From positions 1-52,330 of IMG/VR virus record IMGVR_UViG_3300007735_000753: a DNA stretch of 52,330 bases; one strand, given 5' to 3'. Shown here one piece after another: positions 1 through 52,330 of the stretch. The notes below the pieces were generated by a model. It ran no database searches and was not told the origin of the DNA. It worked only from the letters and a program-made list of their open reading frames with translations. How positions within the stretch are numbered: position 1 is the first letter of the stretch; every line of letters starts with the position of its first letter. The translations under genes and the position numbers were made by a program. Source of the DNA: a virus (taxonomy: Duplodnaviria > Caudoviricetes).

Positions 1-127
1 AGGTACTCGACCTTTTTTCAGGCATAGGCGGCTTTAGCCTTGGACTAGGGCGCGCAGGAATGCAGACGGTTGCATTCTGTGAAATCGACCCGTTTTGCAG
101 GCAAGTCCTGAAAAAGCATTGGCCCCA
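1..127. repeat. Terminal direct repeat (copy 1); circular-assembly overlap
   Basis: 1-127 is identical to 52204-52330; the join restores an intact methyltransferase N-terminus. Confidence 0.97.
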
Positions 128-729
128 TGTGAAGCAATACGACGATGTGAGGACACTAACTGGTGAGCAAGTTACGCGAGAAGTTGGACCCATATCAGTG
201 TGCGTTGGGGGATATCCTTGCCAGCCATTCTCTACAGCCGGGAAGCGAGGAGGCGCGGAAGATGACCGTCACCTCTGGCCTGAGATGCGTCGGCTTGTCG
301 AAGAACTCCGGCCCTCTTGGGTCATTGGAGAAAATGTTGCTGGGCACATCAGTCTGGGCCTCGACCAAGTGCTTTTTGACCTGGACGCACTCGGCTACGC
401 CTCAAGGGCGCTTGTTATTCCGGCTGTCGCCGTCAACGCCCCACACAGACGAGACAGAGTGTGGGTTGTTGCCAACGCCTCAAGCCTCGGACTGGAAAAA
501 CAGGGGGGGGGTGGGGAAATGCGAGCGTTCAACGCAGGAAGGAAATCGGCAAGCAAATCATGCTGTCGATGGTTGCCGGTGGCCCGCTGAACCCCGTGTG
601 GGTCGAGTGGCTCCAAGGCTTCCCCAGCGGGTGGACAGACTTAAAGCCCTCGGAAATTCCGTAGTCCCCCAGGTTGTTGAACTTATCGGACGCGCAATAA
701 TGGAGGCACAGCGTGAGCAAGACAGTTGA
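1..729 (+). CDS. C5 cytosine DNA methyltransferase, alpha polypeptide, interrupted by a +1 frameshift near the G9 tract at 503-511
   Basis: Motifs FSGIGG, GYPCQPFS (catalytic PC), ENV and HRRDRVW are in the frame of ORF 60..590. Motif X (RLKALGNSVVPQVVELIGRAI) is in the frame of ORF 163..729. Removing one G joins them into 243 aa. Confidence 0.88.
262..664 (+). CDS. Overlapping alternative-frame beta polypeptide of the methyltransferase (carries motif IX); same frameshift
   Basis: GAGGAGG at 247-253 lies 8 nt before ATG 262. The frame reads ...LLPTPQASDWKNRGG, and the next frame reads LNPVWVEWLQGFPSGWT (motif IX-like). Removing one G gives 133 aa. Confidence 0.7.
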
Positions 730-934
730 TGATTTGATTGCGGTGTTTGAAAAGGCCCGCGCTGAAGCCGCGCCGTTTCCGCAGCATCACGAGGACGGCT
801 TGTACGCAGGCGTCACCGCTATTGTACGGGCGCTGCGGGATGAGTTCGCCGATGCCTACGAGCGTGGCTATGCTACGCACGATTTACGAAGACGATTATT
901 TGCAGTCGAAGTTCAGCAAAGCACTGGGAGGTGA
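713..934 (+). CDS. Hypothetical protein
   Basis: GGAGG SD and GTG start; may be frameshifted into the frame ending at 941. Confidence 0.6.
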   Translation: MSKTVDDLIAVFEKARAEAAPFPQHHEDGLYAGVTAIVRALRDEFADAYERGYATHDLRRRLFAVEVQQSTGR

Positions 935-937
935 CGC

Positions 938-1234
938 ATGAGCGCCAGGGATGTGATTGCAGAAGTTATCTGCGGGAAATACCTAAGCCCCAGCGAGGGG
1001 ACGTATGACAAGGCTGACGACATGTTACGCGCCCTAGACGCTGCGGGGTATGCGGTGGTGCCGACAGTGGCGACAGATGCGATGGTAGCCGCTTGTTGTG
1101 AAACGGCTGCGGTCACGATGACAACAATGTCGATGTCGTGGACGCGTGAAGACGCAATGATGAGCATAATAGGAAATTTTGACGAAGCCGCAGTATGGGC
1201 CGCAATGCTCACAGCATCGAAGGAAACCCCATGA
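938..1234 (+). CDS. Hypothetical phage early protein
   Basis: GGAGG SD; ATGA-coupled to the next gene. Confidence 0.75.
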   Translation: MSARDVIAEVICGKYLSPSEGTYDKADDMLRALDAAGYAVVPTVATDAMVAACCETAAVTMTTMSMSWTREDAMMSIIGNFDEAAVWAAMLTASKETP

Positions 1235-1416
1235 GCGAGTTAGTCGAGAAGGTGGCGAGGGCAATGAATGAGGGTGAGGATGGCGACCTATCACCCACCG
1301 ACAAATGGCTCGCCCGCGCCGCCATCGCTGCCGTGGCTGAGTGGTTCGATACTCAGGGTGACGAGCAGTGGTATCCGGGCGAGAGATTGCGCGAACAATT
1401 GGAGGGAATGAAATGA
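1231..1416 (+). CDS. Hypothetical phage early protein (MSELVEKVARAM...)
   Basis: ATGA overlaps at both ends. Confidence 0.75.
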   Translation: MSELVEKVARAMNEGEDGDLSPTDKWLARAAIAAVAEWFDTQGDEQWYPGERLREQLEGMK

Positions 1417-1685
1417 CAAACCCAATACTCTTAGGAATGGCGTGCGAGTACACGCGGAAACTGGAGCCATGTTCAGACTTGAGCGGGTTTGACCAGACCA
1501 GCGCAATGAAAGCCGCCCTTCTCTACCTCGCCGACAACGTGAGCGACGAGATGAGCATTGCGGCTGTCGTTGATTGGCAGAACGACAAAAGCGGGGAGAC
1601 GCTGCAGGAGTGGTTACAGTCCGCCATCTCCGCCGCCCTTCGCGCTGCTGCGGGTTCTACCCCAACCCCACCGGAGGTGAAGTGA
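1413..1685 (+). CDS. Hypothetical protein
   Basis: GGAGG SD; ATGA overlap. Confidence 0.7.
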   Translation: MTNPILLGMACEYTRKLEPCSDLSGFDQTSAMKAALLYLADNVSDEMSIAAVVDWQNDKSGETLQEWLQSAISAALRAAAGSTPTPPEVK

Positions 1686-1921
1686 TGAGTGATTATTACA
1701 AACTCTATCAAAAGTACGCGGACGAGGCTGACAGGCTGGCGTTGCTAGTGAGGGATCGGGACAGGCTTGTGTCAGAACTTGAGGCCGAAGCGGAGAGGCT
1801 GAAGGGGGTGCTGGCCCTGATTGCAGTTGTCGATCAGGGATGCGGCGGGAACTTGACGCCAACTGAAATGGCCACAAGCGCAATGCGTCAGGCCCGTTCA
1901 GCCCTTGAGGCAAAGCCATGA
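1685..1921 (+). CDS. Hypothetical coiled-coil protein
   Basis: GGAGG SD; TGATG overlap. Confidence 0.7.
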   Translation: MSDYYKLYQKYADEADRLALLVRDRDRLVSELEAEAERLKGVLALIAVVDQGCGGNLTPTEMATSAMRQARSALEAKP

Positions 1922-2226
1922 GCGTTACAGAAGTAGCCAACGACTTAGTTAAGCGGTTGCGCGACGAAAGCGGCGGATGGGCGTCTGACCACGCACTTGA
2001 GGCTGCACACGCCATTGAGTTGCTAGTGTCCCGAGTAGCCGCACAAGAGATACTAATCAGCCACCTGAGAGGGCGCGGCGAAAGGTTCCGGCAGAGATTG
2101 ATAGAGCACTTCGATGACGGCAACCATATCCTCATCAGGAGAAAGCGGCGCGGGGATGACTACACAGTGGTGGACATAGGGGCAATCATAGCAGAGGCCA
2201 TCCGCTTAGCGGATGTGAGCGAATAA
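1918..2226 (+). CDS. Hypothetical protein
   Basis: ATGA overlap within the operon chain. Confidence 0.7.
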   Translation: MSVTEVANDLVKRLRDESGGWASDHALEAAHAIELLVSRVAAQEILISHLRGRGERFRQRLIEHFDDGNHILIRRKRRGDDYTVVDIGAIIAEAIRLADVSE

Positions 2227-2390
2227 TGAGCGGGGAACCATATCCATATCACCCCAATTGGAACGCCTTTATCTACCCAACAGCGGGTAGGTCTGCGTGG
2301 CAGTGCCCGGGATGCAAGACGTGGCACGCGCCGCACGCTGACAAGTGCGAGTGCCAGAAGGTGGCCAAGCAGCCGGAAACAAAGCCATGA
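2226..2390 (+). CDS. Small zinc-ribbon protein (54 aa)
   Basis: TAATG overlap; WQCPGCKTWHAPHADKCEC; below the ORF-track cutoff. Confidence 0.65.
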   Translation: MSGEPYPYHPNWNAFIYPTAGRSAWQCPGCKTWHAPHADKCECQKVAKQPETKP

Positions 2391-2437
2391 GCGCCCCCTA
2401 CTCAGTCGCCACGCTAGCCGCCAGGTGGGGGTGTTAG
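2387..2437 (+). pseudogene. Truncated remnant of an HTH excisionase-like gene
   Basis: MSAPYSVATLAARWGC then TAG; resembles the first helix of phage HTH/Xis proteins. Confidence 0.4.
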
Positions 2438-2605
2438 ATGGACAACTTGTCTAAAGCCCTTCTTGGGCTGACGCTGGCGCTTTTGGTCGCCCGGACAGCA
2501 TCCGCTGAGAGTTTATTTGGCCTGCTTGGCGATCTCGTGCTGTCGCTAAGTTGGGTCGGTTACGGTGTCTTTCACCTTGGCAGAGATCACGGGTGGTGGA
2601 GATAA
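2438..2605 (+). CDS. Small membrane protein (55 aa)
   Basis: MDNLSKALLGLTLALLV...LVLSLSWVGYGVF with two hydrophobic segments; TAATG-coupled to the next gene. Confidence 0.55.
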   Translation: MDNLSKALLGLTLALLVARTASAESLFGLLGDLVLSLSWVGYGVFHLGRDHGWWR

Positions 2606-2772
2606 TGCAACGCCGCCCCTCATACTCTGAAGCCGACCTTCGCAGGGCCATGAGGGCCGCGCGGAAAGAAGGCTTTCAGGTGGTGGAGTTGACGCCCACG
2701 CCGGAGGGGTTGAAGATAGTCGCCCGCGTTCAGGATGGGGACGAGCGCGAGGAAGTGGGGAAGCTGGATTGA
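2605..2772 (+). CDS. Putative excisionase / recombination directionality factor
   Basis: Small basic protein (YSEADLRRAMRAARKEG) overlapping the integrase start. Confidence 0.55.
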   Translation: MQRRPSYSEADLRRAMRAARKEGFQVVELTPTPEGLKIVARVQDGDEREEVGKLD

Positions 2773-3791
2773 TGCCACGCCGTTCATTCAAGAACGTGTC
2801 GAAGTTCACGGACATTCGGGGGAAGGTGCGCTGGAGGTTTCGGCGCAAGGGGCAGAAGGCGGTGTATCTGCCGGGGGGCTATGGCTCACCTGAGTTCATC
2901 AGGGCCTATGAGGACGCGGTTGCGAACAGGCCCGCCCATGCGTCACAGCGGGTATTGCCGGGGACCATTGCCGAGCTGGTGCAGGGCTACCTGTCCAGTT
3001 CCGACTATCGGCTATTGGCTGACAATACAAAGCGAACCTACCGCTACCACCTGGAACGCTTCAAGAGGGCGAACGGGGAGAAGTCCAGCAAGCAAATCAC
3101 GCCCCACAGCCTGCGGGACAAGCTGGACGGGATGGCAGACAAGCCAGCCACGGCCAACATATTCCTGAAGGTCATGAAAGCCATGTGCCGGTATGGGACC
3201 GAGCGTGGCTTGCTGAAGGTAAACCCAACCACGGGCGTCAAGCGCTTGAAGGACAAGACGGACGGGATAGCTACGTGGTCAGATGTGCAGATAGCGCAGT
3301 TCGAAAAGCGCCATTCGGTCGGGACCAAGGCTAACCTTGCCTTGCGGCTCCTGCTCTACACCGCACAGCGCAGGTCTGACGTGGTGAGGTTGGGCAGGCA
3401 GCATGAGAAGGCCGGAGCCATCCACATGAGGCAACACAAGACCGGGGCTTGGCTCATATTGCCCATTGTGCCTGAACTGCGGGAAGCATTGGACAAGACC
3501 ACAAGCGAGGGGTTGACCTACCTTGTGACGGAGTTCGGCAGACCCTTCAGTCTGGCAGGGTTCGGGAACTGGTTCAGGGACCGATGCAACGAGGCAGGGC
3601 TAAGGGGCCTCAGCGCCCACGGCTTGAGAAAGGCCGCTGCACGGCGCATGGCCGAGGCTCAAAAATCAACGCACGAAATCATGGCGATTACGGGCCACAG
3701 GTCGCTTGCCGAGGTCGAGCGATACACGCGCGCCGCAAGCCAAGAAGCCCTTGCCAAGACCGCCGCCACGGGCCTGAAGCGGGAACAATAG
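2769..3791 (+). CDS. int: Tyrosine recombinase (phage integrase)
   Basis: N-terminal arm-binding region; catalytic R (TAQRRSD), HGLR, GH and Y (VERYT). Confidence 0.95.
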   Translation: MMPRRSFKNVSKFTDIRGKVRWRFRRKGQKAVYLPGGYGSPEFIRAYEDAVANRPAHASQRVLPGTIAELVQGYLSSSDYRLLADNTKRTYRYHLERFKRANGEKSSKQITPHSLRDKLDGMADKPATANIFLKVMKAMCRYGTERGLLKVNPTTGVKRLKDKTDGIATWSDVQIAQFEKRHSVGTKANLALRLLLYTAQRRSDVVRLGRQHEKAGAIHMRQHKTGAWLILPIVPELREALDKTTSEGLTYLVTEFGRPFSLAGFGNWFRDRCNEAGLRGLSAHGLRKAAARRMAEAQKSTHEIMAITGHRSLAEVERYTRAASQEALAKTAATGLKREQ

Positions 3792-3970
3792 TTGGCTAAC
3801 AAATGAGCCTGTTAGCCAATTCTTCACCTAAGCCACTGAAATCACGAACATATATTTTAGGTTGGTGAGCCCAGATGTAAGCGACTTGTCGTTGTGCATC
3901 AACGGCTTACGCTGGCTAACACGAAATCTCAGGGCCTTGAGTTCATTGGCAGAATTCAGGAATGGCTAAC
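3792..3970. other. Putative attP site
   Basis: Four TGGCTAAC copies (3793, inverted at 3811, 3913, 3963) flank an AT-rich stretch and TGGTGAGCCC (3863-3872), whose reverse complement GGGCTCACCA looks like a tRNA 3' end. Confidence 0.65.
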
Positions 3971-4066
3971 GTGTTGGGCGCATGATGCCCGTGCTTCAAA
4001 CGAAGCGACCGCGCGAGGGATTGCAGTCCCAACACGCGGTCTAACGCACACACGAGGGTCTAGCTC

Positions 4067-4171
4067 ATGCGTAACGCTGCGCTTTGCTTATTCATTTTTT
4101 CCGCCGCCATCAACACCGTCATGGTCCTGTTGGGCCTGGTGCTTATCGCGATCTGGGGGACCACCCCATGA
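4067..4171 (+). CDS. Small hydrophobic peptide (34 aa)
   Basis: GAGGG SD; MRNAALCLFIFSAAINTVMVLLGLVLIAIWGTTP; ATGA-coupled to the next ORF. Confidence 0.45.
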   Translation: MRNAALCLFIFSAAINTVMVLLGLVLIAIWGTTP

Positions 4172-4323
4172 GCCGGGTCATCAAGCGCCCCGCGAATGGC
4201 TGGGACCGTAAGCCCAATCACCTGCTGCCCGACCTGTTCTGGTTCGTCGGGTTCGGGTTCGGGTGGGCTTGCTTCTTCAATTGGATGGCGGCTGCGCTTG
4301 ATGTCGTAGTGTCAGCGGTGTAA
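4168..4323 (+). CDS. Small membrane protein (51 aa)
   Basis: ATGA overlap; hydrophobic LFWFVGFGFGWACFFNWMAAAL. Confidence 0.45.
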   Translation: MSRVIKRPANGWDRKPNHLLPDLFWFVGFGFGWACFFNWMAAALDVVVSAV

Positions 4324-4326
4324 TCT
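4298..4326 (+). promoter_or_regulatory. Sigma70-like promoter upstream of the ncRNA/tRNA
   Basis: TTGATG, 17 bp spacer, TAATCT (with TG two bases before the -10); duplicated at 4694-4722. Confidence 0.6.
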
Positions 4327-4330
4327 TTAA

Positions 4331-4530
4331 CCGTGGCTATGACGGTGGCGCTCACGCTTAGCGCGTGGGTGCAAGCCGAGAATATCAAGACCTGCCGACC
4401 AGCGGCCACGCGCCCGACAGGCAGTCCGGGTTGATCGCCGGGCTTTGACAACCCCCAAGACCCCGTCACTGCTTGCATACGGACTTGGAATATAGACCCC
4501 AGCGACAGCCGAAAGGTCCTCGCTGGGGTT
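4331..4530 (+). ncRNA. Candidate structured ncRNA (about 200 nt), family not recognised
   Basis: No convincing coding frame; many complementary segments with G-U pairs on the + strand; GAAA-capped hairpin at 4496-4529. Confidence 0.5.
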
Positions 4531-4538
4531 GCCAGTTT

Positions 4539-4614
4539 GGCGTCATAGCTCAATGGATAGAGCACGGAGATTCTACCTCCGGTGTTGTGGGTTCAAGTCC
4601 TGCTGACGCTGCCA
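4539..4614 (+). tRNA. tRNA-Arg(UCU)
   Basis: Acceptor GGCGTCA/TGACGCT, D arm GCTC/GAGC, anticodon stem CGGAG/CTCCG with loop ATTCTAC, T loop TTCAAGT, G73 and encoded CCA. Confidence 0.93.
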
Positions 4615-4628
4615 TATCGCCGATATCG

Positions 4629-4667
4629 GGCCGCTTCTCCACTTTCGACGGGAGAGAAGCGGCCTTT
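4629..4667 (+). terminator. Hairpin after the tRNA, possible terminator
   Basis: GGCCGCTTCTC/GAGAAGCGGCC stem followed by a short T run. Confidence 0.5.
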
Positions 4668-4693
4668 CCGATTCGATTGGATGGCGGCTGCAC

Positions 4694-4722
4694 TTGATGT
4701 GCTGATGGCGGGGGTGTAATCT
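4694..4722 (+). promoter_or_regulatory. Second copy of the sigma70-like promoter
   Basis: TTGATG, 17 bp spacer, TAATCT. Confidence 0.55.
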
Positions 4723-4754
4723 CTGCATCGCCTGTGCAAACGGCCTACCAAGCC

Positions 4755-4784
4755 GAAGCCGTCACTCGAAAGGGTGGCGGCTTC
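4755..4784 (+). terminator. GAAA-tetraloop hairpin at the convergence of the early and late arms
   Basis: GAAGCCGTCACTC-GAAA-GGGTGGCGGCTTC, 13 bp with G-U pairs; weak U tract. Confidence 0.5.
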
Positions 4785-5052
4785 AGTCCGTTTTAGGGGC
4801 GCACTGCTCCAGCCACCAGCCTTGGAGCGCCGTGTGACGGCTTCTCAGGGCCTCAAAGCGTCCTATGTCTTGGGCATAGGCTTCGACCAGTACAGGGAGC
4901 GGTATAGGCTCTGGCAGGCTTCTAGATGCATCAAGGGGCGGCTCTGCCAGTAGCAGGCTGGGTGGCGGCTGCTGGCATGGCACCCGCTCGGAGGTCACGC
5001 AGCCCGTTAGAGACAGGAGCAGCAATGCGGCAGTCAGGCTTGTCTTGTACAT
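4783..5052 (-). CDS. Outer-membrane spanin (Rz1-like lipoprotein)
   Basis: MYKTSLTAALLLLSLTGC lipobox; Pro-rich; overlaps the i-spanin 3' end in another frame. Confidence 0.8.
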   Translation of the reverse strand: MYKTSLTAALLLLSLTGCVTSERVPCQQPPPSLLLAEPPLDASRSLPEPIPLPVLVEAYAQDIGRFEALRSRHTALQGWWLEQCAPKTD

Positions 5053-5299
5053 ATTCGCGTACAGTCTTGGTGACAATTCGCACGCCGGTTCCGATGCGTG
5101 CCTCGGCTTCTGATAACTTGACTTGGAGGGCAAGGCGGTCAGCGTCCGCCCTGACCCGTCTCTGCAACTCGTTACGCAGCTCGAGTTGCAGCACTTCTGC
5201 TTGGGCGGCACGAATGCGCCACCCATTGGCATTCCACCCCAGAATGAGCAGGGACGCAGCCACGAGGCCCATCCCTGCTATCTTGAGATAGGTGAGCAT
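4931..5299 (-). CDS. Inner-membrane spanin (Rz-like)
   Basis: N-terminal TM helix, coiled coil, VREYVQDKPDC. Confidence 0.8.
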   Translation of the reverse strand: MLTYLKIAGMGLVAASLLILGWNANGWRIRAAQAEVLQLELRNELQRRVRADADRLALQVKLSEAEARIGTGVRIVTKTVREYVQDKPDCRIAAPVSNGLRDLRAGAMPAAATQPATGRAAP

Positions 5300-5535
5300 T
5301 ACTTCTTGGCCGCGATATTCGCCGGCTGGTTAGCCGCGCCAATACCGAGGGCCGCGAGAACCGTCGCATTCACCCAGTCCGGGATCGTGATGATGAAATC
5401 AACGCCGAGAGTGGGAGCCGCCGAGTTCCAGGCAGCGACGATGGCCAAGAGCAAAGCAGCAACAGCCGCCGCCTTGGTCTTCACGCCCGGGAACCAGTTC
5501 ATGGCCTGAATGATGATGTTGAGGTAGGCTTGCAT
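5299..5535 (-). CDS. Putative holin (two TM segments)
   Basis: 78 aa with two hydrophobic helices and a basic C-terminus; directly upstream of the spanins. Confidence 0.6.
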   Translation of the reverse strand: MQAYLNIIIQAMNWFPGVKTKAAAVAALLLAIVAAWNSAAPTLGVDFIITIPDWVNATVLAALGIGAANQPANIAAKK

Positions 5536-5609
5536 GTGTTTCTCCTGTCAAAAGGGAAAGGGGAGCAGTCGCCCGCTCCCCACCCGTCAATTAAAGGCCC
5601 CTAGTCGGA

Positions 5610-5930
5610 TCACTCCGTTGTAGGAGTACCGACTACGACTGAGGCTGCTTCAGGGGAGGCGAGACCGTCGAAGTCACCCAGCGAGAACGCCAGTTCCTTC
5701 ACGCCTTCGCCGAGATCCACATCCGCCGTGCCCGAGACAGAGGCCAGACCCACGCCGCCAATGTCGAGCAGGGCGGAGAAGCCATCGGCGCCGTCCGATA
5801 CCACTTCGACAATAGTACCAAGCGTGGTGGTGATGACCGGGAGACCATCGACCTTTGCTGCATTGCCGGCGTTGTCCTTGAACGAGAACGGAACGCGGGC
5901 CTTCTTTCCAAACGGAACTTCGAATGCCAT
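5610..5930 (-). CDS. Hypothetical beta-rich (Ig-like?) protein
   Basis: AAGGAG SD before ATG 5930; beta-strand pattern. Confidence 0.65.
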   Translation of the reverse strand: MAFEVPFGKKARVPFSFKDNAGNAAKVDGLPVITTTLGTIVEVVSDGADGFSALLDIGGVGLASVSGTADVDLGEGVKELAFSLGDFDGLASPEAASVVVGTPTTE

Positions 5931-6062
5931 GTGAGTACACTCCTTGCTTTTAGGATTGGGGGCGCATTCATTCGCACGGAGCGTGTGCGCCATTCGCTCC
6001 GGGTAAGGTAATCTCTTGGCGTCAACTGTTTGTGAAATGACGCCGGGTGAAGTTTGAAACTT

Positions 6063-6572
6063 CTATGATCTGCGGTTGTAACGAGGGCCGACAGCCACGC
6101 CCCACCGTCTATAGATCCTGCCGCTGGTCTCTATGTCGCGCCAGCTAGCTATGAACTTGTCAGCGTCTAGCCACCGTCGCTGCCGCCGAGAAGAAGGGTC
6201 CACGAGGCAAATACGAGCATCGCGAATACCAACAACCACACTATAGTGACCATGGTCCCACGATCTCCCTAGATCCGTTTCTGATGGCTTGTGAGGCCAT
6301 GCCTGATAGGCAACGATAACGGGCCATCCCCTCTCAAGATAAGACTTGAGGAGGCTGAGTGTCATGCGCTGCTGCTGCTTGTGTGAGTATCTGGACTTCC
6401 TGAGAAACTTCGCAATTCCAGATGGGCTCAGTCCGTCTTCAGGTGTTGTCCCTGTCCTTCGGATGAGTGTCTGCTCATCCAATGTTTTCCCGTGAAACTG
6501 TAGCACCATTGAGATGCAAGCGGGGCCACACGAATAATTTGTTGTCTGCCGGATGTGCGTGACATCCAGCAT
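6063..6572 (-). CDS. C39-family cysteine peptidase
   Basis: RQTTNYSCGPAC (Q...C), HYSVVVG (H), LVDPS (D). Confidence 0.85.
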   Translation of the reverse strand: MLDVTHIRQTTNYSCGPACISMVLQFHGKTLDEQTLIRRTGTTPEDGLSPSGIAKFLRKSRYSHKQQQRMTLSLLKSYLERGWPVIVAYQAWPHKPSETDLGRSWDHGHYSVVVGIRDARICLVDPSSRRQRRWLDADKFIASWRDIETSGRIYRRWGVAVGPRYNRRS

Positions 6573-6573
6573 G

Positions 6574-6774
6574 TCACTCGCCTTGCATCAGTTTTGAGGC
6601 AGCGACTCCAATTTCGTAGAGATGGCCGTCTAGCTCCGAGCCAGTCTTTCCCCTCGCAGTGACAAATACCTCAAAAGGTATTGTCCAATTCCCGAGGTGG
6701 TCCTGCTTGAACCCAACAGAGACGGCAAATGGTCCAATCTGCTCGGTCACCGTAAAGCGACGATCCGGGATCAT
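6574..6774 (-). CDS. Small protein resembling the TSCPD domain of class II ribonucleotide reductases
   Basis: PFEVFVTARGKTGSELDGHLYEIGVAASKLMQ pattern. Confidence 0.5.
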   Translation of the reverse strand: MIPDRRFTVTEQIGPFAVSVGFKQDHLGNWTIPFEVFVTARGKTGSELDGHLYEIGVAASKLMQGE

Positions 6775-7004
6775 TTCACCACCCTCACTGCACCCTTCGG
6801 CGCTTCTCCCGTCTCGAGGAGGGTGGCTAGACCAGCAATATACGTCAGGGTGGAATCCACGAGGGGAACGCTTTCCCCGTTATGGACCAGTTGAGCCGCC
6901 AGGATGCGGCAGGCTCTGGCTGAGAGGTCACCCCCTGCAGTCAAAGCAAACGGCATCGGTTCGGTCTGCAGCGTGTATGTCACGTTCATATCTTCATCAA
7001 TCAT
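6771..7004 (-). CDS. Hypothetical protein
   Basis: Coupled between neighbouring genes. Confidence 0.65.
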   Translation of the reverse strand: MIDEDMNVTYTLQTEPMPFALTAGGDLSARACRILAAQLVHNGESVPLVDSTLTYIAGLATLLETGEAPKGAVRVVK

Positions 7005-8271
7005 GATCGACCCTTATCCGCCTGATTGTCGTGAGGCCCCATCGCGGGTGTGTCCACCACATGGTCTGGGTGGGAGGTTCCGGCTCGGCACGTAACTCGC
7101 TTTTGGCGTACTCGCTGAAGCCGGCAAGACATCCATTTGCAATTCCGTTTGGAAGTTGCATGGCAACGTGGAAATGCCCTGTGAGAACGTAATCCACTGG
7201 GCGGCCCATGCGCGCTAGCTGGGCACGACATTTATGGATGCCCCGCGCTATGGTGCCCGAGCTTCCTATGAACCCCTGCCCCCCTCTGGAGCCGATGCGA
7301 TCTCCATGGGTCAGGAGGTAGTGTGTGTTGAAGATGCTGAAGTAGGCATCGCCTGATGCTGGGGCGCAAAACGTGATGCGGGTTTCCCCTTTGGCCTTGA
7401 AGTAACTCTCAATTGCCCAGATCGCGAGGTAGTCATAGGAGAGGGCTACAAATCTCTTGGCCCTTGGCTTGAATGTAGTCCTGTCATGATTGCCCGGGAC
7501 TGAGTAGACAGTGATTTTAGGCACTACCTTAAGCAGTTCCTCCAATCCCCTGATCTCTTCCTCAGCCACCATTTGGGTCTGTTCGGTCGGGACCGTGTCT
7601 TGGGTTTCTGATAGGTCGGCGTGAATGTCGCCGGATACAGCATCCCCTCCCCGAAGATAAATGAACCCAGGATAGTCCATCTTCGGGTTCTCGCGCTCCA
7701 TCAGTTTGATGCTTGTCTTGATGAGGCGGCGGTATCTTTCCCGGAATATGGTCGGGTTGTAATCGTTCGGGAAATCAATCTCACTTGAGCGGATGACCTC
7801 CCCGGCTTGAAAGTCAGAGGTAAACAGGGTCGGGATTTCAGGTTGGGATTTACCGTTTGATTTCGGCACCTGCCATTGGGGGATGGATAGCTTGTCAGGC
7901 TGCAGGTTAAACACCGACTTCCTGATGTCTTCCAACTTCGACGCATACTCGAGTGCATCGGTAAGTCGTTTCTGGAGGTCCGCGACTTGGTTCCTGGTCC
8001 TGACCGTATCGGGCGTCTGCTCGGATATTTTAGCGGCTTTAGACCCCTGATAGAGTTTCCAGTTTGGAGGTGGAAAACCTAGAACCTTAGCCCTATTGAC
8101 CGAGTTCTGGAGGCTTGCGGGACCGATCTTGAGAGCAGCAGCAGCAGCGGCAATCGCTCCTTTGATATGTTGCCCCCCGGTTCCCGGAGGCGGGTGGCCT
8201 TTTCTTAAAGCGTCTTCAATAACAGCCTTTCGGCGCTTCCATTCCGTCAGATTGAGCGGAGGCGTTGGCAC
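6997..8271 (-). CDS. Calcineurin-like metallophosphoesterase with N-terminal extension
   Basis: SDFQ, GGD, PGNHD, THGD and GHFH motifs. Confidence 0.85.
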   Translation of the reverse strand: MPTPPLNLTEWKRRKAVIEDALRKGHPPPGTGGQHIKGAIAAAAAALKIGPASLQNSVNRAKVLGFPPPNWKLYQGSKAAKISEQTPDTVRTRNQVADLQKRLTDALEYASKLEDIRKSVFNLQPDKLSIPQWQVPKSNGKSQPEIPTLFTSDFQAGEVIRSSEIDFPNDYNPTIFRERYRRLIKTSIKLMERENPKMDYPGFIYLRGGDAVSGDIHADLSETQDTVPTEQTQMVAEEEIRGLEELLKVVPKITVYSVPGNHDRTTFKPRAKRFVALSYDYLAIWAIESYFKAKGETRITFCAPASGDAYFSIFNTHYLLTHGDRIGSRGGQGFIGSSGTIARGIHKCRAQLARMGRPVDYVLTGHFHVAMQLPNGIANGCLAGFSEYAKSELRAEPEPPTQTMWWTHPRWGLTTIRRIRVDHD

Positions 8272-8470
8272 GATTTCACCTTTTACCGTTCGGGGTAATT
8301 GGGGCTATGTAAGGGAGAGAAGCTTGTAAAATAGCGCGAGCGGGAAAAACGCGAGGATGCAGAAAACGAGACTTGGTGCAGTCCAAAGCCAGTCCATCTG
8401 CCAGAGGTCCCAGTTTTCTATTTTTCTATAGAATATGCGCTCGCTAGCCTTCTTGGTGTTTCTGGGCACG

Positions 8471-8698
8471 TCACTGGCCCAGTGTAAGTTTGACGCCAAA
8501 GTATCCCGCCATGGCGCCCAGCACGCCCACGACGCTCGGCAGGATGACGATGAGCCACTTGGCTCCCTTACCCTGGTTCAATATCGCCGTGAGCATTTCG
8601 ACTTGCTCCCGGAGTTTTGTTACCTCGTTACTCAGGGCCGTTACAGTGCCCCTCAGTTCGCCTACGTCTCTGTGAAGATCTGCCGCTTCAGTCATCAA
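8471..8698 (-). CDS. Coiled-coil plus C-terminal TM protein (holin/antiholin-like)
   Basis: Heptad region followed by a TM helix; follows the endolysin. Confidence 0.6.
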   Translation of the reverse strand: MMTEAADLHRDVGELRGTVTALSNEVTKLREQVEMLTAILNQGKGAKWLIVILPSVVGVLGAMAGYFGVKLTLGQ

Positions 8699-8716
8699 GA
8701 TAAGTCCCTGAGTTCG

Positions 8717-9226
8717 CTACGCTTCGGATGTGGAGATTGGGGAGGAATTTACGGGAGGGATTGGCCCCACCCATTCAGGCTGGATGAGTTGGGACGTGGG
8801 CCAGCGATAGGCCACGACGCGGTCCATGGAGAATGAGGCGACGGACACGCTATCGGATTGATTTCCCCCGATGACTTGAATCAGGCGCTTGGCTCTGTCA
8901 GTCGCGAGATAGAACGCAACGTGCCCTTGCCATGCCGTGGGAGGTCGAGAGAAGACAACCACGCACCCAAGAATGGGAGAGTTCAATTTCCTTCCCCATG
9001 CTTCATAGGACCGGGCATTTGCTTTTCCTGAGTTGGGGACGTTTGCACGCTTGAGCATGGCTCCAACAAACGCAGCGCACCATGGGACTTCGTCCTGTCC
9101 GTCTGCGACCGAGGCTAACCCGGCATCATTCCAATACTTGATGATACGCGGGTTGTCTCCGTCCCCGGACACTTCCTTCACTCCCAGTTCGCCGCGTGCG
9201 TGACTGAGCCAGATTGGATCGACCAT
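8717..9226 (-). CDS. Putative endolysin, TIGR02594-type (NlpC/P60/CHAP-like)
   Basis: ARGELGVKE, DEVPWCAAFV, ARSY, GHVAFY and GGNQSDSV motifs. Confidence 0.85.
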   Translation of the reverse strand: MVDPIWLSHARGELGVKEVSGDGDNPRIIKYWNDAGLASVADGQDEVPWCAAFVGAMLKRANVPNSGKANARSYEAWGRKLNSPILGCVVVFSRPPTAWQGHVAFYLATDRAKRLIQVIGGNQSDSVSVASFSMDRVVAYRWPTSQLIQPEWVGPIPPVNSSPISTSEA

Positions 9227-9237
9227 GTTCTGTTGCC

Positions 9238-9879
9238 TTACGTATAAGCAAATGTGATGCGCCCATTGGCGCCGTTGCCGCCAACATTGGACCCGCCGCC
9301 GCCACCACCGCCGGGTGCTGTTCCGGCCCCACCATCCCCACCACCACTGCCGCCCGTGCCGCCACCGCCACCGTTAGGAGCATTTCCACCATTGCCGCTA
9401 TTGCCCCCACCCGATCCATTTGCACCGCTCCCGCCTGCGGTGTTTGTGTCACCACCCGACGCCCCGCCACCCGCGCCGCCCGTCGCTGTCTGCGTTGCAG
9501 TGCCGCCGTTGGCGTTAAGGCTAATCGCGCCGCCGCCCACCGTCCCCGTAACGGTTGATGATGTGCCGTTTGTGGCGTCGCTGGCCGTTGCGCCACTTTC
9601 ACCATTGCCGGCATTTCCGACGCTATAAGCGAGGTTGTTTCCCCATTCGGAAGAGTTGATGGTTTTGGTGATGATGACATAACCACCAGACCCGCCGCCG
9701 CCGCCGCCAACACCAACAGCACCGCCACCGCCACCGCCACCCCAGCAGGTGATAACGACCTGTGTGGAGTTGGTCGGGATTGCATCATTCCCCGATCCGC
9801 TGTTGTAGGTGTTGGTTACAGGCGTGAACGAAACACCACCCGCAGCAAACCCGATTAGTTGATTGACTTGGAGGCTCAT
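9238..9879 (-). CDS. Glycine-rich tail-fibre-associated protein
   Basis: VVITCWGGGGGGG, GGGGGGSGGY, GANGRITF; follows the tail fibre gene. Confidence 0.75.
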   Translation of the reverse strand: MSLQVNQLIGFAAGGVSFTPVTNTYNSGSGNDAIPTNSTQVVITCWGGGGGGGAVGVGGGGGGSGGYVIITKTINSSEWGNNLAYSVGNAGNGESGATASDATNGTSSTVTGTVGGGAISLNANGGTATQTATGGAGGGASGGDTNTAGGSGANGSGGGNSGNGGNAPNGGGGGTGGSGGGDGGAGTAPGGGGGGGSNVGGNGANGRITFAYT

Positions 9880-9882
9880 GGA

Positions 9883-11412
9883 TCAATCATCCACATTCGA
9901 GTCTATGGTGTAGAGAAGCTGGATGCCGATCAGCTTGGCATCAACGCCAAGCGTATCCCCGCCATCCGACACCGTGCGATTGATCTGGAAGTAGCAGATG
10001 TCGCCAACTGCGGGGGTTCCAGCAATTGTGATTGCCGAACTCTCAGGGCCTACGTGAACATCAAGCGCAGCGATGAGTGTGTCGCTCGAGGTCTGGGCAG
10101 TTCCAAACGCAGTATCAATCGCGTCATCGTTTGAAAGGGCGACGCCCTGAAGGCCCCACACCACACCACCCGAACCAGAAGCAGCAGTCCAGAAGGGGAT
10201 GAAGGTTACAGTCCCTTCGTTCCATCCCTTTGGAAAGGCCACCGTGAACTGGGCGAATTCCTGGGTGGTGGTGTCGAAGTCGAGAGTTTTATTCATCACC
10301 TTGTTGGTGGTCGATTCCGTAGTCCCTGATGCAGCGCCGTTTGTCGTGCGCGCTGTCATCGCCCCTGCCGGAACCCACACGGTCTGCTTGCCAATGCCGA
10401 TACGGTCGAGGCGAACTTTCTTGTAGGCAGATGCAGAGGCATCAAGGGTGGCAAGGTAGTCTGTAGAAGCTACGGGGGACGTGTCCTCAGTCGCGTTGTT
10501 GATTGCGTTGTACCAGAGGTCTGAAACAGTGACCTTGTTCCCCGCGTTGCTTTCCGAAGCATCGGCAAATGGAATGAGGTCTGCAATAGCGCCACCGCTA
10601 GTATCCGTCGTGAGAAGTTGAAGCCCATTGATGAGGAGGTTATCGACCGTCACCGTCTGCGCCGCGTTGCTCTCGCTGGCATCCGAGAAGATGAGTTTAT
10701 CCCCCGTTGCCCCGCCTGTTGTATCCGCAGTCAGATTGGCAAGGACATTGGTGAACAGGTCTTGAACTGTGACCTTGTTGGAGGCGTTGCTATCCGAGGC
10801 ATCTACGAAGGGGATGAAGTCTGCAACCGCTCCGCCCGTAGCATCAGTCGTGAGGCTGTTCAGGTCGGTGGCGTAGAGTTTGGGGTTTATGTATTCGAAG
10901 TAGGTTCCATCGTAGACAAGCCAGAGCGTATCCCCTGATGTAATGTCTCCCGCCGCCAACGCAGCCTGATGCTTGCGGATGGTTTTGGCCCCAAGCGCGT
11001 TGATATTGATAGTTGGATTGGTGACTGTATTTGTACCCGGTGCAATGATCTGAACCACCATCCCCGCTGTGTAGGCAGAGGGTGCAGGTGTAACTGTCCC
11101 CGTCATCGCATCGCCCGTTCCGCCGGGAGATGCGGCCTTCCAGATGGTTCCGTCCTGGATCTCCGCTACCCGCCCGTAATGGCTGCGAGACGTAGCAGCG
11201 CCTACGTTTGTGTGCCGGAATGTCCCCATGGGAAGGTTGGCCGAAGGCGTGGTCTGCCCATCAAGGGTGACGCAGTTCTCCAGACCGTCCACAATTCCGT
11301 CAAATTCGGCGTCCATCTCTGTAGCGCCGATAATATTTGTGGGAGGACCCGCGTCGCGACGTGCTACCCACGAGTAAAGACGGGTGAAAACACCACTACC
11401 GTTCCAAGGAAT
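9883..11412 (-). CDS. Tail fibre protein (probable ATT start at 11412)
   Basis: The frame extends 32 codons upstream of ATG 11316 to (M)PWNGSGVFTRLYSW, with GAGGAG SD 8 nt before ATT; four internal repeats. Confidence 0.8.
   Translation of the reverse strand: MPWNGSGVFTRLYSWVARRDAGPPTNIIGATEMDAEFDGIVDGLENCVTLDGQTTPSANLPMGTFRHTNVGAATSRSHYGRVAEIQDGTIWKAASPGGTGDAMTGTVTPAPSAYTAGMVVQIIAPGTNTVTNPTININALGAKTIRKHQAALAAGDITSGDTLWLVYDGTYFEYINPKLYATDLNSLTTDATGGAVADFIPFVDASDSNASNKVTVQDLFTNVLANLTADTTGGATGDKLIFSDASESNAAQTVTVDNLLINGLQLLTTDTSGGAIADLIPFADASESNAGNKVTVSDLWYNAINNATEDTSPVASTDYLATLDASASAYKKVRLDRIGIGKQTVWVPAGAMTARTTNGAASGTTESTTNKVMNKTLDFDTTTQEFAQFTVAFPKGWNEGTVTFIPFWTAASGSGGVVWGLQGVALSNDDAIDTAFGTAQTSSDTLIAALDVHVGPESSAITIAGTPAVGDICYFQINRTVSDGGDTLGVDAKLIGIQLLYTIDSNVDD
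10399..10854 (-). repeat. Four repeats of about 40 aa in the tail fibre shaft
   Basis: LTTDATGGAVADFIPFVDASDSN / LTADTTGGATGDKLIFSDASESN / LTTDTSGGAIADLIPFADASESN / ATEDTSPVASTDYLATLDASAS. Confidence 0.8.
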
Positions 11413-11469
11413 GGCCGTAACTCCTCTATACTGGATTATGTTTTTTGGAAGATCGACAGGGAGAACCGC

Positions 11470-11715
11470 ATGTCGAAACGAGAGATTTACTCAGCGTGCA
11501 TCTACGGATGCCTGAGCCTTCTGGCTCTTGCATTCGGTGGTCTATGGGGGCTGATCCTGATGAACGCGGGGTTCTGGATCAGTGCAATAGATCTGGGATG
11601 GATTGACGATTACTTCGACCGAAAGCCGGAAGAGGCAATCGAGCCCGAACCCAAGGAAGAGCTACCGCCCAATGTGGTGAGGCTGCCCGTCCGTGAGTTC
11701 AAGAAGACAGCCTAG
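11470..11715 (+). CDS. Opposite-strand small membrane protein (moron)
   Basis: GGGAG SD; TM region followed by an acidic tail; AT-rich upstream region. Confidence 0.65.
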   Translation: MSKREIYSACIYGCLSLLALAFGGLWGLILMNAGFWISAIDLGWIDDYFDRKPEEAIEPEPKEELPPNVVRLPVREFKKTA

Positions 11716-14027
11716 AGGCCGGGAACGTATGGGGCTGCTGCTTGACCCGCAGCTTGCGTTCCAGTGACCACGGCGCCACCGCCATAGGTTCTGGTATTCT
11801 CGTTCCCCGCTCCTGCTGCGCCTACTCCCTGCTGGATCTTCTGCATCCTTTGAGCGGCGGCGTAGTGCTTGTTCAGTAGTGCGAGACCAGCCTTCACCTC
11901 TGCCGGGTCTGTAGAGAAGAGGAGGCGGACAATCTCCGCCCGCGTCTTTTCTCCGATCCCATTGAGCGCCCCCATGAACCGGTTCCACCCGATGGCGTTG
12001 AGAAGAGGAGTAATGGAACCACTTGCCATTGACCTTCCCAGACCCGTAGCAGCCTCGGGAGACATGGCCGCAATTCCCTCATTCAGATCCGCCTGAGCCG
12101 CTGTTCGTTGTGCTGTGGGTGAGCCCACATTCACATCCCCATACGTCTCATACATCTTGTTCTCGATGTCGTATTTCTTGGCGAGTTCGTTGTACTTGTC
12201 TTCACCCAAGACCTGCTTCATGCGGTCGCGCTTTGCCTTGGTGCCAAAGATGCGATTGACCACGTTGCCCTTGTCGGGCGCACTCTCAATCTGCTCCTGC
12301 ACCTTCTGCATGTAGCCTTGGCGGTAGAACTCCTGCTCTGATTTGGAGAGGCCGGCGAGGTCTTTCTGAATCTGATCCGGGTGGGCGTTGACGGCCTTGC
12401 GTCCGTTCTCGAGCGCCCGCTGATTGGAGGCGTGCCCGGCGTAAATCTTTCTCCCCGTGGCATAGTCAGGGGAAAGGTTATCCATCTCCCGGAGCCACTG
12501 GTTCTTGAGGGTGGTGAGGTTTCGCGCTGCTTGGTTGTTTCCAGACCTGACCGCGCTATCGATCATGTCATCCAAGGCCATCTTTCCATAATGCATGGCC
12601 TTCATCGTGTAGCCGATGACATTCCCCTTGGCATCCGTGATGACCAACTCGGACATGGGAATGCCCTCGTCCTGCGCCATCTTCAGGCCCTGATTGATTG
12701 CCTGCTTTCCAGAGGGGCGGTTCGTAAGCTCGACCACCTTCTTCCCTGTGACCGGCTTGTTTCCTGAGAACGCCTTGTCGTAGTGGGGTTTTGCCTCTGC
12801 CGCTCGTTGAGCCGCAATCTCATCCGCTGTCTGAACGAATGAGCCGGGTGGTTTACCCAGCGCCTCCTGCATATCATCAGACACACGAGACCCCATCGCC
12901 TCCTGCCTGTTCTTGAGGAACTCTTGTGCCCTGTCCCGACCAGAGCCTGGCATCCGTGCTGCAGCCGTTCCCGCGTCCTTTACCGAAGTAGGTGCGATAT
13001 CGACGGGGGCGACTGGCTTCCCCCCAGCAGCGGCTCCTGCATACTCATCTGCAAACTCGTCGATTGTCTTTCCCGAGGCTAGGAACTTCTCAGCCAGATA
13101 CCGCGCGGCCTTGTCTTCAGGCTTGCGGAAGAGGTTGAGGAGTTTCTGCCCGCCCTTGGTAGCAGCGGGGCCTGCTACACCAATGGCAGTGCCCAAGACA
13201 GTGTTAAGAGCCAAGCGACCCATATCGTCGCCAATAACCCCCACCCTCTTCCCAAGCCCGCCCGTTGCATCGCCAGATGCGGCAATCTCTCCAGCAAGAC
13301 CGCCTGTAATGCCAAGGGCACCTATGGTTTCGACTGTCTTGCCAATGTTTGAGGTGGGGGCGGCTGCGATTACTCCCGCCACGCCCTTTGGTGCCGTCTT
13401 GCCGGCAGCCTCAGCCACAACCCTGGCGCTTGGCGCTCCGAGTGCCGCTCGCCCACCCCGGATAAGCCCTTGTGCGCCCTTGTAGAGCCCCGTGAAGAGG
13501 GGAGTGCCCCCAGCGAAACCAGCCGCACCAGATCCGATATTTGCGGCGGACCAATCGTCCTCGAGATCGCGATAACGCTGGTGCTTCTTTTCTGCATCGG
13601 CGAGTTTCTTCTCGTAGTCACCGTCAAAGAGGGCGCCACCACCAGCCACAACCTCATCGCCATAGCCAAACAGCATATTGTCGAGAAGGTTCAGGGCGTA
13701 CCCCTGCCGCCTCTCACCAAGATCACGGTCATCCCCGGGGCGGTCATATCGCTTCCGGTTAGTCTCGACCGTCTTCATGTTCTCGTCGTATGAGCCTTCT
13801 CCCATGAGAACGCCGCCGGCTGCTAGAACTTCGTCTGGAACCATGCCCCCAATGGTATCCCGCCCCCACTCGGCCCATGTGCGCTCTGGCCGCTCTATAT
13901 CCGGGTCCATCATCATGAGGTCTTCATCGGACAGGGCGGTAGACTGGATGAGTTCATCATCCGACATGGCCTTTGCCGTGCGCTTGGCGTTTGCGGCTTT
14001 CTGCTCTTTCGTGGGGATGTAGGGCAT
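11712..14027 (-). CDS. Large internal virion / DNA ejection protein
   Basis: About 771 aa, Ala/Gly-rich helical with hydrophobic segments; TAATG-coupled start; position before the tail fibre. Confidence 0.75.
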   Translation of the reverse strand: MPYIPTKEQKAANAKRTAKAMSDDELIQSTALSDEDLMMMDPDIERPERTWAEWGRDTIGGMVPDEVLAAGGVLMGEGSYDENMKTVETNRKRYDRPGDDRDLGERRQGYALNLLDNMLFGYGDEVVAGGGALFDGDYEKKLADAEKKHQRYRDLEDDWSAANIGSGAAGFAGGTPLFTGLYKGAQGLIRGGRAALGAPSARVVAEAAGKTAPKGVAGVIAAAPTSNIGKTVETIGALGITGGLAGEIAASGDATGGLGKRVGVIGDDMGRLALNTVLGTAIGVAGPAATKGGQKLLNLFRKPEDKAARYLAEKFLASGKTIDEFADEYAGAAAGGKPVAPVDIAPTSVKDAGTAAARMPGSGRDRAQEFLKNRQEAMGSRVSDDMQEALGKPPGSFVQTADEIAAQRAAEAKPHYDKAFSGNKPVTGKKVVELTNRPSGKQAINQGLKMAQDEGIPMSELVITDAKGNVIGYTMKAMHYGKMALDDMIDSAVRSGNNQAARNLTTLKNQWLREMDNLSPDYATGRKIYAGHASNQRALENGRKAVNAHPDQIQKDLAGLSKSEQEFYRQGYMQKVQEQIESAPDKGNVVNRIFGTKAKRDRMKQVLGEDKYNELAKKYDIENKMYETYGDVNVGSPTAQRTAAQADLNEGIAAMSPEAATGLGRSMASGSITPLLNAIGWNRFMGALNGIGEKTRAEIVRLLFSTDPAEVKAGLALLNKHYAAAQRMQKIQQGVGAAGAGNENTRTYGGGAVVTGTQAAGQAAAPYVPGL

Positions 14028-15688
14028 TACTTCGGAATCCATCCTACCTTGCCTGAAGCATCCCTGCCCCAGACGAATGATTGACCGTTAGGCGCCTTGT
14101 ATTCTGTCTTTCCAATGATGCGCTTTTCCTTGGGGGGAAGAGCGACCTTGGTCCCTGATGGGCGTGGGGTGGAAGGTGCAGAGGGATTCGATCCCTTGCC
14201 ACCCGAGGGTGACGGCTCCTCTCCGCCCAATGTTGCCGGCGCTCCAAATGGCTCCGGCGTCTCGCCTCTCGCCTTGGCCTGACGCACATATTCTTCGTAG
14301 TAAATCCGCGCCTGACGCTGCTTGCGTGTGTAAAGATCACCAAGGATCTTCTTCATGACTTCTGGGTTTTGAAGTGCAGAACCAGGATCGCCACCCAACG
14401 CCTTCAGCACGCGCACCGCGTCATACTCGGTCATGACACCGGGGCCAACGATGGTGGTTCTGAACAGACCGAGCAGGGCTTGGATCTGATTGTCGGCGGA
14501 GAGTTTGTTGAATTCGTCTGGCGTGAGGGTCTTCCCACCCCAAATGATCTGTTTGGCCTTGGCGGCGACATCAATGGCCCAACGATTGACGCCCGTTGGA
14601 ATGTCTTTCACCGTCTGGAAGTATGTATTCAATGCTTCCATGCCGTTGACTTCGTTCTGATAGTCCTGCCGCAGCTTGACGTACTGCGAGGGTGTCATCA
14701 GTTTTGGAGCAGGGCCGCTTGCCTTGCTCACCCGCTTCCACCCACCATCGACCTGATAGTACAGTTGGCGGTCGTTAGGATTGAAGTAGGTGGAGACGGG
14801 CTGTCCGTCGGGACCTGCAATCGTAGGTCCTGGCTTTACCTGCCACTTTCCTCCGGGGCCGGGAGTCTTGTACACGGGATCTGGCGCACCGCCTTCAGGA
14901 GCCGGAGCCTCACCAGAAGCAGGTGCGCCACTCTCAGGAGAAGGCCCGCCAGACACCTCGACAGGCTCTGGTGCTGCCGGATCGTACCCTGACCCATCAT
15001 CGGACCCTTTCCACCGTGGATACGGATCGCCCACGTTTTCCCATTGCTTTGTCTCTGCGTTCCATTGCTTGGTGACAGCCATCCCGCCTTCATAGAAGGT
15101 GCGGGTAGTGGGCGCGTCACCCCCATCAGCAGCCGCAGCAGCCTTCCGCAGTTTGTAGTCGAGTGCCTTGTCCACCAACTCAGGATCACCGGACTTCATC
15201 CACTCGTCCATCATGGCGTCGAAGTTGCCGCCTGATTTCTCGAACCCGCCCGACACCATATCCCGCCGGCGCTTCTCTACTTGGGCCTGTTCGTCATCGG
15301 CCTTCTTGTTCATCCACGCGCCCGCGATCTGGGAGACCGCATTTGCCACCGCCTGCATCGGATGGTTCACTTCCATCTGCTTGCCCATGAGGGCTTCGGC
15401 GAGTTTGCGCCTTCTTTCAATGGAAGATGCACTTGGAAAGTCCCCCTCCGGCTGGTTGGGTTGGGGTTGGGCGCCCCCTCCCCCACCATCACCACCGAAC
15501 ATGCCGCTCCCCGTTGCTTCGGCGGGGGTGAACATGGACTGGACTTGTTCAATAGGCTGGGGCGCACCTACGCCACCCACTCCCTGATTGGGAAGTTGGG
15601 TTGGTGTCTCCTGCCCCCATTCTTCAGGGGCTACAAATCCGGGCGGACGTGTAGGCTGAAGGAACGGGTTTTGCCATGTTACGACCAT
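14027..15688 (-). CDS. Internal virion / DNA ejection protein
   Basis: 553 aa; disordered N-terminus, RRRKLAEALM and MQAVANAVSQIAGAW; position in the ejection cluster. Confidence 0.7.
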   Translation of the reverse strand: MVVTWQNPFLQPTRPPGFVAPEEWGQETPTQLPNQGVGGVGAPQPIEQVQSMFTPAEATGSGMFGGDGGGGGAQPQPNQPEGDFPSASSIERRRKLAEALMGKQMEVNHPMQAVANAVSQIAGAWMNKKADDEQAQVEKRRRDMVSGGFEKSGGNFDAMMDEWMKSGDPELVDKALDYKLRKAAAAADGGDAPTTRTFYEGGMAVTKQWNAETKQWENVGDPYPRWKGSDDGSGYDPAAPEPVEVSGGPSPESGAPASGEAPAPEGGAPDPVYKTPGPGGKWQVKPGPTIAGPDGQPVSTYFNPNDRQLYYQVDGGWKRVSKASGPAPKLMTPSQYVKLRQDYQNEVNGMEALNTYFQTVKDIPTGVNRWAIDVAAKAKQIIWGGKTLTPDEFNKLSADNQIQALLGLFRTTIVGPGVMTEYDAVRVLKALGGDPGSALQNPEVMKKILGDLYTRKQRQARIYYEEYVRQAKARGETPEPFGAPATLGGEEPSPSGGKGSNPSAPSTPRPSGTKVALPPKEKRIIGKTEYKAPNGQSFVWGRDASGKVGWIPK

Positions 15689-15703
15689 ATAGGGACTTCC
15701 TGA

Positions 15704-16072
15704 TTACTTGCGACGCTTCTTCGACACTTCGTTGCCAACAAGGCCCCCAGCCCCGCCTCCAGCCGCAGTCACTACAGCGTTGGCAGCCAGCCGACCGCGC
15801 CGCATCTTGCCCTCGTTTCTCCAAGCCACGGATGCGGCTCCGGGCCCATCGGGATCACCCCCGCGATAGCGTATGGACTCAAGCTGGTTATCAGCCTGAT
15901 CCGCTACCCTTCGATCTAAATTAGGGTCTGAAGAAAACCGCTCTTTGTACCTTCGGCCAAGGCGCCTTGCGATCAAGTTGGCTGCAATTGCCCCAGCAAC
16001 ACCGCCACCAAAAACATCGGGGTCTAGCGCCTTCTCAAACACGTCGCGGTTGTCTTCTTGTTTCTTGCTCAT
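15704..16072 (-). CDS. Glycine-zipper small protein with DNRDVFEKAL motif
   Basis: Motif at the N-terminus, two Gly-zipper segments, KKRRK end. Confidence 0.75.
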   Translation of the reverse strand: MSKKQEDNRDVFEKALDPDVFGGGVAGAIAANLIARRLGRRYKERFSSDPNLDRRVADQADNQLESIRYRGGDPDGPGAASVAWRNEGKMRRGRLAANAVVTAAGGGAGGLVGNEVSKKRRK

Positions 16073-16075
16073 GGA

Positions 16076-16609
16076 CTAACCCCCGAACGCGCGCTTCATG
16101 ATGGCCTGAATGAGAACCTGACGCTTGCGCTCTTCTTCAGGATCTGAACTTGCAGAGACGGGGCCCTTCGGTCCCTGATTGACGCCCATGCCGCCCGGCT
16201 GTGCGCCTGGAGCATAAGGCATGTTCTCGACCGGAGGCTTGGACCCCGGCTGCGGGGGCTTCTCGGGCTTTACAAAGCCACGGGAGAACCCCTGACCGAA
16301 CCCATCCGGTTCCTGATAGGGAAGCTGCTCAATACCCGGAGCGGGCATCCCCTGAGACGAGCCCAAGTCCTGAATGCCCGTCGGCTGACCCGGCTGGAAC
16401 GCGCCCATGTTGAAGTCCGGCATCGGACCCGAGAACGGCATATTCTGCACGCCCGGAGCGCCGTCTGGACCGCCGAAGGAAGGACCGAGGTTCATCCCCG
16501 CGCCTACCCCGCCCTGACCACCCTGCGGCGGGGGCATACCCCCACCCTGCGGGCTCTGGAACATCTGCGCCATCAACTGCGCCTGCTGGTTGTTTCCGTA
16601 GAATGACAT
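16076..16609 (-). CDS. Pro/Gly/Gln-rich disordered protein with C-terminal RQVLIQAIM helix
   Basis: GGAGG SD; tandem packing with neighbours. Confidence 0.7.
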   Translation of the reverse strand: MSFYGNNQQAQLMAQMFQSPQGGGMPPPQGGQGGVGAGMNLGPSFGGPDGAPGVQNMPFSGPMPDFNMGAFQPGQPTGIQDLGSSQGMPAPGIEQLPYQEPDGFGQGFSRGFVKPEKPPQPGSKPPVENMPYAPGAQPGGMGVNQGPKGPVSASSDPEEERKRQVLIQAIMKRAFGG

Positions 16610-16615
16610 GAGTGC

Positions 16616-17029
16616 CTAACCTCCTGGCGGCTTGAACATTGGTGTGGTGCGTGGTGCAGGCTTTGCAGGGGGCGCCATGGGCCGTCCTGCGGGTGGCTTA
16701 TAGCTACCCATTCCCCCACCTGCCGGGCCGCCCGCGCGGGCCATCACGGAGCGGATGAGCGCCGTCCTGCCGGGTGACATGCCATTGCCCTGCGGAGCGC
16801 CACCCACGGGCGCCTGTGGGGCGGGTGGTTGGGTCTGTGGAGCCGGGGGCTGTGTCTGGGGCATCGGGGCCTGACCACCGGGGCCATACGCCATGATGGG
16901 CGGTGCCTTTGGGTCGGGGCCGTAGATGGTATTCATATTGGTCGGGGGCGGAGCGGGAGGGGAAACCCGTCCCAGCATCTGAGGCTGCTTTCCGCCCGGA
17001 GCGGTAAACATGGGGTTCATGGGGCTCAT
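16616..17029 (-). CDS. Pro-rich disordered protein with RTALIRSVM helix
   Basis: GAGGA SD; tandem packing. Confidence 0.7.
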   Translation of the reverse strand: MSPMNPMFTAPGGKQPQMLGRVSPPAPPPTNMNTIYGPDPKAPPIMAYGPGGQAPMPQTQPPAPQTQPPAPQAPVGGAPQGNGMSPGRTALIRSVMARAGGPAGGGMGSYKPPAGRPMAPPAKPAPRTTPMFKPPGG

Positions 17030-17030
17030 T

Positions 17031-17327
17031 CTATTCCTCTACTCTCGATCTCATCATGGCGTTTACAAGTCTGACCCGTTCTTGGGGAACGGCTTCAACG
17101 GGTGGTACGGGAGGCTGTGTAATGACGGGGGGTGTTGTAGGCCCACCCGTCGTGGGTGTGGTTGGTGGAGTTGTTGGAGGTATAACGGGCGGGGTCACAA
17201 CCGTCGGACCGGGAGGCTGTGTGATGGGTATGAGGGGTGGCGTTGGCTTCAGCATCCCCGCCGTCTGATAGGTCGGGAACTGGGGCTGCATCGTGATGCC
17301 CTGATAAGACCCAGAGACTTTAGGCAT
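17031..17327 (-). CDS. Pro/Thr-rich protein with C-terminal RVRLVNAMM helix
   Basis: GGAGG SD; overlaps the upstream stop. Confidence 0.7.
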   Translation of the reverse strand: MPKVSGSYQGITMQPQFPTYQTAGMLKPTPPLIPITQPPGPTVVTPPVIPPTTPPTTPTTGGPTTPPVITQPPVPPVEAVPQERVRLVNAMMRSRVEE

Positions 17328-18636
17328 TGCGGCGACCCTCCAACTTCTTGACCTTGCGGGCTAGTTGCTGGGTCGCGGCCATGTTGACGCCCACTGCATC
17401 GACCACGGGGATCTCAGATCCATTCCCAAGACCGAAGAAGCCCTTGAAGTCTTGCGCCATGGGGCCGACGTGGCGCTGTTGGCCTCCATCGGCAACACCA
17501 GGTTTATACTCCCATGACTTGATCGGGATTTTCTCCACGCCCTTCAGGATGGAATTGGCCGGTCTTACATTCTGCTTCTTGTTCTTGTCGGAGATAAGCG
17601 CCGAGCCAAGTGACCCCACAATCGAACCGATGCCCGACCACATCGAACTGTTCTGCTGCTGACGCTGGTTGTAGGCCTGAAGCTGGGCGTTATACGAGTT
17701 CCAGATGTTCCCTTGTACGTCGGGAGCCTGAACGCCCTGCGTATAGATGTTCCCACCCTGAACGGTCGGGGTCTTGGGGCTTGCACCTAGGAGAGTGGCT
17801 ACCCCCTGAGCGGGCGCATTGTACTGAAGCAAGGCCTCATTGGTCATCGCCTGACGTGCCTGCTGGGCCAACTGGGCGTTCTGGAGTTCCTCCGAGATGA
17901 TGCCCTGACGCGCCGTCTGCTGGACCTGACCCTGCTGGAGTTGTTCGGCTATCGCTCGCGCACGTGCATCGGTTCCCAATCCATACATACGGGATTGTTC
18001 TTGTGAGCCTGCTGCCAATGCATCCGCTGCAATGCGCGACATCTGCTCGTTCTGCGAACGGTTGAGACGGTCCATCTCACCGTTGTAGGCCTCACCCGTA
18101 ATGGGAAGGCCCCGATTAGCAAGCATCTGCTGGGTTGCCCGCGTCTGGTTTTCAAACTCAGGACGCAGGAGGCTCATGCCACGGTCGAACATGGTCTGCT
18201 GATAGGAGTCTCGATCAGCAGAGAAATCACCCGAACCCGGAGCGTTCGGAACATTCGACATGTTCAGCCCGTACATGTAGTCGGGCGCCCCGTTGAGATC
18301 CAACCCTGTCGTATAGCCTGGCAGATTGGTGGGAAGGCCAAAGGGGCCTGTAGGGACTGAAGCCGCAAGATTTGCAGCCGCATTGCTCAGGGTTCCCTGA
18401 AGCTGGGTCTGGGCGTCGAATGCGGCTTGCTGTTCAGGAGAGAGGCTCACCCTCTGTGCAATGGGTACTCCCTCGCTATCCTTATCAAACGTGATGTTCC
18501 CGTAGGGTGTGTACTGGGCGAGATTATTGAGCTTGGAGGATTCCTTCGCGGACTTGATATACGCATCCGCCTGCGCCTGGCTGGTCTTTACGGGATCGGG
18601 CGCTGCTGGAGCGCTGCCACCGGCCGACTTACCCAT
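17320..18636 (-). CDS. Pilot/ejection-type protein with C-terminal peptidase S74 (intramolecular chaperone) domain
   Basis: MGK...APAAPDP start, Gln-rich helices, SDKNKKQN...WEYK...HVGPMAQDF. Confidence 0.75.
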   Translation of the reverse strand: MGKSAGGSAPAAPDPVKTSQAQADAYIKSAKESSKLNNLAQYTPYGNITFDKDSEGVPIAQRVSLSPEQQAAFDAQTQLQGTLSNAAANLAASVPTGPFGLPTNLPGYTTGLDLNGAPDYMYGLNMSNVPNAPGSGDFSADRDSYQQTMFDRGMSLLRPEFENQTRATQQMLANRGLPITGEAYNGEMDRLNRSQNEQMSRIAADALAAGSQEQSRMYGLGTDARARAIAEQLQQGQVQQTARQGIISEELQNAQLAQQARQAMTNEALLQYNAPAQGVATLLGASPKTPTVQGGNIYTQGVQAPDVQGNIWNSYNAQLQAYNQRQQQNSSMWSGIGSIVGSLGSALISDKNKKQNVRPANSILKGVEKIPIKSWEYKPGVADGGQQRHVGPMAQDFKGFFGLGNGSEIPVVDAVGVNMAATQQLARKVKKLEGRRNA

Positions 18637-18639
18637 GAG

Positions 18640-19062
18640 TTACTCCTTGATCCACTTGCACTCATCCCGGAGCATTCCAAGGACAAATGCGTCGTTAATT
18701 CCGTCGTATGCTTTGCGGGCGCAACCTTCGATCTTGAAGCCTAGCCCTGTATTCAACTTCAATGCTCTTTCATTATTTGCCCCGATGATGAGCGTCATCC
18801 GTTCCAGTCCCTGCTGGACAAACGGATAATGAAAGAGGGCGGAGAGAACTCCCTTCCTGCACCACTTCGGGCTAGAGGCTGCAAACGTCAGTTCGCAGTC
18901 AAACTTCCTCCAACGATGATAGACAGCCCCACCGATGAGCCTGTCATTCTCCGCAATGCCGATGGTGGTGTAAGGGCCGAACTCCTCGACGCCCATCTTC
19001 TGGGGAAGGAGCGTAACAACGAATTCCGCTACTTCCTGTTCTTTCCCGAATACAAGACTCAG
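18640..19062 (-). CDS. GNAT-family acetyltransferase (start uncertain, probably CTG 19062)
   Basis: NERALKLNTGLGFKIEG motif; typical position after the tail nozzle gene. Confidence 0.8.
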   Translation of the reverse strand: MSLVFGKEQEVAEFVVTLLPQKMGVEEFGPYTTIGIAENDRLIGGAVYHRWRKFDCELTFAASSPKWCRKGVLSALFHYPFVQQGLERMTLIIGANNERALKLNTGLGFKIEGCARKAYDGINDAFVLGMLRDECKWIKE

Positions 19063-20597
19063 ACGAGGCCGGCGGGCTTCATCACCATGCTTGAGGATCG
19101 CCAGCTTACGCCTTGGCTGGTCAGCGAGACCCGCAACCGCATCGAAGCTGAGTAACCCAGCCCGTTCACGCCTTGCCACCCTCTTACCGACTGGCTCGCT
19201 CCGCCCCATACATCTACATCCCATATTGCTTCGTCCCAGATACCGCCGCTATCAACGGCAGCCGTGGAAACGCTTGAGGTTGGAACCGAAATATCAAAGT
19301 CCGTCCCGATTGAAATCAACGCACCGGGATCGCTGACGGCTGAGAAGATAACCCGAGCCATCGTGAAGTTCTTCAGTCGATCACTTGATCCGAAGAAATT
19401 CCATGCTGTCTGGGCATCTCCCACAATGGCGGACCCATTATCAGAGTACCCATCGTTACACTTGTAGACCTTCCCGTCCGTTCCCCCTCCGTAGAGGTTA
19501 TCGTTGAACAGACCGAAGATCGGGAAGTTCCATCCGGTGAACTTGCACCAGGATTGCGTGTCCGTATTCATCACGTGTTGGTCAAAGGCGGAGGTAGACC
19601 GTGGCACGTTGAAGATGAGCATTCGCCCACGGGGGTAGAATATGGCCTGCCAGCCCGTGTTGTCCCGGTAGAGGCGCATGGCCTCGGACACAGCAAGGGA
19701 TATCTTGTCTGAAAGGTCTAACTGGCTGGGCTGGGTACGACCGAAGGGGAGAACCTTCGTGAGTGGAGTGTATGACCCGTCTGTAATAGCAATCAGATCA
19801 GAGCCAAACTGAACGAGGCTGGAGTTGCCAATCGGAGGGCCAAGGTAGAACGTACCCACGCGAGACCAATCCGTAGACGATCCCGGATCAGACCCCTGAT
19901 AGATAATCACTTCACCCGACGAGAGGAAGAACGCGATCAGGTCATCCTGTCCCGTACCGCCATCGCTTGTGATTGTACCAATCGCCTTGAGCACACCACC
20001 GAATGAACCCGTGTACTTCAGCGGGAACTTGGTGAGGCTTCCCGAGATTGCTTGGAGTCCCGCATACCAGAAGTTCAGGGTGTTCTTTTCAATGAAGAAA
20101 AGACGTTCCTTGAAGACTGCTACATCGGAGAGATTGGTAACGGTAAGCCCCGACCCCGACCATGAGGTGGAGGTTAGAGTTGACCCATCATAATCTTGAG
20201 GGGCGTCCGTTCCATTGACAAGGAACAACCGCTCGGAGAAGTTCACCCACTTCCATCGGTTCTGGCTGAAGCCGGTTCCAATTGTGGAGGGTGTAGATGT
20301 GGAAACGTCGATAAGCTTCCCATTCACTGCTGCAACCAGCTTCCGACTAGTAGACGCCTTCCACTCAGCAAGGGTCTGGACTGAATAAGCACCCTCCCCC
20401 GTATTGCAATGGAGCGTGTGCCCCCCCCTGATGACCACATCACTCTGACGGGGGAACCAGTTCTCGAGGATGACGGCATCGCTCGGCTTCATGGAGTCTA
20501 GTGCGTCTCGTGCGTTCCACCCACCAACCGGAGGCGGCAAGGGGCGCTCAACCGCTGCGGGACCGCGACTGACCTGCCTGCCTCTGATCTGGAGCAT
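19059..20597 (-). CDS. Tail nozzle / packaged-DNA stabilization protein
   Basis: PPVGGWNARD...ENWFP, beta-propeller-like repeats, C-terminal WDEAIWDVDVWGG. Confidence 0.8.
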   Translation of the reverse strand: MLQIRGRQVSRGPAAVERPLPPPVGGWNARDALDSMKPSDAVILENWFPRQSDVVIRGGHTLHCNTGEGAYSVQTLAEWKASTSRKLVAAVNGKLIDVSTSTPSTIGTGFSQNRWKWVNFSERLFLVNGTDAPQDYDGSTLTSTSWSGSGLTVTNLSDVAVFKERLFFIEKNTLNFWYAGLQAISGSLTKFPLKYTGSFGGVLKAIGTITSDGGTGQDDLIAFFLSSGEVIIYQGSDPGSSTDWSRVGTFYLGPPIGNSSLVQFGSDLIAITDGSYTPLTKVLPFGRTQPSQLDLSDKISLAVSEAMRLYRDNTGWQAIFYPRGRMLIFNVPRSTSAFDQHVMNTDTQSWCKFTGWNFPIFGLFNDNLYGGGTDGKVYKCNDGYSDNGSAIVGDAQTAWNFFGSSDRLKNFTMARVIFSAVSDPGALISIGTDFDISVPTSSVSTAAVDSGGIWDEAIWDVDVWGGASQSVRGWQGVNGLGYSASMRLRVSLTSQGVSWRSSSMVMKPAGLV

Positions 20598-20600
20598 GGG

Positions 20601-21701
20601 CTACTTTCGACGCTTGGGCGCTTCTACGATTGCGGCTTCGATGTCATCCCGCACCGAGGCGGGTTTCGTTCCCTTGGGAAGGTCGAAGGGTCTCTTGGGC
20701 TTCTTTGGCCTCGGGTTCTCCCAAGGCTCGGGGGGCTTGCGTGGCATGACCTTCGCACCCGTGGCCTCTGCCGGCTTGGCAAACATGCGCTTGATGGCGC
20801 CGCCCGCCTTTGAAATCACTGGGGCCAAGATGCCACCTCCCACCGCTGTTGCCGCCGCGAACGGCGCTATTGATCCATCTTCTGTAACTGCATTGACGCG
20901 GTCGCCCACATCACCTTCCGCCTCACCCATATCCATGACGGCGAGTGTCCCCGCGCCAGAGGCACCGAGCCCAGCCGCTGCTTCCGCCGCCTTGCCCGCT
21001 CCCGTTGTTGCCTCGGGAGCAAACCCCAACAAGCGACGCCCGCCCTTGATGAGCATGTCAGCGCCCTTGTTGATGCCGGAGAAGATTGGCCCTCCAGAAA
21101 GAAGCCCGGCAGTTGTTCCCACGACACTGCGGGGCGAGAATGAAGGCTCGTAAGCCACATCCTCCTCCTTGATGCGACGGGCTTCCTTGACGTTCTCGTC
21201 GTAGGTGCCTTGTCCAAATAAGGCACCTGCCCCCGCAACCACCTCATCATCAAACCCGAACAGGGGCCATGAGAGGCCGTTCAGGATCATGGCTTGGTAT
21301 TTCTCATTCTCGGGGCGTGGGTCATTTTCCCCCGGCTCAAACAATTGCCACGGTTCCGGCATCTCAGGAAGAAACCACGACATGTCGGGGCTGCCTTCCC
21401 CGAGGCTCTTTTCCCACTTCTTTTTACGGTATTCGTATGATCCGCTATCGTCCGCGTAGGGGTCTTCGTACCCCATGCCCTCGAGCACATAGGACCACGT
21501 GGACCGGTTATCCTGGTCCGGGTTGTTGGCGTAGTACTCTTCCTTTCTTTCCTTCATGCTTGCCTGCGTGAAGGGAAGATCGCTGTCCTTGAGTGTGCCC
21601 GCCTTAGCCTTCTGATAGAGAGCGCGCGCCTCTTCCGGGTGCTGCTCTGCCCACTGGGCGATTTGCTCTTCGCGTGAAAGAGAAGGGGGCCGGTAGGGCA
21701 T
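20601..21701 (-). CDS. Paralog of the N-terminal part of ejection protein 11712..14027
   Basis: LFGFDDEVVAGAGALFGQGTYDEN versus LFGYGDEVVAGGGALFDGDYEK; ends SVRDDIEAAIVEAPKRRK. Confidence 0.75.
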   Translation of the reverse strand: MPYRPPSLSREEQIAQWAEQHPEEARALYQKAKAGTLKDSDLPFTQASMKERKEEYYANNPDQDNRSTWSYVLEGMGYEDPYADDSGSYEYRKKKWEKSLGEGSPDMSWFLPEMPEPWQLFEPGENDPRPENEKYQAMILNGLSWPLFGFDDEVVAGAGALFGQGTYDENVKEARRIKEEDVAYEPSFSPRSVVGTTAGLLSGGPIFSGINKGADMLIKGGRRLLGFAPEATTGAGKAAEAAAGLGASGAGTLAVMDMGEAEGDVGDRVNAVTEDGSIAPFAAATAVGGGILAPVISKAGGAIKRMFAKPAEATGAKVMPRKPPEPWENPRPKKPKRPFDLPKGTKPASVRDDIEAAIVEAPKRRK

Positions 21702-21714
21702 CTGTATCTACCCC

Positions 21715-22110
21715 TTAACGACGGCGCGGCTTCTTGCGGCGGGGCTGCTTGGGAATAACCAACTGGTAAGACCCGTCCTTGCGGATCTTGAAGATCACAC
21801 CATCATCCCGGCGCATATGCACGCGGCTGTTATAGGATGTCTGCCATGAGCCAGTTCTTTCATTCCACGTTACCGGCTCGTACCTGCGGCCTTCGCTATC
21901 GCGGTAGTACTTAACTTCTCTCTGTCCTGACGCCCTGTTTGGGAGGATCTCGCGCACAGGATAGATCTTGACTACCTTGGTCTTCATCTTGGGAGACTTT
22001 TTCTTTTTTCCCAAGCCAAAGAGTGACGATGGCCTCTTGGCCGCCGTGGCGCTCTTTGCCGTCGTAGCCTTGATGGCGCGATCAATCGCGAACCTTACCC
22101 CACTCGGCAT
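21715..22110 (-). CDS. Highly basic hypothetical protein
   Basis: AGGAG SD; Lys/Arg-rich; VRFAIDRAI N-terminal helix. Confidence 0.7.
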   Translation of the reverse strand: MPSGVRFAIDRAIKATTAKSATAAKRPSSLFGLGKKKKSPKMKTKVVKIYPVREILPNRASGQREVKYYRDSEGRRYEPVTWNERTGSWQTSYNSRVHMRRDDGVIFKIRKDGSYQLVIPKQPRRKKPRRR

Positions 22111-22113
22111 GTC

Positions 22114-22599
22114 TTAAACTCCTGAATAATCTTTGTAGAAGAACTGCTTGGGGTCCACGGAGCGGTTATCCTTCCTCATCCCGAAATGGAGATGGGGCCC
22201 GGTGCTTCTTCCCGTCGTTCCCACATAGCCGAGGATGTCACCCCGCTTGACCTCGCCCCCGCTCAATCCCTTCTTCGATACCTTGCTCATGTGCAGGTAG
22301 CGGGACTGATACCCGTCCGGGTGCTTGACCGTGACCTTGTACCCACCGACCGGGTCCGGGGTATTTCCATCAATCCACCCGTCTTCTGAGGCGTAGATGG
22401 GAGTGCCAGGTGCAGCGGCGTAATCAATCCCCTCGTGAAGCATTGGCTTCTTGAGGATGGGATGCTCGCGCATACCGTAGGGAGAGGAAACGAAGGATTC
22501 ATCCCTCAACGGAACATCCAGATCGGGAGACCCCTTCTTCATCATGGCGCGGACGAAACGCTCACGCGCCGCTCTGGCCTTGATGCCGTTGTAGGGCAT
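22114..22599 (-). CDS. M23-family metallopeptidase (peptidoglycan hydrolase)
   Basis: HEGIDYAA (HxxxD), YLHM, GRSTGPHLHF (HxH). Confidence 0.92.
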   Translation of the reverse strand: MPYNGIKARAARERFVRAMMKKGSPDLDVPLRDESFVSSPYGMREHPILKKPMLHEGIDYAAAPGTPIYASEDGWIDGNTPDPVGGYKVTVKHPDGYQSRYLHMSKVSKKGLSGGEVKRGDILGYVGTTGRSTGPHLHFGMRKDNRSVDPKQFFYKDYSGV

Positions 22600-23054
22600 T
22601 AGCGACCTCGCTTACCGCGAGATGCCCTGCCCTCTTCATAGGCGCGTCGCATGAGCTTACCCATCGGGGTCTGGCCATAGGGACCGTAGATGATTGGCTT
22701 GATGGCCGCATCATCTCCATTCACCCCCGCCTGATAGGCCCCACGGATCATGCGATCCGACTCTTCCGGGTCTTCATAGGCAGCGGGGAACCCCTCATCC
22801 GCACCTGGACCTTCCATCTGCTTCTTGCGGGCGAATTCGTCCACGTCGCTATCACCCGTCTCATAGGGCATACCCCGACGCATACGGCTTGCAGAGGCTG
22901 CCTGTGGGGCGAAGGATGGGCCCTGAGCGACATTAGCCGCCATCGGGTCCATGCCCATTTCCCCGCCCTCTCCACCCATCTCTGCGCCTTCTAGGACGGT
23001 ATAGATGTCATCACGCACGGTAGGCGGTCGCTTCATCTTCATGTCTAACTCCAC
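22599..23054 (-). CDS. Hypothetical protein with TVRDDIYTVL motif
   Basis: Coupled ORF; largely disordered. Confidence 0.65.
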   Translation of the reverse strand: MELDMKMKRPPTVRDDIYTVLEGAEMGGEGGEMGMDPMAANVAQGPSFAPQAASASRMRRGMPYETGDSDVDEFARKKQMEGPGADEGFPAAYEDPEESDRMIRGAYQAGVNGDDAAIKPIIYGPYGQTPMGKLMRRAYEEGRASRGKRGR

Positions 23055-23743
23055 GTTCCTTCAGGAATGCGACCACGACCCAGTCCCTGGAGCGTTGGCC
23101 CTGCAATGTTCAACTTCCGGCGTGTGCCATCCCGCGCGATGATTTTGGACTTCTCCCGCTCGTACTCGTCGTATCTCTGGGAGTAATCGAGTCCTTTGGC
23201 TTCCAGCCATCTCCACACGAGGGAAAGCGTGAGGAGGTGCTCGGGCAATCTCCCGGTATCACTATCCGCCGCCCATGCCGCCTGTGCCGTACCACCCGAA
23301 GACTGGCACCACTTGTTGGAGACGTACTCGTAGTAGATGGTCTGCCCTGCAGAAGGAGCCGGCATGAAATAGAACTGGTTTCCTCTAATCCGGTACTGAG
23401 ACCAGACGGTGGAGGTCACCTGCGCCTTCTGCGCCTGCCAGCTTTGGGCACTGAGAGGCCCATACACTGGGTCAGTCGTGGTCCGGTTCCACAGGGTCTC
23501 GCTGATGATGCGGTCGAGGTCTGTGGGGAGGGTGTGCCCGGATTGGACCTCAGTAGCCACAGTCGTGAACGATGTTTCCGTCACCAACGCCTGCCAGTCA
23601 TGTTCCCGCATGAGGACATCACCGGCAATGTTGCACAGGGCAAGTAACTGCTTTTGCGTTTCGCCCGTGTTGCTGTAGACGGTGGAAGTCACAGGCAGGT
23701 TGAGCATGGCCTGCGCGCGATTGGTGATCGTGAGCAAACTCAT
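23045..23743 (-). CDS. Head-to-tail adaptor (tail tubular protein A-like)
   Basis: MSLLTI start, HDWQAL, EYVSNKW, WRWLEAKGLDY; position. Confidence 0.75.
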   Translation of the reverse strand: MSLLTITNRAQAMLNLPVTSTVYSNTGETQKQLLALCNIAGDVLMREHDWQALVTETSFTTVATEVQSGHTLPTDLDRIISETLWNRTTTDPVYGPLSAQSWQAQKAQVTSTVWSQYRIRGNQFYFMPAPSAGQTIYYEYVSNKWCQSSGGTAQAAWAADSDTGRLPEHLLTLSLVWRWLEAKGLDYSQRYDEYEREKSKIIARDGTRRKLNIAGPTLQGLGRGRIPEGTWS

Positions 23744-23970
23744 TTCCTGCGCCTTCCGTCATTGAGGGAGGGATAGACCCCCGCCGTGTAACCAGCGCCC
23801 ATGCCGGCAAGTGTCACGAGATTCTTCCGTTTCGCGTGAAACTTCTTCAGCTTGGGGCTTTGCCAGACTTTCCGGTCATAGAGTTTCCTCGCCCCGACAC
23901 CACCGAGTGCGGCCCCTGCAATGGGAGCCACCTCCAGCGCCTTGTCGAAGATGTCCCGGTTGTCTGACAT
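23740..23970 (-). CDS. Glycine-zipper small protein with DNRDIFDKAL motif
   Basis: Paralog of 15704..16072 and 24229..24498; ends GRRRK. Confidence 0.75.
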   Translation of the reverse strand: MSDNRDIFDKALEVAPIAGAALGGVGARKLYDRKVWQSPKLKKFHAKRKNLVTLAGMGAGYTAGVYPSLNDGRRRK

Positions 23971-23971
23971 G

Positions 23972-24229
23972 CTAGCCCTTCCTGGACTTGGTCACGACCG
24001 GCTTCTGGATCGGATACTCAAACGCCTTCTCAAACACATCGCGCGTGTCGATGGAGTTGATGGCCTTCGCAGCCTTCGTCACCGGAGAGACCTGTTTGGC
24101 AGGGCGGTACGGCATTGTCTTTGCTGTGCCCGTCCCCGGTACATAGTTGGGAATGGGAACAGTCTTACCCGTCCCCGGCTTGTACGGCATCTTGGGAAAA
24201 GAGCCGTAGGGGTTCTTCTGGTTCGCCAT
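23972..24229 (-). CDS. Small basic protein with DTRDVFEKAF motif
   Basis: TAATG coupling; internal PGTG repeat. Confidence 0.7.
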   Translation of the reverse strand: MANQKNPYGSFPKMPYKPGTGKTVPIPNYVPGTGTAKTMPYRPAKQVSPVTKAAKAINSIDTRDVFEKAFEYPIQKPVVTKSRKG

Positions 24230-24498
24230 TACTTGCGCCTCTCTTTCTTTTTGGCGTCGTTGTACTGACGGTTCAACGAATGTCCCATGCTGTAGGCGCC
24301 ACCAGCCAGACCGCCAGCCATAGCGCCTTTAAAACCTTCATCGCCAAGGCGCTTACGACCGACTGCCTTCTTTGCTTTCCCAAAAGCACGACCAGCCACG
24401 CCACCAGCGAGCATTCCGGCGATCATTGGGGCGGGGGATTCCATGACCTTGTCAAAGATGTCCCGGTTATCTTCAACTTCCTTGAATTTCTTTCCCAT
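24229..24498 (-). CDS. Glycine-zipper small protein with DNRDIFDKVM motif
   Basis: AAGGAGG SD; ends KKERRK. Confidence 0.75.
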   Translation of the reverse strand: MGKKFKEVEDNRDIFDKVMESPAPMIAGMLAGGVAGRAFGKAKKAVGRKRLGDEGFKGAMAGGLAGGAYSMGHSLNRQYNDAKKKERRK

Positions 24499-24510
24499 GA
24501 GGACGCCTCC

Positions 24511-24864
24511 TTACGACGCTACAGTCGGAATCGTATGGCAGGCAGTGGCGCTCGTGAAGAACACCACAACGCTCTTGGCCGTGGCCATGGAGAGCGAGGT
24601 CGTGGCGTTGATCGTGGCACCCGTGGGCGGGTACAGGGTCAGGGTAGAGCCGCTCTCGTTCTTCACGAGGTAGGTATCACCCTTGTTGGAAGCAGGGAGA
24701 ATGGCCCCGCCTGAACCGGACGAAAGCAGGACGCATTCCGCCGTGATCTTCGCCGCATCCGTCGCGCTCGATCCCGCTGCTGCCAGCGACTGCGCTTCGC
24801 CCACAATAGCCTGGGCCTGAACTGCCGGCGTACCGGCGCTCATCAACTTTGTCTGTCGTGCCAT
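24511..24864 (-). CDS. Small Ala/Ser/Thr-rich putative virion protein
   Basis: AAGGAG SD; beta-rich composition. Confidence 0.7.
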   Translation of the reverse strand: MARQTKLMSAGTPAVQAQAIVGEAQSLAAAGSSATDAAKITAECVLLSSGSGGAILPASNKGDTYLVKNESGSTLTLYPPTGATINATTSLSMATAKSVVVFFTSATACHTIPTVAS

Positions 24865-24870
24865 TCGTAG

Positions 24871-25503
24871 TTACTCCTTTGCCTTCCTGGCTCTTGGTTC
24901 TGCGGCAGGTGTCTCGGTTTCCCGTTCCTTCACCGCGCTCAATAATTGGTCCATCTGGATCTGCATCAGGTCCAACTGACGCTTCAGTTCCCGGTTCTCG
25001 ACTTCCATCTTGGCGAGAGGGGCTGCACTCTTTGCGCTATCCATGAACGCCTTCGCCTTCTCGCGCATGTCACGCAGGCCAATGGCGCCCGGCTTTGAAA
25101 TTGCGCCGTCGCTCAACGCTGCCAACTGCTGCACCGTGAAGACGTTCATGTATTCGAGGGCCTTGGCCATCTCGGTCGGGATCAGCGGCCAGAGGGAGAG
25201 TGGAATCCCGTCTCCAATCATGTCCGGGTTAATTCTCTTTGACTTCCAGATGCCGTACTCGTTCGGAAACTGCTCCTTGATCGCCTGCGTCACGCGCTTG
25301 ACCGGGGAGTTGCCTTTGTCCCCTGCAATAAGCAGTTCAACAAACTCAACCGTGCGGAATACGGGGAGGCCGTTCGCATCGATTTCATTCGTGCGCTTTG
25401 TTTCCTCGAAGAAGCGCGGCGTGATGTGCGCCATGTTCTCTTTCTTCGGGATTTTCTGCTGCAAGGCGACGCGGTCGTGCATTTCCATGTTGTCAAAAGA
25501 CAT
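24871..25503 (-). CDS. Conserved-type phage head-region hypothetical protein
   Basis: VFTVQQLAALSD motif; C-terminal coiled coil. Confidence 0.75.
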   Translation of the reverse strand: MSFDNMEMHDRVALQQKIPKKENMAHITPRFFEETKRTNEIDANGLPVFRTVEFVELLIAGDKGNSPVKRVTQAIKEQFPNEYGIWKSKRINPDMIGDGIPLSLWPLIPTEMAKALEYMNVFTVQQLAALSDGAISKPGAIGLRDMREKAKAFMDSAKSAAPLAKMEVENRELKRQLDLMQIQMDQLLSAVKERETETPAAEPRARKAKE

Positions 25504-25574
25504 TGGATCTTCCTTCTAGTCGTAAGACTTCCGCCGGAATTGGCGGAGTGGTCTTGAAAAAATGGAGTGGGGAC

Positions 25575-25760
25575 CTAACCCCCGAAGACCTTCTCGAACA
25601 CGTCGCGTGTGTCTTCAGTAGGAATAGCAAGCATCCTGCGCCTATCCCTCAAAATCTGGTCCGGGCCTGATTCAATGGGCGGGAGGGGCTTGGGTCTTGG
25701 GGTTGGTACAGGTCGCTTGGGTTGGGTCTGCGGCCTTGGCTTCTTGGGCGTCATGCTCAA
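25575..25760 (-). CDS. Small Pro-rich protein ending in the EDTRDVFEKVF motif
   Basis: Overlaps the upstream stop; shared motif. Confidence 0.65.
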   Translation of the reverse strand: MSMTPKKPRPQTQPKRPVPTPRPKPLPPIESGPDQILRDRRRMLAIPTEDTRDVFEKVFGG

Positions 25761-25993
25761 CCCTCAATCATCGGGGAGCCGACTACGGCCCCCGTTGCCT
25801 GCCGACGCTGCTTCCACTCACCGCACCAATCTTCGCTCTTGGTCCATGGCCACGAGCCCACCCACACATCACGCTTGGAGTCGATGCAGCGTGAGGATGT
25901 CTCTGGGCCTGATACACGGCACTTGGCCCATGTCCTCCCGCCAATATCCGCATTGTCCCGCCCCCAGAAGAAGCAGGTTGAGCAATCTTCCAT
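25757..25993 (-). CDS. Small Cys/Trp-rich protein
   Basis: AGGAG SD; CSTC...C...WPWT...DWCGEW. Confidence 0.7.
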   Translation of the reverse strand: MEDCSTCFFWGRDNADIGGRTWAKCRVSGPETSSRCIDSKRDVWVGSWPWTKSEDWCGEWKQRRQATGAVVGSPMIEG

Positions 25994-26003
25994 TGGTGAT
26001 CTC

Positions 26004-28079
26004 CTAGTGAGCCAGAACCCGCTCGGCTTCGTCCGCATGTTCAAGGGGGGCGAACACATCGTCCCGCATGAAGCGTGCTACCTTTCGATATCCATGTTCA
26101 GCCATGAACAGACTAAGCATCCCCTCAGTCCCGCTGATTTCATCAAGGCCCTTGTTCTCACAGACGATGAGGGGCCGGTTGGATTGAATTGTCTCAGAGG
26201 CGCCATAAAGAGCCGGTGCTTCCATCCCCTCAATATCAAGGTAGATGAGGTCCACGCTCTGGGGACCGAGTTTGTCGATGACCATGACGGGGATATTAGG
26301 CACACCGTTCAGGTCAATTCCAATTGAGCCCGTATTGTCCCGGTCCCGAACAGACAGAGCGATCTTCCCCTCCTCCTGCCCGATGGCTGCGTTATGAATG
26401 ACAACATTATCATGCCTCACATTACGCACGAGGCACTTGAAGTTGGTTGGGTCGGGCTCGAACGTCCAGACTTCGTCGAAGACGAGCGCCATTGCATTAG
26501 CGAAGATCCCCACATGACCGCCCGCCTGGATGGCTGTACGACGCTTCTTGCTTGGAATGGCCTCGATGACCTTCCCAATCTTCCATACTTCGTCAATTAC
26601 CGCAGGGACTGAAACCCGGTCCTCCAAAGGCCTCCAGAGGTTATCGTAATGGACGATATCCCCTTCGACCTCGTGCGGCTTGTTGCGCTCTTCGGCGATC
26701 TTCTGGGACACCCACCCCAACAGACCACCACAATGCACATTGATCTCGCACCCCAAGGACGCGAGTTCATCGCTCAGACCGATAAAGTCCTCAACCTGCC
26801 TGATCATCCAGCTTGCGGCTTTGAATTTTCGCCCCTCGACGTTCACATCGATCTGGGCGTCTTTATCGTTCTCGGGTTGGGCGTAGGAATGGTGTTTATC
26901 CTCTTCAAAGGAAGAGTCCATCCCATAGACGTGGATGTACCTGAACCCTTGTGCATAGGCCCCGCAGAGGGCTTTCATGCCTACCGTGGTGCCTCCTCCA
27001 ATGATGGTCACTGCCCTTCCCTTCGGGACAAACTCATCACACGTCGCTTCGTGCCAGAGAATGACCTTTCCCTCTGCCTTGGCAAAGAGTGAGGGGTGAC
27101 ATTGAGAAGCTAGATAATGAACCCAGTCCCCACCCACAAACCGCTCATTCACGTCACGCGCGTCCACAATCCATTGCGCGTCTACGTGAATATTGTTTTC
27201 AGTGAGATACTGAGCCGCCCCGTTCAGGGCCCATATAGTCTGGCCTGACAGGGAGCGGGCTTTGAGTTCAGGAAGGCTGGCCTTGAGGGAGGGACCTCCC
27301 CCTACAATGCAAACACTCTTCTCATTGGCCGGCAGTTGGATGAGTTCTGGTAAACCCAACGAGAGCGCGTGCTCTACATTGGCCTTGAGAACATCCAACT
27401 CGGTATTGCACCGAACGAGGATCTCGAGAGATCCAACGCCCCCAACCTTCCACACATCTGGAACCCACCCAAAATCTACTTCATGCGGTCTTGGATTCCC
27501 ATGAAACACCACAACCTTCGCACCCTTCGGCGGGTACTTCTGACAGTGAACCTTGTACGAAACAAAGTCTCCGGGAAACAGGTTCTGCCACGTAGCAGGA
27601 TACGTTCGCTTCTCGATCCAGGATTGATCCCCGCCCAGATCGTGGGTGGGATACCCTGCGCTAACGTATTCATTCCATAGGTGGTGCCCAAACCCGGACA
27701 CCCACGACATCACGGAGGATTGCTTGCCCCCGGGTCGGTAGAAGTCCTCAAGCATGATGAACTGTTCACTCGCCCTGACGATATCATCAAGTGGACCGAG
27801 GATCAGTGTGTCCAAGTCGAGGAAGAGGATTCTGTCTCCCTTGGGGAATAGCCCCTCGGAGAATAACCAGAGCTTATTCCACCAGCCCTCGAGACCTTCA
27901 GGAAGCGACCTTGTGACAATCGCCTCGTGATAGCCGAGGTTTGGCTCATCAGTGAAGCAAGCAAACTCGCCTTCGGTTCCTCCCTCAAGATTACGGGAGA
28001 CCATGTCGTGAAGGCGATTGACGTATTCAGCCCCCCGGCCAAGGTAGTTCCCCTTCTGCACGCATACGATGTGAAGCAT
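26004..28079 (-). CDS. Three-domain enzyme: GT-A glycosyltransferase + Maf/DUF115-like domain + FkbM-family methyltransferase
   Basis: GWWNKLWLF and FLDLD (DxD); IVGGGPSL...GMDSS; QAGGHVG...FEPDP...LDIEG. Confidence 0.8.
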   Translation of the reverse strand: MLHIVCVQKGNYLGRGAEYVNRLHDMVSRNLEGGTEGEFACFTDEPNLGYHEAIVTRSLPEGLEGWWNKLWLFSEGLFPKGDRILFLDLDTLILGPLDDIVRASEQFIMLEDFYRPGGKQSSVMSWVSGFGHHLWNEYVSAGYPTHDLGGDQSWIEKRTYPATWQNLFPGDFVSYKVHCQKYPPKGAKVVVFHGNPRPHEVDFGWVPDVWKVGGVGSLEILVRCNTELDVLKANVEHALSLGLPELIQLPANEKSVCIVGGGPSLKASLPELKARSLSGQTIWALNGAAQYLTENNIHVDAQWIVDARDVNERFVGGDWVHYLASQCHPSLFAKAEGKVILWHEATCDEFVPKGRAVTIIGGGTTVGMKALCGAYAQGFRYIHVYGMDSSFEEDKHHSYAQPENDKDAQIDVNVEGRKFKAASWMIRQVEDFIGLSDELASLGCEINVHCGGLLGWVSQKIAEERNKPHEVEGDIVHYDNLWRPLEDRVSVPAVIDEVWKIGKVIEAIPSKKRRTAIQAGGHVGIFANAMALVFDEVWTFEPDPTNFKCLVRNVRHDNVVIHNAAIGQEEGKIALSVRDRDNTGSIGIDLNGVPNIPVMVIDKLGPQSVDLIYLDIEGMEAPALYGASETIQSNRPLIVCENKGLDEISGTEGMLSLFMAEHGYRKVARFMRDDVFAPLEHADEAERVLAH

Positions 28080-28108
28080 TGGAAGTCTCGGTTGGGGGGA
28101 AGGAAGAA

Positions 28109-28133
28109 GGGGTGAGCCTTTGGAGCCCACCCC
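28109..28133 (-). terminator. Hairpin after the capsid/decoration genes
   Basis: GGGGTGGGCT...GGCTCACCCC stem (- strand, with G-U pairs) followed by a pyrimidine run. Confidence 0.5.
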
Positions 28134-28148
28134 GGTAGTTACTTAGCC

Positions 28149-28655
28149 TTACGTGGCGGTCTCAATGGCCGGGCGGTTGATAAGAACCGTGACCGTTGAG
28201 GTAGCCGACGCAACCGTCGTCAGGTTGGCAGAGCGAGCGCCCACGATGCCCTTGCCCGAGGAGGCAGTGGTGTAGACGCGGCCCGCCGTGCCCGAGAGCC
28301 AGAGGCCAGTTGCCGGAGGCACAGACACCGCCGTCTTCTTGATGGAGGCCAGACCCTGGATCTGGTACCAGCCATACTGAGACGCAATGTTCGCCGACAT
28401 GGCAACCGCGAGCGGCGAACCGTCCGTGGTGGCGTTGGTCGGAGACAAGGTGGTCTGGAACGTCGTGGCGTTGTACGTCACGAGAGAGCCCACCACCGTC
28501 GAGGCAACGCCCAGAAGGTAGATGAACTCGCCGCCGCCGCCGCCCGTGTCCGTCTGGCGACCACGAACAATGGTCCCCAGCGGGTGGTTGGCGACAGTAT
28601 CGGTCGTGGCGATAGGCTGCCCGCCGATGTAGTTGTCAGTGATAATCCAAGGCAT
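28149..28655 (-). CDS. Capsid decoration / cement protein
   Basis: Immediately after the major capsid gene; GEFIYL and YGWYQIQG. Confidence 0.7.
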   Translation of the reverse strand: MPWIITDNYIGGQPIATTDTVANHPLGTIVRGRQTDTGGGGGEFIYLLGVASTVVGSLVTYNATTFQTTLSPTNATTDGSPLAVAMSANIASQYGWYQIQGLASIKKTAVSVPPATGLWLSGTAGRVYTTASSGKGIVGARSANLTTVASATSTVTVLINRPAIETAT

Positions 28656-28669
28656 ATGTTGTCCCTCCT

Positions 28670-29635
28670 TTAAGCGACAATGACGCCCTGCAGCGAGCGA
28701 TTGCTGCAGGTGAGGTTGCCGGCCCAGCCGATGAGCTTGACCATGGCGTCCTGGTTGACCGAGAACCGATCCGGGTTCATCGGGACCATGTTGCGGTCAC
28801 GGTGAGGACGGAACTTGATGTAGTTGGTGTTCAGGAAGTACATGTGCGCGCTCGGCGCCGTACCCGAGAAACCACCATCATACACAACGTCCGCACCCAT
28901 GAACTTCAGGGTCTGGAAGCCGGCGGAAGCCATCTTGTCGTCAGTGACGCGCTGAATGGCCTGCAGGGATTTCCAGTAATAACCGAAGTAGGTGTTGTCC
29001 GCGACGATGAGGTCCGGCACATCCCGGTTGCGCGAGATGGACAGGTAGAGCGAGTTCATCGCGTCCTGAATCGTCAAAGCCGAAGCCGCGACGCCATTGG
29101 CGCTGAAGTCGTACACCGCGTTCTGCCAGAACGAGTAGGTCGAGGAGTTGATGCCTCCAACCGTACCCGTACCAGCGTCCGACACCAGAAGCTGCAGACC
29201 ACCGATCTGCTTGCCGCCCGTGCCCGTGCCGTCCGAGTAGACGCCCGTGCTGAGGTTGTTCAGCATCGTCTTTTCGGCGTTCTTGATGCGGGCTTCGAGG
29301 AGGTCGATGACCTTCTCACGGCCCGAGTTCTTCAGGAGTTCAAGACCATTGATCTTGACGGCAACGGCGGCCTGCTTCCACTCGTACTCGGCCGAGGTGA
29401 AGACATCCGAAGAGCCCACGTTCAGGGTTTCGTCGCCGCTGTAGTACATGAACGTGCTGTTTTCAGCGTATTCAAGTTCCTCAACGATGGAGCGACCGCC
29501 AGAGACGGGAGCGATGTTTTCCTTGTCCTGAAGACGGGACAGGAGAGCGATATTCTTGGACATGTTGTCACGCAGTTTTCCGCTGCGATAGCGGAGGGTC
29601 GTGGTGACGATTTCGTCCAAACCAGGACTTGGCAT
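28670..29635 (-). CDS. Major capsid protein
   Basis: 321 aa after the scaffold; EIVTTTL...SGG..I.E.LEYAEN; strong codon bias. Confidence 0.88.
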   Translation of the reverse strand: MPSPGLDEIVTTTLRYRSGKLRDNMSKNIALLSRLQDKENIAPVSGGRSIVEELEYAENSTFMYYSGDETLNVGSSDVFTSAEYEWKQAAVAVKINGLELLKNSGREKVIDLLEARIKNAEKTMLNNLSTGVYSDGTGTGGKQIGGLQLLVSDAGTGTVGGINSSTYSFWQNAVYDFSANGVAASALTIQDAMNSLYLSISRNRDVPDLIVADNTYFGYYWKSLQAIQRVTDDKMASAGFQTLKFMGADVVYDGGFSGTAPSAHMYFLNTNYIKFRPHRDRNMVPMNPDRFSVNQDAMVKLIGWAGNLTCSNRSLQGVIVA

Positions 29636-29663
29636 GGATTGTTACCTCATAAGTTTGTTGGGA

Positions 29664-30746
29664 TCAGAGAAGACCCGCAGAAGCGGCTTCAAGAAGCTGC
29701 CTCGTTGACATCCCCTCGGCTGATTGCTCGCCATACATGCCTGAAGCACCCGTGATGCTTGATGCTGCCATGCGGGCCTCCTCGGCTCTCATCCTCTGGG
29801 TGCGGTTTTCCCGTGCGCGGGACTGCGCCAGAAGTTTCGAGCGTGTGTAAGGATTGGCCCACTTGGCTCTCTCATAAGCCTCGTGGATGTTTGAAGCGCG
29901 TCCTGACTCGATTTCGATGGCCATATCTTCTTCAAGTTCATTGAAGTATGGATAGGCCGGCTTTCCATCTGGTCCGACTTGGCTTGCGAAATTCTCAATA
30001 GCATCGTTCGTTACGGTGAACGCCTGATGATACTGTTGCTGCTGTGCAGCTTGCTGCGCCTGCATCTGGACTTGCGCGGTTTGGTTCAGTTGAGCCTGAA
30101 CGCCGGCGAGTTGCTGACGCAGCACAGCGACTTGCGGATCGACATACTCTTCCTCTTGTGGGTTCACGAGAGAGTTGAGGTCGATGCCTCGCAAATTAGC
30201 GAAATACTTGAGGAACTCCTGGGGGGAGTTCGTGGCATATTCTGACAGGGCAATAAGCTGCTGCATGGCTTGGGCCGGGCCCATTCCATTCAGTGCCCAC
30301 TTCTGGACATGCGGGCTGATGACCCGCTCCATCTCCTGATAGCCCTGTCGGACCTTGGCGATTTCCTGTGTCTTGCGCGTGTAGTCCGCCATCATGTGGC
30401 GGGCGCGGTCGAGATAGGCGTGCTGAAGCTGGGGAGGGAGGTTCTTGAAGAACTCCTGCTCCTGCTGCGGCCAGTTGGCGGGTGGATCAATGGGGCCTAG
30501 TTCGTCTTCCCCTTCGTCCTCACCCTCTTCCTCGTCGCCCTCTTCGCCTTCGTCCTCTTCGGAAGCCTCGAGTTCTTCCTCGTCGCCTTCCGTGTCGGTC
30601 TCTAGTTCGTCCTCGTCAGTCTCGAAATCTTCATCATCTTCCGGGCCGTTGATGTCGGGGGTGAAGTCATCATCATCCCCTGCCATTACATCAACTTCTT
30701 CCGAGGCGTCGTAACTGTCGCGCGGGCCTGCCATTGTAGTCTCCAT
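29664..30746 (-). CDS. Capsid scaffolding protein
   Basis: Very acidic N-terminus, ADYTRKTQE, coiled coil, C-terminal STRQLLEAAS helix. Confidence 0.85.
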   Translation of the reverse strand: METTMAGPRDSYDASEEVDVMAGDDDDFTPDINGPEDDEDFETDEDELETDTEGDEEELEASEEDEGEEGDEEEGEDEGEDELGPIDPPANWPQQEQEFFKNLPPQLQHAYLDRARHMMADYTRKTQEIAKVRQGYQEMERVISPHVQKWALNGMGPAQAMQQLIALSEYATNSPQEFLKYFANLRGIDLNSLVNPQEEEYVDPQVAVLRQQLAGVQAQLNQTAQVQMQAQQAAQQQQYHQAFTVTNDAIENFASQVGPDGKPAYPYFNELEEDMAIEIESGRASNIHEAYERAKWANPYTRSKLLAQSRARENRTQRMRAEEARMAASSITGASGMYGEQSAEGMSTRQLLEAASAGLL

Positions 30747-30801
30747 GTCACGAGGTTTTGGTTACTCGGTTCCACGCCGCGTGTGCGGCACTCAAATCCA
30801 T

Positions 30802-31116
30802 TCAGCCTTTGTAGCGATGCTCTTCCATAGCGCGGCGAATGTCCGCGACCGGATCAGGCGGGGCTTGATACGTCTGCTTGACGCTCTCGTTGCCCACTTC
30901 CACCAGACCGCGCGCCCTGAGATGGTCGCGGTGCTGTTTTCTTCCACCAATGATCGAGCCATCGACCACTGACTTGTAAGGATCAATGTCCTTCATGATT
31001 TGAAGGCCGATCTTGTCCTCACCCTTGCGCTTTCTGTAGTGGTCAAGGCACTGGGTGGGCCAAGGCTCCTGCAGGTCGTGCCATCCGTTGCAAACATCGC
31101 AATGTCTGCTTGCCAT
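30802..31116 (-). CDS. Hypothetical protein with N-terminal CxxC
   Basis: AAGGAG SD; IDPYKSVVDGSII...HLR...VEVGNE. Confidence 0.7.
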   Translation of the reverse strand: MASRHCDVCNGWHDLQEPWPTQCLDHYRKRKGEDKIGLQIMKDIDPYKSVVDGSIIGGRKQHRDHLRARGLVEVGNESVKQTYQAPPDPVADIRRAMEEHRYKG

Positions 31117-31132
31117 TTCAGTCTCCTTCGGA

Positions 31133-31696
31133 TTACGCAGCGAGGAGAAGTATGGCCGTGATGGCTTCTTCCTCTTGCTGCTCAATCTTCCTCGCCTTCT
31201 CCTCGTAGTCCTGGAGAAGTTTGGTCAGTCTCTCGGCTGAGGCTTTGTCCTCCGCCGCTTTCAATTCATATGAAACGCGCACCAGTTGGATGCGCAGTTG
31301 CTCGAGAGGCGCGAGTTCAACCCGTACCGCTTCAGGAAACACCGGCCAGAAATCAAACTTGGGCCTGATAATCTCCGCGACCTTGCGAACGACCTTCTTC
31401 CGCTTCCTGCGGCTTGTCGCCGTGGAGAGGTCTTTAAGAGCCTGTCTAATCGTTCTTCGCAGTTCTCCCCGGTACTTGCCCCGGTACCAATAGGCAGCGC
31501 CCCCTCCACCCGTGGATTGGGTTGGGGCTTCAATAACCGGCTGGCTATGGTCGATGTAGGAGAGCGTTCCAACCAATGAGCCGGAGCCAGACAAGCTCGC
31601 GGACATTGCATTGGGATCTGCCGCCCCTCCCTGGAAATACCTCTCAGGGAAGTATCGTTCCGGAAAGTACCGGTCAGGGAAATGATCCCCCGCCAT
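31133..31696 (-). CDS. Hypothetical protein
   Basis: HFPDRYFPERYFPERYF repeat; EEEAITAILLLAA end. Confidence 0.7.
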   Translation of the reverse strand: MAGDHFPDRYFPERYFPERYFQGGAADPNAMSASLSGSGSLVGTLSYIDHSQPVIEAPTQSTGGGGAAYWYRGKYRGELRRTIRQALKDLSTATSRRKRKKVVRKVAEIIRPKFDFWPVFPEAVRVELAPLEQLRIQLVRVSYELKAAEDKASAERLTKLLQDYEEKARKIEQQEEEAITAILLLAA

Positions 31697-31697
31697 G

Positions 31698-32522
31698 TCA
31701 GTCGCTCAGATCGTAGGTTAGAGCCGTTCTGTTTCCTTCACTCGTCACGGTGGCGACAATTCGATCCTTATCGTCCGCCACGGCGTTTCGAATGGTAATG
31801 GTTGTACTACCCGCCCCAGAGATTTCACCCGCCATGGCCGCTGCCATGAGGCGTAGGGCGTTTCTCACCGTAAGCCCCGTCTCCACATCCTCTTGGTCGA
31901 GGACGTAGGTGGAGAACTCAGCCGCTTCGAGCTGGGTGGGGGGTTCAATAGATGCACTCATATACCCGACCGCGTAACTGGTCAGGGTGAGCGTAGCAGC
32001 TCCTGACAAGGTAGCGGTCATGTAACCCACGGCGGTAGATGTGCCGACCAAATCGCCCGTTCCAGACAGGGCTGCGGAGGCGGCAAGGGCCGCTACCACA
32101 TTCCCCGTAAGCGTTCCGGTTCCTTCCAAAGCCGCAGAGCCGGAAACGACCAATTGGCCTGTACCGGAAAGGGTTCCAGTCCCATCAAGGGTGGCGCTTG
32201 CATTCTTGCCGCCTGCAGCATTGCCGGCCAGAGTGCCCGCGCCTGTCATCAGGTTGTGAACGGACAGCCCACCTGCTTTTGTAGGAAGCCCCCACGCCCC
32301 AGGCGGATAGTAGCCTTGGGGAAGTGCGGCAAACCTCAATGTGGTGGAGGGAGTGGACCTTTCTTGAAGGGAGAATTTTCTCCAGTCCGATTCCCGGTTC
32401 GTGGCAGCCCTTGTCTGAGGGTGGGTGCTTACCCCAACCCCCGATGCAAGAGACGTGGAATTACCAGCAAGCCACTTGTTTGGCGCCTTGTTTAGAACGC
32501 TGTAGTTCCCAATGAGCGCCAC
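31698..32522 (-). CDS. Putative virion protein with [LS]xG[ST]G[ST]L repeats
   Basis: Repeated LxGTGTL; part of the 31.1-35.1 kb block. Confidence 0.7.
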   Translation of the reverse strand: MALIGNYSVLNKAPNKWLAGNSTSLASGVGVSTHPQTRAATNRESDWRKFSLQERSTPSTTLRFAALPQGYYPPGAWGLPTKAGGLSVHNLMTGAGTLAGNAAGGKNASATLDGTGTLSGTGQLVVSGSAALEGTGTLTGNVVAALAASAALSGTGDLVGTSTAVGYMTATLSGAATLTLTSYAVGYMSASIEPPTQLEAAEFSTYVLDQEDVETGLTVRNALRLMAAAMAGEISGAGSTTITIRNAVADDKDRIVATVTSEGNRTALTYDLSD

Positions 32523-32528
32523 GCAAAT

Positions 32529-33695
32529 CTAGCTCCAACCAAAGTCAACGCGCCCGTAAAACGCGGAGTTGGCGGGCGTTGCCGCGCCTGAGTAAATAAG
32601 CCAGTAGAGAGCCGCGCCATCAAACACACGCGGGAAGCTCGGAAGTTGAGACCCAAACTCACGCTCGCCGGCCACACCAAGCGTGGTGAGCGGGATGTCC
32701 AGGATTGGCTTGCATACAGCGACCGAGTACTCACCCGATACATAGCTGGTAGAATTCTGGATCTGGGCGATGGATTGAATTCCAGCATCACCCGCCTGAA
32801 GCGGGATGAACGGCCCGAACTTTCCGGCACCCGTCGCTCCTGAATAGAGGATGTGGCTGTTTGTTGCAGCGGTCTTTCCAATGGGGGGGCTTGGGGATGA
32901 TGGCGTTGCCCTACTGGCTGTTCCCGCCGCATTTGTATAGGACGGCAGTGTAAGGTTCGGCGTACCAGCGCCCAAGGCAGTCGCGTTGCTGTTGAAGAAG
33001 AAAGCCTGAACACCAGCACCGTCCGTATATCGCGGCCAGCGGAGGGTGACCGTGTGAGTACCAGTACCCGCATCGGTAAATGCAATGGCCGTACCCGCAA
33101 TGGCATTGGCATATGTAGTGGCGACCCTTGCCGTGGTCGCTGAAACACGGATGAGCCAGTAGTCGGTGCCCGCTGTAAGACCGGTCGGAAGCGCACCGCC
33201 CGAGTTCGTAAACCTTACCTTCGACAGATTGTTGAAATCGTTGGTGTAGGTCAGGAGAAGCCCTGAAGAGGACGAGGCTGTGAACGTATTGGAATTGATG
33301 GCGCTCTGGGCTGTGGTGGTTGTGACCGCAGTGACCCGGTAAAAGGCAAGGACGTCCACAAGCATCAGCACGCATGGCATGGTGGTCGCTGCCGCCGAGA
33401 ACGCCGCCGCATTCAAAGCCACCTTGAACCCATCACCCGCCGAAGCGACGTTGCCCCCATGCGGCATGGAACCGCCTGAGGTCGTGACATCGAATACCTG
33501 CTGCTGAACCAAGGCCGTACCAGCGTTGAATATGGCATCGGCAGCCGGATTTCCCGAACCCCTCGCAAGGGAGTGCCATTCACCCGCAACGGCGGCAGCG
33601 GTCGGGTTCATCAACTTGTTCCAGTCGGAACGGAAGAACTTCCCGTTCGTCGTGATCTGGTTGATGAGATCGTCTTGAGACGTAAATCCTGCCAA
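32529..33695 (-). CDS. Putative virion protein, paralog of 33700..34551 with an inserted domain
   Basis: RYTDGAGV and GPFIPLQAGDAGIQSI; insert GGALPTGLTAGTDYW. Confidence 0.7.
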   Translation of the reverse strand: MAGFTSQDDLINQITTNGKFFRSDWNKLMNPTAAAVAGEWHSLARGSGNPAADAIFNAGTALVQQQVFDVTTSGGSMPHGGNVASAGDGFKVALNAAAFSAAATTMPCVLMLVDVLAFYRVTAVTTTTAQSAINSNTFTASSSSGLLLTYTNDFNNLSKVRFTNSGGALPTGLTAGTDYWLIRVSATTARVATTYANAIAGTAIAFTDAGTGTHTVTLRWPRYTDGAGVQAFFFNSNATALGAGTPNLTLPSYTNAAGTASRATPSSPSPPIGKTAATNSHILYSGATGAGKFGPFIPLQAGDAGIQSIAQIQNSTSYVSGEYSVAVCKPILDIPLTTLGVAGEREFGSQLPSFPRVFDGAALYWLIYSGAATPANSAFYGRVDFGWS

Positions 33696-33699
33696 GGGG

Positions 33700-34551
33700 C
33701 TAGCTCCAGGCTGTTTCGATCATGCCATTGAATGGGGCGCTCGCCAGCGTTCCCGAGGGGTGGCAGATCATGTTCAAATAAGCATCGTCCTTGATGATCG
33801 GGACGATGTTCTGGTCGATGAGATAATCCACTTCCACCGGCGCCGTGATGTCGTAGATGGAAATGGACGCAATGGGCTTTACCAAAACAAGCGAGATCAG
33901 ACCCACGTCACCCGTGAGGAACTCAACCTGCTGAATTGATCTGACGCCGGAGTCTCCGTCCGCCAGCGGGATGAATGGACCTGCACATCCTGCCGTGGTT
34001 GGGGCGCTCGTGATAATCGTCCCGTTCACCACTTGCGTGTTGCACGTCACCGTCGGAGATACCCTTCCCGATACGCCGGCTGAGTTTGTGTAAGTGACCC
34101 TGAACTGGGCCCCGCCAACCTGCGATGCTACCTCAACCGCCATGATATCAACCCCGACGCCATCCGTGTAACGCGTGAGAGAGTTGGTATTTGTAAGGTC
34201 CTGAGTTCCCACGTCCATCGTGACGAAGGAGTAGTACATCAGGTAGTCAAGGATGTAGATCGGGAGAGGGACTGCCGTTGTTGTCTGCGTCATCGCCATG
34301 AAGCGGCGAAGGTATTTCGTTGATGGGCTCACATTGGGCCCGTGGTCTATCCCGCCATCCGTCGATCTTGCGAGTACAGTGGCTGCGAGAGGTGTGGCGG
34401 CATAATACTGAGGAACCGGGTTTCCCGGCGACATGCTCAGGTCGAACCATATGCCGCTTGCCGTTGTCTGCGTCGGAACCTTGCGCCATGTGCGGATGAG
34501 GTACTGCCCCGCGTCATAGGCATTGACGATCTCGCGGACGTTACTCGCCAT
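33700..34551 (-). CDS. Putative virion protein
   Basis: RYTDGVGV and GPFIPLADGDSGVRSI. Confidence 0.7.
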   Translation of the reverse strand: MASNVREIVNAYDAGQYLIRTWRKVPTQTTASGIWFDLSMSPGNPVPQYYAATPLAATVLARSTDGGIDHGPNVSPSTKYLRRFMAMTQTTTAVPLPIYILDYLMYYSFVTMDVGTQDLTNTNSLTRYTDGVGVDIMAVEVASQVGGAQFRVTYTNSAGVSGRVSPTVTCNTQVVNGTIITSAPTTAGCAGPFIPLADGDSGVRSIQQVEFLTGDVGLISLVLVKPIASISIYDITAPVEVDYLIDQNIVPIIKDDAYLNMICHPSGTLASAPFNGMIETAWS

Positions 34552-34684
34552 CCGCCTGAGCCCCTTCCTCGTCCTCGTTCACGATTTCATGTGGAACGCG
34601 ACATGCGCATGCACGATAGTCTTGACCCTCTTCAACCCGCGTCACCAATCCGCATTGAGTGCAGGTGTAACGGAGGATGGCCAT
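34541..34684 (-). CDS. Small zinc-ribbon protein (47 aa)
   Basis: MAILRYTCTQCG...CACR; fills the gap between neighbours. Confidence 0.5.
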   Translation of the reverse strand: MAILRYTCTQCGLVTRVEEGQDYRACACRVPHEIVNEDEEGAQADGE

Positions 34685-34686
34685 TA

Positions 34687-35097
34687 TCAATCCAGCGTGA
34701 AGTCAAGCTCGCCCGCAGAGAACTGGGGCTGGATGCCTGAAGACACCGACAGGGACGCGCTAAGCGCCCCCGATGCAATGATCTGCCCCGTACCGCTTGT
34801 TGCAGTGCCAATCGCAACGTGCGTGATGGTGTTGGTTCCTCCGGTACACTGGGGAAACTGAATGAGGGCCGTGTTTGTTGCCGTGTTGCTCGAAACTGTC
34901 CACCCTGAGCTGTTTCGCGATACCGTGACGCGGGCATAGGATGTGTAACTGGCTTCGTTAGTGGTCTGGCTACCAGCCTCGCCCGGGTCGGATGTGTGCA
35001 AACTCACGTAAAGGCTGGAGTTTGCATTCCAACTCAGCGCTGTCGCATTAAACAGCAAAAGGCAGATATCATTTTCAGTCGTATTGCCGATTGACAT
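34687..35097 (-). CDS. Small virion (fibre-associated) protein
   Basis: LYVSLHTSDPGEAG...EASYTSYARV motif. Confidence 0.75.
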   Translation of the reverse strand: MSIGNTTENDICLLLFNATALSWNANSSLYVSLHTSDPGEAGSQTTNEASYTSYARVTVSRNSSGWTVSSNTATNTALIQFPQCTGGTNTITHVAIGTATSGTGQIIASGALSASLSVSSGIQPQFSAGELDFTLD

Positions 35098-35100
35098 TGG

Positions 35101-37653
35101 CTAACCCTTTATCTTTGCACCCGCCAGAACACCGTTCTGGTCGCGCACGAAACTGACTTCCCGCTCTGCAGGTGCCTTTGGCTCTTCCTTGGGGGCTTCG
35201 TTAAGTCCCAACACATCATCGGGTGACATCGTTCCCTTGAGCGCATCCTGGAACCCACCCATTGCCTCGGCCTTCTTCCTGAGTTCAGCCAAGGCCAAGT
35301 CCATCTTCTGGATTTCAAACTGGGCTTTCTTGTAATCAGCCTTGAGTTTGGCCCGCTCGGAGATCACCCGCGCTGGTTCGTTCGGGTCTTCGTCCTCGGT
35401 CGAAACAGGGTCTTGGGGCTTTGGCTGGTTGGCCTGCCCGATCTGCATTTCCTTGAGGCGGATGGAGGCTTCCAGTTCTCGGATACGGAGTTGGTTCTCG
35501 GTGCGACGGAACTCGATCTCCTCCGTCAGCTTCATCATGTTCTGCTGGAACTTCTGCCGGGCCTCGTTTGCACGAGCCTGCATGTCCGCCATCTTCATAT
35601 CGGCCTGAGCCTTGGCATACATTGCATCCGCCTGCGTCTTCTGGACCTCGCCGGCGGTCTTCTGCTGGAGGGCATGAGCGTCTGCGGCCAGCTTCTGCGC
35701 TTCAGCCTCGGCCTTCGGGTCTGGAGGAGGCTGCTGGGGCTGTTCCTGCGCTTGCTTCTGCATGCTCTCGGCGAGAACAATCGTTTCTTCGATGGCGCTC
35801 TCGAGCGTTCTACCCGCTCTAAACCCACGGATACCGAACTCCAGCATCTTCATCAGGAGCGGGACCAACTGCGGCGCCATCTGACCCACCTGGGCCGACT
35901 TTTCGAGGAACGGAGACACAGCCGTGAGGAACTCAACCCGGGCTTCCTTTTCCTTCTGCTGGTCAGGGGCAACGGTGGCGTCCGTTTCAATGTCAACGCG
36001 GAAGGTGCGGAGCTTGTCGGACTGAACCAACTTCACCGCTTCCATGAACTTGGCCTCCCGCGCCTGAAGTTTGGCCTGATACTCTGCCATGGCTTGGGGG
36101 TTTTGCTGTTCTTCCGGGCTCGGAGGCTGGACCCTGAATTCCTCCATCTCCGCAATGCCCGACATTTCAATGAGAGCCTCAGGCGAATAATGCTCGGACT
36201 GAATTTCCGCCATGATCTTCAGCGTGTCGCGTGCGAAACGCGCCATTTCCGCCTGACGGTCGGTAAGTCTCAGGTTTCCGAAATTTGCTTTTATCTGCTG
36301 AGCGGTGGCCGTCTCGCTTGGAGCGGATGAGCCACGAATAATGTCCGAGATTCCCGTGACCTCGTACAGATCCTGCTTGAGTTGGGCGCGGGCGTTGAAC
36401 AAACCCGTCAACACATTCTGGATCTGCTCGATCGGGAGCCAGTCGATGTTGGTCTTTAGGCCTCCCGACTGGGCAAACGCCATCCAGTTCTCGACCGGGA
36501 GCATCTCGTTCTCGTCCGTTTCGGATAGAAGGCGAGAAAGGTCCGCAGTCTCGGCGTTATACATCCCCACCACGCGCAGCGCCTTGATGAGAAGGCGGAT
36601 GCGATCCGTGATCGTATCAATCTGCTGCGCCTGGTCTTGGTAGAGGGCGTAGTCAGGGACGGGGATGAGGCTATCAGTCGTCGTCGTTCCAAAGATGGGC
36701 CTTGGAAAGGGGAAGAAGCTGGTGAGTTTGAGGGGGTCTTTTAGTCTCTTAACTGGACCTTCCTCAAATCCATCGGTGACCCAGATGACTTCGCGCTTGG
36801 ACTTGTCCCAGATTTCCCAGACTTCAGCGCAATCCGCCTTCTTCTTCGTATCCGAAGACGTATCGTCCGCTTCCTTCCCGCTGAACGTCTTGTTCAACTT
36901 GATCTTGCGGCCCATCTCGTCGCCAAAGGCCTTGATGAGTTGTGGCCGGCGCATAAGAACGCGCTTTGCACCCCACGTGACCTTGGACCAATCGTTCACA
37001 GGCTCGTGCAGGAAGTCCGACCATACCACGTGGTCGAGGGCTAACCCGTAAGCGAGGATCTGCTCCTCTGGATCGGTCTCGAAATAGAGCCCTTCCTCGT
37101 CTTCCTTGACCTTGTCAGCGGGGATCTCTTCCCCACCCTTCATGGGGCGGAAGATTGCCTGCCCCGTACCCTCAAGTTCAATCTTGGTGACGGGCTCGCG
37201 CATGGGGGCAAGGCCAATCTCAGGCGAGAAGCGCACCCAATCCACGCCACGCGCGCAGAGGAGATAATCATCCCTCACCCGCTTCATGACGTAGTCGAAG
37301 TCGCATAGTTCTTGAGCGGTTTGAAGATTACGCTCCAGGATCATTGCTGCGGTACGGCTCGTCTCATCACGATCCAGAAACCGCCGCGAGACGTTCGGCC
37401 TCGGAGTCTGGGAGTAGATGGCCGGCTGCAGGGTCTGGATATTGGACCAAAGAATATTGAGCTTGTGGCTCTGCTTGGCCTCGTCGAACGCTTCGGTTCT
37501 TTTCCTGTCGTCCTTGTAGACCTTCAGGATCTTCTTGCAGCGGTCGGAATACTCGCGGAATACCTTCTTCGCCGCGTCGAGCTCGCCCATCCATCGCTTG
37601 TAGATGGAGGCGTCTTCTTCGGACTGTCGGTTGGGCTTCTGGTTGGGGGCCAT
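35101..37653 (-). CDS. Portal protein
   Basis: 850 aa after the terminase; NILWSNIQTL, FPFPRP, EVTGISDIIRG, TATAQQIK; long C-terminal barrel coiled coil. Confidence 0.88.
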   Translation of the reverse strand: MAPNQKPNRQSEEDASIYKRWMGELDAAKKVFREYSDRCKKILKVYKDDRKRTEAFDEAKQSHKLNILWSNIQTLQPAIYSQTPRPNVSRRFLDRDETSRTAAMILERNLQTAQELCDFDYVMKRVRDDYLLCARGVDWVRFSPEIGLAPMREPVTKIELEGTGQAIFRPMKGGEEIPADKVKEDEEGLYFETDPEEQILAYGLALDHVVWSDFLHEPVNDWSKVTWGAKRVLMRRPQLIKAFGDEMGRKIKLNKTFSGKEADDTSSDTKKKADCAEVWEIWDKSKREVIWVTDGFEEGPVKRLKDPLKLTSFFPFPRPIFGTTTTDSLIPVPDYALYQDQAQQIDTITDRIRLLIKALRVVGMYNAETADLSRLLSETDENEMLPVENWMAFAQSGGLKTNIDWLPIEQIQNVLTGLFNARAQLKQDLYEVTGISDIIRGSSAPSETATAQQIKANFGNLRLTDRQAEMARFARDTLKIMAEIQSEHYSPEALIEMSGIAEMEEFRVQPPSPEEQQNPQAMAEYQAKLQAREAKFMEAVKLVQSDKLRTFRVDIETDATVAPDQQKEKEARVEFLTAVSPFLEKSAQVGQMAPQLVPLLMKMLEFGIRGFRAGRTLESAIEETIVLAESMQKQAQEQPQQPPPDPKAEAEAQKLAADAHALQQKTAGEVQKTQADAMYAKAQADMKMADMQARANEARQKFQQNMMKLTEEIEFRRTENQLRIRELEASIRLKEMQIGQANQPKPQDPVSTEDEDPNEPARVISERAKLKADYKKAQFEIQKMDLALAELRKKAEAMGGFQDALKGTMSPDDVLGLNEAPKEEPKAPAEREVSFVRDQNGVLAGAKIKG

Positions 37654-38171
37654 TAGTCAGTGCGGATCAATTCGACCAAATACGATTCCAGCGTGAGGGT
37701 ATCGCCCGTATTGGCTAATTGCCCTGTAAGCACCACCTCGCACGCACTCGTTGTGGTGATGGAGGACGTAGCCCATGCAACAGCCGCAGGAGACCACCCA
37801 CCCGCGCCGTTTCCTGTGTCACCGATCTGGGATGATGCGGAATTTCGATTGGCGATCTGCGTATGCGTCTTCCAGTTCGTATTCGTGGATTGCACGATGG
37901 CAGTAAAAAGCGAGCCACTCGTACCAGCGCCACTTGCGCCAAAACGCACCCGGGCCGTTTTGCTGTTTCCGCTGTTGTTGTTTGCCCAGTACGCCCAAAC
38001 GCGGATGATGCCATTCAACCCCATCATGCCAGCAGGAATAGGTATGGTGGCCAAAGCAGTCTCTGAAACCGTATTTGTCACCGACCGTCCGGTAGACGCA
38101 GATGCCCCCAACACAAGATGGGTCTGCTCGTAGGGGCCGCGCCCTCCCGCAATCGTGGTTACTGCTGTCAT
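37653..38171 (-). CDS. Putative virion protein
   Basis: GAGG SD; Ser/Thr/Gly-rich beta protein coupled to the portal gene. Confidence 0.65.
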   Translation of the reverse strand: MTAVTTIAGGRGPYEQTHLVLGASASTGRSVTNTVSETALATIPIPAGMMGLNGIIRVWAYWANNNSGNSKTARVRFGASGAGTSGSLFTAIVQSTNTNWKTHTQIANRNSASSQIGDTGNGAGGWSPAAVAWATSSITTTSACEVVLTGQLANTGDTLTLESYLVELIRTD

Positions 38172-38335
38172 GTTTCACTACCTCGTTCAGTTGCGACGGC
38201 GGCTGTCAGGAAAAGTGGGAAAACCCTTCACTGATTGTCGTTCCTGCGCTTCACGCCGCCGCAATTCGGTCAAAATTGGAGTATGTTAATTCCCTCACCG
38301 CAGCCCCTCACCGGGCCAGACAGGAGGAAATAGAG

Positions 38336-38524
38336 ATGAAGAAACTTGTTCTCGCTGCCATCGCAGCCTCAGCCATCACCGCCCCCGCTTGGGCAGCGAC
38401 TGCATTCCTGGTGCGCGAATACACGACCGGACAGACCAAGACGTGCATCTATCAATTTCTTGGAAGCGAATACGCCCGCACCATCAAGGCGTATCAGATG
38501 TGCCCGTATTCGATTAAGGTCTAG
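38336..38524 (+). CDS. Opposite-strand small secreted protein (moron)
   Basis: AGGAGG SD; Sec signal MKKLVLAAIAASAITAPAWA; two Cys in the 42-aa mature part. Confidence 0.75.
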   Translation: MKKLVLAAIAASAITAPAWAATAFLVREYTTGQTKTCIYQFLGSEYARTIKAYQMCPYSIKV

Positions 38525-39978
38525 AGCCGGCTGTCGGGCTTCGCTTGCTTCTTCCAAAGCTGGTTGAGCGACATGCTGTCTAGCCCCTTCAATGGGACAT
38601 CACCCTTCGGCACCGGCTTGGTCCATGGACGAGACGCACACGCATAACGTGTCTCGTCACAGGCGTGGTCTTCACTGTTGGTGTCGAGGTCTTCTACCCT
38701 TGCCGCCTCGTGCTGAACCAATGGCCTGGTGCGAATCGTATCCCGGCACGTATCAAAGAAAACAATCATGGGCCGATCTGGAGCCTCACCATCAAGTCGA
38801 TGGCGCACCAGATCCCAGCCAGCAATATGTCCAAGAGAGCCAACACGCTTATTGTCTGCGGGTCGGAAGGATATCTCATAGGGCTTGTACCTAAGCCGCT
38901 CGGCTATGGAGGGACCACCATCATGGGCAAAGGCGGCGGGGTCTAGTACCCCGTAGTCAATCCGGTCTAGTGCTTCACGCTCTGAAATACCTCGAGCAAC
39001 GTCTTGTGCTGTAAGTTTAAGACCGACGTTTGGACTGCTTGCACCGTACCATTCTCGATATTTAACAAGTCCACCACGAGGCAACGTCCTTCCGTCGCCA
39101 AGAGGATAGTCGTCTGAAGCCACAGCGTACCATCCGACACAGAAAGGCGCGGCTGATCCCCAATCCATTGATCTGAAGCGAGTCCACTGACGGGGCACTT
39201 CGAACGGTCTGACAATGTGCCTCGCTGTGCTGAAGTTGTCGAAGAACGCGCCCTCGATGACCGCCCAGTCACCCTCCAGCCAGGCTCTGACTAATTCCTT
39301 CGAGCCGGAGAGTTTCAATCTCTCGACGTACTCGGGGTCATTAGTGATGAGAGCCGTGTTGTCCGTCACCCGTGCAGGGATGAATAGTCTCTCTTTACGC
39401 CCCGCCTCATCCTCAATTGGGATCATGCCTTGGGGCGCGGGGTCGATGTATCTGTGCTTGACCCAGTGATGACCGGGCCCGCCCGGATTGGCCGTGGCTC
39501 TGAACCCCACCGGCACGCCGGCAGCAGACCTGAGCGTCGCCTTCATTTTGTCCGGGGCTCGAGGGCTTGGCCAGTTGGTCAGCTCTTCGAGATACACTCT
39601 TGAAAAGAACTGCCCCTGATATTTCTCAGCGTCCCGATCTTCTTCCAGAGGGCGAAATCGCAGGATCGAACCGTTCGGGCTCGTCCATTGCCGCTCCATC
39701 TTGTGGAACGACCAGCCCATGGGGCCGAAGATCTGGTGGCTGCGGTCGATTAAGGAATCGGCCTGTGGCATTTCACGACGCATAAAAACGCCGCGCGCGT
39801 TCGGGCCGTAGTCCTTGGCGTGCAAGGCGAATTCGCCCAAGCAAGCGTCAGTCTTGCCCCCACCTCGAGCGCCGCCTAGCAATATGTCGAAGAAGAACTT
39901 TGCGTTTACAAAGGCTTCTTGAGGACCAGCCTGGGGGCGCCAAGCGTATTCCTCAATCTTCTCTGGCTTGGGGGCCAT
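38521..39978 (-). CDS. terL: Terminase large subunit
   Basis: Walker A GGARGGGKT, Walker B VYLEE, TANPGG, nuclease SMDWG and DHACD. Confidence 0.95.
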   Translation of the reverse strand: MAPKPEKIEEYAWRPQAGPQEAFVNAKFFFDILLGGARGGGKTDACLGEFALHAKDYGPNARGVFMRREMPQADSLIDRSHQIFGPMGWSFHKMERQWTSPNGSILRFRPLEEDRDAEKYQGQFFSRVYLEELTNWPSPRAPDKMKATLRSAAGVPVGFRATANPGGPGHHWVKHRYIDPAPQGMIPIEDEAGRKERLFIPARVTDNTALITNDPEYVERLKLSGSKELVRAWLEGDWAVIEGAFFDNFSTARHIVRPFEVPRQWTRFRSMDWGSAAPFCVGWYAVASDDYPLGDGRTLPRGGLVKYREWYGASSPNVGLKLTAQDVARGISEREALDRIDYGVLDPAAFAHDGGPSIAERLRYKPYEISFRPADNKRVGSLGHIAGWDLVRHRLDGEAPDRPMIVFFDTCRDTIRTRPLVQHEAARVEDLDTNSEDHACDETRYACASRPWTKPVPKGDVPLKGLDSMSLNQLWKKQAKPDSRL

Positions 39979-40426
39979 TGCCGAACTGCGCCATCCAGCG
40001 AGCCTGTTCCTCTTCCTTCGTCAGTGGCTTGTCAGTGACGGTCTTGAACGTGTTCGTCTGGTTGACGTTGATCTGGTCGCCGTACTTGCGGGGAGCGCGA
40101 CGCGCTGCGACCCACTTGTGAATGTCTGCCATCACTCGGGCGCGGTCTGCGCTCAGGACTTCGTTGCGTACATCCTCGCCGATATCGGACAGGTAATCCG
40201 CCGAATAGTCGCCCTGATATTCACGCGCCGCTACGTATTTGTTTCTAAATTCCTCGATGTTGAGGATCCAGCGGTAGATGGCGACGCGCTTTGGCATGCC
40301 TGCCATCTGGCAAATCTTGTTCAGAGACATACCGTCCATCAATAGCTCGCAGATCGTTTCAGCAAGCTCGGGCGTGTAATCGGTTGGGCGACCAACCTTT
40401 CTCTTCTCTGGTGTTTCGGTAGTCAT
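39953..40426 (-). CDS. terS: Terminase small subunit
   Basis: GRPTDYTPELAETIC HTH and KWVAARRAPRKYGD; directly upstream of terL. Confidence 0.88.
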   Translation of the reverse strand: MTTETPEKRKVGRPTDYTPELAETICELLMDGMSLNKICQMAGMPKRVAIYRWILNIEEFRNKYVAAREYQGDYSADYLSDIGEDVRNEVLSADRARVMADIHKWVAARRAPRKYGDQINVNQTNTFKTVTDKPLTKEEEQARWMAQFGNGPQARED

Positions 40427-40556
40427 AGTCTTCCCTCTTGGCTTGCACGCGGTGGTGTGCCGTTCGGTTATTGGTCTGTAGGGGGATTGAGTTGGGGGGC
40501 TGGGTTAGCAGCCTTTCCCTTTCTTCTTCTTTGCCATTTGCTGTCCCTCGAACACG

Positions 40557-40584
40557 AAAAAAGCCCCGATCTTTCGACCAGGGC
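40557..40584 (-). terminator. Intrinsic terminator in the late leader
   Basis: GCCCTGGTC-GAAA-GATCGGGGC followed by T6 on the - strand. Confidence 0.75.
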
Positions 40585-40732
40585 CTGAAGTTTATTTGGG
40601 AGGAAACGCCTAGTTGATACGAACTAGACCGACGTGCGAACCGATTTGAGACGCAAATCGAGCACTACCGAAAAAGTACCATAGAGCATTTTGTAGTTAC
40701 AATAGCGCAATCGTTAAACGGAATAAGTTCCG

Positions 40733-41254
40733 TCATCGCATCAACCCGTAATGCTTGGCGAGTGCTTCCGTGCATTTGGATAGGAGCACGAGTGCGTCAT
40801 TGGGAGAGCCATATCCTTCGTGCATGAAGTATCTCCCGGCCGGTCTTCCATCAACAGCAACCGCATCCACCAGCTTGACGGAGTAGCGTCCGGTCTTGGA
40901 GAGGAAGTCAATCGCATGGGTTCTCCTTGCTTGGGCGGCTAGTCTCAAGTCGCTGATCTCGGACTGACCACCCGTTACCTGCTGGGCATAGGACCCAATA
41001 CAAGCCGGCATGATCCCGCTCAGATACGCATCCGCCTGCCACTTGCGAAGCGCATCTGCTTGGGTGCGGGAGAGGTAGTGCCGTCTGACATACCACTCCA
41101 GATTATCCTCGATCCTTACCCTTTTCGACGCGCGGTTGTTCGGGTCGGTTTGCTCGATAACGTGGAACGCTTGGCGCCTGGCTTCCGGGGTGCCGAAGTC
41201 TGGCGTGACGGTTTCGACTGCTTCCTGCTCTTCCGGTTTCTTTCTGCCAGCCAC
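40733..41254 (-). CDS. Putative late-gene regulator (Q position)
   Basis: Last gene before the late leader; C-terminal LAKHYG. Confidence 0.55.
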   Translation of the reverse strand: MAGRKKPEEQEAVETVTPDFGTPEARRQAFHVIEQTDPNNRASKRVRIEDNLEWYVRRHYLSRTQADALRKWQADAYLSGIMPACIGSYAQQVTGGQSEISDLRLAAQARRTHAIDFLSKTGRYSVKLVDAVAVDGRPAGRYFMHEGYGSPNDALVLLSKCTEALAKHYGLMR

Positions 41255-41406
41255 GAATTGAACTCCTTCGCTGTCGCTTCCGCGCCTTGAGTTGCTTTCT
41301 GTCGGGTTGAGTAGAGTTCTGCACTGTCCGAAATCACCTCCCCATTGGAGGCCCTACACGTCCAGAACCATTTCCCGTTTGGTGTCTTCCAGACATCAAC
41401 CGGCAT
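41116..41406 (-). CDS. YegP/DUF1508-like protein
   Basis: GKWFWTCRASNGEVISDSAELYSTRQKA. Confidence 0.65.
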   Translation of the reverse strand: MPVDVWKTPNGKWFWTCRASNGEVISDSAELYSTRQKATQGAEATAKEFNSWLAERNRKSRKQSKPSRQTSAPRKPGAKRSTLSSKPTRTTARRKG

Positions 41407-41635
41407 GGCCACTTCCGTTCATGAGAGGTAAGTCGCTGGAATTGGTCGAGCCGTTTAAATGCGTTTCTAGGGCAGTTTGTGTCCGAGCCTTCCTCGGGGT
41501 GCTGACTTTAGGTTTCGCCCGTGTGGAGTCAATTTTGACCCCATTACCGGCGAGTAGCGCGTGGAGGTTGGCCGCCTTCTGATACGGCGTGAGGGAGTGG
41601 TCCTGAACAATGTTAAGAATGTCTTCAAAAACCAT
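41396..41635 (-). CDS. Hypothetical protein
   Basis: AAGGA SD. Confidence 0.6.
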   Translation of the reverse strand: MVFEDILNIVQDHSLTPYQKAANLHALLAGNGVKIDSTRAKPKVSTPRKARTQTALETHLNGSTNSSDLPLMNGSGHAG

Positions 41636-41675
41636 TGATTATATTCCTTCTGGTTGCTCGGTGGGGTGGTTGCAA

Positions 41676-42395
41676 TTACGCAGGCTGGAGGCCAGTCCGC
41701 GCGGTGTAGTCCTCGAGGTACTGGCGGTACTCGGGGGAGTTCGAAATCTCGGTGAAGTTCCCAAGCTGGAACCCGCCGTACTTGGCCCCAATCTCGGAGA
41801 TGCGCTTGAGCCCCTCGCGGTCCTGGGTCCAGTCCCGCCTCTTGCGCGGCATCGGCATCACGACGGTCTGTGGTCCCTTGGGGGCTTCCCACCCTGATGC
41901 CTCGTGCGGGTAGCAGACCTTGCGCCCCCTGCCCTCGCTCGTCGGGGTCATGGCCTTGTCAGCCGCCCGGAGCAAATTCTCGATCCGCTCCCAGTCCTTG
42001 AACTCGGGGGCTGCACCTGCCTGCTCGGCAATCACAGATTCCCAGCCCGGGTTGTGCATCACGGAACGAATGAGCCTCGAGATCATTACCTTGTCGCCGG
42101 GATGCTGTGACTTGTAGATTTCACTCAAGCCCAACTCGGACAGGATGGTTTCTTCCGTGCCACTCGCAACCGACGCTTTGGGTTTTCCCGCTTTGGCTTT
42201 CGCGGCCTTGAGGGTCTTGATGTCAATGGACCGGGCCCCGCTCATGCCGTTGGTGAGCGAGTTCACAACCTCGGACCGCTCGTCGTGGGTCCATGAATCC
42301 AATTCCTCGAGAACCAGCGGCCTCCAGGTTTCGCGTGGGGTGAATGATTTCGGCCAGAGGCCAACCAGTTTGGAAAATGCTTCAAGCGTGTCCAT
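41676..42395 (-). CDS. Hypothetical protein (possible helicase loader position)
   Basis: Follows the replication initiator; GGAG SD. Confidence 0.6.
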   Translation of the reverse strand: MDTLEAFSKLVGLWPKSFTPRETWRPLVLEELDSWTHDERSEVVNSLTNGMSGARSIDIKTLKAAKAKAGKPKASVASGTEETILSELGLSEIYKSQHPGDKVMISRLIRSVMHNPGWESVIAEQAGAAPEFKDWERIENLLRAADKAMTPTSEGRGRKVCYPHEASGWEAPKGPQTVVMPMPRKRRDWTQDREGLKRISEIGAKYGGFQLGNFTEISNSPEYRQYLEDYTARTGLQPA

Positions 42396-43323
42396 TGGCG
42401 TTGCTCCGCTCGTAGGTCTGTTCAATCACTTTGGAAAAATTGGAGGGCTTGATGAACCAGTCGAAGTTGGCCCTCCACTGCCGGTCATTTCGGCCCGTGA
42501 GGAAGGGCTGGGCCCTGATGGCATTCACCGCCGCGAACCACTCCCCGAGGGAGCCAATCTCCCTGAGCCTTGCCGACAGGTGCTTGGATCTCTCCCGGGT
42601 CAAAGCCCTGACTTCAGGCAGGCCAAGCTCGCCGGCTGCCTTGTCATTCCAGAACCTGGCCGCAATCTGGAGATCAACCGACTTGGGCCAGCCATCAGTC
42701 TCGGTGGGGTCTGTAGGGGTCAGGTCAATCCAGTTGGTCCCGATGGGCTCAATCTGATCATCGGCCTGTTTTGATTTCGAGGGGGATGGTTGAGCTTGCT
42801 CAACGACTACTCCCTCTTCTCCTTTCCTTTCCCCTTCCTTTCCTTTCCTTTCCGGGAAGTAGCCCTCCCGTAGGGGTGTGGGAGTGGTGGTGTAGTTGTC
42901 ATTGACTGAGTCAGAAAACTCAGCGTAGTTCACACCCATGCGTGACGAGTAAGTGCTTGGATTATCACCCAATTTCCAACCCGGGATCACAGGCTTGGAT
43001 GGCTTGTTAATGACCTGGTGCTTGGCAAAATTGGTGATGAACAGATACTGCCTCGGGTCATCATCGTTGGGCGCGTAACTGAAGATTGACACCAGTCCAC
43101 GAGGGAGCAATTCCTCCACCAGACAATTCTTTACTGTTCCGGTAGTGGTGTCGGAGTGATACGGGAGTATCTTGGCGCGCCATTCGACGGGGCTGAATTC
43201 CAGCACGCCGTAGTCATCGGAGTGGTTCAGCAAACCGAGCAGTAGGCACTTGGAGGTCTCAGTCAGAGTTCCCGTCTTGGCATCCGTCCAGAACTCCGGC
43301 TTGATGGTTCTAATTCGCGCCAC
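42382..43323 (-). CDS. Phage replication initiator
   Basis: (M)ARIRTIKPEFW, NFAKHQVINKPS, purine-rich linker, WRANFDWFIKPSNFSKVIE. Confidence 0.85.
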   Translation of the reverse strand: MARIRTIKPEFWTDAKTGTLTETSKCLLLGLLNHSDDYGVLEFSPVEWRAKILPYHSDTTTGTVKNCLVEELLPRGLVSIFSYAPNDDDPRQYLFITNFAKHQVINKPSKPVIPGWKLGDNPSTYSSRMGVNYAEFSDSVNDNYTTTPTPLREGYFPERKGKEGERKGEEGVVVEQAQPSPSKSKQADDQIEPIGTNWIDLTPTDPTETDGWPKSVDLQIAARFWNDKAAGELGLPEVRALTRERSKHLSARLREIGSLGEWFAAVNAIRAQPFLTGRNDRQWRANFDWFIKPSNFSKVIEQTYERSNANGHA

Positions 43324-43636
43324 TGATACCCCCTGACTTGAACTTGGAAACCATGGAGTAGCCAATGCCGTGATGGGTCCTGATTTCCCATCCCGGGAGG
43401 AGTTTTCTCAGATGGCAGATGTGGGTCTTAACCACGTCTTGAGTTGGCCAATGGCGCTCATCCCTTTCGCCATACAGCGTGTCCCAAATCACCCGATGGG
43501 TAACGATCCGCTCATTGGCATTCTTGAGCAGCCAGAACATGGCTCTGTGGGTCATGGTGAGCTTCCCCTCAGAGCCTGGGATGTCGGCCATCAGGGTTTC
43601 GAATTCAGGCAATGTAGCGACGGCTGTCTCACGCAT
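43310..43636 (-). CDS. Winged-helix protein (OmpR/PhoB C-terminal-like)
   Basis: VVKTHICHLRKLL...IRTHHGIGY. Confidence 0.75.
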   Translation of the reverse strand: MRETAVATLPEFETLMADIPGSEGKLTMTHRAMFWLLKNANERIVTHRVIWDTLYGERDERHWPTQDVVKTHICHLRKLLPGWEIRTHHGIGYSMVSKFKSGGISGAN

Positions 43637-44525
43637 GGGCAGCCACCCCGGAGAACAGGTCCCCCCCAATCGCCTCGCGCTGCTGCAGGTGTCGGCAAGC
43701 GTGCTTCCAGTAGTTTTCCTTAAGCTCAATACCCATGAACTTGCGGCCAAGCTTCAGGCTGCACACGCCCTCTGATCCAATGCCGAGGAACGGGCTCAAT
43801 ACGTGGTCGCCGGGGTTGGACCACATCACGAGAGCGCGCTCGATGAGATCCAACTGGAGCGGGCACATGTGGCGCTCGTCCTGGCTTTCCCTTGCCATTG
43901 CCACATTCAGCGTATTGGTCTGCTTGATATCCATCCAGACCGGGCTCGCCCACTTCTGCCACTGCTCGACCGGGAACTCTGCCGGCTTGTGGCCTACGGG
44001 GCGGTCATTGTCTCCAGGCGCCCTGAACACACACAGATAGTCAGGCATCCCCATGCGGGACCGGCAGCTATCCTTCTGCAATTGCTTGTAAAGAAGACCA
44101 AGCGCCTTGGTCCTGGTCATCTCCACCACTGGATCACGCCAGATGGTAACGCGGGAGTGAAACACCCAACCGGCCTCGACGTGGGCGCGGATGATCTCGC
44201 CGGGGAAGTCCTTTAGCCCAATCACCCCGTCCTTCCACTTCGAAGATGGAAGCTCTGAGCAATGGACAGCACTAATCCTTCCCGGCCTTGTGATCCTGAG
44301 CTTCTCCTTGATGAGAAATCGATAGTGCTCAAAGAACTCATCGTTCGATGCGCAGTTCCCCATATCCGCCTCACTGTCCGAATAGACAAACAGATTGGCA
44401 AAGGGCGGGCTGTAGATTGAGAAGTCGATGCACTTGTCTGGGAGTTGACGTACGACATCGACGCAATCCCCGTTATAAGCAGTCCAGTTGTCACCGTGCA
44501 TTTCGTTCAAGCAGCGTATAGCCAT
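43629..44525 (-). CDS. N4-cytosine/N6-adenine DNA methyltransferase (beta class)
   Basis: SPPF near the N-terminus; HMCPL and PFLGIGSEG near the C-terminus. Confidence 0.9.
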   Translation of the reverse strand: MAIRCLNEMHGDNWTAYNGDCVDVVRQLPDKCIDFSIYSPPFANLFVYSDSEADMGNCASNDEFFEHYRFLIKEKLRITRPGRISAVHCSELPSSKWKDGVIGLKDFPGEIIRAHVEAGWVFHSRVTIWRDPVVEMTRTKALGLLYKQLQKDSCRSRMGMPDYLCVFRAPGDNDRPVGHKPAEFPVEQWQKWASPVWMDIKQTNTLNVAMARESQDERHMCPLQLDLIERALVMWSNPGDHVLSPFLGIGSEGVCSLKLGRKFMGIELKENYWKHACRHLQQREAIGGDLFSGVAAHA

Positions 44526-45943
44526 GACGGCAGTCTCCCGTTGTGTTTTGGTTGATATTTGACTTTGGTTGCAGCCTTTCGTCCGGCTGCACGACGCATC
44601 GCCTCTGACATGGCGCGCTTCATGGTCTGGTGATCCTGCGTCTTGCGCTCGATCACGCGCCCGATCTGGTCTTCACCCTCGGCAACGGCCAGATGCACAT
44701 TGACGGGGTTCTTTTGACCAAATCGCCAGCAACGACGCACAGCCTGATACCAACTCTCGTAGGAAAAGGACCGACCTACAAAAGCCATGTTGCTGACGTG
44801 TTGAAGGTTCAGGCCATACCCGCAGATACTCGGCTTGGTAATGAGAACGCGGGCATCTGAATTGACGAAAGAGAGAATGCCTTCCTCTTTCTGCTCGGGC
44901 TCCATTGACCCGCGCACTTCAACGGCATCGGGAATTACATCTGCTAGTGCATCGGCCTCATAGTCCGTGTCGCACCAGACGATCCACTGGTCCTTATTCT
45001 GGACCAATGCGCCGATGCACTCGGCCCTGGCTATCGCGGTCTCCCGCTTCACCCCGTGCATTTCCGTGGCTGAGTTGCTCCCCAAAGCAAACAGCCCGTC
45101 CTTGATGGGTTGTGCGCTTCCCTGCACCCGATGCCGGATGATGTTCATCGGGGGTAGGACGTATTCACTCGCATCATGGCCAAGGTCTGCCGGCGTCTCT
45201 GCCATGCGTGACCAAGACGACATCCAGTCCCAGAAGTCAGTCTGCGCGTGGCCCTTCAGTCTCCACGTCTGACTGGCTGTCTCTGTATCGTTCACAAACC
45301 AGCGCATGAGCATTTCGCTGGACTGCATGATGCTGAGAAACTCAGCGTGATTGCCAAGCTCCATGTGATCGTTTGGAGCTGGGGTGGCAGTAGCAGCGAG
45401 CCTGAACCGATAGTCCTTGAAGGAGTGGATCAGGGCTTGGGATGTCTTGCCCCCAAACGACTTGAGAATGCTGCTCTCGTCCAAGACGATCGTATCGAAC
45501 TTGTCGAGGTCCAGCTTTTCAAGCCGGTCATAGTTGCAGATGTTGATCCCGGCTTTGGCATCTTTCTGCTCACGGATAACCCGCGCGTCATAGCCAAACC
45601 GCTGCGCCTCACGCTCGATTTGCTTGGCCACTGCCAGTGGGGTCAGGATCAGGGCGCTCTTGTTTAGAGCGTGCTTGGCAAACTCCAACTCGCAAAAGGT
45701 CTTGCCCAATCCTGTGTCCAGGAACAGGCCCGCCCTTCCCTGCCTCAACGCAAAATCAACGCAGTCGCGCTGATGCGGCTTCAGGCTCTTGTGAAGATCA
45801 GGAACATTCTTCAAACCAACGGCATGGACCTTTGGCTGCTTCTTGGAAAGAAACTTGCGATAGTCGTCGTTTCTTATTGCCTTGATCGCAACCTCATACG
45901 ACTTCCGCGCGTTATCATCTGCGTCGTAGGAGTTATCCGACAT
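44507..45943 (-). CDS. SNF2-like superfamily 2 helicase
   Basis: DTGLGKT, LDESS, TATP, GLNLQ and QAVRRCWRFGQ motifs. Confidence 0.9.
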   Translation of the reverse strand: MSDNSYDADDNARKSYEVAIKAIRNDDYRKFLSKKQPKVHAVGLKNVPDLHKSLKPHQRDCVDFALRQGRAGLFLDTGLGKTFCELEFAKHALNKSALILTPLAVAKQIEREAQRFGYDARVIREQKDAKAGINICNYDRLEKLDLDKFDTIVLDESSILKSFGGKTSQALIHSFKDYRFRLAATATPAPNDHMELGNHAEFLSIMQSSEMLMRWFVNDTETASQTWRLKGHAQTDFWDWMSSWSRMAETPADLGHDASEYVLPPMNIIRHRVQGSAQPIKDGLFALGSNSATEMHGVKRETAIARAECIGALVQNKDQWIVWCDTDYEADALADVIPDAVEVRGSMEPEQKEEGILSFVNSDARVLITKPSICGYGLNLQHVSNMAFVGRSFSYESWYQAVRRCWRFGQKNPVNVHLAVAEGEDQIGRVIERKTQDHQTMKRAMSEAMRRAAGRKAATKVKYQPKHNGRLPSWLYAA

Positions 45944-46121
45944 TGGCAGCGTCCTCCTTCAGAAGAGCCGCGTGGGTCTTGAGCCACTTGCTGGCGTAGC
46001 GGTATCTATTGTACTGCCCATTGCGGAGGAACTTCTTCGACTGCTCCTTCACGCGCCGGATCTGCTGTCTCATCTGAACCTTCGTGGTTCTCTGGATCAC
46101 GTCACATCTCCCGGATTTCAA
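45933..46121 (-). CDS. Hypothetical basic protein (start uncertain)
   Basis: Fills the gap in the operon. Confidence 0.5.
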   Translation of the reverse strand: MKSGRCDVIQRTTKVQMRQQIRRVKEQSKKFLRNGQYNRYRYASKWLKTHAALLKEDAANVG

Positions 46122-46488
46122 TGTTGTAAAATGCCTTCATGAGCTTGGCCTTCAGGCGGTAGACATCCGTCCTGAAACCCTTTGAATCAGCGACAACGCG
46201 CTGCCCGTTTTCGAAGTAGATGAAGTCGGCGCGGTACTTCGTAATGCGCACTCCATTGTGCTCAATCACGAAGTCCTTCTGCCTTTCCAAGCAGGTGATC
46301 TCGCCCGCCCTCTCCCTGATCTTCAGTTCCAGCCAGTGCTTGTATTCACGCTGGGAATCGAAGGTGCCTTCGTCGGTTACGACTTTCTTGTTCTTGTACT
46401 TGGAAGGGGTGGCCCGCATGGCGAACGGGGATACGCCACGCGGGCCGGCGCCGCCTGCCGAGGGAGAGGCTGGGGAGCGGCGGCGCAT
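46102..46488 (-). CDS. DUF1064-family endonuclease (start may be 46419)
   Basis: KYKNKK...FDSQRE...YRADF.Y...VADSKG...YRLKAKLM. Confidence 0.8.
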   Translation of the reverse strand: MRRRSPASPSAGGAGPRGVSPFAMRATPSKYKNKKVVTDEGTFDSQREYKHWLELKIRERAGEITCLERQKDFVIEHNGVRITKYRADFIYFENGQRVVADSKGFRTDVYRLKAKLMKAFYNIEIREM

Positions 46489-46492
46489 GGGT

Positions 46493-46771
46493 TCAACCCG
46501 CCTTGGCTGGGGCTGTGGGGGCAGGTGCAACGGTCTTAAGCGTCATGGCCTCGCTTTCTCGCTCAGCCGTCACGCATTCATTCCAGAAGCCAATGATGGC
46601 GTCGTTCTCGAGCTGCTCGATGGAGTAGACCCCCTTCCCGGCCCAAGGCTGGGCGCGGACGCGGGAGCGGATATCTGCGAGCATCTTTTCAGTAAGTGCA
46701 GGCCTTGCCATGGGTGTGGTTTCCTTTGCTTGGGTTTGGTTAGAGAACAGGCTGAGGAATTGGTTCTTCAT
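46493..46771 (-). CDS. Hypothetical protein
   Basis: ORF in the operon. Confidence 0.55.
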   Translation of the reverse strand: MKNQFLSLFSNQTQAKETTPMARPALTEKMLADIRSRVRAQPWAGKGVYSIEQLENDAIIGFWNECVTAERESEAMTLKTVAPAPTAPAKAG

Positions 46772-47519
46772 GTGAGGGCGCCTTCTGCTTGGAAAATTTT
46801 GTGTTGGGCTGGACCGCCTGGATCACACCTGCATAGGCAAGGTTCGACGCGCGGTTGTTGTAGCGGTTGCCGTCCAAGTGGATGACGTTGCGGGACCAGT
46901 CCCACGGTCCAATGAAGGCTTCGGCAACCAAGATCCGCACAGCATGCGTCCGGTCGATGGAGCCAGCCCACCCATTGAAGACCACGTAGTAGTGGCCGTT
47001 CATGTCTCTGCGCTGGTTCAGCAGGATCTTGGATTTGAGGTTGCGCACTAAGCCGTTGGAAGAAATCTCATAAGTCGGGCGCTCGGCGCACATGCGCCAC
47101 TCAATGCCTTGCTCTTGAGCTAGGTGCTGGACCCGCTTGCGCTCGAACAATGTGATGGCTGAATTGGCCTTGGGAAGAAGGGCCGCATTCACAACCTCCT
47201 TCTTCTGGCAGTGATGGATCGCAGTAGTGTGATCTATCTTGAAAAACGACGCGATGTGCGGATAAGACCAGTTGAGGGTCTCTCTCAGTCGGCGAATACA
47301 ATCACCGCGCGCGAGGGCGATTTGCCTAGATCGGGTCTTGGAGAAGATGTCTTCGAGCGAAACATCGTTCCCCGTCTTGTTGTGCCACCAGATTACCTCA
47401 CGGCACAGGGCGCGTGCTTTCTCTCGTGGCAGGAGGTTGGCGTAACCACTACGGGCGCCGACCGTCACACTATTATCGCTAAACCTCTGATTAACATTGT
47501 CGTGTTGCATCGACTGCAT
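46740..47519 (-). CDS. DnaA C-terminal-like HTH fused to a NUMOD4/HNH endonuclease
   Basis: SYPHIASFFKIDHTTAIH; EWR...YEISSNGLVR; LVAEAFI...HLDGNRYNNRASNL. Confidence 0.75.
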   Translation of the reverse strand: MQSMQHDNVNQRFSDNSVTVGARSGYANLLPREKARALCREVIWWHNKTGNDVSLEDIFSKTRSRQIALARGDCIRRLRETLNWSYPHIASFFKIDHTTAIHHCQKKEVVNAALLPKANSAITLFERKRVQHLAQEQGIEWRMCAERPTYEISSNGLVRNLKSKILLNQRRDMNGHYYVVFNGWAGSIDRTHAVRILVAEAFIGPWDWSRNVIHLDGNRYNNRASNLAYAGVIQAVQPNTKFSKQKAPSHEEPIPQPVL

Positions 47520-47547
47520 TTCACTATCCCTCGATTTTAGATGACCG

Positions 47548-47781
47548 CTATTGGTTGTTCTTTTTTTCCGGCTGCGGGTTGCCGTCCGAGAGGCTGAAGA
47601 AGTCATCCAGCCCCAGTTCGATATTCCGCTCCCGAGCTGCTTCGATGATCCTTGGGATGTGGCGCGCAGGGATTGACCCACGCGACTTCCAGCCCTGAGC
47701 GGTCGTCGGGTGCTTCATGTTCAGTGCGCGGGCCAACTTGGTGAGCCCGCCGAATTTATTGATGATGGTTTCTACTTGCAT
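47548..47781 (-). CDS. cro: Cro-like HTH repressor
   Basis: IINKFGGLTKLARAL...TTAQGWKSRGSIP; divergent from cI. Confidence 0.85.
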   Translation of the reverse strand: MQVETIINKFGGLTKLARALNMKHPTTAQGWKSRGSIPARHIPRIIEAARERNIELGLDDFFSLSDGNPQPEKKNNQ

Positions 47782-47787
47782 ACGCTG

Positions 47788-47816
47788 ACCATACGCATGC
47801 TGCGTAAATGTGTCAA
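47788..47816 (-). promoter_or_regulatory. PR-like promoter with overlapping operator
   Basis: TTGACA, 17 bp spacer, TATGGT; palindrome TACGCATGCTGCGTA at 47792-47806. Confidence 0.75.
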
Positions 47817-47854
47817 CGTGGAAAGCGTAACCCTATTTTGGGTATTTCTCGGGC

Positions 47855-48577
47855 ATGGCAGAAAGGCAGAAGCAGACGGTTTCTCAGGCTCTGGAGGCGC
47901 TCCGGGAGCGATCCGGCCTTTCCCTGCGTTCCATAGCCATAGCCATGGGGTTCAAGGGTGCTTCGTCGGTCCAGAGGTATTTCGACGGGACCTATACGAA
48001 GGAGTTCATCCCCGTCCCCTTTGCCAGGCAGTTGTGTTCCGCCCTCGTGGGTAGGGGTAATCCCCCCATCAGAGAGGAGGACATCATGTTACTAGCCGGT
48101 ATGGCTACGCCCGATGCGCCATTGCCAAACGTGGCTGCCGTAACGACATTCCCGCCCCTCAGTACCATGCCTTTAGATGTGCCAATTCGGGGGACGGCCG
48201 TGGGTGGGAACGCTGGTGACTTCAGTCTTAATGGCGAGATTGTTGATTATGCACGCCGGCCACCCGGTATTCTGAGAAACTCGCAGGTATTCTGCGTCTT
48301 CCTCCGGGGAGACAGCATGGAACCCCGCCTTGAGCCCGGGGACCTTCTCTATGTGAACCCTGCCCGACCCGCCAAGCCCGGGGATGACGTGCTGGTGGAA
48401 ATGCTCCCCACTGAGCCGGGTGAGCCTGGACATGCCTATATAAAGCGCCTTGAGGGGCAGACCCCCACCAAGCTGATTGTCCGCCAGTTCAATCCTGCCA
48501 AACGATTCGAACTCCCCCTCAACAGGGTGGTGCGCGTGTCGCCGATTATGAGAACCGCCGAACTCCTCGGCCTCTGA
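47855..48577 (+). CDS. cI: CI-like repressor with S24 autopeptidase domain
   Basis: N-terminal HTH, VG cleavage-like site, GDSMEP (Ser) and YIKRL (Lys). Confidence 0.92.
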   Translation: MAERQKQTVSQALEALRERSGLSLRSIAIAMGFKGASSVQRYFDGTYTKEFIPVPFARQLCSALVGRGNPPIREEDIMLLAGMATPDAPLPNVAAVTTFPPLSTMPLDVPIRGTAVGGNAGDFSLNGEIVDYARRPPGILRNSQVFCVFLRGDSMEPRLEPGDLLYVNPARPAKPGDDVLVEMLPTEPGEPGHAYIKRLEGQTPTKLIVRQFNPAKRFELPLNRVVRVSPIMRTAELLGL

Positions 48578-48676
48578 TTCCCTTCCCCAGCCTGCCAAGC
48601 CACGCGCTACCCTGCGCGCGCAATATTCTTGCGTAAATTATTTTCGCCTTCTGCGTAAATTCATACGTTTCTCGCG

Positions 48677-48704
48677 TTGACACCGTACGCAATACGCGTA
48701 TAGT
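48677..48704 (+). promoter_or_regulatory. PL-like promoter with operator
   Basis: TTGACA, 16 bp spacer, TATAGT; TACGCAATACGCGTA at 48686-48700 plus nearby TGCGTA half-sites. Confidence 0.7.
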
Positions 48705-48731
48705 CATACGCATCAACGCGAGAGCAACACC

Positions 48732-49040
48732 ATGCAGACCACAGCCAACGTCATCGCCGAAGCTTGCAGCGCCAAGAGTGTGCGCGTCCATGCGGATGGG
48801 GATCGTGAGTGGGTCTATGTCAACACCCAGACCGACTCCGAAGAAGCCGCCCTTGAGTTTCTCCAGAACACGAGAAACTACCTCCGCTCCTGCGGGTGGC
48901 AGGTCTGCGCCTTCTCTAACGGGTTCTTCTTTGTAGGGACACAGAAGATCCACACGGCTGGCATTGATGCCATGCGAGGCTCGGGACCGCGCACTGCGTG
49001 GGAGCAGAAGATGATCTCTACCTGCACGGGGTGGGATTGA
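48732..49040 (+). CDS. Hypothetical early protein
   Basis: First ORF after the PL-like promoter. Confidence 0.65.
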   Translation: MQTTANVIAEACSAKSVRVHADGDREWVYVNTQTDSEEAALEFLQNTRNYLRSCGWQVCAFSNGFFFVGTQKIHTAGIDAMRGSGPRTAWEQKMISTCTGWD

Positions 49041-49044
49041 GCCC

Positions 49045-49260
49045 ATGCAGATCGAAACCAACATCAACGAGCTGGTGCAACTCAGGGAGCGTCTCGGACT
49101 GAGGGATGTTTCGTTTCCAGCGTCAATCACATGCCACGGGCCAGGATACTGGACCGTGCAGGTTTCCGAGGTCGGCGCCTGGTTCGGAAAGACCAGCGAG
49201 GACGCACTGTCATCCGCAAGGGGTGGCCTTCTCAACATGCTGAACAACAGGAGCAGGTGA
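49045..49260 (+). CDS. Hypothetical protein
   Basis: Operon packing. Confidence 0.6.
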   Translation: MQIETNINELVQLRERLGLRDVSFPASITCHGPGYWTVQVSEVGAWFGKTSEDALSSARGGLLNMLNNRSR

Positions 49261-49261
49261 C

Positions 49262-49516
49262 ATGAACATTTATGTAACTACAGAAACATCCATGACGCCT
49301 GTTGAGCGTGCGGAGGCTTTGGTGGCGGGCATCTTCTCCAGTGTGAAGGCTCTGGAAGACTTCATGCGGTCTTACCCGCTGGTGGACTTCAGGGAGATTG
49401 AGAAAGACCTGATGGACATTCAGGATCGGGTGGTGGGCCTTGCAGTCAAGGCTGACAAGTTCCGCCGCAATGAGGAACTGGACGCAGTGATCGACGCAGG
49501 GGGGATTTCCATATGA
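49262..49516 (+). CDS. Hypothetical protein
   Basis: AGGAG SD. Confidence 0.65.
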   Translation: MNIYVTTETSMTPVERAEALVAGIFSSVKALEDFMRSYPLVDFREIEKDLMDIQDRVVGLAVKADKFRRNEELDAVIDAGGISI

Positions 49517-49689
49517 CCCCCGGACAAGCAAGTGCAACTGCCGTTGCCTGCGCCCTCGTCTTCTGGAGCATGATTGTTTGCTTCAATATTGGAAGGGCTA
49601 ACCCAGCGACACAACTTCGCTCGGCTTGTGATGTTGCCGACCGCGCTGACCTCAAGGCTGGCTACTATAAGCCGGCACGGGGGCAGTGA
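49513..49689 (+). CDS. Small protein with N-terminal hydrophobic segment (58 aa)
   Basis: Overlaps neighbours at both ends; below the ORF-track cutoff. Confidence 0.5.
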   Translation: MTPGQASATAVACALVFWSMIVCFNIGRANPATQLRSACDVADRADLKAGYYKPARGQ

Positions 49690-49916
49690 TGGGTGACGAT
49701 AACATCGTGCGGTTTTCTCCCCCCTCAAAGAAGCCCAACCCCGAATATCTTCTCAGCGAAGAGGAGAACAAGCGTGAGGCACGGTCGAACCTGGCCGCTG
49801 CCATTGCCATGCTGCAGAAGCCTTACGGGGAAGAGGACTTGGAGAAAACCCTCCAGCTTATCAACGAAGCGTGGGGAATTGTCTGCGGGATTTTCATCAT
49901 GAGGCCCGACCGGTGA
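49686..49916 (+). CDS. Hypothetical protein
   Basis: Coupled ORF. Confidence 0.6.
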   Translation: MMGDDNIVRFSPPSKKPNPEYLLSEEENKREARSNLAAAIAMLQKPYGEEDLEKTLQLINEAWGIVCGIFIMRPDR

Positions 49917-50332
49917 CCAAGCGCCCGCATATCTCAAACAAGGTTTTGGTCCAGATCGCCATCCAGCAATCCATGAACGGGTGGATCTCCTGCCCCCTGT
50001 GCCACGCCCCGCTCTTCCCGGAAGAGCCGCGCATCCTCGAGCACATGGTCCCTCATGAACTGGGTGGGTCATCCGATGCTGAGAACCTTCGCTTCGTTCA
50101 TAAGGACTGCGCCTCCCGGAAGACAAACGGAAGCAAGGCAACATCTGCCGGCGGAGACCTTCACAAGATCGCAAAGGGCAAGCGCCTGGAGCGGGCAAGG
50201 CTGGCTCATGAAGCAGCGGTGCTGGGAAAGACCTTCAAGCCGGAAGAGCCCTACACATTCGTCAAGCGCAAATCGCGTCCCATTCCCTCCCGTCCATTTC
50301 CAACAAGGAAGCCACGCAATGGCCACGCCTAA
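49913..50332 (+). CDS. HNH endonuclease
   Basis: CPLC...EHMVPHELGG...NLRFVHKDC. Confidence 0.8.
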   Translation: MTKRPHISNKVLVQIAIQQSMNGWISCPLCHAPLFPEEPRILEHMVPHELGGSSDAENLRFVHKDCASRKTNGSKATSAGGDLHKIAKGKRLERARLAHEAAVLGKTFKPEEPYTFVKRKSRPIPSRPFPTRKPRNGHA

Positions 50333-50960
50333 GAAGGGTTACTTCACGCAGGACGGGACGAAGGTTCCTTCTGTCACCACGATTTTATCAAGGTTCAAGG
50401 AAAGTGGGGGGCTTCTTCACTGGGCGTGGAAGCTTGGCACGGAGGGGAAGGACTATCGCTCTGTACGGGATCAAGCAGCAGATGCTGGAACCCTCGCCCA
50501 CGAGATGATCGACGCCTACATCCATAAGCAGCCGATGACGGTTGAGGGGGATGGTGAAGTTGTTCGTCAGGCAAGGAATGCGTTCCAGGCTTACTGCAAC
50601 TGGGAAGCATCGTCTGGCATCAAGATTGAGTGGACCGAAAGGCAGTTGATATCCGAGCAGCACAAGTTCGGTGGAACGCCAGATGCGTTTGGCATCATTG
50701 ATAACAAGCCGATCCTATTGGACTGGAAGACAAGCAACAGCGTCTATTCCGACTACCTGATCCAGCTGGCGGCCTATGCCCTGCTCATCAAGGAGAATTA
50801 CGGAGTGGACGTTCAGGGGCACTACCTCTGCCGCTTCTCCAAGGAAAATGGGGACTTCAGCGTCCACCACTACCCTGATCTTTCCGAGGCGACGAAGATG
50901 TTTCTTCTCCTGCGAGAAGCATACGACCTCGACAAAATCATTCGCAAACGCGCGGCTTAA
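50319..50960 (+). CDS. PD-(D/E)XK exonuclease (Cas4-like, recombination)
   Basis: PSVTTIL, GTLAH, GTPD, LDWKTS and QLAAY motifs. Confidence 0.85.
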   Translation: MATPKKGYFTQDGTKVPSVTTILSRFKESGGLLHWAWKLGTEGKDYRSVRDQAADAGTLAHEMIDAYIHKQPMTVEGDGEVVRQARNAFQAYCNWEASSGIKIEWTERQLISEQHKFGGTPDAFGIIDNKPILLDWKTSNSVYSDYLIQLAAYALLIKENYGVDVQGHYLCRFSKENGDFSVHHYPDLSEATKMFLLLREAYDLDKIIRKRAA

Positions 50961-50980
50961 TTCGAAGAAGGAGACTGAAC

Positions 50981-51415
50981 ATGCAGATCGAAATCACCAA
51001 TATCTACCCCCCAAAGAAGCCAGGATGGAGCGCCTCCATCAAGGGCAAGGATGGGAACTATTACGGGGTGAAGGAGAATGTGGCGAATACCCTCGCAACG
51101 GGTCAGGTCATCACCGCTGACGTTGCCACTAAGGAAAAGGACGGGAAGACCTACAGGGACATCATCAAGATCCACGATGCCGGTCCGTCTGGTTCACCCG
51201 CTCCATCTGCACAGCCAGCAGCGCACATTCCATCCGTTCTACGCTATGGGAACACCGACGAAAGCACGGCGGAGCGCATCTTCGTGTGCGGGTTCGTGAA
51301 CGCGGTATCGCCCAAGATCTACGAGAAGATGGGCAATGTGAACTCGGAGCAGTTGACTGCTCTGGTTCAGGTTGCACGTGTCACGTGGGCTGAGACGTTC
51401 GGGAAGAAGGGGTAG
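50981..51415 (+). CDS. Putative single-stranded DNA-binding protein
   Basis: OB-fold-like N-terminus next to the nuclease; AAGGAG SD. Confidence 0.5.
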   Translation: MQIEITNIYPPKKPGWSASIKGKDGNYYGVKENVANTLATGQVITADVATKEKDGKTYRDIIKIHDAGPSGSPAPSAQPAAHIPSVLRYGNTDESTAERIFVCGFVNAVSPKIYEKMGNVNSEQLTALVQVARVTWAETFGKKG

Positions 51416-51485
51416 CCCGATGAACAAGGTCATGTATGGGATGGCTAAGGCAGCGTGCATCGTTCAGCAAGAGGAGCGCGGCTGA

Positions 51486-51668
51486 ATGAGCGACTACAGC
51501 GACCCGTTTGAAAGCCCTTACCTCAAGCGCCTGCGCGTGTGGAAAGACCGCGCGCGGGAGGCTGAGAGACTGAGGACGCAGGCAGAACTGCAATGGAAAA
51601 TAATTGACGCAATGAACGAAGCAGAGAGCCGTGGATGGGTAACAACGGGTCAGGGCAAAGCAACATGA
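51486..51668 (+). CDS. Hypothetical protein
   Basis: GAGGAG SD. Confidence 0.6.
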   Translation: MSDYSDPFESPYLKRLRVWKDRAREAERLRTQAELQWKIIDAMNEAESRGWVTTGQGKAT

Positions 51669-52000
51669 GCAACCGCCGCCCCCAAAGCGAAATCTACCAA
51701 GAAGCCTATGAGCGGTTTGTTTCACTCGACGCTAAAGCCCGGCTTCTCGAAGACACCAAGTCGATATTCTTCGCACAACTCTGCACGGACTTTGCTGGAG
51801 ACTTTCCAGGCTACAGCGTCAGCAAGGTCGAGATGAAGGTGAAGGCATCCGACCGCTACGAGCAGTTTGTCCGCTCTATGGTCGATGCACGCACCGAAGC
51901 CAACAAGGCCAAGGTCGCGGTTGAAGTGGCCCGCATGAAATATTGGGAGAACAGCCAAGATCGTGCTGACGAGAGGTTCACGGCGAGAGGTGCGACATGA
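51665..52000 (+). CDS. Helical coiled-coil phage protein
   Basis: ATGA coupling at both ends. Confidence 0.7.
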   Translation: MSNRRPQSEIYQEAYERFVSLDAKARLLEDTKSIFFAQLCTDFAGDFPGYSVSKVEMKVKASDRYEQFVRSMVDARTEANKAKVAVEVARMKYWENSQDRADERFTARGAT

Positions 52001-52195
52001 GCGTTCTGCTGACACTGTACTTGGCTGGGATGCCACTCGCAGCCGCGCTCATGCTGTGGTCGCTCGTTGGGATAGACGAGCGAAGACTGGCGCGAGCTTT
52101 GCACACTTCCGGGGATGGCTGCGCTGGTGGTGTTTGTCGTGCTGTGGCCTGTGTTTTTAGCCATCAGCGTTTATGAAGTTTGGTCGGAGAGGTAG
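51997..52195 (+). pseudogene. Small membrane protein gene with an apparent +1 frameshift near 52081
   Basis: First TM (MSVLLTLYLAGMPL) in one frame; second TM (MAALVVFVVLWPVFLAI) in the +1 frame. Confidence 0.4.
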
Positions 52196-52199
52196 CCGC

Positions 52200-52330
52200 G
52201 TGAAGGTACTCGACCTTTTTTCAGGCATAGGCGGCTTTAGCCTTGGACTAGGGCGCGCAGGAATGCAGACGGTTGCATTCTGTGAAATCGACCCGTTTTG
52301 CAGGCAAGTCCTGAAAAAGCATTGGCCCCA
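52200..52330 (+). CDS. 5' end of C5 cytosine methyltransferase (continues across the circular junction)
   Basis: GTG at 52200 gives MKVLDLFSGIGGFSLGL, which is SAM-binding motif I (FxGxG). Confidence 0.93.
   Translation, partial: MKVLDLFSGIGGFSLGLGRAGMQTVAFCEIDPFCRQVLKKHWP
52204..52330. repeat. Terminal direct repeat (copy 2)
   Basis: Identical to 1-127; 127 bp is a typical assembler k-mer overlap. Confidence 0.97.

Follow-up and report, generated by a model that had tools for sequence, protein, structure and literature searches.

The conserved motifs of a DNA cytosine-5 (C5) methyltransferase are spread over three reading frames at one end of a phage genome. Is this a single decayed gene, or have two overlapping genes been thrown out of frame together by one base? 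The window analysed here, meaning the whole stretch of DNA, is the complete IMG/VR virus record IMGVR_UViG_3300007735_000753, 52,330 bases in length. We propose that the locus is a phage orphan DNA C5 methyltransferase that would be made as two polypeptides from overlapping frames of one stretch of DNA. The longer chain (alpha) would start at GTG 52200 and, at the in-frame length of an internal G run, comprise 243 amino acids with motifs I–VIII, a poorly constrained linker and motif X. The shorter chain (beta), in the +1 frame, would start at GTG 163 and comprise 166 amino acids with an N-domain, one PTPxAxD cassette and motif IX. Beta would be translated from its own ribosome-binding site inside alpha, and would dock on alpha by setting its motif IX against motif X. 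Features are on the plus strand unless stated otherwise.

Layout of the methylase locus

The record is a circular assembly, because its first 127 bases recur at its end (1–127 are identical to 52204–52330). This terminal repeat cuts through the methylase gene, and the first codons of the gene are found at the far end of the window. The alpha start region (52186–52330) comprises GGAGAGG at 52186–52192 and GTG 52200, with the repeat beginning at 52204; from the GTG, the gene crosses the circular junction and enters the window at position 3, in frame 3. The N-terminal part of alpha (3–502, frame 3) carries motifs I (FSGIGG, 15–32), IV (GYPCQPFS, 210–233), VI (GENV, 327–338) and VIII (RRDRVWVV, 447–470), followed by the start of the linker; the frame-3 open reading frame (ORF) spans 3–590 in the assembled window. 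The four signatures that together identify a C5 methyltransferase chain (FxGxGG, PCQ, ENV and RxR) are thus all present in frame 3. The frame matches Pfam PF00145 (E 1e-35, over profile positions 3–167 of 324 only) and TIGR00675 (E 9.6e-30; 104.3 bits against a cut-off of 100.65), and both profiles are matched only over their first half (positions 1–167 of 324 or 329). A target-recognition domain (TRD), motif IX and motif X do not follow in the same chain, and motif IX lies in another frame.

The C-terminal part of alpha is in frame 1 (511–729) and consists of the rest of the linker, the segment EPRVGRVAPRLPQRVDRLK (589–645), motif X (LGNSVVPQ, 649–672) and a stop codon at 727–729. The segment EPRVGRVAPRLPQRVDRLK is the motif IX DNA as read in the alpha frame. 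In two related proteins (P0003 and P0004), this C-terminal part is joined to motifs I–VIII as one chain. Opposite the cassettes of beta, alpha has a linker that varies in length.

The +1 frame opens after a frame-1 stop codon (TAA, 157–159), and GTG 163 lies 16 codons before motif IV and behind GAGGA (149–153), which makes 149–165 the likely start region of beta. The N-terminal part of beta (163–510, frame 1) holds a conserved N-domain and one PTPxAxD cassette, LLPTPQASDWKNRGG (466–510); its C-terminal part (512–664, frame 2) holds the cassette NASVQRRKEIGKQ (518–574), the motif IX-like segment LNPVWVEWLQGFPSGWTDL (587–643) and a stop codon (TAG, 662–664). An earlier note on this DNA had described just such a distribution, and all of it is in the sequence: motifs I–VIII in frame 3, motif X in frame 1 and a motif IX-like end in frame 2.

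The same note had placed the beta start at ATG 262, behind GAGGAGG at 247–253 (region 247–264). That start is not borne out: conserved beta residues, GDILASHSLQPGSEEARK, lie upstream of it, and in 112 of 131 loci of the family (described below) the first +1 start is found 8–25 codons before motif IV. Beta most likely starts at GTG 163, which would give 166 amino acids at a tract of eight Gs, because the segment encoded from 163 to 262 can be aligned with the N terminus that is conserved in the betas of relatives, because family beta starts cluster 9–17 codons before motif IV (the window is at −16) and because a close relative, L186, shares the start GTG AGC AAG. At best, ATG 262 may be a secondary internal start similar to those reported for M.EcoHK31I.

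The coding signals in the window are far beyond chance, and the two beta pieces match one protein family, phrog_1008 ('DNA methyltransferase'), in colinear order: 163–510 matches profile positions 42–146 (E 9.9e-24) and 512–661 matches positions 259–281 (E 2.9e-5). The C-terminal part also matches phrog_26627 (E 2e-10). When compared with the beta frames of other loci, the window pieces show 56–72% identity overall, and the N-terminal part shows 60–72% identity (E about 1e-40). No model in Pfam or NCBIfam matches beta, and the AlphaFold model of beta alone is poor (pLDDT 59.1, pTM 0.25). Across the family, beta consists of the conserved N-domain, PTPxAxD cassettes in varying number and motif IX; there is one PTPxAxD cassette in the window, there are two in L186 and there are many in other loci. 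In our reading, the large catalytic domain is supplied by alpha and the small target-recognition domain by beta, because the linker of alpha changes more than beta does relative to L186; this placement of the TRD, drawn from sequence comparison, is also consistent with the location of the variable-number cassettes in beta.

The upstream neighbour of the methylase gene (50319–50957) has a match in phrog_298, a family of exonucleases (E 6.7e-36). The eight remaining small neighbours that were tested match no named family, and no restriction endonuclease was seen among the neighbours. Elsewhere in the record, two minus-strand ORFs (18640–19224, 194 amino acids; 19059–20597, 512 amino acids) overlap by 166 bases in different frames, and their overlap contains no homopolymer of six or more bases.

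The second frame across the family

A pattern search of viral contigs gave 586 matches, 580 of which encode a relative; we analysed the best 80 of these 580, together with 80 metagenome loci and 80 loci from bacterial and archaeal genomes. Under strict patterns, motifs I, IV and X are in one frame and the IX-like motif is in the +1 frame in 131 of the 160 virus and metagenome loci, the +1 ORF in these loci carrying PTPxAxD cassettes as well as motif IX. The alpha frame contains the IX-like motif in none of these loci. Among the remaining 29 loci, four were flagged as having a broken or cut alpha and 25 were read by eye. Seven of the 25 do have a clear motif IX in the +1 frame that the patterns missed, and a +1 beta is also present in five members of a subfamily with the motif IV variant GFPCQDIS. 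Four are cut by contig ends, in three alpha is interrupted by an in-frame stop while beta is intact, L066 is frameshifted and five match no motif IV pattern. In the genome set, 50 of 80 loci satisfy the strict patterns, and reading by eye added 14 of another 15; the others are cut, are pattern misses or are broken (L204 and L264).

The +1 frame is far more open than the alpha sequence would require. We examined the 66 of the first 80 loci that pass all motif patterns, over motifs IV to VIII (a mean of 80 codons). All 66 loci have a +1 frame free of stops, whereas 200 synonymous-codon shuffles leave it open in 4.3 of 66 on average and in 12 at most; the +2 frame is stop-free in none (307 stops). 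Synonymous sites are constrained in the same region. For identical residues in pairs of sequences that are less than 60% identical, the rate at which the codon is also identical is 0.35 before the overlap, 0.55 within motifs IV–VIII, 0.82 under motif IX and 0.34 after the beta stop. The boundaries of the frame recur as well: the most common position of the first +1 start is −14 relative to motif IV, often after AAGGAG, and 74 of 131 loci have the beta stop one codon ahead of the GN in motif X. A profile built from 70 beta sequences retrieves 46,738 representative proteins at E ≤ 1e-3.

A structural model of one alpha–beta pair from the family (L083), built with our own alignments, has an ipSAE of 0.91, against 0.00 for the best of three controls. 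Solved complexes attain this mark in 58 of 80 cases and mismatched pairs in 2 of 110; the pass may nevertheless reflect only likeness to the halves of a fold that has been solved as single chains. At least 84% of contacts are common to the runs, the pLDDT of the partner is at least 69 and, in the model, motif IX sits on motif X, near motif I. We consider a two-subunit nested gene at this locus to be very likely, and the two-subunit reading is strongly supported. Conservation of the second frame in homologues, which the earlier note had offered as the point on which its proposal could fail, bears out the dual-frame part of that proposal. Together with the restoration of both frames by one base fewer (see below), it upholds the idea of a dual-frame methyltransferase of the alpha/beta kind. 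In the relative L186, beta lies inside alpha in another frame with both genes in frame; in the window record, a beta with motif IX and an alpha with motifs I–VIII and X are obtained only at a tract length of 8.

Several variants of the layout were also observed. In the three loci with an in-frame stop in the alpha linker (L040, L057 and L089), the conserved motif X part continues in the same frame; these could be three-piece enzymes, cases of readthrough or fresh nonsense mutations. The GFPCQDIS subfamily (L127, L133, L145, L153, L154, L226, L244 and others) has a +1 beta with a different N-domain (…SSWRTSQ…WPRSGMMRNG…), and the nested layout therefore spans divergent methylase clades. Five database proteins (P0289, P0293, P0306, P0313 and P0331) are single-frame chains of 250–280 amino acids in which the beta N-domain is followed by an internal IX-like motif (NPxLxEWLMGYE), then by a further PTP cassette and an alpha-type tail (EPGVGRV...GNAVVP). 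With 4–6 members in some clusters, such chains may represent a genuine alternative layout. Cellular genomes contain broken alleles as well: alpha is shifted just before motif X, with beta intact, in an isolate genome of Sphingomonas glacialis (L264), and a metagenome-assembled genome (MAG; L204) has the same three-frame topology as the window.

The G tract and the state of the gene

Both frames of the window cross one run of nine Gs (503–511), which would be read as Gly-Gly in each frame at an in-frame length of 8. L186, which is 84% identical in nucleotide sequence and intact in both frames, has seven Gs and then a C at this position, and its alignment with the window contains exactly one extra base in the window tract. 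Between 469 and 664, 20 nucleotide differences from L186 change 13 of 60 alpha residues and 4 of 62 beta residues. Changes in beta are few on both sides of the tract, with no decay after the break.

A script in which only the tract length was varied gives the consequences for each frame. At G9, as assembled, the ORF from GTG 52200 has 197 amino acids and that from GTG 163 is a 188-amino-acid fusion of the beta front to the alpha tail. At G8, the first ORF has 243 amino acids with motif X and the second has 166 amino acids with motif IX, or 133 when counted from ATG 262; the claim in the earlier note that removal of one G repairs both frames (243 and 133 amino acids) is thus reproduced to the residue. 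At G7, the first ORF has 221 amino acids, with motifs I–VIII joined to motif IX, and the second has 141 amino acids. The G9 tract would therefore truncate alpha after motif VIII, fuse the front of beta to the motif X tail of alpha and leave motif IX orphaned, from which it follows that the methylase is most likely off in the molecule represented by the record.

The tract is the longest homopolymer in the record, and a homopolymer of about 8 or more bases in a reading frame, as is characteristic of phase-variable genes, is present in the form of this run. The run by itself is not beyond chance, as a base-composition model predicts about 0.96 G or C runs of at least 9 bases per window. The next-longest run, C8 at 20421–20428, is inside the intact 512-amino-acid ORF. 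An obligatory G8, forced by Gly-Gly in both frames, was also considered and ruled out: the beta residues are retained despite interrupted runs in L186, as its DNA shows, and in P0004 and P0011, as deduced from their proteins.

Other assemblies show different tract states. A 32,437-base contig from another assembly of what is probably the source sample covers positions 1–1500 with G7 as the only difference, and is the source of the protein P0001. In a second study, contigs break inside the tract: one stops at 509, and the first nine bases of another, from 503 onwards, are Gs. No G8 was seen among contigs of the phage from either study. Nine assemblies contain the tract region, and the genes are in frame in six of them (P0003, P0004, P0006, P0007, P0011 and P0012); the exceptions are the window (+1), P0001 (−1) and P0009 (+1, inferred from the protein). 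A further protein, P0008, is shifted at a different G run (again judged from the protein). Some relatives have interrupted tracts—four Gs, T and three Gs in P0011 (inferred) and seven Gs then A in P0004—and more-distant relatives have only four Gs at the site. Of the two features that the earlier note expected in homologues, the beta frame is conserved but the tract is lacking in most. DNA pattern scans of viral contigs for the tract and its flanks returned no near relative besides L186 (one scan gave 22 loci, all with four Gs or unrelated, and another gave 2 loci, one of which is unrelated), and scans of metagenomes and genomes with P0003 yielded only relatives of 35–73% identity, with no further tract states. 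In-frame G runs were also seen in intact nested genes at other sites, a G11 near the beta start in L024 and a G9 near motif IX in L046; these are other candidate slippage sites in the family.

We favour, by a modest balance of probability, real variation in tract length, with the record as an off variant: replication slippage would vary the tract among phage genomes, and the population would hold both on and off variants. The G9 and G7 states and the contig breaks at the tract fit either real heterogeneity or homopolymer noise, and both on and off lengths were not found together in contigs of one lineage; in-frame lengths were found only in relatives.

The earlier note had itself named a sequence error and a dead allele as alternatives, and the noise has to be weighed first. 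If the real length were 8 and both genes intact, G9 and G7 would be consensus errors at a homopolymer that is hard to read. It is in keeping with such an error that two assemblies of probably one sample differ by two bases at about 10x depth, that both frames are otherwise perfectly kept next to L186 and that two thirds (6/9) of the assemblies with the tract region are in frame; contig breaks, too, can come from low depth (5–10x). Against an error, G9 recurs: it is present in the IMG/VR record and opens a contig from another study, neither of which has G8. The C8 run elsewhere in the record is in frame, which argues that the assembly is not generally poor at homopolymers. We think an assembly or sequencing artefact possible but unlikely, and judge real tract-length variation to be likelier than pure artefact.

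A fixed dead allele, in which the phage lineage carries a frameshifted methylase that it no longer needs, would have company in the family: about 3–5% of loci are broken in some way, L066 and L204 share the frame topology of the window, L264 is shifted just before motif X and L040, L057 and L089 have a stop in alpha. Fusions of a beta front to an alpha tail make up 34 of 120 among the listed database proteins, or 55 when 21 that also have the IX-like motif are included. Such a fixed allele seems to us quite improbable, however, as there is no second lesion, conservation of the beta frame continues past the break and assemblies disagree on the tract length, contrary to what a fixed allele would predict. 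The fusion as a normal third layout of the family was considered separately and ruled out, as it accounts for about 1–3% in unbiased locus sets; its share is inflated among database proteins because the query was itself such a fusion.

Still less probable, in our estimation, is recoding, in which the genome truly has G9 (or G7) and working alpha and beta would arise from transcripts or ribosomes that slip on the G run. The run is a perfect slippery sequence in both frames, a −1 slip on G7 would, by reasoning from the sequence, give the same alpha and beta residues as G8, and the in-frame allele was not seen among the phage contigs. Recoding finds no stimulatory RNA structure downstream, where 512–610 folds at −32 kcal/mol (z = −0.19 relative to shuffles), and the interrupted in-frame tracts of relatives argue that slippage is not a feature of the family.

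That the +1 frame is only a by-product of alpha conservation, or that a single chain is made through two ribosomal frameshifts, is extremely improbable. The lack of a Pfam or NCBIfam match for beta would fit such a reading, but all 66 loci examined keep the +1 frame open against a null mean of 4.3, synonymous constraint peaks under motif IX and ends at the beta stop, a start with its Shine–Dalgarno sequence is conserved some 100 codons before motif VIII, and the alpha linker is more changeable than beta. In addition, phrog_1008 and 46,738 called relatives exist and M.EcoHK31I is, in its published description, a proven precedent.

Known systems and implications

The precedent that the earlier note drew on is M.EcoHK31I, the original paper on which is reportedly that of Lee, Kam and Shaw (1995). 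As described in the available text of two later papers (PMC2836561, PMC3404938), this Escherichia coli enzyme (recognition sequence YGGCCR) is a two-polypeptide C5 methyltransferase in which both chains are needed for activity and internal Met codons of beta can act as extra starts. The principle at the phage locus would be the same, beta lying wholly inside alpha in a different reading frame (PMC2836561, PMC3404938), a likeness that is based on the published description of M.EcoHK31I rather than on sequence comparison. The parallel therefore holds for a nested beta that carries motif IX, but probably not for the position of the recognition region: the phage beta also carries the variable cassettes, which we read as the TRD, whereas the TRD of M.EcoHK31I is placed in alpha in those accounts (PMC2836561, PMC3404938). 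As far as that description goes, the phage beta also differs in being about two thirds of the length of alpha and in opening before motif IV. Unlike M.EcoHK31I, the family is mostly found in phages and prophages, with no partner endonuclease seen beside the window gene.

M.AquI (CYCGRG) is another two-subunit C5 methyltransferase, in which the second subunit holds motifs IX and X, according to the relevant text of PMC3404938. It resembles the phage system in that the enzyme is split in the variable region into two assembling chains (PMC3404938). It differs in that no frame overlap is mentioned in that text (PMC3404938), whereas in the phage motif X stays on alpha and the genes overlap. The papers that our search turned up regard C5 methyltransferases of this two-polypeptide kind as rare exceptions and name M.AquI and M.EcoHK31I. 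Our literature search found no paper that calls the nested layout widespread or that places recognition cassettes in beta.

A nested pair is already present in the annotation of an isolated phage. Paenibacillus phage Likha (GenBank MG727702.1) has a 234-amino-acid +1-frame coding sequence (CDS) inside a 345-amino-acid methylase CDS (LIKHA_51 / LIKHA_52), with the same N-domain, PTP cassettes and LNPDWVECLMGFPIGWTD. The Likha pair is known from annotation only, in which both CDSs are named DNA cytosine methyltransferase, and it has no homopolymer break. The available text of PMC6070908 does not discuss the pair.

Hypermutable poly-G tracts have reportedly been described in Campylobacter phages by Sorensen et al. 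2021 (Cell Rep 35:109214), in a paper the title of which is said to refer to phenotypic diversity and to evading bacterial resistance. Phasevarions involve phase-variable methyltransferases of bacteria, and those named in the available text of PMC12707154 belong to Type I and Type III systems. As in these cases, so far as they are described there, a G run lies in a reading frame and its length decides the product; unlike in them, one tract would switch two overlapping genes at once if the putative switch is real. That one G run acts as a stochastic switch, turning both subunits of a phage anti-restriction methylase on and off together, is a reading that we hold only tentatively and consider distinctly unlikely. 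If true, it would be a phase-variable epigenetic trait in a virus, and the phage population would spread its bets between hosts that restrict unmethylated DNA and those that restrict the methylated form.

Nesting of the two genes is the rule in this very large phage and prophage family, and annotation usually records a methylase without its probable recognition half, because neither Pfam nor NCBIfam models beta. The overlap is about 170 codons in the window phage and longer in others, which makes the family a clean natural case of long same-strand dual coding. It is a testable idea that gain or loss of one base could switch off or rescue both genes together and, if the tract length truly varies in the population, these phages could vary their own methylation state.

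Follow-up and report, generated by a model that had tools for sequence, protein, structure and literature searches.

A terminal motif in small proteins of the late operon

The window (the whole stretch of 52,330 nucleotides that was analysed) is the complete genome of an Mx8-like podophage. It has a P22-like module order and is a virus of the same kind as P22 as far as that kind is outlined in PMC10386132; according to the same account, internal virion genes can sit between tubeA and tubeB. An earlier note on this DNA had claimed that five small ORFs share a motif, D[NT]RD[VI]F[ED]K[AV][LFM], and we found all five on the minus strand at the positions given there. The pattern D[NT]RD[VI]F[ED]K has exactly five matches in the six frames of the window, all within these ORFs:

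15704..16072, minus strand: P1, 122 aa; N-terminal tag QEDNRDVFEKAL (nt 16025-16060; motif match 16031-16054), two Gly zippers, C-terminal KKRRK
23740..23970, minus strand: P2, 76 aa; tag SDNRDIFDKAL (23935-23967; motif match 23941-23964), ends in RRRK
23972..24229, minus strand: P4, 85 aa; basic, with MPYKPGTG-type repeats; tag SIDTRDVFEKAF (24020-24055; motif match 24026-24049) near the C-terminus
24229..24498, minus strand: P3, 89 aa; tag VEDNRDIFDKVM (24442-24477; motif match 24448-24471), ends in ERRK
25575..25760, minus strand: P5, 61 aa; Pro-rich basic protein; C-terminal tag TEDTRDVFEKVF (25584-25619; motif match 25590-25613)

In three ORFs the first motif residue is number 3, 7 or 10, and in the other two the motif lies near the C-terminus (from residue 61 of 85 and residue 50 of 61), which bears out its claimed placement at either end of the protein. 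The back-translated DNA pattern of the motif likewise has five matches, and none of 100 dinucleotide-preserving shuffles contained any. The 35 distinct 33-nt motif DNAs of the phage and its relatives vary freely in their synonymous codons (Asp GAC 24/GAT 11; Phe TTT 18/TTC 17; four codons each for Arg and Ala), and we therefore agree with the note that selection acts on the motif peptide. An HMM of the strict motif found 22 ORFs at ≥11.8 bits, everything else scoring ≤4.1. The strict copies do not count as five independent cases, three of them being plain paralogs.

All tag genes lie within the late structural operon, with overlapping stops and starts; the stop of P2, for example, overlaps the start of the adaptor gene (ATGA). 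No promoter-like sites of their own were found for the tag genes in the late operon of the window. The P5 ORF begins with TTG, an ATG two codons downstream being an equally likely start, and a terminator-like hairpin directly follows the gene.

P1, P2 and P3 and the glycine-zipper family

Judged by sequence, P1, P2 and P3 are members of an unnamed metagenomic family whose layout comprises the N-terminal motif, two glycine zippers, a C-terminal KRRK and a pI of ~10. The motif is kept in 123 of the 124 fetched members, and both motif and KRRK end are nearly invariant around hypervariable middles with ~21% mean column identity. The KRRK ends are encoded by CGN codons and so are not a Shine-Dalgarno by-product. 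A search for proteins >256 aa with the family profile found none, which is weak evidence as the search goes.

The AF2 model of P2 (pLDDT 63) has helices at residues 4-35 and 49-63. Like Pfam PF05433 (Rick_17kDa_Anti) and PF13488 (Gly-zipper_Omp), the family appears as a GxxxG-rich helical hairpin; unlike them, it has no lipoprotein signal, and P1 matches PF05433 at 18 bits, below the curated cut-off of 24.2. Weak matches to PF13488 or PF05433 occur in 2 of 64 relatives, and the N-terminal tag and KRRK end are not part of either Pfam family.

Gene content around the motif is fluid: phages with 98% identical capsid proteins carry 5 versus 8 strict-motif copies at differing gene positions, and in the relative G001 the P3 ortholog is found elsewhere in the operon. 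No zipper accompanies the motif in P4 and P5, whose orthologs retain the motif. In P4 the tag is followed by 15 residues ending in KSRKG.

Further accessory proteins with related terminal peptides

The earlier note had also listed five looser versions of the motif, one of them at the scaffold C-terminus, and all five are at their described places; the strict-motif HMM misses them, yet they rank highly (1-21) in the independent scaffold profile described below. The loosely tagged accessory genes, together with further candidates, are:

16076..17327, minus strand: three Pro/Gly/Gln-rich ORFs (16076-16609, 16616-17029 and 17031-17327), two of which end in a related helix (RQVLIQAIMKRAF, RVRLVNAMMRSRV)
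20601..21701, minus strand: 366-aa accessory protein; C-terminal scaffold-type helix SVRDDIEAAI (20628-20657), then VEAPKRRK
21715..22110, minus strand: 131-aa accessory protein; N-terminal helix GVRFAIDRAI (22072-22101), C-terminus RRKKPRRR
22114..22599, minus strand: M23 peptidase, 161 aa (Pfam PF01551, 2.2e-28); N-terminal extension with RERFVRAMM (22540-22566)
22599..23054, minus strand: 151-aa accessory protein; N-terminal helix TVRDDIYTVL (22992-23021), basic C-terminus GKRGR
30802..31185, minus strand: 127-aa Cys-rich protein; C-terminal helix DPVADIRRAMEE (30820-30855)

The 366-aa protein is paralogous to the N-terminal portion of a 776-aa protein, and its helix is retained in orthologs at 30% identity. 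The gene of the 127-aa protein lies upstream of the scaffold gene, at the place of Mx8 p46, and proteins at this position in 4 other loci have the helix near the C-terminus. Strict-like and loose-like peptides interchange at the same terminus between orthologs: a G005 ortholog of the 151-aa protein has RGRDIWDRV at the equivalent position, and for the 131-aa protein the ortholog on contig JACCDP010360833.1 combines GGLDIWDTAL with a Gly zipper. Both peptides stand in tandem in two proteins (G003 12905-13285 and P0204). The extension of the M23 peptidase is a terminal regex match that is conserved in 2 orthologs, and this protein would likely be an enzyme cargo.

Terminal helices of the presumed scaffolding protein

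The capsid protein and the presumed scaffolding protein are encoded as follows:

28670..29635, minus strand: major capsid protein, 321 aa (phrog_9953, 2.3e-112); Glu114 (29294-29296, minus strand) lies within the segment GREKVIDLLEARIKNAEKTML (29261-29323)
29664..30746, minus strand: presumed scaffolding protein, 360 aa; C-terminal helix STRQLLEAASAG (29673-29708)

The scaffold label is presumed from gene position, upstream of the capsid gene, and from an all-helical model; homologs are those of Mx8 and ppBjS10J-1. None of the 47 family members had a PHROG match and no PDB match was found by sequence or by fold, while Atlas gave a weak lead from the family to Phage-scaffold families.

In related phages the scaffold C-terminus forms a helix on a tether, [ST]-[LIV]-R-[DE]-x-[LI]-x-x-A-[FWLM], and 57 of 59 unique tails form a single ungapped block. 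A second copy of the helix occurs within the first 40 residues in 50 of 66 distinct scaffolds, and the two copies co-vary (43 unique pairs: 33 R/R, 9 non-R/non-R, 1 discordant). An AF2 model of a related scaffold (pLDDT 80.9) shows each motif as a short helix borne on a disordered tether. The N-terminal copy is absent from the 360-aa scaffold of this phage, whose first 95 residues hold 46 D+E versus 1 K+R; this clade's scaffold has lost the N-terminal copy and bears a poly-acidic N-terminus in its place.

Resemblance of the tags to scaffold helices

With a position-specific scoring matrix (PSSM) derived from other phages (40 unique N-terminal scaffold helices), all ten listed peptides fell within the top 34 of 15,362 windows, at ranks 1 (SVRDDIEAAI), 3 (DPVADIRRAMEE), 8 (the P4 tag), 12 (the P5 tag), 14, 15 (TVRDDIYTVL), 18 (the scaffold end STRQLLEAASAG), 21 (GVRFAIDRAI), 26 and 34. 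High-scoring terminal windows numbered 16, versus 3.5 +/- 1.9 (maximum 11) in 300 within-protein shuffles. With an HMM built from 57 foreign scaffold tails, the best match of the proteome was the C-terminus of the 366-aa protein (9.0 bits, E 0.0079), whose helix also ranked first in the C-terminal scaffold PSSM; the helix of the 127-aa protein ranked 6 there.

These tests partly support the scaffold mimicry that the earlier note had proposed, whereas the strict motif matched the C-terminal scaffold profile weakly (ranks 36, 69, 102, 365 and 607) and was not among the top 25 of the scaffold-tail HMM in the proteome. We draw the link between strict motif and scaffold from the N-terminal-copy profile together with the swapping of peptides between orthologs. 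On sequence grounds, about ten late-operon accessory proteins carry a profile-fitting peptide at one terminus: P1 to P5 with the strict motif, the proteins of 366, 151, 131 and 127 aa and, probably, the M23 peptidase.

Co-variation of the scaffold helix with capsid residue 114

The Arg of the scaffold helix co-varies with capsid residue 114 in 6 independent lineages, Arg/Lys pairing with Glu/Asp and Glu with Ala/Ser/Gly/Lys. The 105 rows comprise R-E 78, R-D 5, K-E 1, R-T 1, E-A 13, E-S 2, E-G 2, E-K 1, I-R 1 and L-A 1, and both Mx8 (R with E) and ppBjS10J-1 (E with A) fit the rule. Residue 114 is the top alignment column for co-variation (5.7 versus 3.5 for the next). Across the 6 independent pairs it moves in the same way in 5.8 and in the opposite way in 0, giving a median p of 0.031 in a sign test on 6 pairs only. 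The capsid protein is therefore indicated as partner of the scaffold helix; it had been named earlier as partner of the tags, and it is through the scaffold helix that our data point there.

Docking as the proposed role of the tags

We propose, with a probability of roughly 0.5, that the motif is a version of the tethered amphipathic docking helix at the scaffold ends, and that the accessory proteins bearing it would be docked and built into the procapsid. If true, this would be a natural protein-loading tag, a scaffold-end helix carried by about ten small accessory proteins. New here are the scaffold terminal helices, the match of their profile to the tags and the Arg-Glu114 co-variation. The accessory helices would occupy the scaffold-helix site on the inner face of the capsid protein, their conserved Arg paired with Glu114, and the docked proteins would thereby become part of the procapsid. 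More speculatively, the very basic bodies (pI ~10, KRRK ends) might first pair with the acidic scaffold N-terminus, and the tagged proteins might then pair with the incoming DNA, remain when the scaffold exits and be ejected at infection. Once ejected, glycine zippers or the peptidase might act on the host envelope or, as an equally speculative alternative, the tagged proteins might counter host defences.

It is also conceivable, if rather unlikely, that the tagged proteins are auxiliary assembly factors instead of cargo, which would bind the capsid protein via the helix and the acidic scaffold N-terminus via their basic bodies, replacing the lost N-terminal scaffold helix in trans. Such small proteins could leave the capsid alongside the scaffold at maturation. 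The absence from this clade's scaffold of a helix found in most related ones, and the opposite charges of its N-terminus and the tagged proteins, favour this reading, and the profile and co-variation evidence fits it equally well. An essential factor should be conserved, however, and phages with nearly identical capsid proteins disagree in copy number and gene positions; the middles are hypervariable, and an M23 peptidase with a tag-like N-terminus is sensible only if delivered.

We consider it distinctly unlikely that the proteins form a membrane-active family unrelated to capsids, the glycine-zipper members entering the host membrane at a late stage of infection to time lysis, exclude other phages or form a channel for DNA entry. 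The N-terminal helix would then bind a membrane or host partner, and its scaffold likeness would be that of any Arg-started amphipathic helix. Glycine zippers would equally fit such a role, as would the two helices of the P2 model and the weak Pfam matches. Against this, the proteins are of low hydrophobicity (maximum 19-residue Kyte-Doolittle means average 1.19 and are never >1.72) and the loops are strongly basic; P4 and P5 have no zipper; the lysis cassette is separate from the tag genes, at 4783-6572; and the excess of terminal windows over shuffles and the ortholog swapping are left unexplained.

Shared ancestry only, by which the end of a paralog family was twice acquired by small neighbours and has no common function, the loose matches being chance, seems highly unlikely to us. 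Three of the five strict copies are paralogous, a post hoc regex can fit many helices, and the loose peptides are unremarkable against the strict motif by single-genome BLOSUM (ranks 32 to 1664 of 15,512). Yet motif and KRRK end persist next to such divergent middles, practically the whole family and the P4 and P5 orthologs retain the motif, and the independent scaffold profile and the shuffles oppose chance. Least credible is that a protease or exporter reads the conserved N-terminus as a leader or processing signal, on the model of double-glycine bacteriocin leaders or of the T4 capsid targeting sequence cut by the prohead protease: the phage encodes a C39 peptidase domain (6063-6572, Pfam 1.3e-16), and a conserved leader precedes a variable core with GG often after the motif, but the C39 gene is absent from the motif-bearing G001, G002 and G003, the motif-to-GG distance is not constant, P4 and P5 have a C-terminal motif, and Pfam and PHROG scans of 55 proteins turned up no prohead protease.

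Comparison with known systems

The docking proposed here has several relatives. In T4, a capsid targeting sequence of ~10 residues directs the internal proteins IPI-III and Alt into the prohead, from which they are injected with the DNA; always at the N-terminus, it attaches to the scaffolding core and is removed by the prohead protease. As in T4, a ~10-residue peptide is common to several otherwise unrelated, basic, fast-evolving small phage proteins; unlike in T4, the tag may also stand at the C-terminus, looks like the capsid-binding helix of the scaffold itself and is not accompanied by a protease gene among the 55 proteins. Encapsulin cargo-loading peptides and engineered P22 scaffold fusions also dock cargo inside an HK97-fold shell through a terminal peptide or scaffold piece, encapsulins doing so without scaffold or DNA, and the P22 fusion cargo being man-made. 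The tag here, unlike these, would derive naturally from a scaffold helix.

Procapsid entry of the P22 ejection proteins depends on the scaffold and takes place via their N-terminal parts (PMC8402733). These proteins, gp7, gp16 and gp20, are larger and few, unlike the tagged proteins, and the available text of PMC8402733 and PMC10386132 describes no common sequence tag for them.

There is also a likeness to the 80alpha scaffolding protein SP and SaPI1 CpmB, which have in common a capsid protein-binding C-terminal helix and hook, the 16 C-terminal residues forming an 11-residue helix and a 5-residue basic hook with RIIK (PMC5644958). In both cases, as far as that account goes, a non-scaffold protein has a terminal amphipathic helix resembling the capsid-binding end of the scaffold; CpmB uses the same capsid site as the scaffold, whereas tag-capsid docking is what we infer here. 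The C-termini of the 366-aa protein and of P4 recall the 80alpha hook: KRRK or SRKG comes last, set off from the helix by a short spacer. CpmB is satellite-encoded and redirects capsid size, whereas the roughly ten tagged proteins here, most of them tiny and basic, are products of the phage's own genes. Their tag can be at either terminus, and in the zipper family helix and basic end are at opposite termini, unlike in 80alpha and CpmB. Finally, where the 80alpha/CpmB contact described is with the N-arm helix of the capsid protein, co-variation here points to capsid residue 114.

A peptide under selection is shared by five small late proteins

We translated the whole window in six frames and found D[NT]RD[VI]F[ED]K exactly five times, once in each of the five small ORFs that an earlier note had listed as sharing it (P1, 15704-16072; P2, 23740-23970; P3, 24229-24498; P4, 23972-24229; P5, 25575-25760), all on the minus strand. 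The back-translated DNA pattern likewise had five matches in the window, and none of 100 dinucleotide-preserving shuffles gave any. The motif is terminal, as had been noted: three ORFs have it at the N-terminus, from residue 3, 7 or 10 onwards, and the other two have it close to the C-terminus. The suggestion that synonymous codon differences reflect selection on the peptide was borne out over 35 distinct 33-nt copies from the window phage and its relatives, in which Asp is encoded by GAC (24) or GAT (11), Phe by TTT (18) or TTC (17), and Arg and Ala by four codons each. Because all synonymous codons are used while the residues are fixed, selection acts on the peptide rather than on the DNA; the same variety rules out a DNA or RNA element behind the motif.

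P1, P2 and P3 are paralogs of one glycine-zipper family. After Met and a few basic residues comes EDNRD[IV]FEKALD, frequently followed by A-P, and then two glycine zippers separated by a variable basic linker; the last residues are K-R-R-K. P4, with MPYKPGTG-type repeats, and the Pro-rich P5 lack zippers and have the motif close to their C-termini, where the orthologs in the relative G001 retain it. The glycine-zipper family comprises 64 clusters at 90% identity among 5.8 billion, all from metagenomes, and 234 representatives at 50% identity (E 0.001 or less). The motif regex fits 123 of 124 fetched members, which average 112 aa and pI 10.15, with 21% K+R and 27% G+A. Since the KRRK ends are encoded mostly by CGN Arg codons, they are not a by-product of the ribosome-binding site of the next gene. 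A profile search found no longer proteins with the family profile, the PDB sequence search gave only low-complexity matches to ribosomal P1, and the AF2 model of P2 was of low confidence (pLDDT 63).

The carriers are interspersed in the late operon

The window, which has direct terminal repeats, constitutes a complete IMG/VR virus record. The major capsid protein shares 57% identity with its counterpart in Bradyrhizobium phage ppBjS10J-1 and 48% with the one in Myxococcus phage Mx8; megablast with 11 kb of the window found no cultured-phage relative. The late operon lies on the minus strand.

Late operon genes in order of transcription
35101-37653, minus: terminase and portal, at the operon start
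Minus, between terminase/portal and the presumed scaffold: fibre-like genes and a Cys-rich 127-aa gene (30802-31185)
29664-30746, minus: presumed scaffold
28670-29635, minus: capsid protein, followed by a structural protein like Mx8 p49
26004-28130, minus: 708-aa glycosyltransferase/methyltransferase, after the p49-like gene and before P5
Minus, preceding the adaptor: P5, two conserved genes, then P3, P4 and P2
23045-23743, minus: SU10-type adaptor, after P2
Minus, between adaptor and nozzle: 151-aa gene (22599-23054), M23 peptidase (22114-22599), 131-aa gene (21715-22110) and 366-aa gene (20601-21701)
19059-20597, minus: nozzle, followed by an acetyltransferase and an S74 fibre
16076-17327, minus: three Pro/Gly/Gln-rich genes, then P1 and the 553-aa and 776-aa proteins, at the operon end

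In Mx8 and ppBjS10J-1 the backbone is shared, and both these small genes and the motif are missing. The idea that the tag genes are morons with their own promoter and terminator was unsupported: no minus-strand promoter-like site was seen beside them, the stops and starts of the P3, P4, P2 and adaptor genes overlap or abut, and just two terminator-like hairpins lie in the operon, one following the p49-like gene (28133-28109) and the other immediately behind P5 (25583-25569).

Several neighbouring genes have features of their own. The 708-aa protein among the head genes combines, in one fusion, a glycosyltransferase (phrog_1962) with an MptE-like/Maf-type domain (PF01973, 3.1e-16) and with an FkbM methyltransferase (PF05050); it occurs in all clade relatives at 64-79% identity, is absent from Mx8 and ppBjS10J-1, and may glycosylate virion proteins. 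A shared start, MPY-x-[PG], is seen in the 366-aa protein, in the M23 peptidase and, from an internal Met, in the 776-aa protein (11712-14042, minus strand); the 366-aa protein is also paralogous to the N-terminal part of the 776-aa protein's family. Two of the three low-complexity Pro/Gly/Gln-rich ORFs end in a helix R-x-R-L-[IV]-x-A-[IVM]-M (RQVLIQAIMKRAF, RVRLVNAMMRSRV), which is retained in orthologs despite divergence elsewhere and which the N-terminus of the M23 peptidase, RERFVRAMM, resembles.

The presumed scaffold family carries a related helix at both ends

The ORF at 29664-30746 lies directly upstream of the capsid gene, is syntenic with Mx8 p47/p48 and is all-helical with flexible ends according to the AF2 model of a relative; we presume from this synteny and fold type that it encodes the scaffold. 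PHROG matches were found for 0 of 47 family members, the scaffold had no PDB sequence match, and Foldseek of the model returned nothing at E 0.001 or below. The Atlas gave no named relatives; its nearest named cluster, PF09306 at 0.89, is a lead only.

We sampled 80 loci around capsid-protein relatives 56-94% identical to that of the window, out of at least 560-590 relatives in IMG/VR; the protein collection contains roughly 8,000. A long ORF ends just upstream of the capsid gene in 73 of them. Such ORFs of at least 250 aa gave 59 unique C-terminal tails, all but two of which (57/59) align ungapped in a 12-column block, [ST]-[LIV]-[RE]-[DEG]-[DEQ]-[LIV]-x-x-[AN]-[FWYLM]-x-x, followed by two to six residues that often end Arg-hydrophobic. 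A second copy of the helix occurs within the first 40 residues of 50 of 66 distinct scaffolds. The two copies co-vary at column 3: among 43 unique pairs, 33 have Arg in both, 9 have non-Arg in both and 1 is discordant (Fisher's test 1.8e-8, uncorrected for kinship). In the AF2 model of one relative (pLDDT 80.9), a confident helical core spans residues 90-316, and both motifs form short helices (11-23 and 331-343) on disordered tethers. A putative docking helix was thereby identified at either end in a large scaffold family that had no annotation.

The window's scaffold has no N-terminal copy; its first 95 residues contain 46 Asp+Glu and 1 Lys+Arg, a poly-acidic tract in place of the helix, and the nearest outgroup loci (L070 and L073) are also acidic there. 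Locus L083 encodes two scaffold paralogs (2311-3414 and 7210-8361) with the helix at both ends, MNDIRSALAAAI...RSLRDEIVAHLDSA and ...QDIRSAVAAAL...RSLREEILAHMDSV; a 367-aa protein of this locus with a scaffold-like tail, considered as a mimic, proved to be a scaffold paralog. Seven loci (L083 3505-5661, L140 138-2576, L084 5646-8102 and 4 more) have, upstream of the scaffold gene, ORFs of 718-818 aa that are probably portals; some 100 residues before their C-terminus they contain AR[TS]LEE.LE.AFD, a segment resembling the scaffold helix.

The helix Arg co-varies with capsid residue 114

We paired each scaffold tail with its own capsid protein and sought capsid columns that track helix column 3. 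One column stood out, residue 114 (window numbering) in IDLL-E-ARIKNAEK. A second fetch, centred on Mx8, brought the sample to two sets of 80 loci; both proteins were obtained from 115 of the 160 loci, giving 104 unique pairs plus the window.

Residues at scaffold helix column 3 and capsid position 114
Column 3, residue 114, rows
R, E, 78
R, D, 5
K, E, 1
R, T, 1
E, A, 13
E, S, 2
E, G, 2
E, K, 1
I, R, 1
L, A, 1

In all 18 rows with a Glu-type scaffold helix, residue 118 of the capsid protein is Lys or Arg. On a tree built without column 114, six phylogenetically independent pairs differ in the helix residue; across these, residue 114 changed in the same way in 5.8 pairs on average, in the opposite way in 0, and was unchanged in 0.2 (two-sided sign test over 6 pairs, median p 0.031, range 0.031-0.0625). 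It also ranked top of all capsid columns scanned, at 5.7 versus 3.5 for the next. Five columns of the first sample differed in all five lineages, and only 114 was conserved at 90% among Arg-type rows, the others at 23-72%. The rule is obeyed by Mx8, where Arg goes with Glu, and by ppBjS10J-1, where the helix has Glu and the capsid protein Ala114 and Lys118.

Such co-variation, found in six lineages, is the signature of a salt bridge predicted between the docking helix and the capsid protein. Judging by sequence position, the segment around residue 114 is probably the spine helix that faces the interior in the HK97 fold; a PDB sequence search with the capsid protein gave one weak match, 6j3q. 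The window capsid protein has Glu114, and the corresponding helix position is Arg in 34 of the 35 strict-motif DNAs and in every loose copy.

Scaffold profiles recover the accessory peptides

The earlier note had also proposed that the peptides mimic the scaffold, and had listed looser versions in the 366-, 151-, 131- and 127-aa proteins and at the scaffold C-terminus. Profiles built solely from the scaffolds of other phages were run on 75 window proteins, a hand-curated, post hoc set (greedy non-overlapping ORFs, 13 removed and 6 small minus-strand genes added). The 366-aa C-terminus was the best match of the scaffold-tail HMM in the proteome (9.0 bits, E 0.0079; next 5.1 bits), and a PSSM of 40 unique N-terminal copies placed all ten named peptides among the top 34 of 15,362 windows.

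Ranks of the named peptides among 15,362 windows
Peptide, C-terminal PSSM, N-terminal PSSM
366-aa C-terminus, 1, 1
127-aa C-terminus, 6, 3
P4, 36, 8
P5, 102, 12
P1, 69, 14
151-aa N-terminus, 10, 15
Window's own scaffold end, 3, 18
131-aa N-terminus, 122, 21
P3, 365, 26
P2, 607, 34

The strict motif scored weakly with the C-terminal PSSM and reached ranks 8 to 34 only with the N-terminal one; by these ranks, its likeness is weak to the C-terminal helix and clear to the N-terminal copy. Windows scoring at or above the lowest named peptide numbered 34, against 15.9 +/- 3.9 (maximum 28) in 300 within-protein shuffles, and 16 of them lay within 25 residues of an end, against 3.5 +/- 1.9 (maximum 11). 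At the level of sequence, the peptide was shown to be under selection, to occur at the termini of about ten late-operon accessory proteins and to fit the profile of scaffold terminal helices. Crude ORF sets of Mx8 and ppBjS10J-1 contained no mimics of the scaffold end; its sole likeness in Mx8 was the same scaffold's own N-terminus. Capsid residues 49-60 (SIVEELEYAENS) also score high with the C-terminal PSSM.

Strict and loose versions interchange among relatives

Scanning IMG/VR with the DNA pattern gave 31 matches in 26 stretches, 28 of them in such small ORFs; the remaining three, in unrelated longer ORFs, we take as chance. All sequences of the comparison are metagenomic, and all readable contexts belong to one narrow clade with capsid proteins at least 90% identical. 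A motif HMM run on eight genomes separated 22 ORFs at 11.8 bits or more from all else at 4.1 or less. The window has 5 strict copies, G001 (capsid protein 98% identical) has 8 and the relatives G002 to G005 have 1 each; with near-strict variants, the HMM counts are 2, 4, 1 and 2 for G002, G003, G004 and G005. Tag genes occupy different operon junctions in different phages, and the P3 ortholog of G001 adjoins the scaffold gene: the genes are rapidly gained, lost and moved within an otherwise collinear module. In several relatives, the capsid gene, uninterrupted in the window, is split after about residue 84-91 by a ~0.85-kb insertion that could be an intron or homing element (G002:C1:40884-42725, G004, L066 7574-9415 and L068).

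The looser versions all rank in the top 34 with the N-terminal scaffold PSSM, but the strict-motif HMM proved useless as their detector, finding none, and a BLOSUM ranking against the strict motif within one genome was unremarkable (ranks 32 to 1664). Orthologs of the 366-aa protein, only ~30% identical, all end in [ST]VR[DGS]DI..A[LI], four or five residues, and RRR or KRRK. The 151-aa protein begins TVRDDIYTVL and its G005 ortholog has RGRDIWDRV, near the strict motif, at the aligned place; the 131-aa protein begins GVRFAIDRAI and its ortholog in JACCDP010360833.1 begins GGLDIWDTAL, followed by a glycine zipper. Two proteins (G003 12905-13285 and P0204) carry a loose and a strict copy in tandem, and G002, G003 and JACCDP010360833.1, with few strict copies, have many small operon ORFs with terminal [ST][IV]R.DI..A. 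Because orthologs differ in version, tandem copies exist and loose forms abound where strict ones are few, the two versions look interchangeable. Accessory proteins with loose helices also have Arg/Lys-rich C-terminal tails. A hand-made, post hoc terminal regex, which also matches the M23 N-terminus, gave 8 terminal matches, every one of them in a late gene, and none in the 1,960 terminal windows from the remaining genes.

Relation to known systems and proposed role

To our knowledge, how podophages choose their minor head proteins is poorly understood. By analogy of function, the nearest system would be the T4 capsid targeting sequence, which is strictly N-terminal and removed by the prohead protease. 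As in T4, a short peptide is common to unrelated small phage proteins (five strict copies in three architectures plus four looser ones). Unlike in T4, four of the proteins (P4, P5 and those of 366 and 127 aa) bear the tag close to the C-terminus, and a scan of 55 window proteins revealed no prohead protease.

The nearest mechanism, again by analogy, may be that of 80alpha SP and SaPI1 CpmB, whose last 16 residues, comprising an amphipathic helix and a basic hook, bind one shared site on the capsid protein according to PMC5644958. Similarly, the window's non-scaffold 366-aa protein ends in a scaffold-type terminal helix; for a helix-capsid contact of this kind, the evidence is the co-variation. 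In the passages of PMC8402733 on P22, ejection proteins need scaffold and use N-terminal parts, and a scaffold requirement is all that is given for minor-protein selection. According to a paper on ΦGT1 (PMC10386132), Mx8 has the P22-type module, and genes for internal virion proteins may be located between tubeA and tubeB, the place at which the window's 151-, 131- and 366-aa and peptidase genes sit. Open-access full-text literature yielded no description of such a tag in the Mx8-like phage group.

We predict that the accessory helices dock on the capsid site used by the scaffold helices and that docking builds their proteins into procapsids, and put the chances at about even. A fuller and more novel reading, with a probability of roughly 0.35, is a portable label: any small protein gaining a ~12-residue helix (Arg-Glu114) at either terminus would enter the procapsid. 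Basic bodies and KRRK ends might pair first with the poly-acidic scaffold arm, which would hold them until DNA replaces it; the cargo could then remain in the head on scaffold exit, and the fast-changing glycine-zipper and Pro-rich proteins and the peptidase would be ejected into the host ahead of or with the genome. Speculatively, loss of the scaffold's N-terminal helix in the window clade might free capsid sites for accessory proteins, and the glycine-zipper hairpin might bring the N-terminal helix and C-terminal basic end together, like the helix and hook of 80alpha.

If true, the label would be a defined 12-residue tag whose predicted contact between Arg and capsid Glu114 is testable by charge swap. 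It would explain the quick gene turnover in the mid structural operon and offer a simple means, taken from nature, of directing foreign proteins into phage heads or capsid-like particles. It would also be the first cargo tag in a tailed phage that is natural, derived from a scaffold and independent of a protease, and its contact residue is already predicted.

Among other explanations, the accessory proteins could be assembly helpers that leave with the scaffold, whose type of helix they share; we consider this unlikely. The tag-like N-terminal extension of the M23 peptidase is conserved in two orthologs and fits delivery, and the true lysis genes lie away from the peptidase gene. Less probable again is that the zipper family acts in membranes and that its likeness to scaffold ends is generic. 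P1 scored 18.0 bits against the Pfam glycine zipper 2TM (PF05433), under the 24.2 gathering threshold, the Pfam scan gave no PF05433 match for P2 to P5, and the name 'outer membrane lipoprotein SlyB', which one family member has from its JGI source, seems to have been assigned automatically. On the Kyte-Doolittle scale, the most hydrophobic stretch of 19 residues in the fetched members averages only 1.19 (maximum 1.72). Still less probable is that the motif reflects shared ancestry alone. The five strict copies do count as one evolutionary observation, not five.

That the motif is a processing leader is very improbable, with no prohead protease detected among the 55 proteins scanned and with the C39 peptidase rejected as the processing enzyme because it is absent from the motif-bearing G001-G003. 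This Peptidase_C39 domain protein (PF03412, 1.3e-16; 6063-6572, minus strand) adjoins a spanin-like gene and is probably the endolysin of the window phage.
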